Part shown: one piece after another, positions 1-64,000 of the stretch | How the letters are laid out: each line of letters starts with the position of its first letter | Numbering within the stretch: position 1 is the first letter of the stretch | Virus record (IMG/VR): IMGVR_UViG_2600255075_000001 | Location: 1 to 64,000 of that record | Direction: 5' to 3' (one strand) | DNA from: a virus | Lineage: Duplodnaviria; Caudoviricetes | Length of the DNA: 64,000 bases | Notes under the pieces: generated by a model | Databases searched by the model: none | Told to the model about the DNA's origin: nothing | Seen by the model: only the letters and a program-made list of their open reading frames with translations | Translations under genes and position numbers: made by a program

Positions 1-165
1 TTATAACTTCATCATCCTTGCATAGTTGTTGTACCTCACCAATCTATCTTTATCTAGTTTTGGATGATTCCAAATTTTAACCACATGATATCCTCTATTG
101 ATATTATCCATAATTGCTTTATTTAGTTGAGCTTCGGTATATCTACTCATTGTGATTGGACCCAT
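1..165 (-). CDS. Small hypothetical protein (54 aa, MGPITMSRYTEAQL...)
   Basis: Not in ORF track; AAAGGAG RBS upstream of ATG at 165, TAA at 1-3. Confidence 0.6.
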   Translation of the reverse strand: MGPITMSRYTEAQLNKAIMDNINRGYHVVKIWNHPKLDKDRLVRYNNYARMMKL

Positions 166-262
166 ATAGTCTCTCCTTTACTGTTATATGAAATTGATAT
201 TTTATTGCTTCATTGGCTTTGTATAATTGAGTATTAGCGAGCATTAAGCAGTACTAGCGAGT

Positions 263-3200
263 TCATTTTTTGATTTTACAACTCACTAGCCATTCATCGA
301 ATTGGTCTGCTGATTTTACCCACTTTCCATCAACCAACTTGCTTTTTGGCCTCATTTCAGTTTGCGATAGGTGTAAAAGGTCGCCAATTTTAAAATTATC
401 ATTACCGTTGCTGTAGAACTTCTTTTTATCTACTTTAATTTGTTTTTCAATACCCCTCATAAGATCGTATATTGTTAATCTTGGAGTATATTTCTTATCC
501 ATATCTACAATACAATACCAGTCTATTGCATTTGGATATCTAATACCTGCATATCCCATTAACTCTTTTTCATAAAGAACAGTTTCGTGGATTGGATATC
601 TTTTTTCCTTAAGACTACTTCTTATCTCCGCCTCTCTTTTCTTTTTCATATTTAATCTTTTTAGTTTAGTTATATCTTTCAAAGTTTTCTTGTAAGCGTC
701 TTTCCCTCCGACAAACTCATCATATATACTAATGAGTTCTTTGTTTTCACCAAATTCCTTGAAAAAATTGAGTCGTATTAATATTTGTAATTGCCTTGAG
801 TCGCACGTTGTATTCTCAAGGATATCTACCAGTAGATCACAAAAAGATTCATATGTATTATCTCTTAATTCATAAAGTTCCTTGGCTATTTGTTCATTGA
901 GATACTTGATTGACTTAATGCCTTTATAAATTGCATTTTCTTCTTTTGCCATCATATATTCGCTTACAGATTTTCTAAACATAATTGGTTTAATACTTAC
1001 TCCTATGCTATTTGCATATTCAGCAATTTTACCCACCTTGTCTAGATTCTCTGCAATATTCAGCATTACAGTTAGAAATTCTAAAGAATAGTAATGTCTT
1101 AAATAGCCGTTTCCATATCCAATATGACTATATGGGTTAGAGTGATTATCTGAAAACCCGTAATACTGAGCATCCAATATTACCTGTAAGAAAGGCTCAA
1201 TGATTGCTTTTGAATGTTCTTCATCTTCAGAAAATTTTTCTCTCATGTTACTGACGAACCGATCTCGAATTAATGGGATGTACTGTTCAGTTCCTTCCTT
1301 TTTCGAAAGTCCTCGACGTACAGTATCGCTTTCAGCCATAGAGTAACCACAAAAATCAACCAAGAAGTTCATGATTTGCTCTTGGCTAATTAGATAGCCA
1401 TGAGTATTATTTAATGAGTTGTTGAGTTCTTTGTGTCCATGATCTTTAAAGATACCGGCAGCTAGACTTTCTCTATAGGACGATCCAGAAGGACGAATTG
1501 CACCGTTACCGATTGAGAAGAGCTCAATTAAACTGATTTCAGGATTAACTTCTCTAATCTTCTTTATTGTCTCTTGTTTGAACAGTTCTTTGTAATAACG
1601 GTGTGCCGATTCGCTCTCCCACTGAAATATGCCTAACCCCGAATCTTTCATGGATTCCCATACTACCTCGTCATTCACATTCATATTGTCAGGAACCAAA
1701 CGTTCAATACCTGCAAGCCTACAAGTCTCATTAATAATCTCAATGTTGTCTAAGCCGAGTATATCCAGCTTCACAAAATTGCAGCTATCCAGCTCTTTCA
1801 TGTTTACTTGGCTCACAGGATACTTGCTTTCTTTTGTATAGCATAGACCAATTGAATCATCTAAGTTCACTGGTGAAACTACATATCCCGAAGGGTGGGA
1901 GCCCACACTTATGATTACTCCACTTACCAAATCTACATATTTAAATAGTTCAGGATATTTTTTTCTGTAGCTATCAGGTATACAATCTTTCTTTTCTTCA
2001 TCTTTAAAGACGGCTTTTGCAGTTTCGTCAACCAATGAAGCGTCTAACTGAAGTGCGCGGCCAACCTCTCTAATTGCCCCCTTTAAAGCAACGGTGTTGA
2101 ATGTGATAATTTCAGAAAAGTGAATGTTTGGAATGCTTGCTACATAATCAATAACTTCTTGTCTTCGCGAAGGTGGAAAATCGATATCTATATCTGCAAG
2201 ACTTATTCGTTCAGGATTCAAAAACCGGAAAAAATTTAATTTATGCTTTATGCTATCCATTTCGGTAATTCTCAATAAATAAGCAATTAAGCTTCCATTA
2301 ACTGAGCCTCGACCATATCCTGGATAAATCTCTTTGGTATAACAGTAGTCGATAATATTTTTCTGCAAAAGCATGTAGTCAATCGTTCCCAATTTCTTAT
2401 ATGTATCAAACTCTTCCCTAACTCTCTCGTAGTATCTCTTTTTCTGTTCGGAAGGCAGTTTATTAGTGCCTCTCGCGACAATCCCTTCGTTTATTTTCTC
2501 TTTAAAGACTTTTTCAGAGTCTTCGTATAGCTTTGGATATTTCGGGCTAGAGTCAAGGGTAAACTCTTCAACCATATCTGCCATTACGTTTGTGTTATGA
2601 ATAGCTTCTAAATAAGCATGACGAGGAATAGCAGACTGTTCTTCAAATTTATCAACCAGTTCTTCATAACTTTTAAAAGTTAAATCAAATAAATCCTCAT
2701 CGCCGTATGTTGCTCCCTTAGCTTTCATCATTATCTTTCTGGCTGCTGCATGATCTTGGTTCAATGAGTGTGTATCAGTTCCAGCAATGAGAGGTATACC
2801 GGTTGATTTTGAAAAATCAAAAAGCCATTGATTGAATTTTATTTGTTCTGGATGTAAGTGGTATTGAATTTCTAAAAAAACCCTATGTTTGTTTCTTGTT
2901 AAAAACTCTAAGAGTTTATTAAGCATCGCTGCGTTGTTCTTTTGTAAAGCTCTCCATAGTGGGGACGCTAGGCAGGCAGTTGTCATAATTATATTGTCTG
3001 ATGTATTGATCACTTCATCTAATGACAGTCTAGGGTTAAAGTAATAATGACCATCTTTACGATTGTTAGATAACGTTGTTAGTTTATTTAATTCTTTCAC
3101 TCCATACTCATTCTTTGCAATAAGCATGTAGTGCATATTGTCTCGGATTAAACCTTTTTCTCTATCTATGTATTCGGTGACGTAAATCTCATTGGCATGT

Positions 3201-3430
3201 ATGTATTTCATACCGTATTTTTCGACAGTCTGTTTTTTCTTGATCCAATTCATAATCGATCCGTGTTCTGAAAAGCAGAAAGAATTCATTTCTAATTCGT
3301 TTGCCACTTTTAAATACTGTTCAAACTTAGTTGTAGAATCCATTGACATACTCGTTGTCGGATTACTTAGATCGCTGTGGCAATGGTAGACCGTATAATT
3401 ATCTCTCAGCAATATCGCCTCCTTAATCAT
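263..3430 (-). CDS. dnaE: DNA polymerase III alpha subunit (DnaE, SPbeta YorL-like)
   Basis: N-terminal PHP domain (HCHSD, SEHG, GTDTH), GRGS motif, catalytic DIDIDF, KLDILGL. True start probably TTG at 3412 behind AAGGAGG. Confidence 0.95.
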   Translation of the reverse strand: MIKEAILLRDNYTVYHCHSDLSNPTTSMSMDSTTKFEQYLKVANELEMNSFCFSEHGSIMNWIKKKQTVEKYGMKYIHANEIYVTEYIDREKGLIRDNMHYMLIAKNEYGVKELNKLTTLSNNRKDGHYYFNPRLSLDEVINTSDNIIMTTACLASPLWRALQKNNAAMLNKLLEFLTRNKHRVFLEIQYHLHPEQIKFNQWLFDFSKSTGIPLIAGTDTHSLNQDHAAARKIMMKAKGATYGDEDLFDLTFKSYEELVDKFEEQSAIPRHAYLEAIHNTNVMADMVEEFTLDSSPKYPKLYEDSEKVFKEKINEGIVARGTNKLPSEQKKRYYERVREEFDTYKKLGTIDYMLLQKNIIDYCYTKEIYPGYGRGSVNGSLIAYLLRITEMDSIKHKLNFFRFLNPERISLADIDIDFPPSRRQEVIDYVASIPNIHFSEIITFNTVALKGAIREVGRALQLDASLVDETAKAVFKDEEKKDCIPDSYRKKYPELFKYVDLVSGVIISVGSHPSGYVVSPVNLDDSIGLCYTKESKYPVSQVNMKELDSCNFVKLDILGLDNIEIINETCRLAGIERLVPDNMNVNDEVVWESMKDSGLGIFQWESESAHRYYKELFKQETIKKIREVNPEISLIELFSIGNGAIRPSGSSYRESLAAGIFKDHGHKELNNSLNNTHGYLISQEQIMNFLVDFCGYSMAESDTVRRGLSKKEGTEQYIPLIRDRFVSNMREKFSEDEEHSKAIIEPFLQVILDAQYYGFSDNHSNPYSHIGYGNGYLRHYYSLEFLTVMLNIAENLDKVGKIAEYANSIGVSIKPIMFRKSVSEYMMAKEENAIYKGIKSIKYLNEQIAKELYELRDNTYESFCDLLVDILENTTCDSRQLQILIRLNFFKEFGENKELISIYDEFVGGKDAYKKTLKDITKLKRLNMKKKREAEIRSSLKEKRYPIHETVLYEKELMGYAGIRYPNAIDWYCIVDMDKKYTPRLTIYDLMRGIEKQIKVDKKKFYSNGNDNFKIGDLLHLSQTEMRPKSKLVDGKWVKSADQFDEWLVSCKIKK

Positions 3431-3459
3431 ATATTATCACATTCTTTTATTTTATTCAA
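3431..3459 (-). promoter_or_regulatory. SigA-type promoter for dnaE
   Basis: TTGAAT-N17-TAATAT with TGn extension on the minus strand. Confidence 0.6.
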
Positions 3460-3545
3460 CTGAATTTCATTTGTCTGTTTCTCTAATTTAACCTTTACAT
3501 TATTACCAATATATAGTACATTCAATACGGTTCAATAATCATCTC

Positions 3546-3575
3546 AAAAGCCCTGTGAAATGTACTCACAGGGCT
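3546..3575 (-). terminator. Intrinsic terminator
   Basis: 10-bp stem agccctgtga/tcacagggct followed by a short T-run on the minus strand. Confidence 0.7.
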
Positions 3576-3752
3576 CCCCTATTTCCTATAAAAACATAGT
3601 TTTATCGTCTAAATTTTTCATCGTCCTGTTGTAAAATCCTGTATTTTGCATGATGAACTTCTCTTTTTTCATCATGATAAAACTTTGACCTGTTGTGATA
3701 TCCTACCCAATATAAATGGTACATCTTTTTAATTCTAACTAATAAATCATTA

Positions 3753-4124
3753 TTAAAAACCTTCAACAAAGCCTCCTGTAGCTAAGTTGTATTCGGGCAT
3801 TGGTGAATTATAGACTTTAACTTCACCTGGATTATATCTATGGAGTATTTGACGCATGTTATCGCGCCCAACAGGGTTTGATGTATGCAAGAATATTGCT
3901 TCAGGTAAAGCTGAATAATCGCCTAAAACCCACTTCTCAACCAACCACTTGCAAAAATCATACCCTGTGAGAGTATAATTTCCTTCAACCCCTCCCAAAT
4001 CATGGTCTAAGGAAAGCCTGCGTATATTATTAGATTCGCAAATTGAGACAGCTTCTTCAACAGTCCTAGCGATATGGAACCCTTTAGGGCAAGGTCTCAA
4101 ATCGTCCAAGAATAAATCAATCAT
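3753..4124 (-). CDS. Cyclic-phosphate-processing receiver-like domain protein
   Basis: LFLDDLRPCP, LSLDHDLG, TGYDF and HTSNPVG motifs typical of this family. Confidence 0.75.
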   Translation of the reverse strand: MIDLFLDDLRPCPKGFHIARTVEEAVSICESNNIRRLSLDHDLGGVEGNYTLTGYDFCKWLVEKWVLGDYSALPEAIFLHTSNPVGRDNMRQILHRYNPGEVKVYNSPMPEYNLATGGFVEGF

Positions 4125-4138
4125 ATTTCCACCCCAAA

Positions 4139-4585
4139 TTATTCGAATTTATATAGAGTCGCATCATAATCTATAAAAACTTCTTCAATAATTTGCTCTA
4201 CTATATCCCAATCTCCACCGGCTAAACCGCAACCAATATTGTACGGTAGAGCAATAGACTGATTCGACTTCATCGCCAAAGACTTTAATTCATTTAATGC
4301 ACCACGCAATGCAATATAGTCTGTATGTCTTTTTTGAACTCCATATCCGTATTGTCCAAACAAATTAGCAATGTATTTTTCACATTGCGTTGATACAATT
4401 TGACAACGACCCAATAACTCTCCTTTGTTACCGCACGATAGTTTATATTGTTTAAAAGCTTCTGGGTAGTCGCGCTTAATTAATTTAGCTAGTCCTGCTC
4501 CCATAACCCCCATACAATTTACCTGATGACCAATAATATCCTCGTTGGCCTCCATTAAATTACCTTGAACAATTTTTACACCCAC
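4139..4585 (-). CDS. Macro domain protein (ADP-ribose processing, Poa1p-like)
   Basis: GNL..., HQVNCMGVMGAGLA, IANLFGQ, PYNIGCGLAGGDW motifs. Confidence 0.9.
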   Translation of the reverse strand: MGVKIVQGNLMEANEDIIGHQVNCMGVMGAGLAKLIKRDYPEAFKQYKLSCGNKGELLGRCQIVSTQCEKYIANLFGQYGYGVQKRHTDYIALRGALNELKSLAMKSNQSIALPYNIGCGLAGGDWDIVEQIIEEVFIDYDATLYKFE

Positions 4586-4586
4586 G

Positions 4587-4931
4587 TTAACTCTCCTCTC
4601 GCAAGTCAGCTTTAATCACCTCTGCAAAATCGATAAATTCGAAGCCATCAACCAGCTCGATCTTAAAATTTTGCCTATATGGATTAATTGATGTAACAAC
4701 GCCGATTAAATCCTGAAACTCATACTCCCCATATATCGTTACACATATTTCAGTTTTTCTCTTAAAGGAAATGCTGATATTCTCCATTACTATCTGCAGC
4801 TCATCTTCATGAAGCTCCGGCTTTCCCTTTAACCCAATTTCTTTTATTTGCTGGTTTATCGCCTCTTTATGTTGTGGTAACATCATACGACTACTCTCCC
4901 AACGCCCATTTCCACTTAGTTTTATGCTCAT
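4587..4931 (-). CDS. yolD: YolD-like protein
   Basis: WESSRMMLPQHKE and KPELHEDELQ motifs; overlaps the stop of the Y-family polymerase gene. Confidence 0.85.
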   Translation of the reverse strand: MSIKLSGNGRWESSRMMLPQHKEAINQQIKEIGLKGKPELHEDELQIVMENISISFKRKTEICVTIYGEYEFQDLIGVVTSINPYRQNFKIELVDGFEFIDFAEVIKADLREES

Positions 4932-6172
4932 CTATAATGACCTCCGATCTTAGCCGCCCTATCTTTGGCTTGACCAGCAGAAGTTACAGAGCTTGCTCTC
5001 AGAATTGCTAATTCCCCAAATTTATCTTTGATACTATCCATCACACTATCTAATGTTCTCTTTTTTTCACAGTCATCAAACAGCGATAGCTGATAAGTGT
5101 TAGCGTCAGAAAGATCTGATAGTGATACACTTAATTTCCTGACTGGTTGCCGATCCCAATGAGTATAAAATATCCTTTTGACAACACTGTAAATATCGCC
5201 AGAAACATTAGTAGGATCGGGCATTTTCATTTGTCTGTGGAAGCCAGTCGGATGATCCCAGTCGGCACCCATGCAACCAACCGAAACAACAGACCCCATT
5301 AGATTCTTATTCCTAGCTCGTTTAGTCACTTCGTTCGTTATGTCCAACAAAACGACTTCTATCTCCCAGGGTTCGCAATAGTCACGCGGAAGAGTCATTC
5401 CGTTACCAATTACCTTTTGAGACATGTGAGTGCTCGGTGTAACCGGGGAGTCATCCATTCCATTTGCTGTCATCCAAATGAGTTGACCGTTTACTCCCCA
5501 TCTTTTAGTGAGTCTAGGTAACGGTGTATTGGCAAGGTCGCCAATTGTTTTTATACCCATTCTGAGTAGATGTTTCTCCATTCTCGATCCAATTCCCCAC
5601 ATATCTCTAATTGGCATATCCCATATGTATTTATAAAGTTCATTCTTACGCAAAATAAAAATTCCATCATTGTTTTTCTTGGCAATCATGTCACAGCATA
5701 GCTTTGATAACGTTTTGTTTTCTCCAATACCAGCTCTCGCATGTACACCGGTTTCGATTCTAATTTTGCGTTGAATTTCTTTAGCCATTTCTTCGGGTGT
5801 GTTAGCGAATAGATGCATTGTATTTGTGCAATCAATAAAAATTTCGTCAATACTGTAAGGTTCAACTAGATCACTGTATTGCTGAAGTATGTTAGAAATC
5901 TGCATTGACACTGCTATGTATGTTTCCATATGAGGACGAATGACAACTAGCCCAGGACACTTTCTTAACGCATCGCCCAAGGTCTCTGCATTTTTAACAC
6001 CATACTGTTTAGCTAATGGGCAAGCTGCCAATACAACCCCAGACCTTCTTGATGGATCTCCAGCAACAACAATTGGTTTGTTTGTCAGCGTAGGATCTTT
6101 GGCTTTCTCTACGCTGGCGTAAAATGATTGCATATCGAAAAGCATTATAATGGATTTCGTCTTAGAAGTCAT
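4928..6172 (-). CDS. uvrX: Y-family DNA polymerase (UvrX/YqjW-like Pol IV)
   Basis: DMQSFYASVE, YSIDE, MWGIGSRM motifs; C-terminal QLSLF clamp-binding motif. Confidence 0.93.
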   Translation of the reverse strand: MTSKTKSIIMLFDMQSFYASVEKAKDPTLTNKPIVVAGDPSRRSGVVLAACPLAKQYGVKNAETLGDALRKCPGLVVIRPHMETYIAVSMQISNILQQYSDLVEPYSIDEIFIDCTNTMHLFANTPEEMAKEIQRKIRIETGVHARAGIGENKTLSKLCCDMIAKKNNDGIFILRKNELYKYIWDMPIRDMWGIGSRMEKHLLRMGIKTIGDLANTPLPRLTKRWGVNGQLIWMTANGMDDSPVTPSTHMSQKVIGNGMTLPRDYCEPWEIEVVLLDITNEVTKRARNKNLMGSVVSVGCMGADWDHPTGFHRQMKMPDPTNVSGDIYSVVKRIFYTHWDRQPVRKLSVSLSDLSDANTYQLSLFDDCEKKRTLDSVMDSIKDKFGELAILRASSVTSAGQAKDRAAKIGGHYR

Positions 6173-6191
6173 TTTGCTCCTCCTTTATATG

Positions 6192-6236
6192 CGAACGTGC
6201 GTTTGTATTATTCATTATACACCAAACACATGTTCG
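6192..6236 (-). promoter_or_regulatory. Two LexA(DinR) SOS boxes flanking a TATAAT -10
   Basis: CGAACGTGCGTTTG (6192-6205) and CAAACACATGTTCG (6223-6236), near-matches to the Firmicute GAAC-N4-GTTC box, upstream of uvrX. Confidence 0.8.
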
Positions 6237-6284
6237 TTAATCAAGAGGTAATTCGTTCCTTAGAAAAAAATTTTTATTTAGGGG

Positions 6285-6497
6285 TTGGATTTTTTCTCTC
6301 TCATCGCTTTGTACATTGAAGGAGATGAGAATCGGATGAAAAAAATAAAGCAATTGGCATTATGGATATTAATTAACAAGGAGGGTATTGCAGACATTAC
6401 CTTAGAGCTACTGAAAAATCCTGCGATTGACGAGTTTATTATGGCTGCGCTAAAATTCTTCATTTTGAAAAAATCTGCAGACAATCGAAAAAATTAA
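6285..6497 (+). CDS. Small hypothetical protein, divergent from uvrX (likely start MKKIKQL)
   Basis: GAAGGAG RBS before an internal ATG; hairpin ggagtcc/ggactcc plus T-rich tail at about 6547-6575. Confidence 0.5.
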   Translation: MDFFSLIALYIEGDENRMKKIKQLALWILINKEGIADITLELLKNPAIDEFIMAALKFFILKKSADNRKN

Positions 6498-6599
6498 ACT
6501 TGCGAACAATGTTGACTTGAGACAACAGACAACAATATTAGAGATTGGAGTCCGAATGGACTCCTTTATTCTTTCTTAAAGAGTAATAAAACATGAATT

Positions 6600-6818
6600 T
6601 TATAGTCCAATTATATTTGCCGAATGCTTGTCTGTGCTCAACACTTTAACCAAACCGCTGTCTCTCATCTCGTCCAAAACAGTCTCTGTAAACTTATACT
6701 TCATTTCATTTATTAGATAAATTTGGTTAAATAACGGTTTAATTACTCGCGGCTCTCTACCGCAGTAACATCTACTTATGAAGGCTGCAGAGGCTGGTGA
6801 AATTTTATACTCACTCAT
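6600..6818 (-). CDS. Hypothetical protein (72 aa, MSEYKISP...)
   Basis: ATG at 6818 immediately after the thyA stop; its stop overlaps the palindrome at 6586. Confidence 0.6.
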   Translation of the reverse strand: MSEYKISPASAAFISRCYCGREPRVIKPLFNQIYLINEMKYKFTETVLDEMRDSGLVKVLSTDKHSANIIGL

Positions 6819-6819
6819 G

Positions 6820-7632
6820 TTAAATTGCCACCGGCGCTTTAATGCCTGGATGGGGATTGTAGTCATCAAGAATAAAATCAAGCATAGAGAAATCATCAAT
6901 CTTCTTAATATTACTGTTTAGATAAACTTTTGGAAGAGATTTTGGCTCTCTAGCCAGTTGTTTATTTACCTGATCTACGTGGTTGCTATATATATGTATG
7001 TCTCCTCCTGAATAAATCAACTCTCCTAATTGTAAACTACATACCTGCGCAATCATCATAGTTAATAAGGCGTATGATGCAATATTAAAAGGTAATCCTA
7101 GAAAATAGTCTGTAGATCGCATTTGAAACATACATGACAACTTACCGTCTGCCACGTAGAACTGGAACGCGTAGTGGCAGGGCGGAAGTGATGCAGAGTC
7201 CAACTCTCCAACATTCCAGGCGCTCACGAGATGCCTCCGTGAATCGGGGTTGCCCTTAATTTGGTTGATTACATTTGCTATCTGGTCAATAGTTCGACCA
7301 TTAGGCGCTTGCCAAGTACGCCACTGAGACCCATACACTCTCCCCAGTTCTCCTGTCTCATCGTCTCCCCACTCATCCCAAATTGTTACACCGTAATTCC
7401 TACTCAACTCAAATTTATTTGTAGATCCAGACAGAAACCATAGGAGTTCGCCCAAAATCGAGCGAAAATGAACACGTTTTGTTGTAAGTAAAGGAAAGCC
7501 TTCATTCAAATCGAAGCGTAGCTGTCTAGCAAAAATAGATTTTGTTCCTGTACCGGTACGATCATTTTTTTCAATTCCATTTACAAGAATGTCTCTTCCT
7601 AGGTTGAGATACACTTTGTCTACATTGTTCAT
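6820..7632 (-). CDS. thyA: Thymidylate synthase
   Basis: [44 protein letters not shown]. Confidence 0.97.
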
Positions 7633-7698
7633 TATTGTATGCTCCTTGTTAATAAAGTTAAGACGGCAGAATTATCTATCTACCGTCTGTTATTTAAA

Positions 7699-8202
7699 TT
7701 ATTTACTTGACACTTGTTGTCGTTCGATTTCTTTTTTGATCATAGGTTCTGGGCTTACAAAAGTGTCGGACTTAATAATTTTACCGTCTTCCTCACGAAA
7801 CTTGGGAACTCCATTCCAGAGTTTACTCATGTTTGAATTATGAACTGCCTCCACAACTCTGTCAGGCTTAACACCCATCATCACAAATGATCCCTGATTG
7901 AAATATTCTTTGTCACAAAGGGCGTCCACTTGAGCTGAAAGTCTATCTTCAGGAAATTCAGTTTTCAGTAATTGTTCGTATGTATTTTTCATATTGGCGA
8001 GAAGTTTGAGATATAAAAATTGGAATTCTTCGATTGTCTCAGAGCTGGCGTGAAGAAGCTCAAGCGACTCTTCTGCATCCCAAGACATGCGATTTAAAGC
8101 AGTTTCGACATCCATGATAGTTGGTTGCTCTGCTACAGGATGATTGAATGCCTTATGAAATTCTCGCACCATCTGATAATACATGTTTTCGTTAATGTTC
8201 AA
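7699..8202 (-). CDS. MazG-like/PRA-PH nucleotide pyrophosphohydrolase (DR2231-type dUTPase-like)
   Basis: VREFHKAF, DALCD, VHNSNMSKL...GKIIKS motifs; next to thyA and nrd genes. Confidence 0.8.
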   Translation of the reverse strand: MNINENMYYQMVREFHKAFNHPVAEQPTIMDVETALNRMSWDAEESLELLHASSETIEEFQFLYLKLLANMKNTYEQLLKTEFPEDRLSAQVDALCDKEYFNQGSFVMMGVKPDRVVEAVHNSNMSKLWNGVPKFREEDGKIIKSDTFVSPEPMIKKEIERQQVSSK

Positions 8203-8219
8203 ATTGCAATAGCTCCCTT

Positions 8220-8930
8220 TTATATTGATTCACCAAAGTAATCTTTCCACCAATTGCAATAAATTTTTTTATGTCTTATTCTACTGCCTGTGCCCGATGA
8301 TAAGTTGAACTCTCTTTCTATAGATGCATTCGAAACGCCATTCTTAATTTTTTTGACTACTTGAACAAACTGCTGAGGGCTCAATGATTTGTTTCTGTCG
8401 TTTCCATTTGACATCTCGGCATTAATAGAACCGAATTCGCTCCAAAGCTTTTTCCATCGCTTCTTATGTCTGACTAAACTTATGTATCGATCATGTAGAT
8501 TGTATTTTATTGCTAGTTCTCCGTTTGCTAAGCCTTTTATGATGTCATTGATCAAGTTTCTGGCCTGAGAATTTGTAAGCTTACTCATGCTATTTTCTTC
8601 GCCACAAAGTGGAACCATTAATCCATGATCAAAAGCATGACGTGTATTTTCCTTATATGTAACTATTTCAAGGTTGTCAACGTGGTTATTGGTTTTGTTT
8701 CCGTCCTTATGGTTCACAACCATACCCTTAGGGATTGGATCGATAAAGTATTGTGCTACGAGCCTATGTGTAAGATAGGTTTTGCTATTATAACTGACAA
8801 AGTAGTATCCCGAAGTCCCCATGTATTGAATTTTTTCTGCATTGGTTTTTAGCGACTTTATTCTTCCCTTATTGGAAATCATCCAAGGGCATTTGTCTAC
8901 TTTCTTTAATATCTCTCCATCTTTTAACAC
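8220..8930 (-). CDS. Free-standing HNH homing endonuclease (NUMOD4-HNH type)
   Basis: ISNKGRIKS, HRLVAQYF, VNHKDGNKTNNHVDNLE..T..EN..H; two repeated helical DNA-binding-like modules at the C-terminus. Confidence 0.9.
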   Translation of the reverse strand: MLKDGEILKKVDKCPWMISNKGRIKSLKTNAEKIQYMGTSGYYFVSYNSKTYLTHRLVAQYFIDPIPKGMVVNHKDGNKTNNHVDNLEIVTYKENTRHAFDHGLMVPLCGEENSMSKLTNSQARNLINDIIKGLANGELAIKYNLHDRYISLVRHKKRWKKLWSEFGSINAEMSNGNDRNKSLSPQQFVQVVKKIKNGVSNASIEREFNLSSGTGSRIRHKKIYCNWWKDYFGESI

Positions 8931-8956
8931 AAAACGATTTAGTTTGGCCGTATTAA

Positions 8957-9934
8957 TTATTTATAATATCCTTTCATGAGTTCGTTTAAATATTCAAAAT
9001 CACCATTTCTAATTGGCTCGACCTTAGCTTTCACATAGCTTCCGCCTTTAAGCGAAAAGAAATCGAAGGTTCCCCCGGATGAGAGTCCATTTAGAACAAT
9101 CTGATCGATTTCTTCTGCCGGAAAATAAGGTTCATAACCTAAATTCATTAAAGCTTTATTTGCATTATGTCTAACGAACTTTTTTACTTCCGAAGCAATA
9201 CCGATATCATCATAAATATCTTCAGAGTATCTGCACTCAATTTCATAAAGCTCATTAAGTAGGACATGTATGGATTCATCGATTCGCTTCTTATCTGTTT
9301 TTGTTAACTTTGATTTTATTTTTTGAAAAAGTAAACCCACAAATACACCATGAATAGCCTCATCGCGGGTAATAAGAAAAATTATCTCGCCTGAATTTTT
9401 TAACTTGCCCTGCCCTGCCAAATATAGCGGATAATAAAAACCGCTATAAAACAAAAACGATTCAAGAAATACTGAAGCAATCAACGCTTTTGCCAATGTG
9501 TAGTCATCTTTGATGTCTTCATAAATAGAATCTATTTTCATTGCTTTTGCCTGCAGCCATTTGTTTTCTTCTGCCCATTTAAAAGCATCATCAATCTGCT
9601 TCTTTGTTGCCAGAGTTGTGAAAATGGTGCTGTAGCTCTTTGCGTGAACTTGTTCCATTGCGGCCATAAAAGCAAGTACCGCCTTCTCTTGCAAATCATC
9701 AACATGTTGCAATACTTTCGGCATACCCACTCCCCCCTGCTCAGTATCAAGCAGGGTGAGTCCAGCAAGAACTTTCATATAAACTTCTTGTTCCGTATTG
9801 GTTAAGGACTCCCACACTTTTTTATCTTTGCTTACAGGAATCTCCGTGTCCAACCAGAATTGCTTTGTGTTTTGCTCCCAAAATATATTCGCATAATCAC
9901 TTGTTTGTTCATTCCAATTTACTGGCTTAATCAA
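8957..9934 (-). CDS. nrdF: Ribonucleotide reductase class Ib beta subunit
   Basis: LDTEQ, EQVHAKSYS, FLESFLFYSGF, RDEAIHG. Confidence 0.96.
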   Translation of the reverse strand: MIKPVNWNEQTSDYANIFWEQNTKQFWLDTEIPVSKDKKVWESLTNTEQEVYMKVLAGLTLLDTEQGGVGMPKVLQHVDDLQEKAVLAFMAAMEQVHAKSYSTIFTTLATKKQIDDAFKWAEENKWLQAKAMKIDSIYEDIKDDYTLAKALIASVFLESFLFYSGFYYPLYLAGQGKLKNSGEIIFLITRDEAIHGVFVGLLFQKIKSKLTKTDKKRIDESIHVLLNELYEIECRYSEDIYDDIGIASEVKKFVRHNANKALMNLGYEPYFPAEEIDQIVLNGLSSGGTFDFFSLKGGSYVKAKVEPIRNGDFEYLNELMKGYYK

Positions 9935-9959
9935 TTAATCACCCATTCTTTCATTTTGA

Positions 9960-12059
9960 TTACACAACGCAACTAACGCACGAGTCATCAATTTGCGTCA
10001 TCTTCATTCGACTGTAATACAGTGTCTTCAAGCCCTTTTTCCAAGCATAAATGTAATACAAGGAAATATCTCTTGTAGTCATTGTGTCTTTGAGATATAG
10101 CGTGCAGCTAATTCCTTGATCAACATGATTTTGAATAGCTGCATACAGATCGATCATATTAAACATATCGATGTCGTAGGCTTCTTTGTAATAAAAGAAG
10201 CTTGATTCATCCAGATAAGGCATCGGATAATAGGTATCGCTGTCTCCATAAGTACGATGCTCAATTTTTTCAGTGATTGGAGCTATGCTAGCTGTACTTG
10301 ATTGTACATAGCTAATGCTTCCCGTAGGAGCAATTGCCAAACGATAGCTATTGGCAATCCCATATTCCATTACATCGCCCTTCAGCATTGACCAATCTTC
10401 TCTGGTTGGTAATTTGATGTCTTGAAACAGCAATCGCACCTTGTCTGACTTTGGCAAAAAATCATTACTAAGATATTGATCAAAATAATTACCGCCGTTA
10501 TATGATGAATTTCTGAATCCTTTGAAATTAAACCCCGTTTCTTTGGCGATCAGCATTGATTCTTTTAGAGAATAATAATTCACTGCGGCAAAAAAAACAT
10601 TGGCAAATTCAATAGCTTCTTTTGATTCATAAGAAATCTTATTCTTTGCCAAGAACCCATGTAAGTTCATCGCTCCAAGTCCAACAGAACGCATCTGTCT
10701 GTTTGCCTTATCTACACTTGGTACAGACTTAATGTTGGTCATCCGCGAAACCACGTCGAGCATTCTAATTCCAGCAGAAACCGCACCAGCAAGATCCTTA
10801 TTCTCCATCACGTTGACGATATTCAATGAGCCAAGATTACACGAGATGTCTCGTTTAATTTCATCTTGTTCATGATAATCGTTAATTGTCGATGTTTCAG
10901 ATAATTGGATTATTTCTGTGCAGATATTTGAGAATTTCACTTTGCCTTCTTCGCTTAACGGATGTACGGAGTTAGCATTGTCCTCAAAAAACAGGTATGG
11001 ATATCCGCTCTCCACTTGAATTTGCGCAATCATAGTCAACATATCACGAGCAGAAATCTTCTTCTTTCTGATGTTCGGGTTTTCGACCAATTCATCATAT
11101 TTTTCACTGATGTTGATTTCACTCATCCGCTTTCCATATTCCTTGTAGATTCCATACGGTGAAAACAGGTACATGTCATAATCTTTTTCAACGAGTTCAA
11201 AAAACTTGTCGGGAACAATCACGCCAAGCGACAAAGTTTTAATCCTCGATTTTTCATCTGCATTGATTTTTTTTGTTGATAAGAAGTCTAGGATATCTAA
11301 ATGGAATATGTTCAGCCATGCAGCTCCGGCACCATCTCTTACCCCTAATTGATTCGAATAGGAGTAACTGTCTTCCAGAAGTTTCATCACTGGGATGACA
11401 CCACTACATTTGTCCTCAATACCTTTAATAGGGTCTCCTAATGCACGAAGGTCGGTTAGGTTATGTGACACACCGCCGCCCCGCTTTGACAATTGAAGAG
11501 CATTGTTGATGGAATGAGAAATGGAGTTCATCGAATCGTCCGTCATCAAGAGAAAGCAGCTAACAAGTTCTCCTCGTCGTTTCTTACCTGCAGATAAGAA
11601 TGTTGGTGTGGCAGGCTGATACTCTCTCTTAATCATCTTGTCTGCAAACCAAAAAGCCTTATCGGTATCCCCTTCGGCCAAGGTAAGTGCGACAATACAA
11701 ATCCTATCCTCATAACGCTCTAGGTATTTTTTATTGTCTTCAGTCCTCAGCGCGTAATTATTGTAGAATTTGAACGCCGACATAAAAGAGGGGAACCTAA
11801 ATTTCATGCCATATACATGTTTGTACAATTTCTTGATATCTTCCAATTCGTACTGATTAATGATTTCATGTTCGTAATAATCGTTTTCAATCAGGTAATC
11901 TAATTTTTCTTTTAAATTGTGAAAGAATACAGTGTTCTGATTGATATGATCGACAAAATAACTCTTAACGGCTTCTTTGTCTTTTTCGAATTGATACTTG
12001 CCGTCTTTTTGAACCATTATTTGATTGTTAAGTTGAATCCATTTTGATGCATCAGACAA
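9960..12059 (-). CDS. nrdE: Ribonucleotide reductase class Ib alpha subunit
   Basis: YQPATPTF, LVSCFLL, SNICTEI, APTGSISY, KTLYY, C-terminal CVSC. Confidence 0.97.
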   Translation of the reverse strand: MSDASKWIQLNNQIMVQKDGKYQFEKDKEAVKSYFVDHINQNTVFFHNLKEKLDYLIENDYYEHEIINQYELEDIKKLYKHVYGMKFRFPSFMSAFKFYNNYALRTEDNKKYLERYEDRICIVALTLAEGDTDKAFWFADKMIKREYQPATPTFLSAGKKRRGELVSCFLLMTDDSMNSISHSINNALQLSKRGGGVSHNLTDLRALGDPIKGIEDKCSGVIPVMKLLEDSYSYSNQLGVRDGAGAAWLNIFHLDILDFLSTKKINADEKSRIKTLSLGVIVPDKFFELVEKDYDMYLFSPYGIYKEYGKRMSEINISEKYDELVENPNIRKKKISARDMLTMIAQIQVESGYPYLFFEDNANSVHPLSEEGKVKFSNICTEIIQLSETSTINDYHEQDEIKRDISCNLGSLNIVNVMENKDLAGAVSAGIRMLDVVSRMTNIKSVPSVDKANRQMRSVGLGAMNLHGFLAKNKISYESKEAIEFANVFFAAVNYYSLKESMLIAKETGFNFKGFRNSSYNGGNYFDQYLSNDFLPKSDKVRLLFQDIKLPTREDWSMLKGDVMEYGIANSYRLAIAPTGSISYVQSSTASIAPITEKIEHRTYGDSDTYYPMPYLDESSFFYYKEAYDIDMFNMIDLYAAIQNHVDQGISCTLYLKDTMTTRDISLYYIYAWKKGLKTLYYSRMKMTQIDDSCVSCVV

Positions 12060-12405
12060 AATTCATTACCTCCAACATAAATTTAGCAACATCCTTCTCA
12101 GTTCCAGAAAGTTCAAACTTGAGTATTGCTGGTACTTTGTATGTATCTGCGATTATGTCCGCAGCCTTAGCAAATTTAACTCCCCAATTTCGGTTACCGC
12201 TCGAAGCTACACCTTTTAGATGAACATGATTAGCTTCTAAAAAATCTTTGGTCGACCTAGAAACCTCTCCAAAGCCGGTTGTATATGTAACAAGAATAAA
12301 AGAAGTACTCACTTTAAGCTGCGGAACAATCCGATAGCATTCCAGATTTAATTTTTTAACAAAACGTTCAACATTACCCGTTTTCGAATCATATATTATA
12401 ATCAT
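12052..12405 (-). CDS. nrdI: Flavodoxin NrdI
   Basis: YDSKTGNVERFV, SSGNRNWG, KFELSGT. Confidence 0.95.
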   Translation of the reverse strand: MIIIYDSKTGNVERFVKKLNLECYRIVPQLKVSTSFILVTYTTGFGEVSRSTKDFLEANHVHLKGVASSGNRNWGVKFAKAADIIADTYKVPAILKFELSGTEKDVAKFMLEVMNFV

Positions 12406-12498
12406 TTGCTTTAAACCTTTTCAGCGGATAAAATAACAGTTTTATTGCCTAAATAGCTATAAAAAAGCTTGTAGGTATAACGTTTTTAAAATTGTCTT

Positions 12499-12738
12499 TT
12501 ACATAAAAGAAGCATATCTTTTGCCATTCTTGCCGGTTCGCTTACGATCCTTGAAAAATTTTGTATTTACTCCGCCTTGTTTCTGGCTTCCTTGAAGAAG
12601 GTGAAGATGTTTAAATTTATACCCTCTATCTTTGCACTGAGCAAGTACATCCTTCTCTGCCAATTGTCTTGTATTCTCTGTAGATTCCAAGATAACAGAC
12701 TTACCCTCTTCGTTATTAACAATTGCGTAAAATTTCAT
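12499..12738 (-). CDS. Hypothetical protein
   Basis: ORF from ATG 12738 with AAGGAG RBS. Confidence 0.6.
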   Translation of the reverse strand: MKFYAIVNNEEGKSVILESTENTRQLAEKDVLAQCKDRGYKFKHLHLLQGSQKQGGVNTKFFKDRKRTGKNGKRYASFM

Positions 12739-12760
12739 GTATTTATATTCTCCTTTTATT

Positions 12761-13618
12761 TTAATATGGTGTGAATTCATTTCTATGTACACATGAATAC
12801 CTGAAAGCACATTGGTTTCTCAAGTTGCATAACTGTGATGCGAAGAAATCCTTTTTACCATCGACAGTTTTACATCGCGGCGTCCAAGTATCTTTATGAT
12901 TTAAGACTTTACATACAGTGTCTCTAACCCATTGCTTTGTTCTTTCCAGTTCTTCAATTTCAAACTTAAATACACGTTCACGATTTTCCTTTTCCCGCGG
13001 GAATATGTATACTAAATTATCGGGATAGACTCCGAATTCATTGTAGTAAGGAATAGAATATAGATATAATTGCATGATATTGTGCTTCATTTTCTTCGTA
13101 TCGTATACGCGGCTAGTTTTATAGTCTCCAATCACCTTCCCGTATTCTCTATGCTGTGCAAACATATCAGGAAACCCCTTGAGCTTAATCTTGTCGACTT
13201 CGAAATTCTTTAATTCTTCGGCCTGGGTAATTGTATAATCCTTGAATACATCCTCAAACTCATCGAAGAATTTAAATAATGAATTCTCGTAAGAAGCCCT
13301 CATTTTCTGAAATGGCACTTTGTAATGAAAATTTTTGAGTCCTCGTTTTAGTTCGTCTTCAATATCCCAGGCAATTAAACTCCCGTTATGCAGCCGTTCA
13401 GTCATCTCGTGAACCAAAGTTCCGTACTCGGCGAAATAGTTGTTTTCCCCACGGTTACCTATGTTGTACTGTTGGTTAAAAAGGTGAAAGCATCCATCTC
13501 CTTCAAGTGCCGAATGATATGTATTTAGTCTACTCCAACTCCAAATTATTTCTGACAATGCATCACACTCCTTATTAGAATCAAGCGCTAAGAAATTTCC
13601 CATCCCGATTATCATCAA
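12761..13618 (-). CDS. PD-(D/E)XK nuclease (RecB/Cas4-like exonuclease)
   Basis: SWSRLNTY..C, GTLVHE, GFPD..., GDYKTS, QLYLY, C-terminal Cys cluster; real start probably near LSEIIWSW. Confidence 0.85.
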   Translation of the reverse strand: MMIIGMGNFLALDSNKECDALSEIIWSWSRLNTYHSALEGDGCFHLFNQQYNIGNRGENNYFAEYGTLVHEMTERLHNGSLIAWDIEDELKRGLKNFHYKVPFQKMRASYENSLFKFFDEFEDVFKDYTITQAEELKNFEVDKIKLKGFPDMFAQHREYGKVIGDYKTSRVYDTKKMKHNIMQLYLYSIPYYNEFGVYPDNLVYIFPREKENRERVFKFEIEELERTKQWVRDTVCKVLNHKDTWTPRCKTVDGKKDFFASQLCNLRNQCAFRYSCVHRNEFTPY

Positions 13619-13638
13619 CTATCAGTTATTAATATTTT

Positions 13639-14166
13639 TTATATTAATTCGTCGATAATGCCTAGTTCCAACCCCTGTTCGGCGGTAATGTACCAATCAT
13701 CTTTCATTTTCCTAACTTCATCTAACTTGCTCATTGGAATCTTCGTTTTGGTCAGCAATACATCATCATACATATTTTTTACTCTTCGCAGCTCTCCCAA
13801 GGTGTCATGAACGTGCCCAAGTTTACCCTCAAGATTCGTTAGGCTATCGTGATACATGAATGTTGCCAACTTGTGAGCGTAACGTTTATGTGCAGCGGCT
13901 GCTGCAAGCAGTGCCATTGACATAGCATATCCATAAACATATGAATGAATCGGTGTCTTACTTGATAACATGGTTGCTACAATTGCCATTCCATCATAGA
14001 TTTGTCCGCCATAGGAATTAATAATTAGTTTAATCGGCTGTCGATCGACAATTTTCTCTTCGTCGTCTCTTTCATTAATATTGATAATTTGTTCAATTAA
14101 TTTGCCAGCAGCCTCAGGGCAAATTTTATCGTATAAATATAGCGTTCTATCATTTGTTTTAATCAT
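13639..14166 (-). CDS. clpP: ClpP-family protease
   Basis: INSYGG, AMSMA (catalytic Ser), FMYH (His), DWYITAEQGLELGIID. Confidence 0.88.
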   Translation of the reverse strand: MIKTNDRTLYLYDKICPEAAGKLIEQIININERDDEEKIVDRQPIKLIINSYGGQIYDGMAIVATMLSSKTPIHSYVYGYAMSMALLAAAAAHKRYAHKLATFMYHDSLTNLEGKLGHVHDTLGELRRVKNMYDDVLLTKTKIPMSKLDEVRKMKDDWYITAEQGLELGIIDELI

Positions 14167-14492
14167 TTTTCCCGGTCAACTATATAGCGAGTTGTTCTTT
14201 CCGTTATTTTAGTAATTTCAAATGTATCTAACCCATTTTCTTTTGCCAGATTCTCAATCCTTTTAATGGTAGGGAGATCGGTCAGATTATCTATAGTTTT
14301 TATAACCTGAGACCCTTTGTCGCTAACTTCCTTGGCATTATAGATATCTATCCTAAAGGATTCACTTTTTACCCCATCATATTTTCGAGCTATTTTTTTC
14401 ACCTCATTATTCGAATTGAGTGAGCAAATAAACAATCTAACTTTTATCAACAAAATGTATTCATTTGTGTACATTTGCACACATACGTACAC
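14163..14492 (-). CDS. Hypothetical protein (true start probably internal)
   Basis: ORF overlapping the clpP start by 4 nt. Confidence 0.5.
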   Translation of the reverse strand: MYVCVQMYTNEYILLIKVRLFICSLNSNNEVKKIARKYDGVKSESFRIDIYNAKEVSDKGSQVIKTIDNLTDLPTIKRIENLAKENGLDTFEITKITERTTRYIVDREK

Positions 14493-14516
14493 ACTCGTTT
14501 ACCACTGTATACAGTA

Positions 14517-14556
14517 GGAACATTTGTTTGACATACTATATATAGTGTGATATTGT
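14517..14556 (+). promoter_or_regulatory. SigA promoter with overlapping SOS-like box
   Basis: TTGACA(14528)-N17-TATTGT with TGn; GGAACATTTGTTTG at 14517-14530 overlaps the -35. Confidence 0.6.
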
Positions 14557-14596
14557 CTATATGTAGAAAATATTTACAAGAAGGAGGGTCATTATT

Positions 14597-14740
14597 ATGG
14601 CTAAAAGCAGCACTCGAAAAGTGTCTTCGTCAGCAATGTCTACTAAGGCTTCCTCAGTACTAAGATCTAGTTCTTCAAGTAAGACAGCAAAGTCACTTGC
14701 CGGTTCCGTACTGGCGCAATCTCGTGCAGGTAGAAAATAG
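14597..14740 (+). CDS. 47-aa Ser/Lys-rich basic small protein
   Basis: Not in ORF track; AAGGAGG RBS and own promoter; MAKSSTRKVSSSAMSTKASSVLRSSSSSKTAKSLAGSVLAQSRAGRK. Confidence 0.75.
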   Translation: MAKSSTRKVSSSAMSTKASSVLRSSSSSKTAKSLAGSVLAQSRAGRK

Positions 14741-14875
14741 TACGTTATTTATTCATTTCTCCAGGCACACTAGTCTGGAGTTTCTGTTTTTTACGGAAGT
14801 GTTAGCCATGTTGCAAGGATGCGAATTCATTCATCCGAGCATATGGCCCCTCTTTCTTTCCATAAAAGATTGATT

Positions 14876-15148
14876 TTATTGGTCCGTATCAAAGACTCTT
14901 CTTCTTCCTCGGTCATAATTGTCTAGCGGGTCTGAAATAAATCTACCGTTCTTGTCGCGCACTTTTACTAAATAGTCCATCCAATTTTTTGGCATTAACT
15001 CGGTTCGCCAATTTGTATCATCGACCTCTTCGAGCAATTCAACAAATTTAATCTGCCATTCCATAGGCATAGATTGGAGAACAGTACGAGGCAAAACTAG
15101 ATAGTTTGCATAGGACAGCCCAAAATAACTATGAATATCTTGGTTCAT
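14876..15148 (-). CDS. Hypothetical phage protein
   Basis: ORF (FGLSYANYLVLPRTVLQSMP); stop overlaps palindrome 14862. Confidence 0.7.
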   Translation of the reverse strand: MNQDIHSYFGLSYANYLVLPRTVLQSMPMEWQIKFVELLEEVDDTNWRTELMPKNWMDYLVKVRDKNGRFISDPLDNYDRGRRRVFDTDQ

Positions 15149-15621
15149 ACAGTAATTCCGTTTCTCGCAGCAACTTTATCAAAGTCTCTACGTGCATGTT
15201 CATTGTATTTTTTATAATTATCGTTTTTTAGACCGTATTCTAAAAATTCATCGTCATTACGTTTTAACACTCTTTCAAAAACTTTCATCGCATTGTCATT
15301 AATAAACTTTGGATTGCTTTCGTCTTCAACGGTAGGCCTAATATTAGCTGCTTCCCAGATCTCATACATGTCGGCTGAAAAATATGTTCTAAAAGGACTG
15401 TAAGCGGAAATCTGTTTGTGACCAAATGTTTCAAGTAATTCCATCATTTCCTCTTCATAAAACTCATACTCAGGAACATAGTCTGCAATCTTGTACATCC
15501 ATACTTTAATCAACATCGTAAGATCTTCATCCGACCATGTTGTTTTAAAATATATCTTCGGATCTTGCCCTGCTTCAACGACTGCTAAGTGTTCAAGTTT
15601 ATAAACTCTTGGTCTTGGCAT
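15145..15621 (-). CDS. Hypothetical protein
   Basis: ORF with GGGAGG RBS. Confidence 0.7.
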   Translation of the reverse strand: MPRPRVYKLEHLAVVEAGQDPKIYFKTTWSDEDLTMLIKVWMYKIADYVPEYEFYEEEMMELLETFGHKQISAYSPFRTYFSADMYEIWEAANIRPTVEDESNPKFINDNAMKVFERVLKRNDDEFLEYGLKNDNYKKYNEHARRDFDKVAARNGITV

Positions 15622-15855
15622 AAATCAGCCTCCCTTTTGTAAAATTATTCATTTCAAATACTCTTAACCTAATTTCATTTTCACATTGATGTAGAAAACA
15701 ATATCTTCATAACTGAAATTCTCTGTAATTGCAGGATGCATGTAATACTTCCAAGCTTTTTTAAATGTACAATTAAATATAGCCGCCTGATTAGCTAATG
15801 TGTCAGCAACTTTAGAGATCTCAAGCACACTCACTCCTCCTATGAAATTAAACTT

Positions 15856-16200
15856 TTATTCATTAATTCTCAGATTTAATCTATTTCTTTGAGAATTGTC
15901 CAACCCAAACCGAATCGCTTCTTCAAGGCTTCCTGTTACTTCCGCACTTCCCCACGCCTGACAGTCCCAACCTGTATAGTCGCAGCCTGCATCAATAATC
16001 GCGTACCTGCCATCTTTAAGTTTGAAAATACCAATCCAATTAGACGTATCGTTCTCTCCGTCATCCATTGCGATAATTTCAACAACATCTTCCCTACTAA
16101 ATGGCCTCGTAGATACTGGTTTTGCAAAGTGAACAGTAAATACTGAATTAGCGTAGCCGAATGCTTCCTTCCAATCATATGTATTGATTTCTTCTAACAT
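15856..16200 (-). CDS. Hypothetical protein
   Basis: ORF bracketed by palindromes 15842 and 16214; AGGAG RBS. Confidence 0.75.
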   Translation of the reverse strand: MLEEINTYDWKEAFGYANSVFTVHFAKPVSTRPFSREDVVEIIAMDDGENDTSNWIGIFKLKDGRYAIIDAGCDYTGWDCQAWGSAEVTGSLEEAIRFGLDNSQRNRLNLRINE

Positions 16201-16230
16201 TTCATCGTCTCCTATAAAATGAACTTTTTA

Positions 16231-16473
16231 TCAACTAACAGTTCTAATATGCTTGACAGGTATACCGCCAATTATCTCACGTTGCTTAGCCTCAAATGAT
16301 GTATTGTCATTTACTAATAAGCGAATTTTTATATAACCATATTCATTTTCTTCTTCTACAATTTCACAAATTCGTCCCCTATGCCTTCTCCACCAATTCA
16401 GAGGTGAATCACAACTAATAATAACAGCCTTTTTCATATACCTGTTTTCATCCTGACTTTTTGAGATCTTCAA
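16231..16473 (-). CDS. Hypothetical protein
   Basis: ORF in minus-strand gene run. Confidence 0.55.
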   Translation of the reverse strand: MKISKSQDENRYMKKAVIISCDSPLNWWRRHRGRICEIVEEENEYGYIKIRLLVNDNTSFEAKQREIIGGIPVKHIRTVS

Positions 16474-16948
16474 GGTATTTTTCTTGATACTCGATTTCAG
16501 TAATCAGATCGAAGTTACCTTGAGATCGTTTTTCTAAATTAAAGTCTGCTTTATAGTAAATCTCCTTATCTAATGAAATATACCTTTCTAAGGACTCACC
16601 TCCCAAGGAGCATATACCGTGCTTAAACTCGACCAGTTTAATGTCTTCATAATTTGATAATCCAAATCGATTTAGAATTTTTATGTATTCAGAATTATAA
16701 TCTTTTGCTTTTTTATCGTTCTTTCTCAATCTACCTTCATTGGTGAATAGCTTTTTGTTTTCATCCTTAGACAGTTCTCTTACATCTAAGCATAGAATAT
16801 TGGTCGATGGCCAAATGCTTTTTACTGACTCTCCAAGCAACTTATTCACTTCATTAATCACTTTTTTCCATTCGCCTCTTTGGGTCATACTTTTTCTTGC
16901 ATCTAAATAGAACTCGCTTCCCGATTTAGCCTTGTAACAAAAGCCCAC
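16448..16948 (-). CDS. Hypothetical protein
   Basis: 166-aa ORF with GAGGA RBS. Confidence 0.7.
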   Translation of the reverse strand: MGFCYKAKSGSEFYLDARKSMTQRGEWKKVINEVNKLLGESVKSIWPSTNILCLDVRELSKDENKKLFTNEGRLRKNDKKAKDYNSEYIKILNRFGLSNYEDIKLVEFKHGICSLGGESLERYISLDKEIYYKADFNLEKRSQGNFDLITEIEYQEKYLEDLKKSG

Positions 16949-17001
16949 ACAATCAATCCTCTCGAAAATTCATTCATTTGCTGCATGATATTTAATGGTA
17001 A

Positions 17002-17301
17002 CTATAAAAACTTATAGCCACCAAGCAAATTCTTCTTGGCCATGACCGGTTTACCATCAACAAACAATTCGGCAACTTTTACATCATCACTAAGCCATTG
17101 TTCATTCGGATTCTTTTCTGAGTTAGGCTGAGTGAACTCGCACATTAATCTTCCTCCGTACTCTTTAAGAATGAGGCATCGATCATCGTAAATTTTTGAA
17201 ACAACTCCGTATTCCCAACCGCCTGGATGTTTGTAACTGATTTCCACCAACTGTCCCTTCTTCATATCTCCCTCCAAAAAATCATTCGTATTATTATTCA
17301 T
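17002..17301 (-). CDS. Hypothetical protein
   Basis: ORF; likely starts at MKKGQ behind GGAGG. Confidence 0.65.
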   Translation of the reverse strand: MNNNTNDFLEGDMKKGQLVEISYKHPGGWEYGVVSKIYDDRCLILKEYGGRLMCEFTQPNSEKNPNEQWLSDDVKVAELFVDGKPVMAKKNLLGGYKFL

Positions 17302-17588
17302 TGCTTTGATAGAATCGCATCATTTACAAAATCCTTTTCCTGAATCGCACTTCTGATTGTAACAGTTACATCGTAACTTTTACCTTTTTCTAAATTATAT
17401 GACTGACTAGGATCAACAAAGTAGTTAATCTTATACCCTTCGATATCAATAAATTGAAGGATGTCTCCTCTGCTAGTCTTAATTTGTTCAACATATTCTA
17501 AATCTTTGATTATTTTTACAGGTTTAGCCTTACATCCAGCGGCTAACAATAGTGCGCTCAACGCCAAAACTATAGTCCATTTAATCAT
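17298..17588 (-). CDS. Putative lipoprotein
   Basis: Signal peptide with lipobox LAAGC. Confidence 0.7.
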   Translation of the reverse strand: MIKWTIVLALSALLLAAGCKAKPVKIIKDLEYVEQIKTSRGDILQFIDIEGYKINYFVDPSQSYNLEKGKSYDVTVTIRSAIQEKDFVNDAILSKQ

Positions 17589-17621
17589 TATCGTCCCCTA
17601 TAATATAAGTATTTCCTTAGT

Positions 17622-17831
17622 TCAATGATTCAGCTTTTTAGAATTTCTTTCATTTCGAACAATTCCATTATTAATGACATTGAGAAGAGACAATTTGTTC
17701 TTCTTTTGATTGTTTACAATTGAATTAATAAATGCGTCGATCATGCATTCGGCTTCATCTAAACTCACATTCTGAACCACAGAGATAGTCTTTGCTATAT
17801 CCTTGAAAATCCGATTATTTTCAAAGTCCAA
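17622..17831 (-). CDS. Hypothetical protein
   Basis: ORF with GAGGTG RBS right after palindrome 17843. Confidence 0.6.
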   Translation of the reverse strand: MDFENNRIFKDIAKTISVVQNVSLDEAECMIDAFINSIVNNQKKNKLSLLNVINNGIVRNERNSKKLNH

Positions 17832-17863
17832 TTGGGCACCTCATGAAATGTAATTTTTATCGT

Positions 17864-18283
17864 CTAGTCAATCGTGTTTCCATAACCAGTACACCATGTT
17901 TTACAATATCCTTCTTCAATGATTTCTCCTCCACGAATGAGCCAATACTTACTTTTAGAGTCCTGATCGCGGAAATCTTCAATTTCATATTGAAAATCAA
18001 TTCTGCCTTCTGCGTTTGGGAAACGAGCAATTAAATACTTAATCCATTCCTCTGCGTCATCATCATAGTTTTTCAACTCTGTTCCTATAAACAAAAAGAT
18101 TGAATTATTCGCTCCCAAATGAATATTGGTGTCCTCACTAATACAAGCTCGGCCTTCTGCAAAGTCGAGGTAATCTTTTCTGACCTCATTCAATTTATTT
18201 CTCAACGCTCTGTAGTTTTCTTTGTTGAAATCTCCAATACTATCTATGTTCAACCAACCTCTGACCTGTGTGAACATTCCCAC
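17864..18283 (-). CDS. Hypothetical protein
   Basis: ORF bracketed by palindromes 17843 and 18299. Confidence 0.7.
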   Translation of the reverse strand: MGMFTQVRGWLNIDSIGDFNKENYRALRNKLNEVRKDYLDFAEGRACISEDTNIHLGANNSIFLFIGTELKNYDDDAEEWIKYLIARFPNAEGRIDFQYEIEDFRDQDSKSKYWLIRGGEIIEEGYCKTWCTGYGNTID

Positions 18284-18432
18284 CGTTTCGCTCTCCTTAT
18301 GAAATCCGTATTTTATTCTCCCTTAAATAAGTCGATTGCCTCTTCTTTGATTTCCTCAACACTCTTTTGTAAACCTCTTTCTTCTGCTGCACCAAGAACC
18401 TCATTTAATGACTTCATGTGTATTCGTATAAT

Positions 18433-18669
18433 CTATGTATTATTTTGTTTATAATACTTAGTCTTTATAAATGCCCATACACCGTGCATTCTTTCTCCAT
18501 TGTCATCTATAATGTAGTGCTCGTCTTCACCACACGATATGCCAATTGGTTTACCAACATATAGCTCGTATATTTTATCCTTGGTGATATTGCTAAGATC
18601 CTTGTCTACTGAGATATGAGTTGCCTCGTCAAAACTATTTACTCCAACCAATTGGCTTATCTCAATCAT
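18433..18669 (-). CDS. Hypothetical protein
   Basis: ORF behind promoter TTGACT-N17-TATTCT (18708-18736). Confidence 0.65.
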   Translation of the reverse strand: MIEISQLVGVNSFDEATHISVDKDLSNITKDKIYELYVGKPIGISCGEDEHYIIDDNGERMHGVWAFIKTKYYKQNNT

Positions 18670-18825
18670 AAAGCACCTTCTTTTTTATTATATTCTTTTA
18701 CTTTGTAAGAATAGCACCAACCTCTTATTCAGTCAATCAATAATTTATTTTTCATGTAATCACATCTATTTCTTGTAATTTCTGGAATATGAGGTTAATA
18801 TGTATAGGTCGACAGTAATTGCAGT

Positions 18826-19674
18826 TTGTACAAACGAGCACTTCATTATCTGGAGGTCAGTATTTTGAAAAAGCTTGCTTTGTCTTTAACAATTTGCAGT
18901 GTTGTTCTTAGTTCTATTGTACCTGTTGCCGCAGCTAGTTCAATTTCCGAAACTACACTAAATGATTATCTTTCAAAGGCGCGCTACCCTAAGAATGTAA
19001 TTAATATCTTAGACAAAGAGCAGAAGGAGACTATTTACAATAATAAGGCGGAATTCGCTTTTGTTAAAAGTGGTTCTGAACTATTAACTGATGGTCAAGA
19101 AAAGTCTTTGATTACACCGCAAGAATTAGCCAATTTTTCTGCACAATTAGTTGGCAGCCAAATATCATCTCCTAGTGGTTATGCAAAAATTATTCTAGAT
19201 TTTAACTTCGATTGGAACTACATGCCTGTCTTTACTTCAAAAGATAAATTCGGAATAGCCTGGTCTGATGATTTCACTGCGTTACCAGAAACCGCAAAGT
19301 ATAATTACAAGGCTGTTAATAACGCATCAGGTTTGTATGCGGAACTGGGTAACACTTCCGACTACAGCGATTATAATATTAAAAAAGGCATTGGGTGGGA
19401 AATCAACCTAACTGCAGGCTTTACAAGAAACGGCACTTTTTATCCTGTCGGCAGGCACAAGGGATGGGGTCAGGTAATTATTCAACGTCCCAAAGATAAG
19501 CCTGGAACCCCAATGACAACCGCAGCAGTTGGAAACTATTTCCACAAAGAAATCGCAGGTAATGGATCGCTCTCTTTCGGTCTTTTTGATGGCAAGCCTC
19601 AAATTTCGATCAGTCCATCAATCAGCTTTGATAAGTCTAATGATTATGCCGATGTTGTAAACTGGACTCAATAA
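18826..19674 (+). CDS. Secreted protein (moron-like)
   Basis: Signal peptide KKLALSLTICSVVLSSIVPVAAA behind GGAGG; opposite strand to the phage gene run. Confidence 0.8.
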   Translation: MYKRALHYLEVSILKKLALSLTICSVVLSSIVPVAAASSISETTLNDYLSKARYPKNVINILDKEQKETIYNNKAEFAFVKSGSELLTDGQEKSLITPQELANFSAQLVGSQISSPSGYAKIILDFNFDWNYMPVFTSKDKFGIAWSDDFTALPETAKYNYKAVNNASGLYAELGNTSDYSDYNIKKGIGWEINLTAGFTRNGTFYPVGRHKGWGQVIIQRPKDKPGTPMTTAAVGNYFHKEIAGNGSLSFGLFDGKPQISISPSISFDKSNDYADVVNWTQ

Positions 19675-19683
19675 TTGTATTCT

Positions 19684-19729
19684 TATTGTAGCAAAGGAAT
19701 ATATAGAACATTTTTCCTTTGCTACAATA
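19684..19729. terminator. 16-bp perfect hairpin between secreted-protein gene and small membrane-protein gene
   Basis: tattgtagcaaaggaa (19684-19699) / ttcctttgctacaata (19714-19729). Confidence 0.6.
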
Positions 19730-19746
19730 TTTAGGGGAGGTATTAT

Positions 19747-19905
19747 ATGCTAGGTGTATCAGTTGCATTTATGATATTTTTTTCGCTTTTTGCCATCCGT
19801 TCAGCAGTTTTGAAAGAAGGCCTCGGAAAGTTTATAGTCTACGCTCTTCTTGCAGCAATTCCAATATCTATCTTAGCAGAGATAATGCTCATAAATTATA
19901 AGTGA
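19747..19905 (+). CDS. 52-aa small membrane protein (two hydrophobic segments)
   Basis: Not in ORF track; GGGGAGG RBS; MLGVSVAFMIFFSLFAIRSAVLKEGLGKFIVYALLAAIPISILAEIMLINYK. Confidence 0.7.
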   Translation: MLGVSVAFMIFFSLFAIRSAVLKEGLGKFIVYALLAAIPISILAEIMLINYK

Positions 19906-19949
19906 TCAATTAGAGGCTCTACTTTTGTAGAGTTTTATTTTTTTAAAAT

Positions 19950-20222
19950 TCACTGCCATTTAATGCGCCGACTAAAACCAAGAGTTTCTTTGTAATATTT
20001 TCTCACGTATTTTTTTGCTCTCCACAGCGAAATAGGCGAGCTAAGAACCATCCCTTTGGACTCAAATTCGATGATGCTAGCAAAGAATTTGCAATTGTTT
20101 TGTCTATCCCAAAGACTTTTTCCGTCAGTCCAATTTTCGCGAGACCAAGTGTATTTATTAAATTCTTTTATAAAATTATTGTAATTACCCCAACCGTATT
20201 GATTGGTGAAATCTCTTGTCAT
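19950..20222 (-). CDS. Hypothetical protein
   Basis: ORF track; start uncertain. Confidence 0.5.
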   Translation of the reverse strand: MTRDFTNQYGWGNYNNFIKEFNKYTWSRENWTDGKSLWDRQNNCKFFASIIEFESKGMVLSSPISLWRAKKYVRKYYKETLGFSRRIKWQ

Positions 20223-20370
20223 AATAATGTGGGTAAGCCAATCAACTGAAAGAACAGCCGCAACAAATATAACAAAATTCGTAATTAAAAAGGTAATTAT
20301 ATTTTTCCCTCTTTTCTTGTATTTTCTTTAAAGATAAAACCTACATTTTATTGGTTAGCTGCTTTCATAT

Positions 20371-20655
20371 TCAGCTTGATAACATCTTTAACTCGCGCTG
20401 ACGCCGTTCAAATTGGGTCATGCAAGTTGATTCGATCTGCTCCCACTCACTAAAGTCTTTGTCATTGACCTCTATTACGATGTAATGAGGAACGACCAAG
20501 AATTCTTTCCCGCACTCGCTACAATGTGGTCTGTCGAATGCGTAGCATCCGTACTTTTCGTCCAATGGTATGTCTTTAAGGTCAAAATCTGCATTCTCGA
20601 TCAAGACAAACCCCTTACATTCTGGTTGGTTGCATTTATGCGCTTCAATAGCCAA
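20371..20655 (-). CDS. Zn-ribbon hypothetical protein
   Basis: CxxxxC...CxxC; GGGAGGG RBS. Confidence 0.65.
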   Translation of the reverse strand: MAIEAHKCNQPECKGFVLIENADFDLKDIPLDEKYGCYAFDRPHCSECGKEFLVVPHYIVIEVNDKDFSEWEQIESTCMTQFERRQRELKMLSS

Positions 20656-20689
20656 TATAAACCCTCCCTTAGTTGATGTTACTCCATGG

Positions 20690-20902
20690 TCAATTGGTGT
20701 TTATTGATTTTGACCTCTTGGCCATTTCAAAGACATGTTGCATATGACGCAAATCCTTTTCTGTAATGCTTATGTCCACCTCGTCGATTGGTTCATCTCG
20801 CAAATGTTTAGGGATTTTAATCAGTACAGATATTTCGCCTTTGCTATTCAAACTTAAATCGAATAAAAAATTATCGATGTACATATGCCCATTCCCTCCC
20901 AT
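20690..20902 (-). CDS. Hypothetical protein
   Basis: ORF; probable start MYIDN behind GGAGG. Confidence 0.55.
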   Translation of the reverse strand: MGGNGHMYIDNFLFDLSLNSKGEISVLIKIPKHLRDEPIDEVDISITEKDLRHMQHVFEMAKRSKSINTN

Positions 20903-20923
20903 GTATTTCTGTGTTACGAATGA

Positions 20924-21262
20924 TCAATCTACATTTCCGTTGATTTCATCCGCGAAGTAAGCAGATAAAGCCTTTGCTAGATTTGAAAGTCTAGCTGCAG
21001 AATCTGCCAAACTATAAGATGATTTTGCTAGGTCCCCCAATTCCTTTAGAGCGTGTTCTTGTTTTGAATCATCTTCAAAATTCCCCTTCGTTATATTCAT
21101 CCAAAGGAACGATATGTCAAGCCTCGTTCTCTCCAAAAGCTCCTTTGCCTTTTCTTGCTCTTCTAGGATGTAAGCATACGCTTCTCGACTTGAATTAAAG
21201 GTTGTTCTGCTCATTTTATATAGACCTCCATGTATTTCGCTATTCAGACATGACCAGTGCAC
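20924..21262 (-). CDS. Hypothetical protein
   Basis: ORF; probable start MSRTT behind GGAGG. Confidence 0.6.
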   Translation of the reverse strand: MHWSCLNSEIHGGLYKMSRTTFNSSREAYAYILEEQEKAKELLERTRLDISFLWMNITKGNFEDDSKQEHALKELGDLAKSSYSLADSAARLSNLAKALSAYFADEINGNVD

Positions 21263-21612
21263 TTTTCGTACTTTTTTGCCCTATACTCCGAATCTCGCTT
21301 AATACCGGAGCTAAGTCCATGCCGTTTCCCTGTAACACCGCAACGCTCGCAGCGCATTTTATCGTAAATGTGCGCCCCTCTGATGATGGTAATTGTGTTT
21401 TGTTTCTCCCATAGGTGTTCGACTATGCTCTCTTCGGGCAACACTTCCACATCCACAAGCTCGCGGGGATTCTCGCCTGGCCTCAATTTGCTATTAAACC
21501 TGTCGATCATAGCCTGCGCCCATGCCTGCGGATCTCCTTCGTGAAAATCGTATTTTTCCTTCCATGTTGACATCGAACCTACTTGTCGCACTTCAATCTC
21601 TATTCTTGGCAT
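21244..21612 (-). CDS. Hypothetical protein with C-terminal Zn ligands
   Basis: HLW...CERC...C; GGGAGG RBS. Confidence 0.65.
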   Translation of the reverse strand: MPRIEIEVRQVGSMSTWKEKYDFHEGDPQAWAQAMIDRFNSKLRPGENPRELVDVEVLPEESIVEHLWEKQNTITIIRGAHIYDKMRCERCGVTGKRHGLSSGIKRDSEYRAKKYEKCTGHV

Positions 21613-21659
21613 ATATAAACCCTCCCAAGTTCGTCAATATTCATCGGTGTTCATAAAAA

Positions 21660-21869
21660 CTATCTTTCTTGTCGTATGTCAATTACCATAAACAACCCAT
21701 TCTTCAATTCTAGTTTCAACGCAGTACTATAATGGTCATCAACTACAGATGTCGTTACATCTACAACCTTGGCACCTCTTACATCAGGCGTACCATGGTA
21801 CAAATCCTGTCCAAGAAAATTAGAATATGTAATCAAGGTTTTCATTTTCTCATGTCCTTCCGTATTCAC
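21660..21869 (-). CDS. Hypothetical protein
   Basis: ORF track. Confidence 0.55.
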   Translation of the reverse strand: MNTEGHEKMKTLITYSNFLGQDLYHGTPDVRGAKVVDVTTSVVDDHYSTALKLELKNGLFMVIDIRQER

Positions 21870-22279
21870 TTTGTTGTATGGACTACTTCCTCAATATCTG
21901 GATGGTTGAAGAAGAAAAAGTATGGAGAAAAACTCTTGTCTTGACTTACAGTCCATTGAAAGCCCTTAGTAGAAACCGAAACATAATCCCATGCAATGAG
22001 TGATTTTGGACTGACGATCCGCCTGCCGATAATAATCCACTCCTGCTGTTCATCGTTATCTGGAGCGACCTTCACAACACTTCCGATATTAAGTAAGCAC
22101 TCTTCCATTTGATCCTCCGTTTTGTTATTTATTTTTTCGTGTTTATATTTACTGTTTGGATGTTCTAATTGCCATTGAGCGTAATATATCTCATCTTCTA
22201 TTCGCTCTTGTTCAGATAAATAATTCATCAAATCGCTGACTCTCTCAAATTTAATCCTGTATCCATACGATAAAATCAA
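21866..22279 (-). CDS. DUF4176-like protein
   Basis: LLNIGSVVKV...IIGRR...WDY...FFFNHPDIEEVVH resembles DUF4176; probable start MEECLL behind GGAGG. Confidence 0.65.
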   Translation of the reverse strand: MILSYGYRIKFERVSDLMNYLSEQERIEDEIYYAQWQLEHPNSKYKHEKINNKTEDQMEECLLNIGSVVKVAPDNDEQQEWIIIGRRIVSPKSLIAWDYVSVSTKGFQWTVSQDKSFSPYFFFFNHPDIEEVVHTTK

Positions 22280-22319
22280 TATTTTATATGTATTTCTAAA
22301 AACATCTTCTTACATATTT

Positions 22320-22348
22320 ATTGTATTCTTTTATTATTATAATGTCAA
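22320..22348 (-). promoter_or_regulatory. SigA promoter
   Basis: TTGACA-N17-TACAAT. Confidence 0.75.
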
Positions 22349-22371
22349 TACACATATTTCCTTTTTCGCAT

Positions 22372-23445
22372 CTAACTAATCCTATAGTTATAATGATCCT
22401 TATAGAGATCCATAAATGACTGAAAACCTAAATCCGTTGGTGAGTGCTTTGCTTCAACCGTAAAGACACTTTTTCCATCCCACATCACAAAAATACTGCG
22501 ACTCTTACCAAACTTCTGAGCTTGCAGTTTAATCTCTTCAGGTTTCTTATCCCGGTCAAAAGCCAATACAATTTTTATATCGATGCCAAGCGATTTAATC
22601 ATTCTTGCTTGGTAATCGGTTACCTCGCTGCCACCAAGAGCTACACAATTCCTTACACCAAATTGTGTAGATAGCCAACAGGTTTTTTCGGCTTCATATA
22701 TAATTATCTCTTTGCTCTCAATGATATACCATAAAGCCCGATGCCAGTTATAAAGCTCCCACATGTTATTGAAATTATGCAAATATAAATACTTAGGTAT
22801 ATCTTTTATTTTGTAGTCCGGGTCTGTCGTTCGTCCTTTAATCGATACTATCTCTCCGTAACTGTTGTGTATCGGAAATATAATTCTTTCCGACTTCAGA
22901 TCGAAACCAACTTGAAACTCCTGCTGTATACCATACTCAATTCCTTCTTCAATAAGCGCAGCATGTGGGAACATTACAAATCGATCTAGGGAGTCATCAC
23001 TAAGTACTTTATTCTCTTTAACTTCCAGAATTGATTTACTTCTATTTTTCTTTATATCCTTCAGCCATTTCAAGGGGTCATTAAAAACTACAACCTGTTC
23101 GCCAGTCAAATACTCATGGTAGCCTAATTGTTCGCAGATCCACCTTTTAGACTTTGGCAGGCATTTATGTATGTCTAAAGCCTCGATTTTATCAAATACA
23201 ATGTATGAAATGAGATCAAATATATCACTACCGAGAAAAGTCCTGTTTCTGATCTTACACGTCAAGGATTCGTTGAGATAGACCTGTAAACCGCGACTAT
23301 TGTCAGACTCAAATTTGTCAGGCAACATTGATTCATACCGATTGCTCTTTTCTTTAATGTTTTCACAACCGGCTTTAGACAGTATTTCTTCAATACGATT
23401 TTCCGTGATAATTCGCTTCTTAATCAGCATTAAATCATTTATCAT
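22372..23445 (-). CDS. DNA primase (SPbeta YorJ-like, TOPRIM)
   Basis: RIIFPIHN..G....KGR, PKY, IYEAEK, ALGG, LAFDRD. Confidence 0.88.
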   Translation of the reverse strand: MINDLMLIKKRIITENRIEEILSKAGCENIKEKSNRYESMLPDKFESDNSRGLQVYLNESLTCKIRNRTFLGSDIFDLISYIVFDKIEALDIHKCLPKSKRWICEQLGYHEYLTGEQVVVFNDPLKWLKDIKKNRSKSILEVKENKVLSDDSLDRFVMFPHAALIEEGIEYGIQQEFQVGFDLKSERIIFPIHNSYGEIVSIKGRTTDPDYKIKDIPKYLYLHNFNNMWELYNWHRALWYIIESKEIIIYEAEKTCWLSTQFGVRNCVALGGSEVTDYQARMIKSLGIDIKIVLAFDRDKKPEEIKLQAQKFGKSRSIFVMWDGKSVFTVEAKHSPTDLGFQSFMDLYKDHYNYRIS

Positions 23446-23465
23446 TAAACTCCCCCGTGGGAATG

Positions 23466-24968
23466 CTACCTGCCGTTATTTGGAACTTTTACATATGCAA
23501 CTTCGCGCCAAATATTAAAATCGTAATTAACTTCAAAAACAATCTGTTCATCTTCCGAGCCTTCACGATTTTTAGGGAGAAACAGAATTAAGTACTTCTT
23601 TTTAGGATCTAGTTTATATGGTATTGGAATCCATTCGCCACTAAAATCATCTTTTTTCCAATTGTAAGGATATAGTCTATTCTTATGACCATCCTCTTTA
23701 TATTCGTCATCAAACATCAGTCTGCCAGCCATCACTACGGCCGCAACCTCAACAATTTCCAATGATTTTCCAATACAGTCAAGATCGATAAATCGATACT
23801 CTCTACCGATTTTTAGCTGTACGGTGGCCAAGCAATGGCAATTATACGCCTCCTCTTTAATACAATCGTACAGATCCTGTGCCGAATTACTAAAGGCCAA
23901 CCATCTTTCTATTTGCTGTGACAAATCTGGTTTAAATGTATCGAACAAAATATGTTTGTAGCCGCGCGCGCGATAAAGCTCAATTCGACCGATTACGTCC
24001 TGCACTCTGTACTTCTTTAAATTGATGAAAAGAATATTCTCTTTTCTATGTTTTTCGATCCACTCTCTTGCTTCGTTAAGAATTGCCTCCCCTTCATCCG
24101 TAAACGTTCCTCTTTCAATTATATCTCTTGCGAGAGGTTTCTTTAATATCCTGGAGGCAACCGTTGCTAGAAGCCTTGATCTCCAACGCCTGATTCCTTC
24201 TTCGTTTGCGAATACAATAGCTTTCTCATCAGATTCATAAATGCCTAGTACGGCCTTTTCGGTGAGAATACTCGATTTGCCTACTCCCGATGGTAGGACC
24301 AAGTAATTGAGATTACCAAGCTTAAGCCCGTTTATCTTCTTATTTAACCGAGGTGAATCAAAGAATGGAATGCCTGACTGGATACCCTTTTTTAACTCCT
24401 CAATGGTTTCATTTAAATTATCGCCTAGATAATACTCGACAACTTCACCGGCGTTTATTTGTGCAAACGAGGATTTAAATTTAGTCTGATAGAAAGTCTG
24501 CAGTTGACTTAATGACATACTTGTTAACTTATGTATCAGTTCAAGATTCAAGACATTGATAAAGCCCTCGTCTTGGAGTTTTCTCAGACTCTCATATTTT
24601 TGGATTTCTGCGAGATGATAATCTTCGTTACCTTTCTCCGGATTGCACTCTTCAACAAGTTCAGCTATGGTGCTGTATGCACCAAACTCATTGTATACTT
24701 CAAGCCAATCCGCCTTTCCTTTTTCTTTTGGCTTTGAAGAAAGAAACGAATATACAGAAGTGTCTTCAAAACTCCGTAAGCCACTCTCGAACATTTCTTT
24801 TCCAACATAATAATAAAAGTACCATATCGGCCTTGTAAATGTGGTTTTATCGATCTTATGTATTTTATATTTCGAATACAGTGTCGGAGTTTTCCAAAGA
24901 TAACCCACAAACAATGATTCGTGAACTTCCGAAGGCGCAATAAATTCTGTGATATGTTTTGTGCTCAA
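23466..24968 (-). CDS. dnaB: DnaB-like replicative helicase (YorI-like)
   Basis: Walker A PSGVGKS, ANEE, ILFDT, TVQL, KNREG. Confidence 0.9.
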   Translation of the reverse strand: MSTKHITEFIAPSEVHESLFVGYLWKTPTLYSKYKIHKIDKTTFTRPIWYFYYYVGKEMFESGLRSFEDTSVYSFLSSKPKEKGKADWLEVYNEFGAYSTIAELVEECNPEKGNEDYHLAEIQKYESLRKLQDEGFINVLNLELIHKLTSMSLSQLQTFYQTKFKSSFAQINAGEVVEYYLGDNLNETIEELKKGIQSGIPFFDSPRLNKKINGLKLGNLNYLVLPSGVGKSSILTEKAVLGIYESDEKAIVFANEEGIRRWRSRLLATVASRILKKPLARDIIERGTFTDEGEAILNEAREWIEKHRKENILFINLKKYRVQDVIGRIELYRARGYKHILFDTFKPDLSQQIERWLAFSNSAQDLYDCIKEEAYNCHCLATVQLKIGREYRFIDLDCIGKSLEIVEVAAVVMAGRLMFDDEYKEDGHKNRLYPYNWKKDDFSGEWIPIPYKLDPKKKYLILFLPKNREGSEDEQIVFEVNYDFNIWREVAYVKVPNNGR

Positions 24969-24980
24969 TAAATCGCTCCT

Positions 24981-25514
24981 TTATAACAAGTGAGAGATAT
25001 CCATCTCGTCTTTTACTTTAGATCTTGCCGCAGCTCCCAATGACATATCGGCTCTCGTTTTAACCTCATACATTTCTTTTTGATGTATCTCTTGTTTGGC
25101 TTTATTTTTTCTCTCTTGAAAAGCCGGATTAATTCCGTGTTTCAGCATCAATGTAATGCATGCGTTAATTCCTTCCGAATCGTTTCTGTAATCAAGCACA
25201 TTTGAGATAAACCATTTTATCTTCTCTTCGCTTATCTTATAAGCTTCTAAAATTAACTTGTACTCTATATTTTTGTTTTCTTTTATTTCTTTTAATCTCA
25301 AGAGATTCCGTGCCGGTATTTCTATAGCATTGTGCAAGCATAATAAATAACTGTATAATTCTCTTCGCTGTTCTTGTTCGACTGCTTTTTTCTTTTCATT
25401 ATCACGGAAATCAACAATGCAATTTTTATGTATGTAGCCCTTTTTATGTATTCCCTTTTCCATCAAGGTTTTATCGCCTTTTACTAGGCAATACTGACAC
25501 TTCACCATACCCAT
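24981..25514 (-). CDS. YorH-like replication protein
   Basis: N-terminal CxxC..H..C; directly upstream of helicase-primase as in SPbeta. Confidence 0.6.
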   Translation of the reverse strand: MGMVKCQYCLVKGDKTLMEKGIHKKGYIHKNCIVDFRDNEKKKAVEQEQRRELYSYLLCLHNAIEIPARNLLRLKEIKENKNIEYKLILEAYKISEEKIKWFISNVLDYRNDSEGINACITLMLKHGINPAFQERKNKAKQEIHQKEMYEVKTRADMSLGAAARSKVKDEMDISHLL

Positions 25515-25577
25515 GATTAGCCAATCACCTCCTCATAAAATAGTTATTTTATTGCTTGGGTAATCGCAATTTCAACA

Positions 25578-25970
25578 CTATATCTCTGTCTTATCATCCT
25601 TCAAGTCCATGGCAAGATAAGCTGCAAGCCTTAATTCTACCTCGCTTTTAATTAGTACTCCCAACATGCTAAATTCATGATGATATCCGCGGCATAAAAA
25701 CTTCGCATAAACACCTTTTGAGTCGCGCTTATATTCATAAATTTTCAGTCCTCGGTTTTTCAGATCCTTTTTTGTATCAACAAAGTCTTCACTAATAAGG
25801 TTCTGAATGTGCTTGAGCTTTCTAGCATAAATTTGTTTCATCTTGATTTCAGAATCCATCATCAATTTGATATCTCTTTCTAAGACATCAAGCAATATCG
25901 GATTTAAGGCTGCCTCTTTGATACAGGATAGATCCTCATGATTACAGGATGCGGCGACCATACGCTTCAC
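25578..25970 (-). CDS. YhjD-like SOS protein
   Basis: P..L.V.ERD...K...Y......F..RGY pattern like Bacillus YhjD; SOS box upstream. Confidence 0.7.
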   Translation of the reverse strand: MKRMVAASCNHEDLSCIKEAALNPILLDVLERDIKLMMDSEIKMKQIYARKLKHIQNLISEDFVDTKKDLKNRGLKIYEYKRDSKGVYAKFLCRGYHHEFSMLGVLIKSEVELRLAAYLAMDLKDDKTEI

Positions 25971-25973
25971 CTT

Positions 25974-26016
25974 CGATTATATGTTTGTGTACTTATTATA
26001 ACCAAACACATGTTCG
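25974..26016 (-). promoter_or_regulatory. LexA box(es) around a TATAAT -10
   Basis: CAAACACATGTTCG at 26003-26016 (identical to the 6223 box) and degenerate CGATTATATGTTTG at 25974-25987. Confidence 0.75.
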
Positions 26017-26230
26017 TGGTAAACCGGAAAAATTTATGCTATATTCAATCTTCATCAATATGCTCAACTTCCTCATTGCTAATCTCTTCAAGTTCCCATT
26101 CTAAAATTCCATCTACATTAAATAACTCGTGATCGATCTGCCCGATAATGTTATTCCCATGATTGAGCTTATCTTCGTTAAATATTATATACCCTTTCAA
26201 TTCTGCCCTTCGCATTTCATGTCCTCCTTG

Positions 26231-26884
26231 CTAAGACCCAAAGTGATCTGCATCGGGTTTCTCCTTACAAGCAATCAATGTTTCCACTTCTTTCTCGCTA
26301 AAGCCTACATTCTTGAGTCGGAGTAGCATCTTTGCCATTTCTTTTTGTGAAATCTTCATGCCTCTGGCTACAAATTTGCTGCTTCTAAATACGCTGCCAC
26401 AGATATCTCTGGCTCTATCTTCGTTGTACTTTAAATCCCTGCTGTCCAGGAAGTCATATTGTGTAACAGTCTCGATTCCATTACCTACGTAGTAAAATTG
26501 TAAGTGTCTGAAGTCGAACTCTTTTACGACCTCTTTTGGCTGGCCAATCCAACGAGTAATAATTTGATACCTGCCGATAGAAATTGCATTCTCAGTAATC
26601 GTCAACGGGTAATCAAGATACATCCCTCCGGAAACTTCTTTTCCGTGATACCCCGACTCTTTCTCCAAGAAGTGCTTTCTTAATTGGCTTGCGAATGACT
26701 CATCCGTAAGAAAAAAGTCATAATCTTTTGGTTCCTGGCTTTGATAAATACTGTATATACAGCCTCCCGCTATATATGAATGTTTTAAAAAATCCAAACG
26801 AAGATGGGACGGCATTAATTCGGCAAGAATTTTCTTTTCTAAATCCAGTCGGAATTCTACGTATTTTAGTTTAGTTTTATTCAT
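26231..26884 (-). CDS. Pol-beta-fold nucleotidyltransferase-like protein (CCA/polyA-pol head-like)
   Basis: YIAGGCIYS...PKDYDFF and FDF motifs. Confidence 0.7.
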   Translation of the reverse strand: MNKTKLKYVEFRLDLEKKILAELMPSHLRLDFLKHSYIAGGCIYSIYQSQEPKDYDFFLTDESFASQLRKHFLEKESGYHGKEVSGGMYLDYPLTITENAISIGRYQIITRWIGQPKEVVKEFDFRHLQFYYVGNGIETVTQYDFLDSRDLKYNEDRARDICGSVFRSSKFVARGMKISQKEMAKMLLRLKNVGFSEKEVETLIACKEKPDADHFGS

Positions 26885-27128
26885 ATTCAGATCTTCCTCC
26901 TCCGCTTTTTTTCATAAGCACCATACTTAGTCTAGCTATGTAAATACCATACTTAGTAATTTCATTTCCCATCGTTTTCCGGATATCAAACAGTCTTACG
27001 TTTTGAGGAGAGTCCTTCCACCACCAATCTCCTTTATTTCGGCTCCATCCAAAACCAATCGTAAACCGATTGTTCAATCGTAGCCCTCTTATAATAGCAT
27101 AGGTATTGTCAGCATTAACCAATTTCAT
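26877..27128 (-). CDS. Hypothetical protein
   Basis: ORF with AAGGAG RBS. Confidence 0.6.
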   Translation of the reverse strand: MKLVNADNTYAIIRGLRLNNRFTIGFGWSRNKGDWWWKDSPQNVRLFDIRKTMGNEITKYGIYIARLSMVLMKKSGGGRSEYE

Positions 27129-27372
27129 CTAGCAACTCCTTATTTATAATTCCCTATTTCTTTGGTCGCTCTATTTCTTCAAGATACATCAGCTCATTTG
27201 TTTGAAACGCAAACTTATCAAAAATATTCCAATTTGCTTTTAGTAGATGGTTTGATGCTTCTCTGAAATTAGAGTAGTTGTCCATGTTGAAGTCTAAAGT
27301 TTTTCCACTCTTAAATGTCGCTTTGATTCTAACTATTCAATTCGTCTCCTTTTAGCAAATAAAATTCCTATT

Positions 27373-28245
27373 TTATTGGGTTAAATTATAAAAGTATTCA
27401 TAGGTTTTCTTGTTAAACTGCCAGTTCTTATTGTTAAGTTTAAAGATAAATTCTTTCGGTTCTCCTTTTTTAAACCCTCCTGTGCTTCGCTGGTAAAGAA
27501 TTACTTCAAGTTTAAAGTTTTCTGCAAGATATTCCTTAATTAATTGGACTGCAACCTCAGTATAATATACGGCAATTCCAGAATTTCCATTGTGAGTATT
27601 GTCCATAATTACATTTACATATTCATTTTTATCTCCTAAAATACCACTATAAATGTTAAGTTTCTTTGCTACAGCATCAACAAAATTAAAATGTGGATTA
27701 TCACTGGAAGAAAAGAGTTTCAACTCTCTTGCGACAATGTATCCTGATTTGTCTCCAATTCTAATTGTGTATTTTTCAAAATCTTCTCTAAGGCTGTTAA
27801 TATCCTGTGTTAGCATCAAACCATTTTCTTTGAGACTATCAATTTCTTTACCATGATTCTTTATTTCTTTTTCATGATCAACAAGCTGATTGATTGCTAA
27901 CTGCATTACTTCTAATGGCGATAACTGGCTTAACTTCTTTTCCATTTCCTCGAACTTAGTTACGTAGGTCGCTGTAAATAGCGTTCCCTTTTCCCCAGTC
28001 ATCTTATTTGCAACCATATCGCACCCTTTGCGTGTTAGAAAGTAACAAGGGAGAGTCCTACCTGTGGTATCTTGATATGTACTTTCTATAAAGAAATTAC
28101 TGAGGGAGATATTCCCCTGAGTAAGATATTGTGCATAGATACGGATACTCTTCATTAGATCATTATGTGGTTTTTCAATCATCTCAGAGACCTGACGGCT
28201 CTCAATATACAAATTACCGTTGTGGTTAATAATATTAAAATCCAA
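27373..28245 (-). CDS. Rha-family phage regulatory protein
   Basis: SRQVSEMIEKPHNDLMKSIR, FFIESTYQD..GR..PCY.LTRKGCDMVANKMTGEKG.LFTATYV.KFEEME. Confidence 0.9.
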   Translation of the reverse strand: MDFNIINHNGNLYIESRQVSEMIEKPHNDLMKSIRIYAQYLTQGNISLSNFFIESTYQDTTGRTLPCYFLTRKGCDMVANKMTGEKGTLFTATYVTKFEEMEKKLSQLSPLEVMQLAINQLVDHEKEIKNHGKEIDSLKENGLMLTQDINSLREDFEKYTIRIGDKSGYIVARELKLFSSSDNPHFNFVDAVAKKLNIYSGILGDKNEYVNVIMDNTHNGNSGIAVYYTEVAVQLIKEYLAENFKLEVILYQRSTGGFKKGEPKEFIFKLNNKNWQFNKKTYEYFYNLTQ

Positions 28246-28470
28246 AATACCATTCTCCTTTATATGAATAAAATTACATTTTCATCTGTTCTACTTTGGT
28301 AGCAATCATTCTTGTTCCGCTTGCTAAGATATGAAAAATTTCCTCTAAATCCTCAATTGAATCATTAAATCCTTCTGCTTCTAATTGCACCTTGTCGTTC
28401 TGGTCAATATATAGAACAATTTTGTTAATGCTTTCACTCTCCCTTTCTCCCATAAAATCACAATTTTATA

Positions 28471-28785
28471 TTAATCTTCCCAAGCTTTTTTAATTCTATT
28501 GATCTTGAAATTATTGTTATCATCAATATCAAACGTGAGCTTAGCACACTTCTCAACCTCGACATACTCTTGTTTAAATTCATACCTTGTATCGCAACAA
28601 GGACATATGAGCCATAACTCTTGAGCGGTACAATCTGAATCAATTACTTTCAAGATTCCATCCTCGCCAATTTTATATTGTGTAGTTTGGGCCTCTTCAA
28701 CATTGAGAATCAGTTCAATATCTTCCCATTCTGTCTCATGCAGCTCAATGCACTCAGGATCTTTACACTTCAATTTTTCCATCAT
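28471..28785 (-). CDS. Hypothetical Zn-ribbon protein
   Basis: CxxxxC and CPCC motifs. Confidence 0.6.
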   Translation of the reverse strand: MMEKLKCKDPECIELHETEWEDIELILNVEEAQTTQYKIGEDGILKVIDSDCTAQELWLICPCCDTRYEFKQEYVEVEKCAKLTFDIDDNNNFKINRIKKAWED

Positions 28786-28801
28786 TCATGCTCCTCGTAT
28801 C

Positions 28802-29284
28802 TTAACAATCCCAAAATAGCATATATTCTAAGCAGGCCGTGTCTTCCAGATCATATGGGAATTCATCTTCAATATTTTTATTTTTATTAATTACTATGAA
28901 TAGATCGCCATGTTCGTTTATGTATGTGTGTTGGTAATCATTTTTATATTCTGAATCTCCCCAAGGTACATATAACTCCTCTTCGGTATAATCATTATAA
29001 ATAATATGGATCGAAGTAATGTCGTTTCCTTTGAGCCTAGTATATTTACTGCTGGTACTCATAAAATCATTGGGTAATTTATATTGCTCATCACCATCTC
29101 GAAATGAAGCAAGCGCAAAATGATCGCATTCATTAAACTTGCATGTAGAGTTCCTTGTAGCTACGATAGAAGTTTTTATATCAAGTATTGATATTCTACC
29201 AATATGCTTGTTCTCAATTTCAATGCAATCTGTGTTTTCTAGAACAAGGTTCAGTTTTAGAATTTCCTTTTTTATTTGCTCCAC
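28802..29284 (-). CDS. Hypothetical phage protein
   Basis: 160-aa ORF (VLENTDCIEI...YVPW...INEHGDLFIVI). Confidence 0.7.
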   Translation of the reverse strand: MEQIKKEILKLNLVLENTDCIEIENKHIGRISILDIKTSIVATRNSTCKFNECDHFALASFRDGDEQYKLPNDFMSTSSKYTRLKGNDITSIHIIYNDYTEEELYVPWGDSEYKNDYQHTYINEHGDLFIVINKNKNIEDEFPYDLEDTACLEYMLFWDC

Positions 29285-29691
29285 CTCACTTACAGAATAA
29301 AATTCTCATTGTATTTGTCAATGCTTAAAATTTTTATACCTTCTTAAATTACGTCCATAATTTATTAAGACTCAGTGCTTGATTACTCATTTTCTCGCTG
29401 ATTATCATTTGAGAAAAAATTTTTGAGATGGTGTAAGGTATCTTATATAGGACGGATGAACATGGAAAAGACCATATACTTGATGTTAAATGAAAACTAT
29501 AACGGACGTGTAGAGTGTAACGAATGGTTTCTTAATGAACGGTGCGCGATGGGGTTTCGTAATTGTATCTACTCGCTCCGGAAAATTGAAAGAAGATTAA
29601 TGATTAAATAATTCTTATTGTTTGATGTTTTATTTACTTTTAGTTATTAACATTATATTATAGATATATCTTAATCAAAGGATGGATAATC

Positions 29692-30366
29692 ATGTCAATT
29701 ATTAAACGCGGTTTTATCTATGCTCTATCTGATATACATTTTCACACTCTAAGTAACTTTTCTTCCGATATTGAGCATTCAATAAAAACATCTAGTGCTG
29801 AATATATTGCTCATCTTGAAGCAATTTCTGAGAACTATAAAGATGATAACTTGGAAATGTTTTGGGAATATAACATAGACCAAGTTAATGATTTGCGCTA
29901 TGAGTACCCTACATTACTACGTTCATCTGTCTTGATTTCTTGCTATTCTAATCTCGAAAAAACAATGGTAAATTTTCACGAGGATTTAAAGCTTAAAACA
30001 GGACTAAGTTTAAATTACAACAATAGAAGATTTTCAAGAAGAAGCACCATAGAAAAAGTCCTAGAAAGCTTGCAAGAATCAATACCTTTACCAAATTCCT
30101 CGGGGTCAATAGAGTGGACAAATATTCTCTTTTACAAAAGCCTTAGGAATAAGGTCGTTCATGATTTAGGTAAAATTAACAAAAGAAAGGATAGAGCGTT
30201 ATTGAACCAAATTGAACAATCATCTTTTGTTTCTGTAAACGAAATTAATACTATAACTTTCAATGAGCATTTTTCTGAAAAAGTAATTACAGATTGTAGG
30301 AACTTCATCGACTTGTTGTATACTGATATAAAACTATATACAGACAGTTTAAGACCATCCTCCTAG
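29692..30366 (+). CDS. HEPN-domain protein (putative RNase/abortive-infection effector)
   Basis: Upstream S.LI..YS.LE helix and Rx4H motif RNKVVH; inverted relative to neighbours, own terminator at about 30357-30379. Confidence 0.7.
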   Translation: MSIIKRGFIYALSDIHFHTLSNFSSDIEHSIKTSSAEYIAHLEAISENYKDDNLEMFWEYNIDQVNDLRYEYPTLLRSSVLISCYSNLEKTMVNFHEDLKLKTGLSLNYNNRRFSRRSTIEKVLESLQESIPLPNSSGSIEWTNILFYKSLRNKVVHDLGKINKRKDRALLNQIEQSSFVSVNEINTITFNEHFSEKVITDCRNFIDLLYTDIKLYTDSLRPSS

Positions 30367-30458
30367 TGAGGATTTTTTTATCGATAAAATCCAAGTTTTA
30401 TAATGATTCATCCGCTCTTGTTACTGTCTTCGTGTAAGGTTATAATAGGAAAATATGG

Positions 30459-31631
30459 TTGAAAACAGATGGTACAGAGGTGGCACAATTGTTCGAAATG
30501 AATGATATCGATAGTCGGTTAAGACATTTAAATCACGATCAAATAAATAAACTTATTAGCCGGTATTATGACGGAGAAAAAATTGAAACTCTATTGAAGG
30601 AATATCAAATATCTGCTCGTGCGAGTGAGTTGTACAAAATGTTTCCGGCTACTATTGAAAATATAAAATGTTTTTATTGCAATGTGCATCTTGTAACAAT
30701 GATGCCCTCCCGCACCTCAAACGCAAAAAATTACGCTTTTTGCCCTCACTGTGATCATAAAGAAACTCCGCTTTGTAGATGCACCAATTGTAAGAAGCTT
30801 GAGCAAGAAAAGATTCTTTCCGAAAATCAATATAAGAAAATAAAGATTGCAGAAACATACGATATTGCAAATTATAAATCCAACCAGATTAATGATTTAA
30901 ATTTGCGCGATGTTTTATATCTGGCCTGTCTTCTTCGCAGTAGGCTTGATGAAAATTTCTCAATTATACAACCATTAGAAAATTATATAGAAAGCATAAC
31001 TCCAACAAGCGATAAAACCAAAGAATTAGTTCTCTCGTTAGCTAATAAAAAGATAATTGTACCTCATTCTTCATCACCGATTAATTCATTCAAGGAAGAT
31101 GAAGATTTTCCAAACACCTATTATATTTACCGTGTAAATTACCAAGTTAACGTCGAAGAAGAATTAAGCGTTCTTCTAAATCCTGATTCTACTATTTTTT
31201 TAAATGACCCACATTTTGTTTATAAAATGTGGAGAGAAATAGCTTTAGAAGAAACTAAGCAGTATCTTCTATATAGTATGAAAAAAGTTAAGTTTGATTT
31301 CTCTATCGGTGATAAAACAATCTCTGTATTTAACGATCTATTAGACCACTTCTCAACTTCTCAAATTCACGCGTTAATATACAGAGGGGTCTCTAACGCA
31401 ACAAGATATTACCAGGAAGGACAAGTTCCAAAGCAACAAGCAGCAAACTCTGTAATAACAAATTGTCAACGTTTAGGCGAAAAGGCAATTGCGGAAAATT
31501 GGGATGTCAAAGGGTTTAATAGAAATTATGATTTGCCACAGTCAGTTTTGAGCGAATTATTTTTCAACAGAATTCTTAAGATTGGAAGTCGCGGATTTGA
31601 TGAGGTTCCAGACATATTAATTGATAGTTAG
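30459..31631 (+). CDS. Hypothetical protein with Zn-finger (CxxC...CxxC..H....CxCxxC)
   Basis: 390-aa ORF on + strand; terminator ggagaaaga/tctttctcc + T-run at about 31640-31668. Confidence 0.8.
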   Translation: MKTDGTEVAQLFEMNDIDSRLRHLNHDQINKLISRYYDGEKIETLLKEYQISARASELYKMFPATIENIKCFYCNVHLVTMMPSRTSNAKNYAFCPHCDHKETPLCRCTNCKKLEQEKILSENQYKKIKIAETYDIANYKSNQINDLNLRDVLYLACLLRSRLDENFSIIQPLENYIESITPTSDKTKELVLSLANKKIIVPHSSSPINSFKEDEDFPNTYYIYRVNYQVNVEEELSVLLNPDSTIFLNDPHFVYKMWREIALEETKQYLLYSMKKVKFDFSIGDKTISVFNDLLDHFSTSQIHALIYRGVSNATRYYQEGQVPKQQAANSVITNCQRLGEKAIAENWDVKGFNRNYDLPQSVLSELFFNRILKIGSRGFDEVPDILIDS

Positions 31632-31688
31632 GCCCTAATGGAGAAAGATAGTTCTTTCTCCTTTTTTATTTAGGATAAAATACAGGTT

Positions 31689-31901
31689 TTATCGTAAATC
31701 AGAATATTTAATATTTCCCCAAACAGAATCTGATGTCAGAAACATACCCTGTGTATTTTTTCGTGCAAATTTCACTTCAGACCAACCAAATCCGGATTTA
31801 TCCAAGTCGACCGCATACAAATACCATGATTGACCAAGTTTCAACTCTTCACGTCCGCGATCCTCAAGTCTTTGCCATAAGTTCAATAGTTCCACCTCCA
31901 A
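31689..31901 (-). CDS. Hypothetical protein
   Basis: ORF bracketed by palindromes 31675 and 31909 (near-match). Confidence 0.6.
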   Translation of the reverse strand: MEVELLNLWQRLEDRGREELKLGQSWYLYAVDLDKSGFGWSEVKFARKNTQGMFLTSDSVWGNIKYSDLR

Positions 31902-31922
31902 TCATCCTATAAACTAAGATTT

Positions 31923-32165
31923 TCATTTGCCGAGTTCAATGTCCGCAAGACGTATTCCATAGTTGCTGCCCCTTTTACAGAATGTCCAATGCGCTTTAAC
32001 TCTCCCGTCAATAATATCTTTTGCTTTAATCAAATCTTCGGTATCAGTTAAAAACATATTGTATTCAGCACCGGTACTACCACTAAAATGCATTACTGCG
32101 GAAGATCTTCCCCTACCATAACCAGTAAATGTTAAAACATCTTCGAAAACATATTGTCGACCCAT
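31923..32165 (-). CDS. Hypothetical protein
   Basis: ORF (GRGRSSA...WTFCKRGSNYGIRL). Confidence 0.6.
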   Translation of the reverse strand: MGRQYVFEDVLTFTGYGRGRSSAVMHFSGSTGAEYNMFLTDTEDLIKAKDIIDGRVKAHWTFCKRGSNYGIRLADIELGK

Positions 32166-32329
32166 TCGACATTTGCCTCTTTATCAATAACCGGCACGGA
32201 AGGATAGTTGTGCGAATATGAAAGTAGGCTGCCTTTGTAAGTATGAATTTCACCATTTCTGTAGCTACCTTGCCAATATTTATTCTCATGAACAATCGGA
32301 TACAGTATTCTTTTCTTAGATTTTGTCAT
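32132..32329 (-). CDS. Hypothetical protein
   Basis: ORF with AAGGAG RBS overlapping the next ORF by 34 nt; may be a frameshifted N-terminal half of it. Confidence 0.45.
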   Translation of the reverse strand: MTKSKKRILYPIVHENKYWQGSYRNGEIHTYKGSLLSYSHNYPSVPVIDKEANVEWVDNMFSKMF

Positions 32330-32482
32330 TTAGCATCTCCTTGAATTTAATATGTGTAAGCTCTATTTTTCTAATTACCAGCCTTCAATTTTCTAACGGC
32401 CAGTAATCTAGTTGCGTGAATTTCACGGATAACTCTCCAACCATCCCTAATACAAGCCCTTTCATCGATTCAAATACAGCTT

Positions 32483-32821
32483 TCATTGCCAATGAGTTAA
32501 AACGATCAATTTAGGCTCCAATTCCACATCGAAGACTTCCTTTATTGCTTTGGTTACTTTTTCCTTGTGCTCTGCGTATCTGTTCTCTTCATAAATAAAA
32601 GGACTGAGCCCTTCGTATCCGTCTGGATCGTGCTCAACTATTACTCCAAAATAATCATAATCCCCACTATTGTTATCTGGTAGATGAACGATCTCTCCAT
32701 TTCGACGATTCCATCTATAATATCCATCGTAAAAATTATCTTTTCCTTCTTCGTCCATCTTGTCTACGAGCTGCTTAACATCACAGCCAATAATGATGTA
32801 ATCAGAACGATCCGTTCCCAT
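32483..32821 (-). CDS. Hypothetical protein
   Basis: ORF with GGAGG RBS after palindrome 32835. Confidence 0.7.
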   Translation of the reverse strand: MGTDRSDYIIIGCDVKQLVDKMDEEGKDNFYDGYYRWNRRNGEIVHLPDNNSGDYDYFGVIVEHDPDGYEGLSPFIYEENRYAEHKEKVTKAIKEVFDVELEPKLIVLTHWQ

Positions 32822-32861
32822 TTGGCAACCTCCAATAAAAATGAATTTTTATTGCATATAA

Positions 32862-33626
32862 TCATTTTTTAGAAACTCTTTCTATAGATTTCTCCCAATA
32901 TTCTCTTTCTTTTTCAAAGCATATGTAGTTTCTTTCTTCCTCTAGACATGCAACCGCAGTAGTGCCACTTCCACTTGCATTATCCAGCACTATGTCGCCC
33001 TTATTTGTGTAAGTTCTTATAAAATATCTAAATAGATCAACGGGTTTTTGCGTGGGATGAATGGCTAGTTTTTGCTTGTCTGTTGAGAACTTTAGTACAC
33101 TTCTAGGATAACGCTCTGTGCTGCCTCCGCCACAAATACCAATCGTTGTTTTACCATAATTACTACCGTCGTCTTGGTGTTTTGTATAACTGTTGACCGG
33201 CTTATGCCCAATAGTTTTTTGAGGATTGTAAGTAGGTAAATTTTTATAAAACACCAAGACATTCTCATGAGCCTTCATAGGCATTTTCTTAGCATTTAAG
33301 TGACCTGTTGCTGTAGTCTTTTCCCAGATCCATTCATATCTTAACCAATCCAGGTTGCTATTGCCCAACACCTTATCGAATGGGGTTTGAGCCGTCAAAA
33401 CGATTGCTCCATTGTCTTTTATAATTCTCTTATAATGACGCCACAATACGTCTAAGGGAATAATGGAGTCCCATTTATTACGAGTTGTGCCATAAGGAAG
33501 GTCGCACAGAATCAAATCAATTGACTTGTTATTAATTAAACTCAGACCGTTCTCACCAAGACAATCTACATTATAAATCTTATTTAACTCTAGCAGTTTC
33601 AAACTCCTTTCAAGAATTAGAAACAA
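32862..33626 (-). CDS. Orphan N4-C/N6-A DNA methyltransferase (beta class)
   Basis: Motif IV DLPY precedes HPTQKP and motif I LDNASGSGTT. Confidence 0.92.
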   Translation of the reverse strand: MFLILERSLKLLELNKIYNVDCLGENGLSLINNKSIDLILCDLPYGTTRNKWDSIIPLDVLWRHYKRIIKDNGAIVLTAQTPFDKVLGNSNLDWLRYEWIWEKTTATGHLNAKKMPMKAHENVLVFYKNLPTYNPQKTIGHKPVNSYTKHQDDGSNYGKTTIGICGGGSTERYPRSVLKFSTDKQKLAIHPTQKPVDLFRYFIRTYTNKGDIVLDNASGSGTTAVACLEEERNYICFEKEREYWEKSIERVSKK

Positions 33627-33842
33627 CAGCTATCACGGTTATAACAATAAAGCATACTGAAATTAAAACTGTCATTAACACAGTTGACCTATTCATATTT
33701 TTTTCTATATACATTCCTAAGAACACTCCGATGAAAACTATGACGCTTACCAGTAGGCCCATCCAAAGAGGATACCATTTGTCATTCATACTTAATCTCC
33801 TAATGCATTTAGATAAAAGCCTTCTTTTATTAGATCTTATTC

Positions 33843-34190
33843 TTAAATTAGCCTATACAAAAAAGCAAGGTCGGCATCGAGCGATTCTAATGTTGGAGTT
33901 TCGGCAAATGAATCATCGTCTTCTGGATCTGAAAGGTTATTAGAATTGTCAAATCGATAAAAAGACATCTGATCCATAATACTTTTGTTAGGGCTGAAAC
34001 GATTATCATTTCCTGTCTGGTAGATAGCACTGTTTTGTATCATCCTATTTACTTGTTCTTGTGCAGTGGGTAAGTGCTCACTAAGAAAAAAGAACGCTTC
34101 CTGTGCTGTGTCGTTGCCTTTATATGAAATATCTAGAATGTTTTCAATCCCCCAGATAGCTTTTCGCTGTTTTTCTGTCATTGGTTTCAC
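33843..34190 (-). CDS. Hypothetical protein
   Basis: ORF with GGAGG RBS. Confidence 0.65.
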   Translation of the reverse strand: MKPMTEKQRKAIWGIENILDISYKGNDTAQEAFFFLSEHLPTAQEQVNRMIQNSAIYQTGNDNRFSPNKSIMDQMSFYRFDNSNNLSDPEDDDSFAETPTLESLDADLAFLYRLI

Positions 34191-34220
34191 TGATTAATGC
34201 CCCTCCTTCTGAACATTCAC

Positions 34221-35384
34221 TTAATCGATCCAGCTCATGTATTCTTCTCGCGGTACTTCTCTTACTACAAAACACTTCTTTGCATGAACCTTAGCATCAT
34301 CCTTATGGTCAAAGTGTTCGTAAGGAATGATCACTTCAATAAGCGCTCCTTGATACCGATAGTTTGACTCGTTAATTTCCTTCTGTTCATTAAAATACAG
34401 ATAGTCGTTTTTAGGTATTGCAAATTCGCCGATTTTATAAATGAAATTAGAGTCGTAGTGACTGCTGTAATTCCCATCTTTATTGTACTTTACAAACTTA
34501 TAAAACCTTTTATTTTCTATGTATGTTTTTCCATCAAACTCGGTATACTTTTTAGGTATATCACTGATAAACTTAAGCGTCCCTTTTCTCGTTAGGCGAT
34601 AATCGCGCTCATTAATATACGTTATCTGTACCGGCTCTTTTGAAATCTCTTTAATAATGTCCTCTACACATTCAAATTTAACTTCCTCTGGCTTTTTAAA
34701 ATAATCCTCGTGTAACGATAAATCGGCTATTTTATCAATCACATTATCCAGACTAAACTCTTCGCCTTCCTCAAACTGAATCAGTTTGTCATAGTTGATT
34801 CCATACATTCCTCCGAGTTGCTCCTTCAGCTCATCGACGGATTTAATTTGTAGATCCATACATTTGAGTGCAATCCGAATAAATTCCGGTTTTGAAATTG
34901 TGTATCCCTTTTCAGTGTACTTATGGACTCGAAGTAATGAAACTATTGGAAAAGCGGTATCTTTGTTGAATCTGAGCATTCTTTGAGCATTATCTTTCAG
35001 GAAATGTTTATGTAGCACAAACTCTTCAGTCTTAAAATCGAAAGCTCCCATACACGATGTGAAGTCAAAAGTATCAAAAATATCCTTGGCTTCTGGGAAG
35101 TACTTAAAGTGAATCAACTGTACATTCTTATCTCTGCCCATTCTAACCATAATTGATTTGTTAGTGAGAATGTTAACCCAATCGCTACCTTCCCAGGCTT
35201 CCTCAACGAACTCAATAAGCGAGGCTTCATGTCGGAAATACACATCAATATCATTAACTTTCCTGTTGCTGAACAGGCTTGTGATTGCTCCACCGGCTAC
35301 GTAAACCTCGTGTCTTTTAAAAGCATTTACTACATGTTTACCAAGATAGTCATACAGTTTATTTTTCTCAAAAGTATACTTCAT
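34221..35384 (-). CDS. Pol-beta-fold nucleotidyltransferase-like protein
   Basis: VYVAGGAITS....VNDIDVYF, FDFT.C, R..KY..KGY motifs. Confidence 0.75.
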   Translation of the reverse strand: MKYTFEKNKLYDYLGKHVVNAFKRHEVYVAGGAITSLFSNRKVNDIDVYFRHEASLIEFVEEAWEGSDWVNILTNKSIMVRMGRDKNVQLIHFKYFPEAKDIFDTFDFTSCMGAFDFKTEEFVLHKHFLKDNAQRMLRFNKDTAFPIVSLLRVHKYTEKGYTISKPEFIRIALKCMDLQIKSVDELKEQLGGMYGINYDKLIQFEEGEEFSLDNVIDKIADLSLHEDYFKKPEEVKFECVEDIIKEISKEPVQITYINERDYRLTRKGTLKFISDIPKKYTEFDGKTYIENKRFYKFVKYNKDGNYSSHYDSNFIYKIGEFAIPKNDYLYFNEQKEINESNYRYQGALIEVIIPYEHFDHKDDAKVHAKKCFVVREVPREEYMSWID

Positions 35385-35655
35385 TTAATTCCTCCAATAA
35401 TAATTTCCACATTCTTTTTACCAAGTTTCGCGAGTTCATTTCACAACTTACTAAAGTCAATAAATCGCTTACTCATCGTCATACATATTCATTAGCTCCA
35501 TATCTCTGGAAAAACCTTTTTTAGCGCTATGGCACAATTTTCGTGCGTCTTCTTCACTTAAGTTAACTCCAACATCGTATACCTTTATACAGTCGTTTTT
35601 CCATTCATAAACTCGGTATAACATACTCTTTAAACCCCCGAATAAAATCTACCTT

Positions 35656-35922
35656 TTATTCACAAAAAGGCTTTCCGCTCTGGTCGTAAATCTGTGCTAA
35701 TGAACCGATACCATTCCTATCGGAAGTGCTTAGTGCAAAATAACATCCAGTCTTTTGATGTTTTACTGTAATTAATGACGCAGTGTCTGCTTGATCTACA
35801 GATACTACCGAAAATTCTTGACTATCAACTGTCGCCCGTTTAATTTCGGTTTCGGTCTGACCACAAGCAGCTATTAAGACTGATAGAAGACTTAGTACGG
35901 ATACTATAAAATTTTTTTTCAT
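35656..35922 (-). CDS. Putative lipoprotein
   Basis: Signal peptide with lipobox IAAC; H..TGCY motif. Confidence 0.7.
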   Translation of the reverse strand: MKKNFIVSVLSLLSVLIAACGQTETEIKRATVDSQEFSVVSVDQADTASLITVKHQKTGCYFALSTSDRNGIGSLAQIYDQSGKPFCE

Positions 35923-36497
35923 TAACTCTCCTTCAGAATCTTTACTAGTTTATTAGCTTCCCTAGATGTCTTATCAATCTCAAGTCCAATTTTACTGATG
36001 ATAAACTTTACATGAGGGCTATACGTACGATTATCTACATATATATCCTTAGTCAAATAAGGATATGGATCTGCCGGATGCTTATAGTAGCTAGTCTCTG
36101 TAAAAAACCTATCTCCAAAATGATCTCCCCCTAGGGTCCTAACTAACAATCGAACGTATTTATCCTTTCGCTGAGGAACCCAAGCATAATGATGCCAACA
36201 ATATGAACCATCCGTTTCGTATGTATTATTTTCATCTATAAAATACATTATCTCCCCAACAGAATATAAAATTTTCTTTTCTAAACCACGATTGCTAAAC
36301 GAGGTAGGAAGGTTATAAGTCACTCCCCCAATTTCCACTTTTTTTAAATTGCTGTTCACTCGGATTTCTTCCGCGTCTATTTTCTTTGTTAAAATATATA
36401 AGGCGTCTCTTATTCCATTCCTGGCCGTTGCAGATTTTGCATTTTGACGATCTTGCTTTGCCAATTCATACTCTTTTCTCATATCATCTAGATTCAT
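35922..36497 (-). CDS. Hypothetical protein
   Basis: 191-aa ORF with AAGGAG RBS. Confidence 0.7.
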   Translation of the reverse strand: MNLDDMRKEYELAKQDRQNAKSATARNGIRDALYILTKKIDAEEIRVNSNLKKVEIGGVTYNLPTSFSNRGLEKKILYSVGEIMYFIDENNTYETDGSYCWHHYAWVPQRKDKYVRLLVRTLGGDHFGDRFFTETSYYKHPADPYPYLTKDIYVDNRTYSPHVKFIISKIGLEIDKTSREANKLVKILKES

Positions 36498-36893
36498 TTA
36501 CATCTCCTTGTTCGTACTGACTTATTCAATAAATTTTCCACTTCATTGTCTACAGTTTTCTTGTCATCCTCAAGATAATGGTCTTATTGTCGTAACCAAC
36601 AATCTTCATTCGCGCTGCTGCTCTCAATATCTCGATGGCATCTTCGTGGCACATAGGATAGGCATTAAGAATTTGTGCATACTCATTGGCATGCCCGATA
36701 GTACTCTTGAAACGATCTGATCGTGCTAAACCATTGATTAATTCCCTTCTTTAGGCTGAAACCTTCAATGTTACCATCCTTATCTAAGTGGATATCAGTA
36801 ATTTCGACCTCGCGACCATCGATAATGTCATAAAAATTTTGATCGATTTTATAATCCACTTCTATCGCTCCTATAAAAATCCGATTTTATCTC

Positions 36894-37190
36894 CTAATAA
36901 TCAAATCCCTGTTTTATCATTTCTTCCTTGATCTCCTTCAAAGTCTCAATTACAACATCTAACGAAGCTATGCGATCAAATAGCATGATTACATGAGCAT
37001 CATGGTTATCAAGAGATGTACCTACAACTTCCTTCCATTCCTCGCCTATTTCTCGGGGCTTTGATTGTATAAACGCTGCTCCATATGTTAATTTAGAACC
37101 ATCATCTTTTAATTCTGCTACGAAAATATCTCCATATCCAAATTGAAGATATTTTATATTGTTATCTGTTTTAATGGGCAAGAAGCTCAC
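36894..37190 (-). CDS. Hypothetical protein
   Basis: ORF track. Confidence 0.65.
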   Translation of the reverse strand: MSFLPIKTDNNIKYLQFGYGDIFVAELKDDGSKLTYGAAFIQSKPREIGEEWKEVVGTSLDNHDAHVIMLFDRIASLDVVIETLKEIKEEMIKQGFDY

Positions 37191-37211
37191 TCCTTTCCGA
37201 TATTGTTTTTA

Positions 37212-37598
37212 TTAATGCCTAACCACGCGAACCTGTAGTTCATACTTATGCGCTAAGTCAATCATATGTTTTGTACCTTTGCTCGTTCCATCCCAGAAAG
37301 CGACTAAGGCATTAGACTTTTTCGCCATCTCTTCATTTCTTATGTATTCCGCATTATTTCCGCACTTTTCCCAGTCTGCAGGGTGACTAGAAATTCTATA
37401 GCCCTTTTCAGTAGCGTACCTTTCGCCCAGCTTATCTGCTCCTTTTGCAGCTCCCGATACAATTACGATTTCATTGCGAGGTTGCAATGCAAGAAGTAAA
37501 TCGAGCTTTCTTTTTAACATCTCATAGTCACTAAAGGTTCGTGAACCGGCAACGATTACTTTCAAAATAGCCCTCCTTTCAGTTTCGATCTTCCACAT
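37212..37598 (-). CDS. SLOG-family (DUF2493/YspA-like) protein
   Basis: IVAGSRTF.DY, IVSGAAKGAD, RNEEMA, FWDGTSKGTKHMI. Confidence 0.88.
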   Translation of the reverse strand: MWKIETERRAILKVIVAGSRTFSDYEMLKRKLDLLLALQPRNEIVIVSGAAKGADKLGERYATEKGYRISSHPADWEKCGNNAEYIRNEEMAKKSNALVAFWDGTSKGTKHMIDLAHKYELQVRVVRH

Positions 37599-37950
37599 CG
37601 ATGCTATTTGCTTCTTCCGGTGTACTTATAATATGAACGAACATTGTCGCCTCGCATTCCGGGCAATCAAACTCTAAATAATCGGTCACACCCTCTAGAT
37701 AGTCGCCTCCAACAGATTCACAAATGTTCTTTCCGCATCGAGGACAAAAGTTTATTTGTCCATACCTCCACTGAAATTCTGTGCAGATAGGAATCAAAAC
37801 AAATGGCTGATAATTTCCATTTGGTGCGATGATATCTTTCTGGGCCAGTGCTTTAGCTTCCAACTCTGTCATATCCGTAGTTGTATCAGCAGTTATCATC
37901 GCAGCTTCAGTTTGCGTTAAAATCCTATATAATTTTGGTATTTCGGACAT
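37579..37950 (-). CDS. Zn-ribbon hypothetical protein
   Basis: CPRC and CPEC motifs. Confidence 0.65.
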   Translation of the reverse strand: MSEIPKLYRILTQTEAAMITADTTTDMTELEAKALAQKDIIAPNGNYQPFVLIPICTEFQWRYGQINFCPRCGKNICESVGGDYLEGVTDYLEFDCPECEATMFVHIISTPEEANSIDVEDRN

Positions 37951-38496
37951 TATGAAACCTCCTCATGTATTTCGATTATTCAGTTTTGATACTTCATGCA
38001 ATCCTTCTAATTCTTCATCCCATTCTACCAAAGCCTTAACCCCGTCATGCATACCCCAAGCATTTTTACATCTTCTACACCCAACTTTGCGAACTTCAGA
38101 ACTGAATTACATGCTCGTTCTTGTCGGTTCGACGGATGCAATACAATTGCCTGAAATGAACACGTATATCCTTATGTCCCTTGTGTCCCGATAAAATGCC
38201 CATGCTTCAGAATCATTTCCCGTTACCATCTCCACCTTGCCGTTAATGACGCTTGTCAACACATAAACAATGTCGTGTTTTACCATTTGTTACGAACACC
38301 CCTATTCATCTAGATACTTCGCGAAGCTTCGCGGCAACTTCTTTGCCAAGCTCTGTAATCCTGTATTGATCGGCTCTGTAAGATGTCTTCCTGTCCTGGC
38401 TCCCCTGCCCACGGTGATCGGAAGCTTGTGCCATTCATCAAGTTCCAAAGCTCGCTACTAACTCGTCCATACGAACGCTCCCTGGAACAATTTTAT

Positions 38497-38721
38497 TCAT
38501 CGAATTACTTCGCCTAGTTTCAGACATCCATCTTCTTCCCACGTAACAATAACTACATCTTCGCCATTTTGACGTATGGACCCCGCATCAGCGTAATCGT
38601 CATAAATTAAGGCTTCTCCAAGATCAGGAGAATATGCGTCATCTGACGACTCACTTCGCAAAAATTCACCGGTTTTTTCAACCGAATTACGTATTTCATA
38701 GAGCGCCTTCCTTTGCGACAA
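38497..38721 (-). CDS. Hypothetical protein
   Basis: ORF track; start uncertain. Confidence 0.5.
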   Translation of the reverse strand: MSQRKALYEIRNSVEKTGEFLRSESSDDAYSPDLGEALIYDDYADAGSIRQNGEDVVIVTWEEDGCLKLGEVIR

Positions 38722-38794
38722 ATTTATTCAATATGTTGTACTGCCGTCGATGAATCTTCTTTGTATCGTTTTACTTGCCTATAAAATCAAGTTT

Positions 38795-39412
38795 TTATTG
38801 TCTGAATTCCTTGTTGACGATCTTTGCTATATCTTTATATATCTCCTCAACTGATCTTAATCCATCAACAATCGCTTTAGCCGGTGCAGAGTAATTTGTA
38901 GATACATTTTTATAATTGCTACGTACTCTCGTGAGTAAGCCCAAATCTGATTCATATCTGTCATTTTCACCATGCTTTCCTTTTCTTTTCATGCTCTCTT
39001 CTGCTGGAATGTCGATTATAATGTCTAGATCAGGCTTCCGCATATACTTCTGTAATTCCATGATCCAACGTCCATCTCGCCCGTTAGCAAGCCCATAAGC
39101 GACTTGACAGAGGCTATACCTATCCAGGATTAAGAATTCATATTTCTCATTCTCTAGCTCAGTAAACCAGTCCTGCTGAGCCTGCTTATCCGCAGCCATA
39201 ATCAATTCAATCGTCTCTGCAGATACTTCCCATTCTTTACGTAACCACTTCATAATCAGCTCACCAGTTGGTGTTTCGTAGCGGTGGAACTCGCTCGACA
39301 TTACTTTAAATCCTTCGCTACGTAATCTCTCAGTAAGCAATTTTGATTGGGTGTGCTTTCCGCTTTTGTCTAATCCACCAATGCTGATGATCTTCATTTT
39401 ATTATTGTTCAA
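38795..39412 (-). CDS. tmk: Thymidylate kinase (dTMP kinase)
   Basis: P-loop GLDKSGKHTQ, ILDRY, KPDLDIIID. Confidence 0.88.
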   Translation of the reverse strand: MNNNKMKIISIGGLDKSGKHTQSKLLTERLRSEGFKVMSSEFHRYETPTGELIMKWLRKEWEVSAETIELIMAADKQAQQDWFTELENEKYEFLILDRYSLCQVAYGLANGRDGRWIMELQKYMRKPDLDIIIDIPAEESMKRKGKHGENDRYESDLGLLTRVRSNYKNVSTNYSAPAKAIVDGLRSVEEIYKDIAKIVNKEFRQ

Positions 39413-39687
39413 TTCTTCTTCTCACGCGCCTTCTTTAGTCTTAGTCCGGCCGCCTGCCGTTGTTCGTCGCTCATAGTCCTGGTGCTTTCATTCCGGAAAG
39501 AAACTCTGCCAAAATCAATTTCCTCATAATAATGGGCGCCGTCCTCATTGATTCTTACCGGTTCAATTCCAGCTTTTTTTAACTTTGATATTACTCTTGG
39601 CTGTAGGGTGTACAAGTTCCATTTCATTTTCTCGTCGTCACACTGAATTACGGTTTCTCTTTCATTAGCCACGTAACTCATACTCAT
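39409..39687 (-). CDS. Hypothetical phage protein
   Basis: ERETVI...MSDEQRQAA..RL pattern. Confidence 0.7.
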   Translation of the reverse strand: MSMSYVANERETVIQCDDEKMKWNLYTLQPRVISKLKKAGIEPVRINEDGAHYYEEIDFGRVSFRNESTRTMSDEQRQAAGLRLKKAREKKN

Positions 39688-40271
39688 TCACCTTTTTTCT
39701 CGATAATTTGGACTTCTAGCTTCCTTCGCCCGAACTTTACCGCCTTACTCTCGCTGCTCATAAACACATCTAATCTGCCCTCTTTGATTGCTCCTCCTCG
39801 GTCGGTACAAGTGTATGTATTATTAAAATAAGGTATGTAAATCTGCGTCCCAAACGGCATGCTTTTAGGACACGCTATGGTAACACCTTCCTTGGTTGTT
39901 TGACCACTTGCTGTAACACCGTAGTATTTGTCGCCAGGGCTCTTGCCCGTTGATTCTCGATTATTTGTATAAGCAGTAACTTCGAAATTCATATATTTGT
40001 CTTTATGTTTTACTTCTTTTGTTACTGTGTTCTTATCTTCAATCTCTATACTTTTAACATCAAATTCTGTAGCTGCGGGGATCGGTTCTAAAGATGGCGC
40101 CGGAGTGCTTTGAATCTCCAAATGCACTAGATTTCTTATTGGCTTTAGTGGCATTTCAATTGTCGGTTGAGTTGTCTCTTTCGGATCTTTGACATTTTCA
40201 TTGGCCTCACATCCAGTTAAAAAAATTAGCACAGCCATGAAAATGAAAGACAGCGTCTTATTCTCGCTCAT
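39684..40271 (-). CDS. 3D-domain cell-wall protein (YorM-like lipoprotein)
   Basis: Lipobox LTGC; VTAYT, GVTASG, DRGGAIK..RLDVF. Confidence 0.88.
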   Translation of the reverse strand: MSENKTLSFIFMAVLIFLTGCEANENVKDPKETTQPTIEMPLKPIRNLVHLEIQSTPAPSLEPIPAATEFDVKSIEIEDKNTVTKEVKHKDKYMNFEVTAYTNNRESTGKSPGDKYYGVTASGQTTKEGVTIACPKSMPFGTQIYIPYFNNTYTCTDRGGAIKEGRLDVFMSSESKAVKFGRRKLEVQIIEKKGE

Positions 40272-40306
40272 AACATTCCCTTCTTAATACTGTAATTTAT
40301 CTATAT

Positions 40307-40353
40307 AAAAATCGCTCCTCGCCTTACAGATTCAGTTTGGACAAGGAGCGATT
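40307..40353 (-). terminator. Intrinsic terminator
   Basis: aatcgctcct/aggagcgatt stem with T-run on the minus strand. Confidence 0.6.
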
Positions 40354-40373
40354 CGACTAATGAAATGTTCGTT

Positions 40374-41600
40374 TTATTGATTTAAGGCATTCACAAAATC
40401 TAAAGCTTCTTTAAGTTTTTCTGTATCATCCGATTTTAGAAAATTAACCACTCCGAGCAGTTCTTTCATTTTAGGCGCCACGATATCACTCTTGACCTCG
40501 TTGGCAATATCCTTCAAGGCATTTTTCAGTTCATTATGATAGTCTTCAGCAGTTTTCTCATCTTCATCTTTCAAACTGTCGATCATGTCTTCGGAAAATC
40601 GCTTAGCTTTCTCTTCCAACACTTCAATTTCTTTCTTACGGATATCTTCAAAGGAATCACCTTCGTCAAGTTGTCCTTCAATTGCCTCTTTAAACACCCT
40701 TACATATGTATCAATTCCATACAACTCTTTTTCTGGCAACACTTTAAAGCGTCCACCGGCGATACCAATATAACTAGATTCTCTAAAGTACATATAAGTT
40801 TGTGATTCATGAAACTTCGTAGCAATCTCTTTGCCATTTTTGTTTTCTAGGTTTTTATTTAATTCATTTCCTTCTTTATCTAAAGCTGTAACTTCATTGT
40901 GTAGGCAACAAATTAGATCTGCTTGCGACTGGAATACTTTACGGCAAGTAGTATTCATCATTAGCTCGATTGAGTTATATTTCACGCCATTGACGAGTTC
41001 TGTTGTTTTTTCTTTTGTCCAAGCTAAAAAAATCAAACCGTAGCCTGCAGCCCTTAATGTATCAATTGGGCGTTTAAGCTCGTCATATAGATTATTCCAT
41101 ACATTATCTTTATAAATCTTCGATTCTGATAATTCTTGAATTGATGTGAAATTATTTCCGGGATACTTGTTATTCGCATTAACGATGATATAAGCAGAAG
41201 CGCAATCAATCATTCTGTCAACAGTGTCGAATCCTACCACTTTAGAAATACGAGAAACCTTTGATTCCTGTACTAGCCCAGTTACTATTTCTTGTTTGAA
41301 ATAAATCCACCTGTCTGAATCCATCTCAATATCGGTCTTTATTTTTATCTTACCATTTTTAATTTTTTCTTCTTCTTTTTTATATTCCACCAAATCGATT
41401 TTCGATTTCAGTTTCCACGTTTTATACCCAGGTTCCCAAGCTACAAGCAGTCCTGCTTCTGGTTCGTTAGGGAAAAAGTATTCAATGATTTCCTTCCACC
41501 AACGAGTCTTGCCTGATTTATAATTTCCAGCCGTTAATAAGATATAGGATTGTAAGTCTACCTTTGGAATATTCGCCGTAACGAGATTTCGAAAAGACAA
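40374..41600 (-). CDS. AAA-family ATPase (YorG/Sak4-like)
   Basis: Walker A GNYKSGKT, WEPGY, GFDTVD, AGGRF. Confidence 0.8.
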   Translation of the reverse strand: MSFRNLVTANIPKVDLQSYILLTAGNYKSGKTRWWKEIIEYFFPNEPEAGLLVAWEPGYKTWKLKSKIDLVEYKKEEEKIKNGKIKIKTDIEMDSDRWIYFKQEIVTGLVQESKVSRISKVVGFDTVDRMIDCASAYIIVNANNKYPGNNFTSIQELSESKIYKDNVWNNLYDELKRPIDTLRAAGYGLIFLAWTKEKTTELVNGVKYNSIELMMNTTCRKVFQSQADLICCLHNEVTALDKEGNELNKNLENKNGKEIATKFHESQTYMYFRESSYIGIAGGRFKVLPEKELYGIDTYVRVFKEAIEGQLDEGDSFEDIRKKEIEVLEEKAKRFSEDMIDSLKDEDEKTAEDYHNELKNALKDIANEVKSDIVAPKMKELLGVVNFLKSDDTEKLKEALDFVNALNQ

Positions 41601-41659
41601 TTAGTTATTCTCCTTTGTTTTTTCTATTTCTAGACTTTAGTTTAATGTTTTACTTCTAA

Positions 41660-42802
41660 TCAGAATGGCAAATCATCATCTGAAAAATCAATGGGATGAG
41701 CGTTATCGTCGAATGGATCTTTCTTATTTTCCGTCTTAAGAGGATCTTCTTGGGTTGTCGAGACTGATTTTACAAGTTCTGCTTCTGTTAAATATTCACG
41801 AATTAATGACCCTGCAACATAACCTGTAATTTCCAGTCCCTTCTTTGCTCCATTCGTAACTTTTTCATAACTAACTTGCTTATTAGATTCATCTACATCC
41901 GCAAAGGGATCGTTGTCATCTAATTTTTCTTTAATTGGAAGCCAAGTAAATGTAGCTCGATTATTATCTTGACCTGTAACTTCAATAAAGTCGAACTCGT
42001 CAAGCGATTCAAACGCATCGGCGAGCGGTTTCTTGCCTTCTGAAGCCTCTTGTTGATATACAATCAAATGTACATTTTTGGGTTCAGAACTTGTTTTACC
42101 GTATGTAAGAAATACTCCATTTACATTTGTCATTCCTTTTTCTTTATCGGCGTATGTGCTTCTGATACCGATTTGCATTTTAAAATTATTTACTTCTACA
42201 AAATCGGGCGATTTTAAATCGCAGATGTATGGGATATCTACTTTATTTACCTGAATTGCTCGGAGCTCATCTCCAATTTTGACTTTTCCATCAATAATGG
42301 GATTAATATAGCTAGGGATTCTTGAAACTCCTTTAATTTCATTATCTCTTTCATCAGTGAACTCATATGGATTGTGTTTTCCTTTAACCTCGATCCAAGC
42401 ATCTGTATAGATGAGCTCTTTAAATTTATCAATTTTATCCCACTCAGAATCAATGTAATGATATGTATCGTCAGGATACTTTGCTTTGTCAAACCGATCT
42501 TCCCACGAAAGTTTAACTGACTTCTTTTTTGAACTACTGTAAGGATAAACAAACGGCATTTCTCTACCCGATAACTTTACCTTGAGATCGTTACTCTCAG
42601 CAGTCTCAATAATGAATTCAAGAATTTTCTTAATCTTTCCATTATCATCAGTCTCTTCTCGATAATACGGAACATCAACCCAATTATCTGTACCGTTCTC
42701 TTGGTTTCTTACCGGCTTTACTTTTCCAACAAAGTGACAACTACTAGTAAATTCTTTACCTCCATGATCTTTATTAGTTTTTACTATCGATTTATCGGTC
42801 AT
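41660..42802 (-). CDS. YorF-like single-stranded-DNA-binding protein
   Basis: Acidic C-terminal tail DFSDDDLPF; upstream of the YorG-like ATPase. Confidence 0.7.
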   Translation of the reverse strand: MTDKSIVKTNKDHGGKEFTSSCHFVGKVKPVRNQENGTDNWVDVPYYREETDDNGKIKKILEFIIETAESNDLKVKLSGREMPFVYPYSSSKKKSVKLSWEDRFDKAKYPDDTYHYIDSEWDKIDKFKELIYTDAWIEVKGKHNPYEFTDERDNEIKGVSRIPSYINPIIDGKVKIGDELRAIQVNKVDIPYICDLKSPDFVEVNNFKMQIGIRSTYADKEKGMTNVNGVFLTYGKTSSEPKNVHLIVYQQEASEGKKPLADAFESLDEFDFIEVTGQDNNRATFTWLPIKEKLDDNDPFADVDESNKQVSYEKVTNGAKKGLEITGYVAGSLIREYLTEAELVKSVSTTQEDPLKTENKKDPFDDNAHPIDFSDDDLPF

Positions 42803-42937
42803 TTAAAAATATCATTCTCCTTTTATATTAATTTCTTTTACTTTATATGTGCATTTCACTATAAAATTCTTCTTTTATTGCTGCTCTCTTCTCCTTTCTC
42901 AGAGTATCTATATAATCACCATATGGTGTTATTTTAG

Positions 42938-43011
42938 TGGGCCCTGGGGGACTCGAACCCCCGACCAATCGGTTATGAGCCGACCGCTCTAACCAACTGA
43001 GCTAAGGGCCC
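42938..43011 (-). tRNA. tRNA with CAU anticodon, Ile2 (lysidine) type; CCA not encoded
   Basis: GGGCCCTTAGCTCAGTTGGTTAGAGCGGTCGGCTCATAACCGATTGGTCGGGGGTTCGAGTCCCCCAGGGCCCA followed by CTA; resembles Firmicute tRNA-Ile2. Confidence 0.92.
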
Positions 43012-43022
43012 TTACAATTCCA

Positions 43023-43051
43023 ATATTATATCCTTTTGTTTTTATTGTCAA
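43023..43051 (-). promoter_or_regulatory. SigA promoter for the tRNA
   Basis: TTGACA-N17-TAATAT. Confidence 0.7.
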
Positions 43052-43089
43052 CATTTATTTTTATCTTCTTACCCGGGAGTTAATGAAAC

Positions 43090-43554
43090 TCACATTTTAT
43101 CCGCTCTTTGAGTTTTAAACCCTTCGTATCTAGGCAAATATAAGCAATGTAATATTGACTCAATTAAATTTAAAGTAAAGACGCCCAGTTTCGCATCTAT
43201 TTCTATGTCAATTCGATCAACATTGTTTTTAATCCAATCTCCTACTGTTGAACTTGAAAGTGAGTAGAACTCCATTGCCGGATCTAAAATAATTGACTTC
43301 GCGAGATTACTCTGTGAACTCTCCGGATTATAGTGCTGACTATAAAATCTAGCCTTGCTATTGCTTCCTGCTTTCCCTATTTTTAAATAATCTCCATTAA
43401 AGCTAAAAGTATAAACATACATCTTGCCTTGTTTAAAGGTACATTTATGCGGTCTTCCTCTGTTTACTATAGCTATCTGTTCATCGGTTGGATATATATT
43501 GACCTCGTTCAACATCTTATATAAAAGCTGCTTAACATCTTTGTTCATATCCAC
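43090..43554 (-). CDS. GIY-YIG-like protein
   Basis: YVYTF....YLKIGKA.....RF..H and late E motif. Confidence 0.6.
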   Translation of the reverse strand: MDMNKDVKQLLYKMLNEVNIYPTDEQIAIVNRGRPHKCTFKQGKMYVYTFSFNGDYLKIGKAGSNSKARFYSQHYNPESSQSNLAKSIILDPAMEFYSLSSSTVGDWIKNNVDRIDIEIDAKLGVFTLNLIESILHCLYLPRYEGFKTQRADKM

Positions 43555-43592
43555 GAACGATCACTTCCTATAAAAGATTCGTTTTATTAGAT

Positions 43593-43775
43593 TTACTCAA
43601 CCAAATGCCATTTCTGATTTATATATCCATATTTAAATTCATCAGTGGGATACCATGACTTTCCATCATCTATAGAATCAACAAGTTGATCCCCTTTCTT
43701 TTTAAATAAGATCCCGTAATCATCTCGTACTGTATGACCTATTTCCATCATTCTGAACGCCTCAAATATGCTCAC
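43593..43775 (-). CDS. Hypothetical protein
   Basis: ORF between palindromes 43570 and 43795 (near-match). Confidence 0.6.
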   Translation of the reverse strand: MSIFEAFRMMEIGHTVRDDYGILFKKKGDQLVDSIDDGKSWYPTDEFKYGYINQKWHLVE

Positions 43776-43808
43776 TTCTTATCTCCCATTCCTCATAAAA
43801 GGCTAATT

Positions 43809-44171
43809 TTAACTAGATATGTTTTTAACACTGAAAGTACTGAAATATTTTAATTCCAAACCAACTACTTTCAATTCGTCGGCATATACTTCAGATTTAT
43901 TACCTTCAACAACAATACTAAATTCTATGTTTGAACCATCGAATTCTAAGCGTGTGACTTTATATTTTTTCTCAAGTATCTTTCTGATTTTTGGCTTTAA
44001 TACACACCCTAAACAATGCGTTTCCCCTTTTACGGTTTTCCACCCGCTTTTTTTTGCCCATTTCAGACAGGATTTCTTATTATAAAATTGTGAAACGCCC
44101 CAATCCGTACTTGCCCAACAACCACACGAATCGCAATTCATGTCATATAAAGCTACTACTTTCATTGTCAC
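43809..44171 (-). CDS. Hypothetical Zn-binding protein
   Basis: CDSC...GW......HCLGC. Confidence 0.6.
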   Translation of the reverse strand: MTMKVVALYDMNCDSCGCWASTDWGVSQFYNKKSCLKWAKKSGWKTVKGETHCLGCVLKPKIRKILEKKYKVTRLEFDGSNIEFSIVVEGNKSEVYADELKVVGLELKYFSTFSVKNISS

Positions 44172-44191
44172 CGCCCTTTCTCATAAAAGAC

Positions 44192-44476
44192 TCATTTTAT
44201 TTGCTCAATAATTGCTTCCATTTCATTAATGTTATGTTCTAAAATACTTTTCAGTTTATCTAATGATTCATTCTTTGCTTCATTAATATCCTTACTCTTT
44301 AGCTCTATTTTATCTAAATCGAGATATCTCGAACTTAGCAGCCACATGTCAGAACCATAATGAATATGTCTGTGAACCATAATATCAGCCTTATTAATAA
44401 CTGCGGTCCAAGATCTAGGCTCTGTGTCCTTTCTTTTTCTTTGACTATAAGATGTAGTGTCTTTCCATGTAATCAT
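44192..44476 (-). CDS. Hypothetical protein
   Basis: ORF between palindromes 44183 and 44497; AGGAGGAG RBS. Confidence 0.7.
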   Translation of the reverse strand: MITWKDTTSYSQRKRKDTEPRSWTAVINKADIMVHRHIHYGSDMWLLSSRYLDLDKIELKSKDINEAKNESLDKLKSILEHNINEMEAIIEQIK

Positions 44477-44549
44477 ATGTTTCTCCTCCTTATCCGATAA
44501 AAGAATTGTTTTATCGTGTTTCTCCTGTATAAGGTTATTACTGCTCAGC

Positions 44550-45203
44550 TTAACATAATTTAGGAGATCTAGTTAGCACAGAGTTTAATTGTTTGTTTTT
44601 AGTAATAACGATTGGTAATACACATTCTTCTACTAAATCAACCATAAACCTATTTGTTTCTGAATCACTCTCCAAACTTTTATTTGTAATGATAAAATTG
44701 TTAAGCTCATCTTCTAATCTCTTTCCCCAATTGATACAATTATGCAAATGCGTTTTCCCATTGCTACCATATTCATTATTATCAATTGACGTAATCGTTT
44801 TATCGTTCCAGTATCCATAAGGTGTGATATATGGGAAAAGCCATCCGTCATTTTTATTTTTTTCATACCAATTGTTGAGATATTTTAATAAAAGGACAAC
44901 ATCAATCCCTAACTCTTTTTTCGTTATCAATGTTAATCTTTTTAACTTTAAATTATCTAAACTAATTTCAAGTACGTTCTCATACTCCCTCATAAAAGAA
45001 TGGTAGTCTGACTCATACGTAGAAATAAAATCATCAATTTCGAAAATTAATTCTTCTACCTGTTCTTCGGCATCATCATATGAAAGGCTGTTTATTCTAT
45101 CAACAATTTCATTTCGATCTTCTTCTTGATCATTTATTATTTTGTCCCAGAAGGTCATTGAACGTTTATTTACACTTTTCTTCCTCATCTTCACATTTTT
45201 CAT
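44550..45203 (-). CDS. Hypothetical protein
   Basis: ORF between palindromes 44497 and 45220. Confidence 0.7.
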   Translation of the reverse strand: MKNVKMRKKSVNKRSMTFWDKIINDQEEDRNEIVDRINSLSYDDAEEQVEELIFEIDDFISTYESDYHSFMREYENVLEISLDNLKLKRLTLITKKELGIDVVLLLKYLNNWYEKNKNDGWLFPYITPYGYWNDKTITSIDNNEYGSNGKTHLHNCINWGKRLEDELNNFIITNKSLESDSETNRFMVDLVEECVLPIVITKNKQLNSVLTRSPKLC

Positions 45204-45242
45204 TAGCTAATCACTTCCCATAAAAGTATTATTTCATCTAAA

Positions 45243-45656
45243 TTAACTTATAGAAAGATCTCTAAATAACATTTTAATCAACTCATAATATAATGCGAAA
45301 GCAGCCGAAAGAACAGCAAATCCCAATCCCCAAAATAATACTATTGCAACAAAATACCAATATGACAACTTCAAGTTCATGCGTTTGGGCGAAGCTACAT
45401 ATACCATTCCACCAATAATCAATAGTGTTATGGTGATCAAAAAAGTAGATAATAATAATAGCGCAGCAACGCCCCACAATTCTAATTTCAACAATTTACC
45501 AATGGCGAAGTTGGAGTAAAAATAAACTCCAGAGACACCAAAAATGGTAAAGATCCCACTAATGATCCCTAGTTTTGTGCTTGCGGGACCATCTTTAAAT
45601 TCTTTCCAAAGTTCAGTCGCAAAGTTAATCTTTCCTTCACTCACTCTTAGCGCCAT
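45243..45656 (-). CDS. Membrane protein (about 3 TM)
   Basis: Hydrophobic segments; between palindromes 45220 and 45666. Confidence 0.7.
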   Translation of the reverse strand: MALRVSEGKINFATELWKEFKDGPASTKLGIISGIFTIFGVSGVYFYSNFAIGKLLKLELWGVAALLLLSTFLITITLLIIGGMVYVASPKRMNLKLSYWYFVAIVLFWGLGFAVLSAAFALYYELIKMLFRDLSIS

Positions 45657-45679
45657 CCATTTCCCATAAAATATTTGTT

Positions 45680-46069
45680 TTATTGTCTTTTGTACATTAA
45701 GACGCTCGAAGCCTTATTATCATAATAGAACTTCATATTTCGAGAGTCATCTTTAGACAGCGGTATAAGATGTATTTCAGCCCTGTGTTCATAATCTTTC
45801 TTTTTTAGAGTCCAATCTAGATTGTAATTCACAAAATCATAACCATCGCAGAGTACACATACATCTATGTCACTATCAATATGTGCGCGCCCTGTCACTT
45901 GAGATCCAATAATTAAGACTTCGTCTACAAAATCAAAACTTGCAAGATAATCCGTAAACTTCTTCAAATTGAACCCCTCAGTTGTATTCACTGTCTGTAT
46001 CTCCTTCCGGAAAGTATCATTACTATTTGTAATCCCATAGCCTAACAGAATCCTGGTCAAACTCCTCAA
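45680..46069 (-). CDS. Minimal nucleotidyltransferase (MNT) domain protein
   Basis: VLIIGSQVTG....SDIDVCV. Confidence 0.8.
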   Translation of the reverse strand: MRSLTRILLGYGITNSNDTFRKEIQTVNTTEGFNLKKFTDYLASFDFVDEVLIIGSQVTGRAHIDSDIDVCVLCDGYDFVNYNLDWTLKKKDYEHRAEIHLIPLSKDDSRNMKFYYDNKASSVLMYKRQ

Positions 46070-46205
46070 CTACACCGTTGTACAATTTAATTTTAACCTT
46101 TGAAATAACATCTTTCGAAAATCCTTGGTATGAACCGGGGTGCTCCAGATAAACAACGCCGTTTCTTCCTTTTCCTGATACAATCACTTTATCATTAATT
46201 TTCAT
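46023..46205 (-). CDS. Hypothetical protein
   Basis: ORF with AGGAGG RBS. Confidence 0.6.
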   Translation of the reverse strand: MKINDKVIVSGKGRNGVVYLEHPGSYQGFSKDVISKVKIKLYNGVVEEFDQDSVRLWDYK

Positions 46206-46244
46206 AAGTCATCCTCCTAATGAAATTGTTGTTTTATCGGCCGC

Positions 46245-47024
46245 CTATTTTCTAAAAGTTCTTTCGTAGTCTTCAAAACGAATCTTACGAATCTGTTTTC
46301 TGTCTGCAGAGCGAGCAATTATACCTTCCGACTCTCCAATAGCATCAATGCCTACCTTTGTTTGCTCAAAGTTTCTCAAATATCGATAGGTCTCCTCTAA
46401 GGTAACTGGGAACTCTGATCCATACACTTCGTCCAGAAGTGGAGCCCATTCCAACCCATTCGCCTGAACAAATTTCCCCCTCTCTTCCTCGTTATAAAAA
46501 GGTTGATTTCCATGTTCGCGCCATTCAGCGATTTTTTCACTGGATAAAGATAGAAGGTTTTCAAGTTCATTCACGGTTAAGGAGAATACATCAAACACCT
46601 TATATGATTGCGTTTTACTGTCCGTATAATTCTTCGCTGCCTTTGTCTTACCGCCGTAAGATTCCTGATATACGACTGTCAATGCCCAATCCCCACTAGG
46701 AAAGTTATCTTCGACAAATCTTTCTGCCATTGGCTTAAGGAAATTTGCTATATTCCCATATGGATTTCCAATACGATCTCCCTTGGCATAAAGCAGTTCT
46801 TCTCTTGAGCCAATTAAATAGTCAATTTCATCAAATTGATTCCTAAAGAAAATAATACGTGAGTTCTCGCCATCTACTTTCTCATACACAAAAATTTTAT
46901 CTGAATCAGTTAGATACCCTCTTTCTTCTACTGCTTCTTCAGTTAGTTTTCCTCTTTCACCTAGTTTATGATATGTAAGGATGCTTGGATATTTCGTAAT
47001 CGAATTAATTTTTTTAAGATCCAC
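46245..47024 (-). CDS. RNA ligase (Rnl2-like ATP-dependent ligase)
   Basis: Motif I EKVDGEN, E.YG, FDV, EGII, KIR. Confidence 0.8.
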   Translation of the reverse strand: MDLKKINSITKYPSILTYHKLGERGKLTEEAVEERGYLTDSDKIFVYEKVDGENSRIIFFRNQFDEIDYLIGSREELLYAKGDRIGNPYGNIANFLKPMAERFVEDNFPSGDWALTVVYQESYGGKTKAAKNYTDSKTQSYKVFDVFSLTVNELENLLSLSSEKIAEWREHGNQPFYNEEERGKFVQANGLEWAPLLDEVYGSEFPVTLEETYRYLRNFEQTKVGIDAIGESEGIIARSADRKQIRKIRFEDYERTFRK

Positions 47025-47350
47025 TTATTAATTCCTCCAATGAAATTATCTTTTTATTAGATGGCACAATATAAATCGTATTGATATCATCTAATCGTAA
47101 TTTTTCGAAATCAAATTGTTCGTTCAAATTTTGCCATACATACTAATTCATCAGAGATCCAGAAAATTCCTTTCCCTTTTGATGTTCAAACCTCAGTTCC
47201 TGCAGGAATTTCTCTTTTTAACCTCCGAAATATAGACGACTTATGTATTGATCTTTGTGTTAAATATAATACTTCAAATGATTTTTGTCAATAACTTATA
47301 TACTTTTATTTTATAAATTTGTGAAGCTGCTCACCAGCTTCTAATTGTAC

Positions 47351-47560
47351 TTATACATGAAAAATTGAGGACTCCGGCTTCTCAGAGCGGTAATATTCTA
47401 ATTGAAGCAACATCTTATCTTCGGTTCGATAAAATTTAGCGTACGGCCTAGAACCGGCTAGGTTAGCTGCTGTTAGAACATTCATCACTTTGGTTTTTAA
47501 GCCAAAATAGATGTCGCAACCTTTATCGCTATAAACAAGACCAATCGTGTAATCGTTCAT
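47351..47560 (-). CDS. Small SOS-regulated hypothetical protein
   Basis: AAAAGGGGAG RBS; LexA box and extended -10 upstream. Confidence 0.65.
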   Translation of the reverse strand: MNDYTIGLVYSDKGCDIYFGLKTKVMNVLTAANLAGSRPYAKFYRTEDKMLLQLEYYRSEKPESSIFHV

Positions 47561-47622
47561 TATGAGCTCCCCTTTTGGTTATCCCGGTTGTCGTATTTAG
47601 GCTTATCATGCAGAAAAATATA

Positions 47623-47657
47623 AGAACATGAGTTCGCTTTTTTTCTCATTATACCAT
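47623..47657 (-). promoter_or_regulatory. LexA box plus extended -10 promoter
   Basis: AGAACATGAGTTCG at 47623-47636; TGGTATAAT on the minus strand at about 47648-47656. Confidence 0.75.
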
Positions 47658-47885
47658 GAGCAATAAACAAAGAATACAATAATTAGCCTTTAATTAGGGA
47701 AATATAATTTGCATTTTAACTTCCTCTTCTAAACTGTAAGATATATAACAATATGTCCGTTTGTCCATTCAATATCATTATATCTGTTAATAATGGTAAC
47801 ACCTTACATATTATATTGCATCATTAAAATATGGTCGTTTTTCTTCGAATTTTAATATTTACTTTTTTAAAATTACCATTTTATG

Positions 47886-47902
47886 TATCGAATAATGTCG
47901 AA
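47886..47902 (+). promoter_or_regulatory. Tandem Spo0A-box-like site
   Basis: TATCGAA-TAA-TGTCGAA; second copy is a perfect TGNCGAA. Confidence 0.45.
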
Positions 47903-47929
47903 ATAGCTGTAGACAACCTTTTGCTTAAC

Positions 47930-47960
47930 AAAAAATACCGCATTACTTCATGCGGTATTT
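47930..47960 (-). terminator. Terminator of the agr-like operon
   Basis: Stem aaataccgca/tgcggtattt with T-run on the minus strand just after the LytTR stop. Confidence 0.8.
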
Positions 47961-47963
47961 AAT

Positions 47964-48479
47964 CTAATGAAAGGTTGTCTTTTTAATGCCAATAGGCGAG
48001 TATTCAAACCTATCATTACAAACATCCATGTCTTTACTTAGGTGAGTTTTTAAAAAGTCTCTAATAACTCTATCCTGGATGCCTGCGACGAAAGGATGTT
48101 TAGTGTAATCGGCCTCAGTAAAATATATATTCCTCAACTTTGAGTCAAATTTTTTGATTTTCGGTATATTGATAGCTAGTCGCTTGTCTACAAACAGAAA
48201 TCCCTCTTCTTCCGAAATCATACCTATCAAATCTAAATGCTTATCGTGATATTTATAAGTCTTAGTTATAGTATGAACCATTGTTTCCTTACCCGGTTTA
48301 TCAACAAACAAAATATCATTGATATCTATCCATATCAGAGCATTATCCTCAACAGTCATAATCGTTCTGGGCTTATACTCACTATTCACTTTCTCCGCTA
48401 TCTCCAATACATCTGACTCGCAGAGCAAAGATCCAACTTTATTAAACAATGCCTCCCTAACGAATTTGATAATGGACAT
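47964..48479 (-). CDS. LytTR DNA-binding protein lacking a receiver domain
   Basis: IDINDILFV......VHT....Y...GFLFVDKRLAINIPKIKKFD is a LytTR pattern; start re-assigned to ATG 48479 behind AAGGTGA (171 aa). Confidence 0.82.
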   Translation of the reverse strand: MSIIKFVREALFNKVGSLLCESDVLEIAEKVNSEYKPRTIMTVEDNALIWIDINDILFVDKPGKETMVHTITKTYKYHDKHLDLIGMISEEEGFLFVDKRLAINIPKIKKFDSKLRNIYFTEADYTKHPFVAGIQDRVIRDFLKTHLSKDMDVCNDRFEYSPIGIKKTTFH

Positions 48480-48549
48480 ATTAATCACCTTTACTTTTTT
48501 AGTCCCCTTGATATTAGATACCAAGGGGCCAATTGGTTTTATAGCTTTT

Positions 48550-48666
48550 TCACTTTCTAACTTTTGGTTCATGGAACCAGATGTTAACTTTATCTACAGT
48601 ATTTTGCTCATTCTTTTTACCAATTTTCATGATTGCTTTCCCAAACCCTACGATAATTTTATTCAT
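48550..48666 (-). CDS. agrD: AgrD-like cyclic autoinducer propeptide (38 aa)
   Basis: Not in ORF track; AAAGGAGG RBS; MNKIIVGFGKAIMKIGKKNEQNTVDKVNIWFHEPKVRK = amphipathic leader, aromatic core, HEP + charged tail; inside the agrB operon. Confidence 0.78.
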   Translation of the reverse strand: MNKIIVGFGKAIMKIGKKNEQNTVDKVNIWFHEPKVRK

Positions 48667-49381
48667 TTATAGGTCCTCCTTTCAAATTTTTCGATTCGAA
48701 TTTACTAATATGGTAGCTAGTTTCATCCGAATTTCTTCTATATGAAAAATACAGGAATAAGCAAAAGAGTGTAAAGATTGCTATAGAGTACATGTAATAG
48801 CTGCCGTACTTTACAGGGGTGTCTACTAAAGTATAACCTGCAGAAAGGATTAGAATAATGAACAACGATACATGAAAATAAATTGTGGTTTTTTTATCAA
48901 TAGATCTAAAACCAAAAGCAAATCCTTGTTTCATAATCATAATGTATACGGAAATTGTATAGGCAATAAGTGAACAAATTACTTGAGATATATCTGATTT
49001 ATAGTTCATCGGTAGTGTAGCCTCTTCAAATGTTGAGAAGAACCCAGAGCGAACACTTAGGTGAACATAAACGGTTTGTATTAAGACGTAAAACACATTT
49101 CCTGCGATAACAACCCAGGTTGAATAAAGCCAGTTTTTTTCTTTGAAAACGTTCCTAATTAGAAGTATCAATGCTCCTATTTGAACAATCGTCATCACTG
49201 CTAATAGATCATACTCATAAAGTAAGAATGAAAGCACGGACATTAGTAAGCTGGTGAATAAAATCTCTCTCTTGTAGTACTGTAATTTGAAACCAAAAAT
49301 AGTCAGTGATAATACGATTAACGCACTGAACTCCAAAAAGGAAAGGAATATGTACCTAGCCGCAATCAACATGATTGTCAT
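48659..49381 (-). CDS. Polytopic membrane protein resembling an AgrC sensor domain with no histidine kinase
   Basis: About 6-7 hydrophobic helices; ends about 25 aa after the last TM with no H-box or ATPase domain; overlaps agrB and agrD. Confidence 0.75.
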   Translation of the reverse strand: MTIMLIAARYIFLSFLEFSALIVLSLTIFGFKLQYYKREILFTSLLMSVLSFLLYEYDLLAVMTIVQIGALILLIRNVFKEKNWLYSTWVVIAGNVFYVLIQTVYVHLSVRSGFFSTFEEATLPMNYKSDISQVICSLIAYTISVYIMIMKQGFAFGFRSIDKKTTIYFHVSLFIILILSAGYTLVDTPVKYGSYYMYSIAIFTLFCLFLYFSYRRNSDETSYHISKFESKNLKGGPINE

Positions 49382-49958
49382 GCACGCCCTTTGTAAAATA
49401 GATAAGGTGAATCGCCTGTATAAATATAGCGGCGCTAATGATAGCTGATCGATATATATATATATTGCCTGTTACTATAATGAGGCCGATTATCTTATAG
49501 AGTAAAAAGTTTTTGTTAAATGACATTCCCTTTCTAAAAGGTCCAAATAAAATAATAAGAAAGAACGATAAGCTGTCCATGAGCAACTTGTAATCATCAA
49601 CCGCATGCCCTATGTATGGTATTACAATAATAAGAGTAACAGTATATAGAACGCATAAGTCACTTGAAGGAAGGTGATGTCCTCCCAAAATAGCGCGCAT
49701 TACACCCAAAAGAACCATTCCGAGCAAAGTTTCAATTACCCTATTGGTGACTACTGATAAAATCAATACCAACAAAATTATCAACCCAAAATTTATTATC
49801 TTTTTTAAGCCTCGTTCTAATTCATCTTTTTTTAATTTATTTAAAGTATCCTTGTTTAGAATCCAATCAGTAAGTGTTTCTGCGAGGTAATAAACCAGTC
49901 GTCCACCACTCCTTCCATTATCCACCTTTAATATAGTTGTTCTCAGTAAATCGCACAA
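49356..49958 (-). CDS. agrB: AgrB-family peptide-processing membrane protein
   Basis: R...GG.H......C motif (MRAILGGHHLPSSDLC) with catalytic His/Cys; multi-TM; probable start CTG at 49898 behind AAGGAG. Confidence 0.88.
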   Translation of the reverse strand: MCDLLRTTILKVDNGRSGGRLVYYLAETLTDWILNKDTLNKLKKDELERGLKKIINFGLIILLVLILSVVTNRVIETLLGMVLLGVMRAILGGHHLPSSDLCVLYTVTLIIVIPYIGHAVDDYKLLMDSLSFFLIILFGPFRKGMSFNKNFLLYKIIGLIIVTGNIYIYRSAIISAAIFIQAIHLIYFTKGVHDNHVDCG

Positions 49959-49977
49959 GAATTATTTTCCTATTACT

Positions 49978-50006
49978 AATATATCATTATAATATTTTAT
50001 TGTAAA
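49978..50006 (-). promoter_or_regulatory. Putative SigA promoter of the agr-like operon
   Basis: TTTACA-N17-TATATT with TGn extension. Confidence 0.55.
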
Positions 50007-50022
50007 GTTTTATTATTATGTT

Positions 50023-50045
50023 AAAAATAACCCGACAGGGTTATT
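50023..50045 (-). terminator. Terminator after the mrpR-like gene
   Basis: aataaccc/gggttatt stem overlapping the stop, T-run on the minus strand. Confidence 0.65.
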
Positions 50046-51042
50046 GTTCATACACTTTTATGATCGTTTCAACATTCAAAAAATCCTCTTTAAGTCGGTG
50101 GTAGTTATATACCTCATAACCATTATTCATAACTTTTGATATACCAAACTTCTCACTTATTTCTTCATAATGATCTTTTTTAATTTCTCCATGCTTATCA
50201 TAAAAGCTTTTGGCCATATAGAGCATTCCAGAATTTCTTATTATATATGGCGACAAAACTCTTACCCAATCATCGTTATAACTTTTAACTGCCGCGATTC
50301 TCCGTTGAATCAAAAATTTATCTGCCTTACCATTAGTCTGACTGCGAGTAATAACATTCCTCAATACATAATCGCTCTGTTCTAAGTTAGCCTCTGCTGA
50401 CGATCTCATAGTGGGCTTTAGAATACCATTTTTTTTAATATAGGTCTTTTGATCAAGAGCTTTATACATTAAATTCATAAAATCTGAAGACACGTTGATA
50501 ACTCTCTCGTGTTCGCCGTCTGTTAAAGAAATCAGATTCTCACTCACGATGCTTTGACGCTTCAGATTTAGCAATTCATCGTAGCCACTTTTACCAAAAA
50601 CGCCTTCAAAGATTGCGATTATCGGAAATGCATCTTGAGCATTTACACACACACTAATCATACTATCAATTTCATCTTTTGTATAAAGCGACTTTTTAGA
50701 TATATCTATAAACTTTTTAAAATAATTATTTTCTGCCAGCACATCTAATGGATTAATATTTGTATCTCTCAGGTCCTGTTCTATTCCCCATCTTATATAG
50801 TTCTGGACCATATAAAAGTTCGAGCGGCTGGCATTCAGAGTTGATGGATTTAGGTAATGAAGTAAATTTTCAATCTGATCCAGCGTAAAATTATACAAAT
50901 CTTGCCCATATGTTTCTTCTATTGATTTGGCCCTTGAAAGAATTCTACGCGCTTGGAGTGAAGTAGTCTCTGGCAGAGAGTTTACGTATCTCATTTTTTG
51001 ATACTCGTTAAAATACCCGCCTTCATAAATTTTGTTTGACAT
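50041..51042 (-). CDS. mrpR: YopR/MrpR(SroF)-like lysogeny repressor with tyrosine-recombinase fold
   Basis: SAM-like N-domain (E..YG.DLYNFT..QI..LL), IFEG......ELLNLK lacking the catalytic Arg, IRNSG motif lacking the HxxR His; follows a YopQ-like gene as in SPbeta. Confidence 0.75.
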   Translation of the reverse strand: MSNKIYEGGYFNEYQKMRYVNSLPETTSLQARRILSRAKSIEETYGQDLYNFTLDQIENLLHYLNPSTLNASRSNFYMVQNYIRWGIEQDLRDTNINPLDVLAENNYFKKFIDISKKSLYTKDEIDSMISVCVNAQDAFPIIAIFEGVFGKSGYDELLNLKRQSIVSENLISLTDGEHERVINVSSDFMNLMYKALDQKTYIKKNGILKPTMRSSAEANLEQSDYVLRNVITRSQTNGKADKFLIQRRIAAVKSYNDDWVRVLSPYIIRNSGMLYMAKSFYDKHGEIKKDHYEEISEKFGISKVMNNGYEVYNYHRLKEDFLNVETIIKVYEQ

Positions 51043-51062
51043 TAGCGATTACTCCCTCTAAT

Positions 51063-52397
51063 TCAAGATATCCAACTCTTAATATCAATTTTTTCGAAGT
51101 GATCTTTTACTAACTTTTGCAGACGAGACGAAGCTCCTTTGTTGTAAGTAACCACTTTATCTAGCTCTTTAACTTCTTCAATAATTGTCTCAATGACATT
51201 CTTTATTTTACTAAACGACACATCGTTTTCTTTAAATATTTTTGCAATAACAATGTACCCAATAAACATGCGCGGCTGCCTTAGAAGACTTGTTTTTGTA
51301 TTGAACTCATCATCAAAAACCCCTAGCAAATTGTTGAAGAAGTCTGTTAAATATACCCCAACTTCCTTTGCTTCGAAAGCAGTTTTTGGCTCAAATACCT
51401 GGTCGATTGCATTTGCTAAAATATCTGTAGTCGTGTAATGGCCTGCCAATTCGCTAATCTTTGAACCTGAGGCAATCTTTCCTTTGAGATCGGAATTGAT
51501 CTGTAATTGTTTAACGGCAACATAAGAAACTTTCTCTTGTTTGAGTTGCTCAAGTCGTTCAGTTTTAACTACGTTGATAGTGTTAATTTGACCAAAATAC
51601 TTTTTAGCGGTATCTGTGTCATAAACTCGTATACTCAATATTATATCTTGCTGCAGATCCGGATTAACAGATAAAGCCCTTACTGCTCCTTGAAGTCGGT
51701 GAAATCCATCAAGAATAGAGATGGTAGCTCCTTCCTTAATAGTCAAGACTTTAGATTTTGGATTGTATGTTATCGGATCGAAATCCTCAGAATAGACGTT
51801 TAGAGTAATCATATCAGGCAGATATGTTTCATTTAACATATGTTCTGCAATATCTTTTACGCTTTGCAAATTAACATCTGGTACAGGGACAACCCCATCT
51901 CTTCCCTTTTTATATTTGGCGCTTCTCTGTGTTTCGAAATCGTAAACAATAATCTTGTTATGGTACCATTTTACTGGCTCCGAAATTTTAATTGTAGTAA
52001 CAAAATTTTCATGATCAATTTGTAGCACACTGTTAATCGATATAGGAAGATTAACATCTTTAACTTCCTTGCCTGTATACTTCCTTGCTTCTGATATCTC
52101 ACCTTCAGTAAAATAATTTTCTGCTCTCACTTCGTCAGACCCATCAATTTTAAATACGGCCATTGAGATAAGACAGAGAACAGCGGTATCAATTTCTCCA
52201 AGTAAATTTTCGTTTTTAATAATTTCGTTAAAAAATCCAGAAGGTATGTCATATTCGGATAAATTTTTATTTACTTCCTCAATATTTTTTCTTTTATATT
52301 TTATTCTTTCTATTGCATTAGTCAGATTGCTTTCAAGTTCGCTACGGTCACGCAACATAATAAAAACTCCTTCCTTCATACCACATACTATAGTCAT
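51063..52397 (-). CDS. YopQ(SroE)-like ParB/DndB (DGQHR-type) protein
   Basis: QR motif, ITLN, ILDGFHR, F.QINT; size and position like SPbeta yopQ. Confidence 0.72.
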   Translation of the reverse strand: MTIVCGMKEGVFIMLRDRSELESNLTNAIERIKYKRKNIEEVNKNLSEYDIPSGFFNEIIKNENLLGEIDTAVLCLISMAVFKIDGSDEVRAENYFTEGEISEARKYTGKEVKDVNLPISINSVLQIDHENFVTTIKISEPVKWYHNKIIVYDFETQRSAKYKKGRDGVVPVPDVNLQSVKDIAEHMLNETYLPDMITLNVYSEDFDPITYNPKSKVLTIKEGATISILDGFHRLQGAVRALSVNPDLQQDIILSIRVYDTDTAKKYFGQINTINVVKTERLEQLKQEKVSYVAVKQLQINSDLKGKIASGSKISELAGHYTTTDILANAIDQVFEPKTAFEAKEVGVYLTDFFNNLLGVFDDEFNTKTSLLRQPRMFIGYIVIAKIFKENDVSFSKIKNVIETIIEEVKELDKVVTYNKGASSRLQKLVKDHFEKIDIKSWIS

Positions 52398-52569
52398 TAT
52401 ATCACAGATTGTTGACTATAAATAATAAAAATATACACAGAAATACATCTCATGAAAAGCCTTATTGCTTTGAGATATATCCCTATGTATATTTTCAATT
52501 TAATTAACGTATTATTTTACAATAAAATCTTGTTTTTATAGGTTAATGCTATGAAAGAAGCTCCACGCT

Positions 52570-53274
52570 CTAACTCAATTCGTCAGGAGTGTTTATAAAT
52601 TGAATAAATTGCTTGCCTAACGCAGATGTTCTAGAGGCGACCATTCCGCTACCACCCATTATAGTATGCAAATCGCTTGAGTCTTTACTAATAAGTCCTC
52701 TATTGTACAAATCGCTCATTATCAGTTTCGTAAATTCTAGTTCGCCTGATAACTGCGGATAATACTGAAAAATAACTAGCCCAATACTTCCCTTATCTAA
52801 ATCTATTGAGTGCCCAGCCTTTTGCAAATTTTGTTTTGGATCATTGAGAAAGAATAAAATTTTTAAATGCCATTCATTAAATGAATCAATAAAAGATAAA
52901 AACATTTGTTGTCGATTTTCATCAATTGAATTAGTAAGCGCTGAATTGCTGACCGCGTTAAGTAGTGCTGCACGTTTTTCAATTTGATGAGTCCTGATTG
53001 ATATATTTATAGCTTGTAAAACAACGCTCAAGAAAGCTTCATTGTTAGATAAGGAATAGATGTCAAATGTCTCGATTTTATTATTTAGTTCATTCAGTCT
53101 TTGGTCCAACATAACCAATATATTCTCTTTTCTTTTTTCTGCCGGGGACGTAACAACTAAACCGAAGTATTCCGATAAAAATCCCCCAACTGCAGGGATA
53201 GCCGAAATTGTGCTTTTGATTGTTGCGTGAACAATATCGCCTTTAGTGTTTTTAAAATTATCATCAATACTCAC
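52570..53274 (-). CDS. Hypothetical protein, possibly Abi-alpha-like
   Basis: ISAIPAVGG..., EKR..L.N, F....D......LK.L, C-terminal winged-helix-like L...GLI...T.LGKQFIQFI. Confidence 0.55.
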   Translation of the reverse strand: MSIDDNFKNTKGDIVHATIKSTISAIPAVGGFLSEYFGLVVTSPAEKRKENILVMLDQRLNELNNKIETFDIYSLSNNEAFLSVVLQAINISIRTHQIEKRAALLNAVSNSALTNSIDENRQQMFLSFIDSFNEWHLKILFFLNDPKQNLQKAGHSIDLDKGSIGLVIFQYYPQLSGELEFTKLIMSDLYNRGLISKDSSDLHTIMGGSGMVASRTSALGKQFIQFINTPDELS

Positions 53275-53309
53275 TTAATTCACCCTCGTAATAAATAAGA
53301 TTATACAAA

Positions 53310-53516
53310 CTATGTTCTTGCTGAATTTCCTCTCCATTCAAGAGCAGTTTTCATTACACTGTTCCTGTCATCCCATAATGCTATAATAAATCTACGTAGT
53401 AAATCATTTTCTCTCATGAGTCCGTATATTTCATCCATCTCTTCAGTGGTAAATCTGTTTTCGGGTTTAATTTCCGTGAACATAAATGAACTCCTCAATA
53501 AAACCGCTATTTTCAA
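53310..53516 (-). CDS. Hypothetical protein
   Basis: ORF; probable start MFTEIKP behind GAGGAG. Confidence 0.5.
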   Translation of the reverse strand: MKIAVLLRSSFMFTEIKPENRFTTEEMDEIYGLMRENDLLRRFIIALWDDRNSVMKTALEWRGNSART

Positions 53517-53517
53517 C

Positions 53518-53973
53518 TTATTGACCGGTAATTAATTTAAGCAATTTTCTTTGTTGTTCTAAGGATAAATTTTGAAACATGCATGTGCTAATTTTCTGTA
53601 ACAAAATGGGTTCAATTGTGCAGACGATATTTTTATACTCTTCTTGATAATCTGACCTACTTTTTAAACAAGGAATAAGTGAATTGATATGATAATGGTT
53701 AACAATTGCATTTAGTAAAACAGTTATAGATACTTTGCCCATGTTACGCAATCTATAGATATATGAGAACTTGACGTTCATCACGTTTTCAAGGTTGCAA
53801 ATTCCACCTCTACGTAACGCGTTAATAACTCTTGTTTCTCTATTTGCCCCTGGATTCACAAATAGATCTTCTACAGGCGTCTCGTTTCTAAAGTCATCCT
53901 TTATATCTAGAAGATTCATTAAAGGTTGATCAATATTTTTTATTAAATAATCAAGAGTGATTGGAGTAGACAT
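53518..53973 (-). CDS. Stand-alone RNA polymerase alpha-CTD-like protein
   Basis: PVEDL.....TRVINALRRGGI..L..V........LRNMGKVS matches the alpha-CTD helix-hairpin-helix signature. Confidence 0.7.
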   Translation of the reverse strand: MSTPITLDYLIKNIDQPLMNLLDIKDDFRNETPVEDLFVNPGANRETRVINALRRGGICNLENVMNVKFSYIYRLRNMGKVSITVLLNAIVNHYHINSLIPCLKSRSDYQEEYKNIVCTIEPILLQKISTCMFQNLSLEQQRKLLKLITGQ

Positions 53974-54018
53974 GTTCTCTTCCCCTATTCAAAAATTTAG
54001 CCGCGGATATCTCTAATA

Positions 54019-54336
54019 CTACTGTTCAATTGGAATAATAAAACTACCCTGATCTCTAAACATCTGATCAATCTCATAAACAATTTTAGTGTTTCTCGAT
54101 ACTCGGCTCCAGTTTTGAACAAGTAACTCATTAATACCTTGGTTTTTCATTTCATCAAGAATATTCTCAAACCGATCACTCCGCTGGTTTGCCGAGATTA
54201 CATCTTTGAATACGGCAATGACCCGTTTGTCATTGTCCTCGGCAAACTGTTTGCATCCCACAATCTGTTTACCTAGTTTCTCTTCTGCTTGTTCTTGTGT
54301 TCCAACTCTTACATATATCATAACAGAATTACTCAC
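54019..54336 (-). CDS. Serine-recombinase catalytic-domain-only protein, catalytic Ser replaced by Gly
   Basis: IYVRVGTQEQ (canonical YxRVST), D..SA..R..F, SRVSRN; no DNA-binding domain. Confidence 0.75.
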   Translation of the reverse strand: MSNSVMIYVRVGTQEQAEEKLGKQIVGCKQFAEDNDKRVIAVFKDVISANQRSDRFENILDEMKNQGINELLVQNWSRVSRNTKIVYEIDQMFRDQGSFIIPIEQ

Positions 54337-54391
54337 TATACACCTCTCCTTGTCCGATGAAATTGACCTTTTATCTCTATATCATAATGCT

Positions 54392-54625
54392 GCTTCAATC
54401 CACGCACTCTTGTAGAGTGCGGCATCAAATGAAGACTTTTCTGAATCTAAATGGAGATTTCAATCCACGCACCCGTAAGGGGTGCGACATTATATGATGC
54501 ATATGAGCCTAAAATGTATGAACGTATTTCAATCCACGCACCCGTAAGGGGTGCGACGTAACCAACACATTGTTTAAAAAACCAATACAGAGTATTTCAA
54601 TCCACGCACCCGTAAGGGGTGCGAC
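54392..54625 (-). CRISPR. Type I-C mini CRISPR array: 4 repeats, 3 spacers
   Basis: 32-bp repeat GTCGCACCCCTTACGGGTGCGTGGATTGAAAT (minus strand) identical at 54457-54488, 54526-54557, 54594-54625; divergent terminal repeat 54392-54423; spacers of 33, 37, 36 bp. Confidence 0.95.
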
Positions 54626-54800
54626 TCCGTTTCCCAACCAATATAGGGTCTAAAACGGCATTCTACTAATATTAATAAAGAGTTTAATTTTTATAATCCC
54701 TAGTTAAATTACCGTATAATGTTTAAACACCCATATATCTAGATGAAATTTGGTGCGAATCCCCCAGGGATATCATGCTCGCTTCCCATTCGCACTTCCT
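54626..54800 (-). promoter_or_regulatory. Type I-C CRISPR leader
   Basis: AT-rich region with inverted repeat GTGCGAAT (54753-54760) / ATTCGCAC (54788-54795), as seen at the distal end of I-C leaders. Confidence 0.75.
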
Positions 54801-54823
54801 TCCGTTATTTTTTAATATTAACC

Positions 54824-55117
54824 CTACTTACCGGCATACTTGCTGATTCTGACTTTGTGTGTATACTCATTATAAAGATAACCTCGTTCAGGAGATATAC
54901 CAATTAGTTCTGGACGCTCTGTGTACACCTCATCTAATGTTCTATCTTCTCTACCAACAGCAGACATGCTCTCTATCTCGATAGGGTACTTGGAAAATAA
55001 CGCTCTGACAATCTCTTCAGCGTGTTCTTTATTTTTTGCAAACACAATTCCTTCAAATTTTGATCCCGCTTTTCTACTATTAATTTTATGAAAATAACAG
55101 TGCACTGAATATATCAT
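54824..55117 (-). CDS. Hypothetical protein directly upstream of the CRISPR leader
   Basis: 97-aa ORF with AAAAGGAG RBS; no Cas motif recognised. Confidence 0.7.
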   Translation of the reverse strand: MIYSVHCYFHKINSRKAGSKFEGIVFAKNKEHAEEIVRALFSKYPIEIESMSAVGREDRTLDEVYTERPELIGISPERGYLYNEYTHKVRISKYAGK

Positions 55118-55171
55118 TAGTTTATAGTTCTCCTTTTGCCATTATCGAACAAGTAGATCATCTAATAAAAG

Positions 55172-55591
55172 TCAGTTTTCATCGACTGTACGATTCATAT
55201 ACAAGTCCATTCTAAGCATGTTGAAGATCGCCGAATCACACCTTTCTCCGCTGTATTTTCTGCAAAAACCAAGTAGCAGCGCTTCATCAAAAGTACTTCT
55301 CGACTCATTAAAGAACTTATTATCAACTACGGGGTAAAAAGCTGTTTCTTTACCTTTATTCAATCTCACTTCTGCTTCAACAATCGCTAAATCTTCACTA
55401 ATAATTGTTGTGTTAACTACGCTCCTATAGTCTTTTACAATTAGCTTCTCTATGGATTCCTCTTTCTCCCTTTGTTCCAAAAATGATTTTGCCATACCGT
55501 ATATACGAGATAACTGAAAGCGTCCAGTATCCTTCATTGCCAGCTCTTCAAAGAATTTAGGGATCTCTTCGAATGATAAGTCTTTTAACAT
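55172..55591 (-). CDS. Hypothetical protein
   Basis: ORF between palindromes 55165 and 55619; AAGGAGG RBS. Confidence 0.7.
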   Translation of the reverse strand: MLKDLSFEEIPKFFEELAMKDTGRFQLSRIYGMAKSFLEQREKEESIEKLIVKDYRSVVNTTIISEDLAIVEAEVRLNKGKETAFYPVVDNKFFNESRSTFDEALLLGFCRKYSGERCDSAIFNMLRMDLYMNRTVDEN

Positions 55592-55625
55592 TAAACTACC
55601 TCCTTGGATATTATTCTTATGAAAT

Positions 55626-55898
55626 TCAAGTTTTATCAGTTTTTAATAACTCAGCAAGTTTATAAATGTCTTCCTTGAGGAGGACCAACTCGCATAATTT
55701 CTTCTCCTTTTTATCTGCACCAAGGGTCATGACATTCGCAATAAAGTCTTTTTCATGCGAAGTATTTACAATTTCCATCCATCTTGGGGATACTTCACAA
55801 ATCAAAGCTTTTGCGCCCAGTTCATTCTTCTTTCTTTGATAAAAACCTACTGGAAATCTGATAATATTATCATCCATTTTAGGCCCTCCTAACTCCAA
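55626..55898 (-). CDS. Hypothetical protein
   Basis: ORF between palindromes 55619 and 55903. Confidence 0.65.
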   Translation of the reverse strand: MELGGPKMDDNIIRFPVGFYQRKKNELGAKALICEVSPRWMEIVNTSHEKDFIANVMTLGADKKEKKLCELVLLKEDIYKLAELLKTDKT

Positions 55899-55926
55899 AA
55901 AAATAAAACTAGTATTTTATTGGTTA

Positions 55927-56418
55927 CTACCGTCTCTGAATTTCTTGCATTTTAACCTTACCAATAATAATCATTTCCTGAAATGCTCTTCCCTTTACTT
56001 GGACATCATCTTGAAACTTTCCCTTATCCCAAAAGAGTGCAATTTTCGCAAGTTGATATAATACATAATACTTCTTACAAACTAAAAGACCAACGACTAT
56101 TAATATATTGAAAAACAGTAGAACCGCTACCAATACTAAACTCGGAATACTTGTGGATATTGGAATATTTACAATAAACTGCTGTAAAAAGCCTAGAGAG
56201 AGCGCAACTGTACCAGCAACTCCCGAAGCTTTTTGATCAAGGAGGTTAAGAAACAAACTTGGATTATAATTAAAAAATGTTCCACTTTCTTTACGAAGAT
56301 CATCGAAGCTTTTTGAGAAAAATGCAAATCCTAAAAAAATTACACCAACAAGATCCATAATTAGGCCAAAAATAGACCAAATATTTGCAACAGTAAAATG
56401 ACTCAAATCAACATTCAT
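55927..56418 (-). CDS. Membrane protein (about 3 TM)
   Basis: Hydrophobic segments. Confidence 0.65.
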   Translation of the reverse strand: MNVDLSHFTVANIWSIFGLIMDLVGVIFLGFAFFSKSFDDLRKESGTFFNYNPSLFLNLLDQKASGVAGTVALSLGFLQQFIVNIPISTSIPSLVLVAVLLFFNILIVVGLLVCKKYYVLYQLAKIALFWDKGKFQDDVQVKGRAFQEMIIIGKVKMQEIQRR

Positions 56419-56705
56419 TTTTTCCGATCCTTTTGATTTATTTTATTGTTGAAGCCAGTCTTTTATCCAATTTTTATGTAGGTACTCAGCGTCTCAGTAA
56501 GCCACCTTGTGCCACCAGTTAAAAGGCTGCTAAATACTCCTGGATTCTTGTAAAAGTACAAGCATGTTGTCAATCCAATAAATCCCAAGATAATCTTATT
56601 TCGATTAGGCATTCTGTCTCCTCCGCTTCTTATGGGATGCCCTACAACTTATAATTCTTCAGAATCATAACCAATCATGCCATCATTCCTCATAAAACCA
56701 ATCCA

Positions 56706-56915
56706 TTATTTATTTTCAACATACTCATCGACGCGTTTTCTAAACTCTTCATTGTCTCTATATTCAAAACACGAAGAGACAACCATTTGAATTATACTTT
56801 CCCTTGTCATCTCGCGAATCTTCTCGTCGGCCATAACTCCATCAGAAAAGGTTTTGGCATTGCTCAGCACTGAATCAAAGTCATATCTAACTCTACTCAC
56901 AAAACAACCCTCCAT
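56706..56915 (-). CDS. Hypothetical protein
   Basis: ORF after palindrome 56924. Confidence 0.55.
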   Translation of the reverse strand: MEGCFVSRVRYDFDSVLSNAKTFSDGVMADEKIREMTRESIIQMVVSSCFEYRDNEEFRKRVDEYVENK

Positions 56916-56998
56916 CTAAAATCATAAAATCTCCATTTTATCTTCTTCTTTAGAGCTCTTTTTTAGCTTCCATCCACAAGTAAATTATTTTTATATTC

Positions 56999-57481
56999 CT
57001 ATCTGTTTCCCATCACTTGCCACGCAGCACTAGATGGTGTGTAAATTTTTTTATTATCCCCATCTCTGCACCACACAACAAAATGCTCACAATTATTAAA
57101 TACTAGATTATAGCCTGTTGTATACAATTTACTATATGCTTTTTGAATTGCCTCCTCCCGGCTGCAATTCAATGGGCTGTTTCTTATTTCAATTGCTTTC
57201 CCATTTTTAAAAGTCTCGATTGTATCCATTTGTATAATTCCTAAGCCATCTACCTTTGTGAAATGAATCACCATTCCATCACCTATATAGATTCCATGAT
57301 GAATATATCCGCAAAAAACCGAAATGTGATCTCCTTTTACTATTTCAGGGTCCTTACCAAAGAATGCATGTATCGCTTTATATGGCGCAGCCTGAGAGCT
57401 TTCAACAGCATTGATTGTTGTTCTTGTCACTCTTTCAATTGCTTCGCTCAGTAAGGTTAAAGTATACTTCAAGCAAAACAC
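56999..57481 (-). CDS. LRAT/NC-domain protein (permuted NlpC/P60)
   Basis: GDHI......HHGIYIGDG.VIHF and YNLVFNNCEHF..WC. Confidence 0.88.
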   Translation of the reverse strand: MFCLKYTLTLLSEAIERVTRTTINAVESSQAAPYKAIHAFFGKDPEIVKGDHISVFCGYIHHGIYIGDGMVIHFTKVDGLGIIQMDTIETFKNGKAIEIRNSPLNCSREEAIQKAYSKLYTTGYNLVFNNCEHFVVWCRDGDNKKIYTPSSAAWQVMGNR

Positions 57482-57551
57482 CCCTTATAAAATCAGTTTT
57501 TTATTAGATTGTTTAGCACTGCGCTTCCGCGGTTATCAATATGTTAGTTTC

Positions 57552-58310
57552 TTATTTGTTTTTTATCCGGGAAATACTGATACTCTCCTTAATCTCTTTC
57601 CAAACCTGCTCCATGACTATCTGTGGATGAACTGAATTAATTTCTTTCTCTTCATCACTTAAAGTTTGCTTGAACCTTAACCACTGTTTACTGAGGTATG
57701 CCAATCTTAAGTCCCTGTTAGTGCATCCTCTAAATTCATCATCGTTTCGTAAATGTTCTATCCATTTTCCTTGAACTTTTTGCGTAATCTCTTCAGTATA
57801 AATTACTCTATTTTGTTCGAGTTTATTTATTTCTTCTATGCCAAACTTCTCTTCAATCAATTCGTCTAAAGAATAAAATAATTGAGAATCCCATATAGCA
57901 CCCTCATCATTCAAGAAATGGTCAATGCTCATGTAATATGTACTTAATATGACAACCACTGAAACCTTATATGTTACATCCACAGGTATATCTTCAATAA
58001 CTTTATTGTACTCATCTACTATATTAGTAATTTTCAACTTCACTTCATTACCGCTTGTTTTATACAAATGATTCTTAATCAAATCCTCGTATGAAATAAG
58101 TGAACTTTGAACTTCATCCATTGTGAGTTTTGATTCAGTGATAAATACTGGGTAGTTTCCCCTTTTTGCTAAAAGAAATAATTTAAGGAAATTTTCCTTA
58201 GAGCTACTAATAGAAATATTAACTCTTTCGATTTCATCAGGGTCTAATTCATTGATAAAATATATTATCTCATTTTCATTTGCAAATTTAATAATATCTT
58301 CTAAAAACAT
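57552..58310 (-). CDS. Hypothetical protein
   Basis: 252-aa ORF between palindromes 57487 and 58330. Confidence 0.7.
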   Translation of the reverse strand: MFLEDIIKFANENEIIYFINELDPDEIERVNISISSSKENFLKLFLLAKRGNYPVFITESKLTMDEVQSSLISYEDLIKNHLYKTSGNEVKLKITNIVDEYNKVIEDIPVDVTYKVSVVVILSTYYMSIDHFLNDEGAIWDSQLFYSLDELIEEKFGIEEINKLEQNRVIYTEEITQKVQGKWIEHLRNDDEFRGCTNRDLRLAYLSKQWLRFKQTLSDEEKEINSVHPQIVMEQVWKEIKESISISRIKNK

Positions 58311-58335
58311 ATTCCCTCTCTCTTTCTTGATGAAA

Positions 58336-58863
58336 TCAGACTTTTATTTGCTCGGCCAACTCTTTAAATTTCAGTAATAATTCTCTTGAATGCTCTAGTT
58401 GTTCTTCTAAAACGCCGTTGCTGCCTTCGATTTTAAAATGAAGTCCATTTATAATCCAATCAATCGACACACCATAGATAGAAGCAAGTTTAGATATGGT
58501 CAATAAATCGGGCTCACTAACATTGTTTTCATATCCGCTTATGGTTTTGTTATTTATACCTGAGAGCTGGGAAACCTCTCTTTGAGACAGTCCTTTAAGT
58601 TCTCTAGATTTTTTAAGTCTAAGTGATATTTCCTCTTTCTTAGGTGCCACTATTTTTTCTTCTTTTAATTGACGGCCAAACAAATAATCTAGCGTAACAT
58701 TGTAGAAATCAGCTACTTTAATTATAAATTTAAAATCAGGCTCTCTAATATCGTTTTCGTATCCTTAATACGTAGTACGAGCGATATTCAAAGTTTTTGC
58801 AAGATCGCCCTGTGATAAACGTATTGATTCTCTTAAATATCGAAGTCTTTCGCCAATCGACAT
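58336..58863 (-). pseudogene. Tandem XRE-HTH regulator interrupted by an in-frame TAA
   Basis: ATG 58863 gives MSIGERLRYLRESIRLSQGDLAKTLNIARTTY*GYENDIREPD...; TAA at 58765-58767, frame continues into the second HTH (58336-58683). Confidence 0.8.
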
Positions 58864-59171
58864 GTATTCACCTAATCTAAAAGAATATTATTTTATTCAC
58901 TCATCAACTTCAATCAACAACCCTACAGTTACACTGATCGTTTCACCGGCATCAAATTCTACGTAGGCTGCGTCAGTTTCTGAAGTGAATCCATCAAATT
59001 CGTACTGAAGGAAAAAGCCAGTTCCTAATCCAATATGTCTCACTCGATCTCCACGATGAAATATCAAAAAGACCAGCCCCTATGTAGTTTGAAAACTGTT
59101 ATATACATTATAATACGTTTCCAATATCTAGTATATCATATAATAATAAATTATATTCTTATACTTTTATT

Positions 59172-59354
59172 TTAATTATTTTCCCAAACTACCTCTTTAG
59201 TTACATTGTCAATTATCCTGTAACCGACTGGACAAAATAGTTTGAGTGCTTCGAGATCTTCGCTATCTTTTATTCGCTGCCAGTATTCGATTCCTGCTTT
59301 ATCATCCCGTCCGTCATAGCGTTGCAGACAGTATCTCTTCACTTCGTTTTCCAT
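59172..59354 (-). CDS. Hypothetical protein
   Basis: ORF with AAGGAG RBS. Confidence 0.6.
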   Translation of the reverse strand: MENEVKRYCLQRYDGRDDKAGIEYWQRIKDSEDLEALKLFCPVGYRIIDNVTKEVVWENN

Positions 59355-59361
59355 CTCCTTA

Positions 59362-59667
59362 TCAAGCAGTTTGGAGCGCTAGATACTTTTGCATAGATAA
59401 TTCGGTTACCTGGTCTAAGAACCATTTCTCTTCAACAGGATTCAACTCTCGTGGTGTTATATAGGTGTCGCTGTTATTGCAATAAATATCCGTGCGCCAT
59501 CCGTTACCCTGTTGCTTAAAAGTAAAGGTGAGATCTCCCCATATTAAGTCTTTCTCATTTAGGACTTTAACTGCTTCCTCTTCCGTCAAACCATCGTTTT
59601 GCTTCACGAGAAGGTTTTTAAAATATTCATACTCTAAAAATCTTCTTTTTATCATTATTAACACCAT
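59362..59667 (-). CDS. Hypothetical protein
   Basis: ORF track. Confidence 0.6.
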   Translation of the reverse strand: MVLIMIKRRFLEYEYFKNLLVKQNDGLTEEEAVKVLNEKDLIWGDLTFTFKQQGNGWRTDIYCNNSDTYITPRELNPVEEKWFLDQVTELSMQKYLALQTA

Positions 59668-59684
59668 CCTATATATTTTTGTTT

Positions 59685-59936
59685 TTAAGAATTGTCTTCT
59701 TCAAGTACTTGATTGCACACTTCTACGCATTCATTACAAATAACAACTCGTCTGGCAGCAATCATTTTATTTAATTCGCTTTGAAACTTACCACAAAAAT
59801 CGCATTGCAACTCATTCTCGATACTTGGGAAAACAAGAAGTTCATCATACTTTTTAGCTTTTCTCATAATCTCATGCATCGCCTTAACACCTATATTCGA
59901 TTCGCTCATACCCAATCTCTCCCTTATATAATTCAC
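59685..59936 (-). CDS. Stand-alone ClpX-type C4 zinc-binding-domain protein
   Basis: LQCDFCGKFQSELNKMIAARRVVICNECVEVCNQVLEED closely matches the ClpX N-terminal ZBD. Confidence 0.85.
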   Translation of the reverse strand: MNYIRERLGMSESNIGVKAMHEIMRKAKKYDELLVFPSIENELQCDFCGKFQSELNKMIAARRVVICNECVEVCNQVLEEDNS

Positions 59937-60136
59937 TTTTTATCGTCCATTTGCTCTTGTTTCAAATATTCGGCTGCAGGCGTCCCATTGCTCCAATCAT
60001 AATTCTCAAGAAAATCAAATTGCGATTTACAGTGCCATCCATTCTCAAACATTTGTCTGTGATGCCTTTCTCTTTCTTCTACATCATCATATTTATATAA
60101 TTCCCGTTTGATTATAGACTCATGATATTTAATCAT
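59933..60136 (-). CDS. Hypothetical protein
   Basis: ORF with AAGGAGG RBS. Confidence 0.6.
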   Translation of the reverse strand: MIKYHESIIKRELYKYDDVEERERHHRQMFENGWHCKSQFDFLENYDWSNGTPAAEYLKQEQMDDKK

Positions 60137-60175
60137 TATTTTGTAGTTCCCTCCTTATGAAATCTGCTTTTTTTG

Positions 60176-60481
60176 CTATTTAGGTTGAACAAGCATTCCA
60201 CCACATTCAGGCTCTTCGCCTTCAAGCCATCCTATAATGCGCTCAAACATCGATCTATAACTACCCCTAAAATCAAAAAGTACATCATCAAATCCAATAC
60301 TAAAACAACGGCCATCTCTCAAATCCCAATTCGGACAAACATATTTGATATGCCTACAAATTCTGTTTCGATTTTTACTAAGTCTACCGAACCTGTGACT
60401 GTCCCATATTTTACTCATAATTATTTTGTATTCATCAACTGTTAGCGATTCGCTACAGATTACTTCTGGAATATTACCCAT
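60176..60481 (-). CDS. Hypothetical protein
   Basis: ORF with AAAGGA RBS. Confidence 0.55.
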   Translation of the reverse strand: MGNIPEVICSESLTVDEYKIIMSKIWDSHRFGRLSKNRNRICRHIKYVCPNWDLRDGRCFSIGFDDVLFDFRGSYRSMFERIIGWLEGEEPECGGMLVQPK

Positions 60482-60553
60482 GATTATTGATCGTCCTTTC
60501 GTTTTTGTGAATGAAATTGCTTTTTCATTTCTCGTTGCTTCTTCTAGTCTATT

Positions 60554-60859
60554 CTATTTGTTTGTAACCTTAATAATGATTTGCTGCGACTCAAGGATGA
60601 TACTTAGTTCTGTCTTGCCATAACCCGAACTAATGGACACTCTCTTGTCACTCTCATCTAATCCAAAGTATTCAGTTATTTTATTTTTACTATTATTGAT
60701 TGACTCAAGATCGCTTGTTAAGTTAGGGAATGTTAATGATACAGTCATTGCTGAATCGCTGCCACATGAGACAAATGACCAAACTGAGCCGGTTCCTTTA
60801 TTGATCTCGTCTAGTAGATTTGAAAGTTTGCCAAGCTGGAATATTGATGGAGTTTGCAT
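60554..60859 (-). CDS. Hypothetical protein
   Basis: ORF with AAAGGAG RBS. Confidence 0.6.
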   Translation of the reverse strand: MQTPSIFQLGKLSNLLDEINKGTGSVWSFVSCGSDSAMTVSLTFPNLTSDLESINNSKNKITEYFGLDESDKRVSISSGYGKTELSIILESQQIIIKVTNK

Positions 60860-60930
60860 TTATATGTCTCCTTTCGGTTCGCCGATTATTTAAAAGCTCC
60901 GTAACAATTAGGTTGGGCTGTTATATCAAT

Positions 60931-61287
60931 TTATAGTTCACTACCATCCCACGGATAACAATTGGTATTATTTATGATTTGAGGCTTTACCCCAAAGTAA
61001 TGGTACTCTGGCTCCAACTCTTCGTCTTCATAAGCTGCGGCCCACTCCGAAGCGATATTACTTGGATTGCTCGTTTCGACCAACTTAATTTCAACGGTTC
61101 CTACATCTAACAGATGATCGCCACTACTGCACTTAGGACATTTAATACCATTTCCATTTGAATCAACTATGTTACATGAAAAATGTAAACTACATTCAAT
61201 ACAGTACTGCAGTTCATCGTAGAATATGTGACCAATGATCTTCTCATCATAGTGCTGGATAATTCGTATAGGCATTAGTTTCCCCAT
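60931..61287 (-). CDS. Zn-ribbon hypothetical protein
   Basis: CIEC...CPKC. Confidence 0.6.
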   Translation of the reverse strand: MGKLMPIRIIQHYDEKIIGHIFYDELQYCIECSLHFSCNIVDSNGNGIKCPKCSSGDHLLDVGTVEIKLVETSNPSNIASEWAAAYEDEELEPEYHYFGVKPQIINNTNCYPWDGSEL

Positions 61288-61320
61288 ATAATCCCCCCTG
61301 TTGAATTTACTTTTTAATAT

Positions 61321-61584
61321 TTATTTATGCTCACCCAGTCGCAATCTTTGTTCTAAACATTTGCTCTGTTTTGAGTCAAAATCCTCAGCGCGCGCGCGAT
61401 CTAAAATGATTTCTAGAGAATCCATCGCAGCCGAGAAGCCCTTCTTTTCTTTAGGTAAATTGCATTGCAGCTTATTGATTGCCATTCTTTGCAATTCAGA
61501 CTCTAGAGTACTCGGTAAACATGATACCCATACCTTACATTGAAAGTCTTCCCCTAGATTGAGAGTTACCCATTTACCATACAT
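61321..61584 (-). CDS. Hypothetical protein
   Basis: ORF with GGAGG RBS after palindrome 61605. Confidence 0.6.
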   Translation of the reverse strand: MYGKWVTLNLGEDFQCKVWVSCLPSTLESELQRMAINKLQCNLPKEKKGFSAAMDSLEIILDRARAEDFDSKQSKCLEQRLRLGEHK

Positions 61585-61624
61585 TTCAGTTCATCCTCCC
61601 TCCTATAAAATCGCTCTTTTATTG

Positions 61625-62188
61625 TTAAGTCAGGCAAGCCATAGACTTAGCGATAATCCTCTTGTCTGATTCTATTTGCTTCATCACTAGTTCCTGTTCT
61701 TCAAATTCAATTTTGATTTCAGCCATTCTTTGTTCGATTTCCTTCTTAACTTTAATAGATCTTGTTTTATATAATTTAAGATTTAAATTAGCTAACTCTA
61801 TATCATTGTATAATTTTGTTTCTTTTATTTTCTTATACAATGTATTTTCTAGCTTTGTTAACCTTCTTATTTCAGATTGATAGAGTTTCACTAATTTATC
61901 ATGGAGAGGATTCTTTTTATCTAAATCTGGAATATGTCCTCTTTTATATTCTATTACCGTTATTACTGTAGTAAGGTCTTGTGAAAGAATAATTCCCTTT
62001 TTCCCAGAAGCGAACAGATGACTTCTGTTACCTTTATCGCAAGTAATTTCTCCTATGTATGTACCCGCCCTAATAATTGACTTACACATATTAATAATGT
62101 CGGCTTCATTCAACATCTTAAATCTTTCTTTTGCTCGTTGTATTGCATGAGGAGTAAAATCCAAAGCTTTTAAATTCACTTTGATCAT
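61625..62188 (-). CDS. Hypothetical protein (T.HA..R..ER N-domain plus coiled coil)
   Basis: FTPHAIQRAKERF...VITV motif. Confidence 0.7.
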   Translation of the reverse strand: MIKVNLKALDFTPHAIQRAKERFKMLNEADIINMCKSIIRAGTYIGEITCDKGNRSHLFASGKKGIILSQDLTTVITVIEYKRGHIPDLDKKNPLHDKLVKLYQSEIRRLTKLENTLYKKIKETKLYNDIELANLNLKLYKTRSIKVKKEIEQRMAEIKIEFEEQELVMKQIESDKRIIAKSMACLT

Positions 62189-62409
62189 TCTTTCCCCTCC
62201 GGGACCAATTGATATTTATTTATAATTTCAATAGCTTTATTTTTAAAATTCTCACCTATATAAACTGTTTGCCAGCTATTACTTAACCCGATTAGATTTT
62301 CTTTTTTCAATTTTCTTAGAACGTCAGTATCGTAACCCCTCCAGCTTTCATTTCCACTTGCTGTTAAATGAATAAGTACAACAGTTAGATCTTCAATTAA
62401 TTGATCCAT
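62185..62409 (-). CDS. Small winged-helix-like hypothetical protein
   Basis: SWRGYD.DVL..L....LI pattern. Confidence 0.6.
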   Translation of the reverse strand: MDQLIEDLTVVLIHLTASGNESWRGYDTDVLRKLKKENLIGLSNSWQTVYIGENFKNKAIEIINKYQLVPEGKE

Positions 62410-62428
62410 TTTTCACCTCATAAAAGAC

Positions 62429-62689
62429 TTATTTCATCGTAATTGCTTCGACAATTAACCGACATGAATTATCATAATGTGCTTGGGCTAATTCCTTGCT
62501 TTTCTCTAAAGTGTGAACGTCTCTTCCAATATCTTTACCATCGAACCAGATCATATAAGTGTCATTATTTCCTTTAGAAATGAGATAATGACTTTTCTTA
62601 ATTCCGAAGTCAACCCATGACTCGTGTTTATGAATCGAAGTTGATTTAAATTCCAATTTTTTAAACATAATAATTCGTCTCCTATTCAT
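62429..62689 (-). CDS. Hypothetical protein
   Basis: ORF between palindromes 62420 and 62697. Confidence 0.6.
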   Translation of the reverse strand: MNRRRIIMFKKLEFKSTSIHKHESWVDFGIKKSHYLISKGNNDTYMIWFDGKDIGRDVHTLEKSKELAQAHYDNSCRLIVEAITMK

Positions 62690-62718
62690 ATTCTGAATGA
62701 AATACTTCTTTCATTTGG

Positions 62719-63063
62719 CTATATTACTTTCCGATATTGATATCCTGTAGGTGAATTGCCCACATATTCAAAACAAAACTTTCGGTTAGCCAAATTAATC
62801 TCTGTTACTGCACCTTTTTGGAATCCAGATGATTTAAGTTGTTCTATGAAATTTGGATTATGAATTATATCTGGATCGCTCTTATCATCAATAACAATTT
62901 CAAAACGTTTCAGTTGATCTGGAAGTTCATTTACTTCTTCCCAATAGTCAAGTGCAATCAATGCTCCATTTCCAATTCCTGCTTCATTGCAAGCATTCGC
63001 AATATTTGTGCCGATTACATACTCTTCCTTGTCAAATCTCCAGACTAACTTATATATTTTCAT
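62719..63063 (-). CDS. Hypothetical protein
   Basis: ORF between palindromes 62697 and 63090; GAGGAGGAG RBS. Confidence 0.7.
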   Translation of the reverse strand: MKIYKLVWRFDKEEYVIGTNIANACNEAGIGNGALIALDYWEEVNELPDQLKRFEIVIDDKSDPDIIHNPNFIEQLKSSGFQKGAVTEINLANRKFCFEYVGNSPTGYQYRKVI

Positions 63064-63103
63064 TTACTACTCCTCCTCTGAATAAGCCGATAAAAGAATC
63101 CTT

Positions 63104-63310
63104 TCATCGTATTACATTAATTCCAAAATCATTTATCCATTCCAAATATCCAGAAGATGCTTCTTGTGCATAGATTAAGTTACATTTTGTTCCCTTCACA
63201 TCTAAGTAAGTCTTAGCCTTGTTTTCGGCCTCTTGCTTTGTTAAAGCTTCCACAGGCATTGCAGCTCCATCATATCCAACATGCCAAATCACATTGAAAC
63301 ATCTCCCCAT
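63104..63310 (-). CDS. Hypothetical protein
   Basis: ORF between palindromes 63090 and 63309. Confidence 0.55.
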   Translation of the reverse strand: MGRCFNVIWHVGYDGAAMPVEALTKQEAENKAKTYLDVKGTKCNLIYAQEASSGYLEWINDFGINVIR

Positions 63311-63413
63311 GAAATAATCTTTTCATCGTATTAAATTCTGATTTTGCTCTTGAGTCCTAGCGAAACGTAATATAGGTGTATGCTCTTACATTTTTAAAGA
63401 AATCATTTGATTA

Positions 63414-63929
63414 TTAAACGATCAAGTAAGCCCAAACGACGTATAACAAATACACAAATAAAGGATGTGCCAGTATTGTAATTACCTGAGCTAACCTGTT
63501 TTCCTTTATTAGCTTCTCAATTCTTAACACTTCGTGATGCAATCCTGTCTTTCTGCAATATTCAATTGCATAGTTATTTGCATCCATCTCTTTTCTATTG
63601 AATGAGTAATAGATTAAATATAAAGCGCGCGCTAGTTTTTTTAATATCCATGGCTTATTACTGCTACTACGAAATGTGTAATTCTCTTTATTTCTATTCT
63701 TATACTGCCAGCTATGTCGCATCTCATGAGCAAGAATTCCAATGTTATTTGTGTCTGCAACAGCTACAAACTCGGGGTTTTCTTCCCAAACATGTGCCCC
63801 TAAAAATAACGAACCATATTTTTTAGTTTTTTCTTTTGCCTCTTCTCCAAAGAAGACTAAGGGATCGACATTCAGTTCTCGTTTTAGGTTTTCAGTATGA
63901 GCGTAAAAAAGCGTTTTCTCATCTACCAT
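63414..63929 (-). CDS. Zincin-like metallopeptidase with C-terminal TM
   Basis: LAHEMRHSWQ (HExxH) and E.DA..YA. Confidence 0.7.
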   Translation of the reverse strand: MVDEKTLFYAHTENLKRELNVDPLVFFGEEAKEKTKKYGSLFLGAHVWEENPEFVAVADTNNIGILAHEMRHSWQYKNRNKENYTFRSSSNKPWILKKLARALYLIYYSFNRKEMDANNYAIEYCRKTGLHHEVLRIEKLIKENRLAQVITILAHPLFVYLLYVVWAYLIV

Positions 63930-64000
63930 GTAACTATCTCCCTATGTATAATCGTTTATTTTTACAGAACAGACATTGCTCTTCACCAAGTACTTAAAGC

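Follow-up and report, generated by a model that had tools for sequence, protein, structure and literature searches.

Why does one 18-bp palindrome recur at gene junction after gene junction in this stretch of phage DNA? A sequence-only reading of the 64,000-nucleotide window (the whole stretch analyzed) had counted at least 46 copies of ATRAAA-N6-TTTYAT and proposed either an integron- or pdif-like gene-cassette system or an operator or roadblock array for an integrase-fold repressor such as the MrpR-like protein. Our best reading is that the palindrome marks places where gene modules are swapped between related phages. We give a probability of roughly 45% to the view that it is a conserved, putatively protein-bound junction element at which crossover takes place when modules are exchanged. 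The main rival is an operator or roadblock array.

Number, spacing and placement of the sites

Recounting yielded the same 46 exact matches, from 188 to 63326 (Table 1). The comparisons with shuffled sequence and host DNA that had been suggested were both run. In 100 dinucleotide-preserving shuffles of the window, the motif occurred 0.22 times on average and 5 times at most. The genome of 6,432,241 bases (6.43 Mb) holds 73 sites, 70 of which are on one contig (C30), and 69 of the 73 are inside one low-GC, SPbeta-like prophage of about 135 kb (approximately C30:17,500-152,000). Host DNA is nearly free of the palindrome, with 4 sites in the remaining ~6.3 Mb. The enrichment is restricted to the 6-bp spacing: strict inverted arms are found at 69 sites with N6 versus 0-2 at every spacing from N0 to N5 and from N7 to N12, and everted arms at 0-4 sites. 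Each arm contains the stop codon TRA, and the intergenic gaps are short and rich in AT, so the palindrome could be viewed as arising incidentally from stop codons, the AT richness of intergenic DNA and the spacing to the ribosome-binding site (RBS), with no function of its own. This is very unlikely given the enrichment of N6 alone, the near-empty shuffles, the lack of sites in AT-rich control phages and the use of the arm's stop codon at just 10 of the 46 sites.

Sites are positioned after one gene's stop codon and before the next gene's RBS, terminator or promoter. An arm had been said to often contain the upstream stop codon. With crude gene calls this holds for those 10 sites (marked in Table 1), and the site at 6586, cited as an example, joins them if ORF 6600-6899 is a real gene. 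The statement that the next RBS follows an arm was borne out, as most sites are directly 5' of a GGAGG-like RBS, with the next start codon 9-29 nt downstream. A tRNA gene and a CRISPR-like array are also flanked by sites, and thus the palindrome is not tied to translation. The modules described as bracketed by sites (188/3588, 6586/12428, 22270/25535, 40360/42861 and 47040/52522) indeed contain zero strict sites. Pfam matches agree with the gene names (DNA pol III alpha, thymidylate synthase, NrdI/E/F, AAA_24 and AgrB) and likewise identify MrpR_N_CB plus MrpR_C_cat and a DndB-like protein; the match for the DnaG-type primase is weak and under the cut-off.

Table 1. Palindrome copies and two context genes in the window. 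Every palindrome row is an exact motif match, with strand given as "."; G003 is a related prophage from the same genus.
Feature	Position	Strand	Context
Palindrome ATGAAATTGATATTTTAT	188..205	.	Upstream of end of DNA pol III alpha-like gene
Palindrome	3588..3605	.	Stop codon in arm; then, in sense, terminator-like hairpin and extended -10; strict in G003
Palindrome	6586..6603	.	Exact start of G003 block
Palindrome	12428..12445	.	Within G003 block; strict in both genomes
Palindrome	14862..14879	.	Stop codon in arm; G003 block start; 456-bp indel at outer edge
Palindrome	15842..15859	.	Stop codon in arm; RBS 8 nt off; strict in G003
Palindrome	16214..16231	.	G003 block end at 16218, within site
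Palindrome	17843..17860	.	Next start codon 11 nt away
Palindrome	18299..18316	.	Adjoins RBS; upstream stop 116 nt before
Palindrome	20334..20351	.	Two G003 blocks meet; 240-bp insertion in G003 at edge
Palindrome	22270..22287	.	G003 block start 6 nt upstream
Palindrome	25535..25552	.	Within G003 block; identical in both genomes
Palindrome	27359..27376	.	Stop codon in arm
Palindrome	28268..28285	.	Start of G003 block 28267-28469
Palindrome	28452..28469	.	End of G003 block 28267-28469; G003 copy degenerate
Palindrome	30384..30401	.	Between two + strand genes
Palindrome	31675..31692	.	Convergent junction; stop codon in arm
Palindrome	32835..32852	.	G003 block end; 753-bp indel adjoins
Palindrome	33813..33830	.	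G003 block end; same spacer in both genomes
Palindrome	35642..35659	.	Stop codon in arm; G003 block start; G003 copy has 5-bp spacer
Palindrome	36873..36890	.	RBS directly after
Palindrome	38781..38798	.	Stop codon in arm; start of G003 block 38778-40378
Palindrome	40360..40377	.	Stop codon in arm; end of G003 block 38778-40378; then terminator-like hairpin in sense
Palindrome flanking tRNA-Met	42861..42878	.	G003 block start 6 nt upstream
Palindrome flanking tRNA-Met	43083..43100	.	Exact match
Palindrome	43570..43587	.	RBS after
Palindrome	44183..44200	.	Gene-junction placement
Palindrome	44497..44514	.	Gene-junction placement
Palindrome	45220..45237	.	Gene-junction placement
Palindrome	45666..45683	.	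Stop codon in arm
Palindrome	46220..46237	.	RBS after
Palindrome	47040..47057	.	G003 block start 8 nt upstream
MrpR/SroF-like integrase-fold repressor gene	50041..51042	-	Pfam MrpR_N_CB 87 bits, MrpR_C_cat 53 bits; 28% identity to SPbeta YopR; context
YopQ/DndB-like gene	51063..52397	-	Pfam DndB; 27.5% identity to SPbeta YopQ; context
Palindrome upstream of YopQ-like/MrpR-like promoter region	52522..52539	.	G003 block end; extended -10 downstream in sense
Palindrome by mini CRISPR-like array	54357..54374	.	G003 block end
Palindrome	55165..55182	.	Start of single-gene block 55164-55637 common to G003
Palindrome	55619..55636	.	End of single-gene G003 block 55164-55637
Palindrome	55903..55920	.	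Likeness to contig of metagenome run X3 begins exactly at 55903
Palindrome	56924..56941	.	Gene-junction placement
Palindrome	57487..57504	.	X3 contig likeness begins at 57483; spacer as at site C30:143145
Palindrome	58330..58347	.	Exact start of homology with G003 and G006
Palindrome	60511..60528	.	X3 contig likeness ends at 60529
Palindrome	61605..61622	.	G003 block start 12 nt upstream
Palindrome	62420..62437	.	End of G003 block that begins 12 nt before site 61605
Palindrome	62697..62714	.	Gene-junction placement
Palindrome	63090..63107	.	Stop codon in arm
Palindrome	63309..63326	.	Gene-junction placement

The dyad has a polarity relative to transcription, with the sense-strand form C-R-ATRAAA-NNNNN(A)-TTTYAT. 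Among the 57 sites in the minus-strand region, the same sites on which these features were defined, position -1 is a purine in 51 (versus 31 at the mirror position), position -2 is C in 31 (versus 24) and the sixth spacer base is A in 38 (versus 23). An independent plus-strand set gave 5 sites that agree, 1 that disagrees and 3 ties. The adjoining purine-rich RBS may be the source of part of this polarity.

Together with the location of most sites 9-29 nt ahead of a start codon, sense-strand polarity would also suit a signal in polycistronic mRNA that directs RNA processing or enhances translation from just ahead of the Shine-Dalgarno sequence. We consider this unlikely. The R/Y positions of the two arms vary independently over the 69 sites (table 37/10/16/6, Fisher p=0.76), and thus there is no visible base-pairing constraint; A-C mismatches between the arms occur in 16 or 10 of 69, depending on the strand. 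The stem would hold six A-U pairs, some sites are ahead of terminators or beside the tRNA gene and CRISPR-like array, and exact dyad symmetry is unexpected for a single-stranded signal. Two pairs of identical spacers were observed within the prophage and 2.0 were expected; being at chance level, they give no sign of selected spacer "addresses".

Homology breakpoints coincide with the sites

In the comparison with G003, 20 of 52 homology block ends fall on a strict site, and 18 of 25 aligned sites are ≤12 bp from a block end. Breakpoints are about three-fold more likely at site-bearing than at site-less junctions (26 of 56 versus 16 of 86, Fisher p=0.0006), and the difference persists for gaps of at least 18 bp (24 of 54 versus 13 of 61, p=0.0097). 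SPbeta and phi3Ts show the same trend (10 of 20 versus 17 of 81 site-less junctions, p=0.021). Homology also breaks at 58330 in G006 and at 55903, 57483 and 60529 in X3 metagenome contigs. The parental-identity blocks used by an SPbeta x phi3Ts hybrid made in the laboratory have four ends, three of which are at core sites.

Not all breakpoints follow this pattern: 16 of the 52 G003 block ends are at site-less junctions and 8 are within genes, and three indels adjoin a site at one end only. The sequence-only interpretation is supported in part. "Cassette punctuation" is apt as a description, since G003 blocks start and stop on sites, but the case for an integron- or pdif-like system is weakened by the site-less breakpoints and one-ended indels. 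These sites are 18 bp and have no attC-like structure, and they are all of one polarity rather than alternating. Recombinase activity, excised circles and inversions were all unseen in this analysis. Spacers differ from those of G003 at 9 of 150 positions while flanks differ at about 13% (p=0.004), a figure that is biased because BLAST block ends favor matching spacers. We also note that site-bearing junctions may simply be the borders between genes that are independent of one another, at which exchange would be tolerated in any case.

Under the module-exchange reading, homology between phages would start and stop at the site because it is kept, spacer included, at dozens of junctions, which would effectively make it a crossover point. 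Exchange may take place within the site, either via strand exchange at the spacer or via short-homology recombination.

The main rival holds that a phage DNA-binding protein other than MrpR occupies every early-region junction in a stoperator-like manner, silencing genes or blocking read-through in the lysogen, and that the breakpoint association merely follows from islands of identity being conserved at gene junctions. SroE/YopP, a second repressor, is one candidate; bioRxiv 10.1101/2025.11.27.690993 describes it as required for lysogeny, with a mechanism not yet known. The higher site density in the early region than in the late region (7.35 versus 1.98 per 10 kb), site polarity and the short intergenic gaps, where stoperators also sit according to PMC9283540, are all consistent with such an array. 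First-order selection on each copy would also explain the 69 strict copies more readily than would selection for evolvability. We nevertheless regard this explanation as possible rather than probable. At module ends the site precedes the terminator, leaving little to block, and the polarity is perhaps partly contributed by the neighboring RBS and was scored on the sites that defined it. Immunity operators are normally unlike between phages of different immunity specificity. The palindrome is common to phages of different immunity specificities, from hosts of several genera, and the YopP proteins of SPbeta and phi3Ts, which have the palindrome in common, share just 34% identity.

Spread among phages and candidate reader proteins

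Enrichment of the palindrome was seen in SPbeta, in phi3Ts and in 8 of the 10 related phage records tested; the five control phages showed no enrichment. With the reversed pattern as control (sites/control), strict sites number 24/0 in E3, 21/0 in Tsamsa and 10/0 in a Staphylococcus SPbeta-like phage, and core sites 14/1 in KKP_3916 and 29/4 in phi36. SPbeta has 14 strict sites, compared with 0-1 perfect-arm copies in 10 shuffles, and 36 core copies; phi3Ts has 34. Phage 949 has 12 versus 6 in the control, SEP9 13/12 and Ldl1 4/5, and Sundance shows no enrichment (7 core sites versus 5). Counts in the control phages are 0 for SPO1, A511 and 0305phi8-36, 2 for K and 6/7 for G. The palindrome is best read as a junction element found throughout the lineage of SPbeta-like siphoviruses.

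Which protein might read it? The palindrome is not the operator published for MrpR/SroF: SPBRE, the SPbeta promoter box, is asymmetric and differs from it, and SroF of phi3T binds as a monomer to a 26-bp asymmetric box with two A-tracts read by shape. The palindromes could still serve as operators for the MrpR/SroF-like master repressor that this prophage encodes, as had been suggested, if its site were a polar one of ~21 bp read by a monomer. An MrpR-like gene is present in the window and in every motif-rich phage tested (E3, Tsamsa, the Staphylococcus SPbeta-like phage, KKP_3916, phi36, BcoS-136 and SPbeta) and absent from 949, SEP9 and Ldl1. The shape-read A-tracts of the phi3T box are compatible with this idea, and no SPBRE-like repeated promoter box was found in this prophage. 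However, all ten genes named as SPbeta MrpR ChAP-seq peaks carry TAGACAAA..AATATGTATA rather than the palindrome, despite the 36 core copies in SPbeta; the SroF boxes differ between SPbeta and phi3Ts while the palindrome is alike in both; and Sundance has an MrpR-like gene without enrichment. The MrpR/SroF-like repressor is probably not the reader, and we consider an operator function of this kind improbable. No relative of the YopQ/DndB-like protein was found in Tsamsa, a phage with 21 sites.

Returning to module exchange, the palindrome would be a DNA-level candidate binding site with two inverted half-sites, each read independently (in keeping with the independent variation of the arms), most likely by protomers of a phage Xer-like protein of the tyrosine-recombinase fold. 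The prophage codes for two Xer-like proteins, one YomM-like and one YopP/SroE-like of Xer type. The best solved relatives of the YomM-like protein are XerA proteins, and its R, HxxR, H and Y motifs are present; in SPbeta YomM and both aligned YopP-like proteins, HxxK replaces HxxR. Xer-like genes also occur in motif-poor phages: Sundance has a YopP-like gene, 949 has both, and SEP9 and Ldl1 have a YomM-like gene. The palindrome resembles single-recombinase Xer/dif sites in its inverted arms around a 6-bp center and in arm sequence (the difH left arm is AGTTATGAAAA and one difSL arm TTTCCGAAAA, as given in PMC5357621), but it conserves 6-8 bp per arm, whereas dif sites conserve 10-11 bp.

Distribution of the palindrome

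A search of the window for the 18-bp palindrome ATRAAA-N6-TTTYAT returned 46 copies, which agrees exactly in number and position with the sequence-only reading. The expectation that this exceeds chance was borne out as well: in 100 dinucleotide-preserving shuffles of the window the mean count was 0.22 and the maximum 5. The window corresponds to positions 18148-82147 of contig C30 in the genome that carries it (G000, 6.43 Mb in 32 contigs). All contigs of at least 10 kb have ~50-57% G+C, and the stretch of C30 from ~17.5 kb to ~150 kb has 33-41%, with flanks at 50-56%. This low-GC stretch holds 69 of the 73 palindromes in the genome, and only 4 lie elsewhere. When the arms were kept strict and the spacer was varied from 0 to 12, N6 gave 69 sites and every other spacing 0-2, while everted arms gave 0-4. 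The enrichment is not a compositional effect. Site density is 7.35 per 10 kb in the early region versus 1.98 in the late region.

The low-GC stretch is an SPbeta-like prophage. Thirty of its ORFs have BLASTP relatives in SPbeta, including YonO (54% identity), NrdE/F/I, YorL, YopP, YopQ, YopR, YomM and the tape-measure protein. Pfam matches include DNA polymerase III alpha, a Y-family polymerase, thymidylate synthase, NrdI/E/F, AAA_24 and AgrB, with weak matches to a DnaG-type primase (below the Pfam cut-off) and a LytTR regulator. A DndB/YopQ-like protein, also recognized by Pfam, adjoins the MrpR-like protein, and the majority of the window's genes are on the minus strand. The three genes directly downstream of the MrpR-like gene may constitute an agr-type signalling module; in SPbeta, arbitrium lies near this place.

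Features of the window, with position and strand
Feature	Position	Strand	Description
tRNA-Met (anticodon CAT)	42937-43011	-	bracketed by palindromes at 42861 and 43083; stretch 96% identical in the related prophage of G003
AgrB-like protein, unassigned 240-aa protein, LytTR-type regulator	47964-49958	-	directly downstream of the MrpR-like gene
MrpR-like protein	50041-51042	-	MrpR_N_CB and MrpR_C_cat (Pfam); 28% identical to SPbeta YopR
105-aa ORF	54019-54336	-	matches the N-terminal domain of serine resolvases only
Mini CRISPR-like array	54390-54625		three 32-nt repeats ATTTCAATCCACGCACCCGTAAGGGGTGCGAC and one degenerate copy; spacers ~35 nt

Both SPbeta and phi3T, which rank among the most thoroughly studied temperate phages of Bacillus, carry the palindrome. 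SPbeta (NC_001884) carries 14 strict palindromes and 36 with the core TRAAA-N6-TTTYA, at gene junctions (other spacings, 0-8), and phi3Ts carries 34 core palindromes. A related prophage in a congeneric species (G003) has 40 strict sites in the 160 kb examined, 39 of them in its low-GC stretch. Counts of the strict motif and its reversed-pattern control were 24/0 in Geobacillus phage E3, 21/0 in Tsamsa, 10/0 in a Staphylococcus SPbeta-like phage, 3/0 in Sundance and 2/0 in Lactococcus phage 949; the corresponding core counts were 42/10, 29/5, 20/10, 7/5 and 12/6. For the core motif we also obtained 14/1 in KKP_3916, 29/4 in phi36, 26/12 in BcoS-136, 13/12 in SEP9 and 4/5 in Ldl1. No enrichment was seen in the control phages SPO1 (0), A511 (0, control 1), 0305phi8-36 (0), K (2, a single terminal-repeat site counted twice) and G (6/7). 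We found no description of the palindrome in the searchable full texts; the literature retrieved on SPBRE, the published MrpR/SroF operator of SPbeta, concerns that other element.

Anatomy of a site

In the sense orientation, the usual position of a site is after the upstream gene's stop codon or overlapping it, and at 10 of the 46 window sites this stop codon lies inside an arm. A GGAGG-like ribosome-binding site comes directly after most sites, with the next start codon 9-29 nt on. At module ends (3588, 6586, 40360 and 52522) the site with its upstream stop codon is followed by a terminator-like hairpin and then by promoter-like sequence. The sites at 18299 and 47040 adjoin a ribosome-binding site far from the upstream stop. 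The palindrome is not tied to protein-coding signals, because two sites flank the tRNA-Met gene and one stands beside the mini CRISPR-like array. Genomes of the host's family also contain long arrays of this repeat, for instance at G080:C15:95378-102165.

The purine of one arm and the pyrimidine of the other vary independently (37/10/16/6, Fisher p=0.76), which argues against a base-paired RNA or a cruciform and for two half-sites that are read independently. Outside the 6-bp arms, bias is confined to positions -2 and -1 and to spacer position 6. Among the 57 sites of the minus-strand region, 51 have a purine at -1, 31 have C at -2 and 38 have A at the last spacer position (6); the mirror positions give 31, 24 and 23. 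The polarity so defined runs along the gene direction at 35 co-directional junctions, against it at 6, and is tied at 16. As these features were defined on the 57 minus-strand sites themselves, only the plus-strand set is independent, and there 5 sites agree, 1 disagrees and 3 tie.

The sequence-only reading had offered integron- or pdif-like architecture as one interpretation, and like attC and pdif the palindromes bracket single genes or small modules. Integron attC sites are imperfect palindromes of 57-141 bp with R and L boxes that are used as folded single strands and go with an IntI integrase, and the pdif sites of Acinetobacter plasmids are 28 bp long and alternate in orientation. Neither resemblance holds in detail, since the sites here span 18 bp and have a common polarity instead of alternating.

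We found no -35 or -10 promoter consensus upstream of, inside or around the 57 sites. The spacers gave no signal of an "address code": within the prophage, 2 pairs of identical spacers were observed versus 2.0 expected. The spacer TCAGTT occurs both at window 57487-57504 and at G000:C30:143145-143162. Beyond both sites lies ~106 bp of DNA that is 85-88% similar, and the cargo between differs in length (1413 vs 862 bp); this pair is a segment exchanged within one prophage.

Homology breakpoints at site-bearing junctions

If the sites were places of gene exchange, as the cassette interpretation held, homology with related phages should break at them, a check that the sequence-only reading had itself put forward. 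We compared the prophage with that of G003 (G003:C2, ~2,305,000-2,406,000), which shows mosaic homology at 68-98% identity. BLASTN blocks of at least 150 bp over positions 1-77000 on the window scale gave 52 block ends. Of these, 28 lie at or near site-bearing junctions (20 on a strict site, within 6 bp, and 8 near such a junction), and 24 do not (16 at site-less junctions and 8 inside genes). The blocks contain 25 sites, 18 of them no more than 12 bp from a block end. The alignments show that both genomes have the whole site with its spacer in common and that one flank is unrelated. Four blocks have sites at both ends (28267-28469, 38778-40378, 55164-55637 and 61593-62438).

Breakpoints against G003 fell at 26 of 56 junctions with a site and at 16 of 86 without (odds ratio 3.8, p=0.0006), counts that are approximate because genes were called with a crude heuristic (longest ORF plus ribosome-binding site) that misses some small genes. 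When only gaps of at least 18 bp were considered, the corresponding fractions were 24/54 and 13/61 (odds ratio 2.95, p=0.0097). Between SPbeta and phi3Ts, breakpoints occurred at 10 of 20 junctions with a site and 17 of 81 without (p=0.021), and with the gap filter at 10/20 vs 16/56 (p=0.10). Independent sources point the same way: homology with a further comparison genome (G006) begins exactly at 58330, and contigs from metagenome run X3 turn from alike to unlike, or the reverse, at 55903, 57483 and 60529. Among the contigs examined we saw no inversion, deletion or circle.

At matching sites, 9 of 150 spacer positions differ between the genomes, versus ~13% in the blocks (p=0.004), a comparison in which block ends are biased toward matching spacers. 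Degenerate sites account for 6 of the 25 matching sites in G003 and 2 of 21 here. In the laboratory hybrid Hyb2phi3Ts-SPbeta, both crossovers fall within parent-identical stretches of 1.4 kb and 4.9 kb, and 3 of the 4 ends of these stretches are at core sites; crossovers inside identical parental DNA cannot tell whether the sites were used. The prophage of G003 (L014-L021) is without ~31 kb of late and structural genes (87630-118949 on the window scale) and without a 12.8-kb stretch present here (68727-81504), and is thus probably defective.

Taken together, the results agree with a conserved binding site at the DNA level, which would serve as an identity island and hence as a place of module exchange. 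A putative protein-binding site, conserved at gene junctions, may offer recombining phages short stretches of identity where modules can be swapped. This would work as it does for the PeSLs (promoter-early stem-loops) of T4-type phages, at which insertions, deletions and replacements between close relatives end, according to Arbiol et al. (2010, PMC2839356). Both elements are short, conserved and repeated between non-essential genes, and as with PeSLs the ends of insertions, deletions and replacements are found at the palindrome. The elements themselves differ: PeSLs consist of sigma70-like promoters and terminator stem-loops as described there, whereas the palindrome is a strict 18-bp dyad with A/T-only arms, no covariation, no promoter consensus and no G+C stem. 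Such a palindrome is a testable handle on how phages of 120-170 kb reshuffle large accessory genomes without breaking genes.

Against a dedicated cassette system stand the 24 of 52 block ends off site-bearing junctions, three indels of which one end, but not the other, adjoins a site (14862, 20334 and 32835), the chance rate of spacer identity and the short arms. True recombination sites would represent a new kind of cassette system.

Candidate proteins and comparison with known sites

The sequence-only reading had also suggested an operator array for the MrpR-like protein (SroF; YopR in SPbeta), and at first we assumed that the palindrome was SPBRE. Both are repeated elements in the same phage family, SPBRE involving an integrase-fold protein and the palindrome possibly so. 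This assumption was dropped once SPBRE had been derived from SPbeta itself. Ten SPbeta genes are named as MrpR ChAP-seq peaks in the text of PMC10516654, where the 15-bp motif found at them is equated with SPBRE. In NC_001884 all ten are preceded by TAGACAAA.A.AAAWAATATGTATA, also written TAGACAAA..AAWAATATGTATA, a sequence different from the palindrome. SPBRE comprises a whole conserved promoter spanning TAGACA-N17-TATAAT with a fixed spacer, for example at yorZ; one such element is at 116149-116190 of SPbeta. At yorM, the copy falls within the N-terminus of the gene as annotated. SPBRE overlaps an early promoter at about ten genes, is asymmetric and is bound by a monomer, whereas the palindromes mostly adjoin a ribosome-binding site. 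In phi3T, SroF binds a 26-bp asymmetric box as a monomer, according to bioRxiv 10.1101/2025.11.27.690993. The SroF boxes of SPbeta and phi3T differ and both phages carry the palindrome, which is therefore common to phages with different SroF boxes. A scan for extended -10 elements (Sigma-A promoters) yielded no repeated operator-like box.

The main rival to the identity-island reading is a stoperator-like roadblock array, which if real would be a family-wide silencing array. The stoperators of Cluster A mycobacteriophages are dozens of short intergenic sites spread over the lytic genes, and their orientation is biased with respect to transcription (PMC9283540 and PMC6550527); the palindromes are likewise intergenic. 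Stoperators are asymmetric sequences with a monomeric immunity repressor as their reader, and they vary from one immunity group to another, whereas the palindrome is a dyad. It does not follow immunity group in the phages compared: SPbeta, phi3Ts, E3, Tsamsa, the Staphylococcus phages and the prophage share the motif.

A structural parallel exists with single-recombinase Xer/dif sites (difH/XerH, difSL/XerS and archaeal dif/XerA), which have inverted arms, a 6-bp centre and inner arms of the ATGAAAA or CCGAAAA type (PMC5357621). Here, too, inverted arms surround a centre within the 6-8 bp range, with only N6 enriched, and Xer-like genes lie in the same genome. However, dif occurs once per replicon and its arms measure 10-11 bp, whereas the prophage has 69 sites, and ~10-11 conserved bp per arm were not found in them, each arm having 6-8 conserved bases. 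Moreover, phages with the recombinase genes can be without the palindrome. We consider it unlikely that SPbeta-like phages possess a multi-site dif-like system in which a conserved Xer-fold protein would exchange strands at ~35-70 junction sites, each with its own 6-bp centre. If such a system existed, co-infecting or resident relatives could swap genes and modules precisely between stop codon and ribosome-binding site, and it would be an integron-like engine for the phage accessory genome.

Our preferred guess is that the palindrome would be read by a Xer-fold protein, given the dif-like dyad with a 6-bp centre and ATGAAA-type arms and the two Xer-like genes. In addition to the MrpR-like gene, three genes of the prophage belong to the Phage_integrase family. 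One is YopP/SroE-like and Xer-type with HxxK; the second is YomM-like and also Xer-type, with XerA proteins as its best solved relatives; the third is of the lambda-Int type. Of the catalytic set R-K-H-R-H/W-Y of tyrosine recombinases, an alignment with XerA shows the R, HxxR, H and Y motifs in the YomM-like protein. HxxK is found in SPbeta YomM and in the YopP-like proteins of both the prophage and SPbeta.

Phyletic profiling of the three integrase-fold proteins against the motif singled out no reader. Phage records with a YopP-like gene number 95 and those with a YomM-like gene 153; neither distribution fits that of the motif. For instance, clear enrichment is lacking in 949 (YopP-like and YomM-like), Sundance (YopP-like and MrpR-like), and SEP9 and Ldl1 (YomM-like). 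YomM-like genes and neighbouring sites show no consistent pairing either. In this prophage a strict site is 2 bp from the gene, and SPbeta, E3 and SEP9 each have one within ~500 bp. The vicinity of the gene is free of strict sites in Tsamsa, AM1, nattely, Lactobacillus P1 and Basilisk (over 650-700 bp), in Ldl1 (over 170 bp) and in the Staphylococcus SPbeta-like phage.

Two other candidates were considered. A YopQ/DndB-like reader is unlikely, given that a search of Tsamsa, with its 21 sites, turned up no relative. We also rejected the idea that the sites are promoters or terminators of YonO, an RNA polymerase. According to PMC5467207, YonO has a single start site, upstream of yonK, and it is absent from most motif-rich phages: tallied by organism, its relatives occur in 39 records, none from Tsamsa, E3 or Staphylococcus, Mammaliicoccus or Alicyclobacillus phages.

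The palindrome also offers a handle on the role of the family's conserved Xer-like proteins, including the second repressor SroE, whose role is stated as unknown in bioRxiv 10.1101/2025.11.27.690993. The YopP/SroE proteins of phi3Ts (L050:21293-22354) and SPbeta (L002:28691-29767) are 34% identical and carry HxxR and HxxK, respectively, so that their catalytic competence may differ.

Follow-up and report, generated by a model that had tools for sequence, protein, structure and literature searches.

A candidate kinase-less agr-type signalling cassette next to the master-repressor gene of an SPbeta-like Paenibacillus prophage

The window (the whole 64-kb stretch of viral DNA that was analysed) comes from a large SPbeta-like Paenibacillus prophage, in which a four-gene cassette sits between the master-repressor gene and a small gene under DNA-damage control (Table 1). 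On the minus strand the order is a yopQ-like gene, mrpR, a promoter, agrB, a gene for a seven-helix membrane protein, an agrD-like gene, lytTR and a terminator. A preliminary description had proposed an AgrB with an intact His/Cys motif, a protein of six or seven transmembrane helices without a histidine-kinase domain, an AgrD-like peptide and a receiver-less LytTR protein, with their own promoter and terminator and directly 3' of YopQ- and MrpR-like genes in an SPbeta-type phage, and each of these elements was borne out. Both upstream genes were identified by Pfam; the yopQ-like frame also matched the NCBIfam DGQHR model (2.2e-7), under that model's cut-off, and its pairing with mrpR was seen in 12 loci of the bacterial family and also in SPbeta, E3 and Perkons. 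The window MrpR had tblastn matches in 76 phage records, with 28-33% identity to MrpR/YopR homologues among the 30 listed and 28-29% to YopR of the SPbeta group among the matches listed. In keeping with an SPbeta-type phage, PHROG matches included DNA polymerase, ribonucleotide reductase, helicase and primase. The mrpR stop codon is followed by a short hairpin and a T-run, and the operon promoter lies just past these; the hairpin was spotted by eye and is absent from the scan listing. Over the region, promoter-like sites as a class showed no enrichment (19 against 17.6 expected), so the weight of the promoter call falls on its position and conservation: seven more cassette phages have TTGAC(T/G)-17-TATATT/TAAATT promoters at the equivalent place.

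Table 1. Features of the locus, in order of transcription.
Feature	Coordinates	Strand	Basis or remark
yopQ-like gene, DndB/DGQHR fold, first in repressor operon	51063..52397	-	Pfam DndB 3.1e-9
mrpR, yopR/sroF-type master repressor, recombinase-like	50041..51042	-	Pfam MrpR_N_CB 1.3e-24, MrpR_C_cat 6.3e-14
Promoter of agr-like operon, TTTACA-17-TATATT, TG-extended	49978..50006	-	Scan, 10/12 matches with TG; also in sister phage
agrB, AgrD-processing cysteine peptidase	49356..49958	-	Pfam AgrB 4.4e-12, 46 bits versus cut-off 23
Seven-helix membrane protein, 240 aa, candidate peptide sensor and LytTR partner	48659..49381	-	
38-aa AgrD-like propeptide MNKIIVGFGKAIMKIGKKNEQNTVDKVNIWFHEPKVRK, no Cys or Ser	48550..48666	-	
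Receiver-less LytTR DNA-binding protein	47964..48572	-	Pfam LytTR 9.1e-5, 23.1 bits versus cut-off 22.6
Intrinsic terminator of cassette	47933..47960	-	11-pair stem, 6-nt loop, T-run
Direct repeats TCTACA / TTCGACA / TCGATACA, pitch ~11 bp, then TGgTAATTT (candidate operator)	47884..47913	-	
Extended -10 promoter TGgTATAAT (47656-47648) and SOS box CGAACTCATGTTCT (47636-47623)	47623..47656	-	Reading and pattern search
o69, 69-aa ORF behind SOS box	47351..47560	-	Kept in 5 genus phages, 45-90% identity

The cassette copy of AgrB is the only AgrB of the 6.43-Mb genome. Its dyad, H75 and C82, seven residues apart, is invariant across 12 aligned homologues, as are R68, G72, P120 and K135. The longest agrB frame opens at TTG 49958, but the start is probably CTG 49898, because the sister phage has a TAA stop directly preceding the same codon; the longest lytTR frame opens at 48572 (202 aa), and its start is probably ATG 48479, which has a Shine-Dalgarno sequence and gives a product of 171 aa. 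The genes first called at this locus stand, with revised probable starts for these two. The LytTR domain occupies residues 79-152 of the 202-aa frame, and a protein of 171-202 aa so arranged has no room for a receiver domain. Compared with PDB, a profile of 11 LytTR homologues matched the DNA-binding domain of AgrA (4xqj and 3bs1) at 2-3e-5 (2.3e-5) and ComE at 8.6e-4.

Domain profile searches of the cassette proteins detected neither a kinase nor a receiver domain, and the membrane protein matched no Pfam family above cut-off and neither HisKA nor HATPase. Its AlphaFold model has seven long helices (pLDDT 91.5), and its family consists of stand-alone proteins, mostly of 208-240 aa, whose alignment has no invariant column and only one Glu and two Phe that are near-invariant. 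In a structure search (Atlas), the model matched a 'GHKL domain-containing' cluster, 21% of whose members carry PF14501, with a TM score of 0.70 over 227 residues. We regard a relationship to GHKL/AgrC sensor domains as a lead only; that the tie comes from one predicted-structure match weighs against a receptor link, and profile comparison of the membrane protein with the host AgrC-type kinase found nothing.

The peptide gene has a strong Shine-Dalgarno sequence, AAAGGAGG, eight bases 5' of its ATG, and lies where AgrD-like ORFs are found in 10 other type-1 loci. The peptide is 41% identical to the sister allele, with NT-x-DKV-x-x-W and a downstream Pro common to both. Six of nine sister-phage peptides have Cys or Ser five residues ahead of an [H/N/F]-x-P tail; the window peptide has Val five residues ahead of its HEP tail, and a further phage allele (G129) likewise lacks any nucleophile at that position. 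The peptide had been described as cyclic. An AgrD-like ORF is indeed present, but because it encodes no Cys or Ser, this allele need not give a cyclic product.

Past the terminator, the direct repeats are a candidate LytTR operator with an output promoter, judged from sequence. TCGACA-type direct repeats were found just past lytTR in all 11 type-1 cassettes inspected (nine cassette phages and two cassettes that do not adjoin mrpR) and were absent from the three cassette-less sister phages. The repeat 19-mer is unique within the window, and the candidate operator is identical in the window phage and a same-genus prophage, G083, even though LytTR itself is only 35% identical between them. Sites for AgrA and ComE repeat about every 21 bp, and the shorter pitch here, about 11 bp, speaks against an operator. 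Further downstream, the sister phage has an SOS box, CGAACTTATGTTCC, at the place equivalent to that of the window; cassette-less relatives have SOS boxes between mrpR and the small ORF (two boxes in two of the three, one in the other), and a search of the 2.5 kb downstream in the seven cassette phages of other genera turned up no SOS box. In the cassette-less same-genus phages, a 66-aa homologue of o69 lies directly 3' of mrpR. The structure model of o69 (pLDDT 94) showed no match to YopT/2DLB by fold, nor did its sequence. According to the available part of a recent preprint, Sar is small, LexA-controlled and encoded one ORF downstream of sroF (bioRxiv 10.1101/2025.11.27.690993); o69 and its SOS box match that published position, and by position, size and SOS box only, o69 is a candidate Sar-type antirepressor.

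Comparison with G083 located the divergence to the cassette. DNA identity to the window is 92.8% over 52539-49869 and 82.5% over 47955-47032, with no similarity between, so that it restarts at the cassette terminator. The two MrpR proteins are 96% identical; AgrB shares 37%, the membrane protein 26%, the peptide 41% and LytTR 35%. With flanks 93% and 82% identical in DNA around a cassette that shows none at that level and whose proteins share 26-41% identity, the cassette looks like a swapped specificity allele. Among 136 genomes of the bacterial family, MrpR homologues occurred at 21 places in 19 genomes. agrB, the membrane gene and lytTR directly follow mrpR in nine of the 12 yopQ-mrpR loci, across five genera, which upholds the suggested linkage of cassette and mrpR; the three loci without a cassette all belong to same-genus phages. 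The cassette had also been proposed as a non-arbitrium system. Consistent with this, the AimR model PF22871 found nothing above cut-off in any of five genus genomes (a B. subtilis control was positive), and the SPbeta AimR protein as query had no match in the window's genome.

With canonical agr (agrBDCA of Staphylococcus aureus), the cassette has in common the AgrB His/Cys dyad, a polytopic membrane protein and a LytTR protein in one operon, a short propeptide with an N-terminal amphipathic/hydrophobic part and a charged, Pro-containing tail, and diversification into alleles. It differs in that the membrane protein has no histidine-kinase domain and LytTR no receiver, hence no phosphorelay, that the peptide has no Cys or Ser, and that the candidate operator is placed past the end of the operon instead of upstream of it. 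Arbitrium (AimR-AimP-AimX) of the SPbeta group is likewise a phage-encoded secreted peptide system near the yopQ-yopR/mrpR operon, with allelic specificity groups and an output transcript that begins just past the signalling genes. Its receptor is an intracellular TPR protein that acts after Opp import of a linear hexapeptide, and its proteins are unrelated to the AgrB-processed peptide, membrane protein and LytTR factor of the window. Arbitrium also resembles the present locus in being a second control layer beside an SOS-controlled antirepressor, Sar, as far as the preprint is available (bioRxiv 10.1101/2025.11.27.690993).

Within the genus, an agrABCD locus is reported for Paenibacillus polymyxa in the accessible part of PMC13700820. 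LytTR regulatory systems (LRS), such as HdrRM and BrsRM of Streptococcus mutans, pair a receiver-less LytTR with a membrane inhibitor and use direct-repeat DNA sites, both of which recall the cassette; in the portion of that source available, they lack AgrB and AgrD, no peptide ligand is known for them, and the repeats are placed immediately 5' of the -35 element of their own operon, giving positive feedback, whereas the window repeats follow the operon (PMC6193735). The seven-helix window protein also forms a family of its own, unlike those of LRS. Kinase-less agr cassettes have been mentioned in passing for Brevibacillus phages (Hargreaves et al. 2014, PMC3901668, in the part available). Phages Davies, Abouo and Emery of Brevibacillus and Harrison and Paisley of P. 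larvae share with the window AgrB, an AgrD-like peptide and HATPase-less membrane proteins, and the accessible text mentions neither a LytTR partner nor an operator (PMC3901668). We found that Davies gp44 and gp45 belong to the membrane family of the window protein (E 5e-32 and 1e-30), that gp46 is AgrB and that gp48 resembles LytTR with a score under the Pfam cut-off (E 0.0074). These phages are of 44-58 kb, have another gene order (membrane, agrB, agrD, small LytTR) and carry the cassette beside an integrase and CI-type regulators; none is SPbeta-like, and none of their cassettes is mrpR-linked. The agr3 locus of phage phiCDHM1 of Clostridioides difficile also places agrB and agrD on a temperate phage, but there, in the part of the source at hand, a full-length 453-aa AgrC kinase is present without a regulator, the reverse of the window (PMC3901668).

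The reading we prefer, for which the balance is about even, is that the cassette is a self-contained, phosphorylation-independent agr-type peptide-signalling module within the lysogeny-control region of an SPbeta-like prophage. The sigma-A-type promoter after mrpR would transcribe agrB, the membrane gene, agrD and lytTR, and these genes and signals are present. By analogy with its family, AgrB would remove the C-terminal tail of the 38-aa peptide to yield a secreted signal, which without Cys or Ser would be linear or, more speculatively, closed through a conserved Thr or Lys. The seven-helix protein may detect the peptide outside the cell and hold or release LytTR, as in LRS. Free LytTR, to judge from the conserved position of the TCGACA repeats past its own terminator, may bind them and set transcription towards the SOS-box-controlled o69 and the early genes behind it. 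By this analogy we infer an LRS-like mechanism feeding the lysis-lysogeny switch. The outcome would be a phage-allele-specific density input to the lysis-lysogeny or induction switch of a phage without recognisable arbitrium, and abundant peptide could push the phage towards lysogeny or towards induction. Unlike described LRS, the cassette has no direct repeats upstream of its own promoter, which counts against an LRS-like mechanism; the absence of Cys and Ser from the peptide, of an SOS box from the 2.5 kb downstream in the seven other-genus cassette phages and of detectable likeness between o69 and YopT, together with the frequency of the module on chromosomes, weigh against the preferred reading.

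That frequency is one reason why the cassette could be a moron, a transplanted host-type quorum module acting in lysogenic conversion, kin discrimination or superinfection control through accessory or host genes and not through the lysis-lysogeny switch, which we consider somewhat unlikely. The module is of a very common, ordinary chromosomal kind in the Paenibacillaceae: the membrane-protein family is present in 115 of the 136 genomes, AgrB adjoins a gene of this family in 27 of 30 inspected loci, and at least one type-1 copy (L102) lies among metabolic genes, beside those for ApbA and alcohol dehydrogenase, so that carrying the module does not in itself imply a part in phage decisions. As morons do, the cassette also comes with a promoter and a terminator of its own and occurs in only some of the same-genus phages, and the smaller Brevibacillus and P. 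larvae phages have another gene order near integrase. However, a moron would not usually have a fixed place directly after mrpR in nine of 12 loci and five genera, the output repeats are directed towards a region with an SOS-controlled small ORF, and allele diversification between near-identical phages fits a phage-to-phage specificity signal. The concern that this is an ordinary chromosomal locus is thus half justified: the module is common in chromosomes, yet its linkage to mrpR holds.

A membrane gene that nearly always adjoins agrB, often overlapping it, would also fit a biosynthetic partner of AgrB, active in trimming, export or self-protection. In that case the peptide would be sensed elsewhere, through a host kinase or once taken up, and another input would control LytTR. 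Canonical AIP maturation reportedly requires a second membrane protease, MroQ, a precedent for such a partner; no sequence similarity of the membrane protein to a true AgrC sensor was found, and the host genome has a single AgrC-type kinase and LytTR regulator pair, on another contig and without an AgrB of its own. We judge this unlikely. Across Paenibacillus, Brevibacillus and Peribacillus, the host kinase keeps 65-96% identity, whereas the peptide alleles diverge strongly; a kinase so conserved does not look like the receptor of a hypervariable pheromone. With only one Glu and two Phe near-invariant, no catalytic-type motif stands out in the membrane family, and the sole structural lead, from a predicted model, points to sensor domains of GHKL proteins. 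A receiver-less LytTR in the same operon needs an input, for which the LRS precedent, in the available part of the source, is a membrane protein (PMC6193735). Very unlikely, in our view, is a decaying allele, in which a peptide without a ring-forming Cys or Ser no longer works as a signal and only a relic of the cassette is left. The Val at the fifth position ahead of the HEP tail, in a 38-residue peptide devoid of Cys and Ser, would fit decay, as would the G129 allele without a nucleophile there and an agrB without a canonical start codon at the conserved position. Against it, neither of the diverged alleles has an interruption in any of its four frames, the dyad of AgrB is preserved and the peptide Shine-Dalgarno sequence is strong, and NT-x-DKV-x-x-W and the tail Pro are common to both peptides; that this segment is kept despite 41% overall identity argues for selection on it.

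On the preferred reading of a self-contained signalling module, the cassette is expected to make and sense a secreted peptide without a kinase or phospho-receiver, and it may therefore let SPbeta-like phages sense their own density.

A run of minus-strand genes at 47351-52397 carries the cassette, which a preliminary description had depicted as an AgrB with an intact His/Cys motif, a polytopic membrane protein with no histidine-kinase domain, a 38-aa AgrD-like peptide and a receiver-less LytTR protein, directly after YopQ- and MrpR-like genes. Profile searches confirmed this layout (table below). H75 and C82 of AgrB, which we take from work in S. aureus to be the catalytic pair, were invariant across 12 homologues. 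Support for the marginal Pfam call of LytTR came from a profile built on 11 homologues, which matched the DNA-binding domain of AgrA (4xqj and 3bs1) at 2-3e-5 and ComE at 8.6e-4; the LytTR protein of the cassette is 171-202 aa long, with no match to a receiver. The 240-aa membrane protein had no Pfam family above cut-off and no kinase domain, the 38-aa peptide had no meaningful Pfam match, and none of the four cassette proteins matched NCBIfam. Pattern scans recovered both the promoter and the terminator claimed for the cassette (49978-50006 and 47930-47960), promoter-like sites as a class being no more frequent than in shuffled sequence.

Features of the cassette region and of related loci (window positions unless a locus, L, is named)
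Feature	Position	Strand	Evidence or remark
444-aa protein, yopQ position		minus	Pfam DndB 3.1e-9
333-aa protein, MrpR		minus	Pfam MrpR_N_CB 1.3e-24 and MrpR_C_cat 6.3e-14
200-aa frame, agrB		minus	Pfam AgrB 4.4e-12
202-aa frame, lytTR		minus	Pfam LytTR 9.1e-5 (23.1 bits; cut-off 22.6)
agr operon promoter, TTTACA-17-TATATT with TG	50006-49978	minus	pattern scan
Cassette terminator	47960-47933	minus	pattern scan
Repeats TCTACA, TTCGACA, TCGATACA, pitch about 11 bp, then TGgTAATTT	47913-47884	minus	just 3' of lytTR terminator
Extended -10 promoter, TGgTATAAT	47656-47648	minus	about 230 bp past the repeats
CGAACTCATGTTCT, matching the SOS-box core GAAC-N4-GTTC	47636-47623	minus	directly behind the extended -10
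Second small LytTR genes	L071 2914-3378; L076 2917-3399; L077 3073-3480; L079 3010-3513		Pfam LytTR
413-450-aa neighbours of AgrB	L097 2788-4053; L098 1734-2999; L099 2246-3598; L100 2433-3674		N-terminal half matches membrane-family profile, E 1e-13 to 1e-19

The genes are closely packed: agrB and the membrane gene overlap by 26 bases, and the peptide ATG lies within the final codons of the membrane gene, preceded by AAAGGAGG. The most likely start of lytTR is ATG 48479, where a Shine-Dalgarno sequence precedes the gene. For agrB, CTG 49898 is the most likely start, since in the sister phage G083, a prophage of the same genus with a diverged cassette allele, the upstream frame stops (TAA) directly 5' of the same codon, and the DNA is conserved up to that point. 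This G083 frame (L022 9448-9510) runs for 19 codons from a TTG; its equivalent in the window (49896-49958) continues into agrB. Such a frame could possibly serve translational coupling or encode a leader peptide. In seven phages the cassette's own promoter was of the type TTGAC(T/G)-17-TATATT/TAAATT with a TG 5', and from its sequence it looks constitutive. An Rfam search of 46000-53000 at E up to 1 returned only two chance-level eukaryotic families.

The cassette is linked to the repressor well beyond the window. Searching 136 genomes of the bacterial family with the window MrpR gave 21 places in 19 genomes, and we analysed 20 loci (18 fetched, the window and G083), leaving out the 21st, a partial match at a contig start. 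The yopQ-mrpR pair was present at 12 of these, and at nine of the 12, spanning five genera and MrpR identities down to 33%, agrB, the membrane gene and lytTR lay directly 3' of mrpR on the same strand. The three cassette-less loci all belong to phages of the window's genus and have, directly after mrpR, a 66-aa ORF that is 45-48% identical to o69, the 69-aa ORF 3' of the window's cassette. No cassette accompanied the eight MrpR-like loci without yopQ, nor was one found within 5 kb of mrpR in SPbeta, Sundance, E3, KKP_3916 or Perkons, five SPbeta-like phage isolates from other genera; in this check the cassette of phage Davies was the positive control for the AgrB and membrane models, and the LytTR model missed its gp48.

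Comparison with the sister phage showed how the cassette itself varies. The window and G083 are 92.8% identical in DNA from 52539 to 49869, a span that takes in yopQ and mrpR as well as the promoter, the leader and the first agrB codons; from 49868 to 47956 no similarity could be detected, and it resumes at 47955, inside the terminator, at 82.5%. Protein identity is 96% for MrpR, 37% for AgrB, 26% for the membrane protein, 41% for the peptide and 35% for LytTR. Because the borders are sharp and lie at conserved flanks, these data point to exchange of the whole four-gene block. Specificity groups in agr, com and arbitrium show the same pattern.

The assignment of the element to the SPbeta type also held. 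PHROG matches in the window included a DNA polymerase (1.9e-232), both ribonucleotide-reductase subunits, a DnaB-like helicase and a primase, and the gene order is that of SPbeta, a yopQ-like gene followed by the recombinase-like MrpR/YopR/SroF. The window MrpR matched 76 phage records, all below 60% identity; the 30 records listed were 28-33% identical and include SPbeta-group phages, in which the gene is annotated yopR, and Geobacillus virus E3. The window lies within a contig reaching at least 975 kb of a 6.43-Mb genome. The SPbeta AimR protein had no match in that genome, and Pfam AimR (PF22871) gave nothing over cut-off in the window's genome or four others of the genus, with a B. subtilis control positive; the sole match, at a sub-cut-off 22 bits, was a 592-aa host protein on another contig. 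The element is thus a large SPbeta-type prophage without a recognisable arbitrium system.

Among 50,697 phage records, blastn with window 47900-52400 and tblastn with the window AgrB gave no match. The latter query is insensitive, as phage Davies escaped it despite having a clear AgrB; tblastn with the AgrB of another allele (G032) found 11 phage records, all of 20-58 kb and none SPbeta-like, and tblastn with a membrane-family member found none. Five sequencing runs with the same species label contained next to none of the window's sequence words.

We next consider what the membrane protein resembles. An exhaustive phmmer search through 1.84 billion representatives matched 51 proteins (E up to 0.001). 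Nearly all measure 208-240 aa; 50 are 240 aa or less and one, of 360 aa, has five matched stretches. The ten members looked up were either "hypothetical protein" of Paenibacillus species or nameless, and a word-based homologue search returned only the protein itself. An AlphaFold model from a 44-sequence alignment (pLDDT 91.5, pTM 0.87) has seven long helices, the last reaching well past the bundle. In a structure search of the ESM Atlas, the nearest entry was a "GHKL domain-containing protein" cluster (TM 0.70 over 227 residues), in which about one member in five has an AgrC-type ATPase domain. The modelled fold may therefore resemble an AgrC-like sensor module, which we treat as a lead. Other comparisons gave no such likeness: hhalign of the family against the host AgrC-type kinase, alone and with 120 homologues, gave probabilities below 1%, the family profile had no match among PDB sequences, Foldseek against the PDB had none at E <= 0.001, and the best wide VIA-align hit (Z 8.5, to Pex3) was within the range expected for helical bundles. 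In other families of the class, AgrB has neighbours of 413-450 aa whose first ~210 residues the profile also matched. We ruled these proteins out as a bridge to kinases, as the three tested have no Pfam kinase domain and no Pfam family in their C-terminal halves, and the C-terminal halves gave hhalign probabilities below 1% against the AgrC-type catalytic half. At one such locus (L097), a separate soluble HisKA+HATPase_c protein is encoded directly upstream.

The peptide departs from the usual agr pattern: the ORF is present and packed into the operon, but the canonical Cys/Ser ring residue is absent. The window peptide contains no Cys and no Ser and has Val five residues before its HEP tail. 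By comparison, six of the nine cassette phages have a canonical peptide, the ring position being Cys in three and Ser in three, and the non-canonical ones are those of the window, G083 and a third phage, G129. Most short ORFs beside membrane-family genes look AgrD-like: an [H/N/F]-x-P-x-x-P tail is preceded, at a distance of five residues, by Cys or Ser. At 41% overall identity, the peptides of the window and G083 have kept NT-x-DKV-x-x-W and the tail Pro in common, which argues for selection on that segment. The mature product could be a Thr lactone, a Lys lactam or linear.

At the output end of the cassette, TCGACA-type repeats of the same pitch, in two to four copies, follow lytTR in all nine cassette phages and at both non-mrpR loci of the same gene order that we inspected, 11 cassettes in total; they are absent from the spacer between mrpR and the ORF in all three cassette-less phages. 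A 19-mer within the element is unique in the 64-kb window, and the element is identical in the window and G083 although their LytTR proteins are only 35% identical. Because the element goes with the cassette and not with the repressor allele, we infer that the repeats are a candidate LytTR operator of an outward-facing promoter. We had also entertained MrpR as the protein that binds them. This was rejected: MrpR alleles vary widely while the repeats are constant in 11 of 11 cassettes, two of which do not lie beside mrpR, and the differing recognition motifs of published SroF proteins also counted against it. In LytTR regulatory systems (LRS), as described in the accessible part of PMC6193735, direct repeats stand immediately upstream of the -35 of the operon's own promoter and mediate autoregulation; the nine phages have no TCGACA-type repeats 5' of the agrB promoter. 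Four cassette phages from other genera encode a further small LytTR-domain protein (135-167 aa, Pfam E 9e-9 to 6e-3) 3' of the repeats and so carry two bare LytTR proteins. Separately, the palindrome ATRAAA-N6-TTTYAT occurs at 46 sites in the window against 0.22 expected, mostly intergenic (for example, 47040-47057 and 52522-52539), with none between 47058 and 52521, so that yopQ, mrpR, the cassette and o69 form one palindrome-free block; it could be a phage repressor operator or an operon punctuation mark.

Beyond the repeats, o69 lies downstream of an SOS box, an arrangement shared with G083. The cassette-less relatives have GAAC-N4-GTTC sites in the spacer between mrpR and the ORF, two each in L064 and L065 and one in L066; in L064 and L065 the LexA-box-like pair flanks the -10 of a promoter between mrpR and the 66-aa ORF. 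A 2025 preprint (10.1101/2025.11.27.690993) describes Sar, a small LexA-controlled antirepressor of SroF (YopR/MrpR) that induces SPbeta-like phages, is encoded one ORF downstream of the repressor gene, co-evolves with it and has arbitrium as a second control layer on top; known Sar proteins are less than 20% identical to one another. Place, size and SOS box of o69 fit a Sar, and its divergence tracks that of MrpR (48% identity where MrpR has 69%, 90% where MrpR has 96%). Sar has a YopT-like fold, whereas o69 matched neither SPbeta YopT by hhalign nor, as a confident model (pLDDT 94), 2DLB (YopT) by Foldseek and VIA-align; we therefore regard o69 only as a candidate Sar. No SOS box was found within 2.5 kb downstream in any of the seven cassette phages from other genera. 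A 39-aa ORF at 47560-47679 was rejected as a gene because it overlaps the promoter and SOS box. Several neighbours were also recorded: an RNA-ligase family gene downstream of o69 (46245-47024, Pfam RNA_ligase 4e-8); a 105-aa ORF (54019-54336) that has the N-terminal domain of a resolvase alone (Pfam Resolvase 1.9e-11) and lacks a DNA-binding domain; and upstream of yopQ a 151-aa protein (53518-53973) whose resemblance to the C-terminal domain of RNA polymerase alpha is weak (Pfam E 0.019, below cut-off), kept in G083 and more weakly in G132. One cassette phage, G051, encodes a 387-aa HTH_3 + Peptidase_S24 repressor ~5 kb upstream of yopQ (L067 1739-2902); as a LexA/CI-type, self-cleaving protein it would give that phage a separate SOS-sensing route.

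Cassettes of this kind are not confined to phages with mrpR, and the preliminary description had recognised that the locus might be an ordinary chromosomal one, signalling through a host kinase. Within the bacterial family, the membrane-family profile matched 115 of the 136 genomes, often in several copies each and always in open frames of 195-289 aa, and it matched 37 of 401 genomes in a class-wide sample. AgrB adjoins the membrane gene in 27 of the best 30 loci, 11 of the 30 having the order of the window (type 1, agrB-membrane-(peptide)-lytTR) and 16 another (type 2, membrane-agrB-(peptide)-small lytTR). The type 2 cassette of Davies, a 46-kb phage, adjoins its integrase, with gp44 and gp45 in the membrane family, gp46 an AgrB and gp48 LytTR-like below cut-off. 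The module type is thus common on chromosomes, and the mrpR link is kept at nine of 12 yopQ-mrpR loci. Of 13 type 1 loci in all, those nine are mrpR-linked; the other four comprise one after another integrase-family gene, one in a metabolic gene neighbourhood, one beside an HSP90 gene and one truncated at a contig end. The window's genome has a single AgrB, the cassette copy, and a single AgrC-type kinase (432 aa) adjoining a LytTR response regulator on a different contig (G000 contig C15, L053 1-3301). This kinase varies little, with 65-96% identity among Paenibacillus, Brevibacillus and Peribacillus, and is therefore an unlikely reader of a hypervariable peptide. The pair adjoins a serine-hydrolase-like gene, with no AgrB nearby.

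Anatomy and repressor linkage support the reading of the cassette as a phage-borne, kinase-less hybrid of agr and LRS, and it is strengthened by the swapped alleles, by the repeats at the output end and by the neighbour under SOS control. The AgrB peptidase is common to agr and the cassette. In AgrD, the fifth residue before the cleavage site is Cys or Ser, giving a thiolactone or lactone ring, whereas the window peptide has Val there; AgrC is a polytopic sensor fused to an HPK10-type kinase (HATPase_c_5), whereas the membrane protein has no kinase domain; and AgrA joins a receiver to LytTR, whereas the cassette protein has the LytTR domain only. LRS share the pairing of a receiver-less LytTR with a transmembrane protein, which in LRS binds and inhibits the regulator, as the membrane protein of the cassette might do; their repeats precede their own promoter, whereas those of the cassette follow lytTR. 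Arbitrium is built on AimR (PF22871) and the adjacent AimP, and no AimR was found over cut-off in the five genus genomes. Kinase-less agr cassettes in other phages were half-noticed in 2014, as the accessible part of Hargreaves et al. (PMC3901668) indicates, and we found no description of an mrpR-linked one in the accessible parts of PMC3901668, PMC11945551, PMC12180512, PMC13700820 and PMC6193735. This kind of cassette is a variant of agr plus LRS that is common yet uncharacterised in Paenibacillaceae.

How the parts would work together is proposed here from sequence; this applies to peptide sensing, to contact between LytTR and the membrane protein, to the promoter targeted and the direction of the response, and to any influence on lysis-lysogeny. 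A peptide made by AgrB would be read outside the cell by the kinase-less seven-helix receptor, which would directly gate the bare LytTR factor; this factor would act on the TCGACA repeats and tune the region with the SOS-controlled antirepressor, so that induction or lysogeny would be set by the density of lysogens with the same cassette allele. We consider it possible, though on balance doubtful, that SPbeta-like Paenibacillaceae phages have in this AgrB-peptide/receptor/LytTR system a second, non-arbitrium means of communication that tunes the SOS-antirepressor region by lysogen density. As part of that density-sensing reading, the window allele would signal with a new chemotype: a linear peptide, or one with its ring closed by Thr or Lys in place of Cys or Ser. 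To our knowledge, characterised phage-to-phage peptide communication comprises only arbitrium and Rap-Phr-type RRNPP systems, whose receptors are intracellular. The two sister phages, with near-identical backbones and swapped cassettes, and the three cassette-less relatives form a ready panel for specificity and function. If the proposal is true, phage communication would have a second solution, distinct in mechanism, in an agr/LytTR module that senses at the cell surface, needs no phosphorylation and is tied into the region of repressor and antirepressor, and this would explain kinase-free signal transfer at hundreds of uncharacterised loci encoding AgrB and a membrane protein in Paenibacillaceae.
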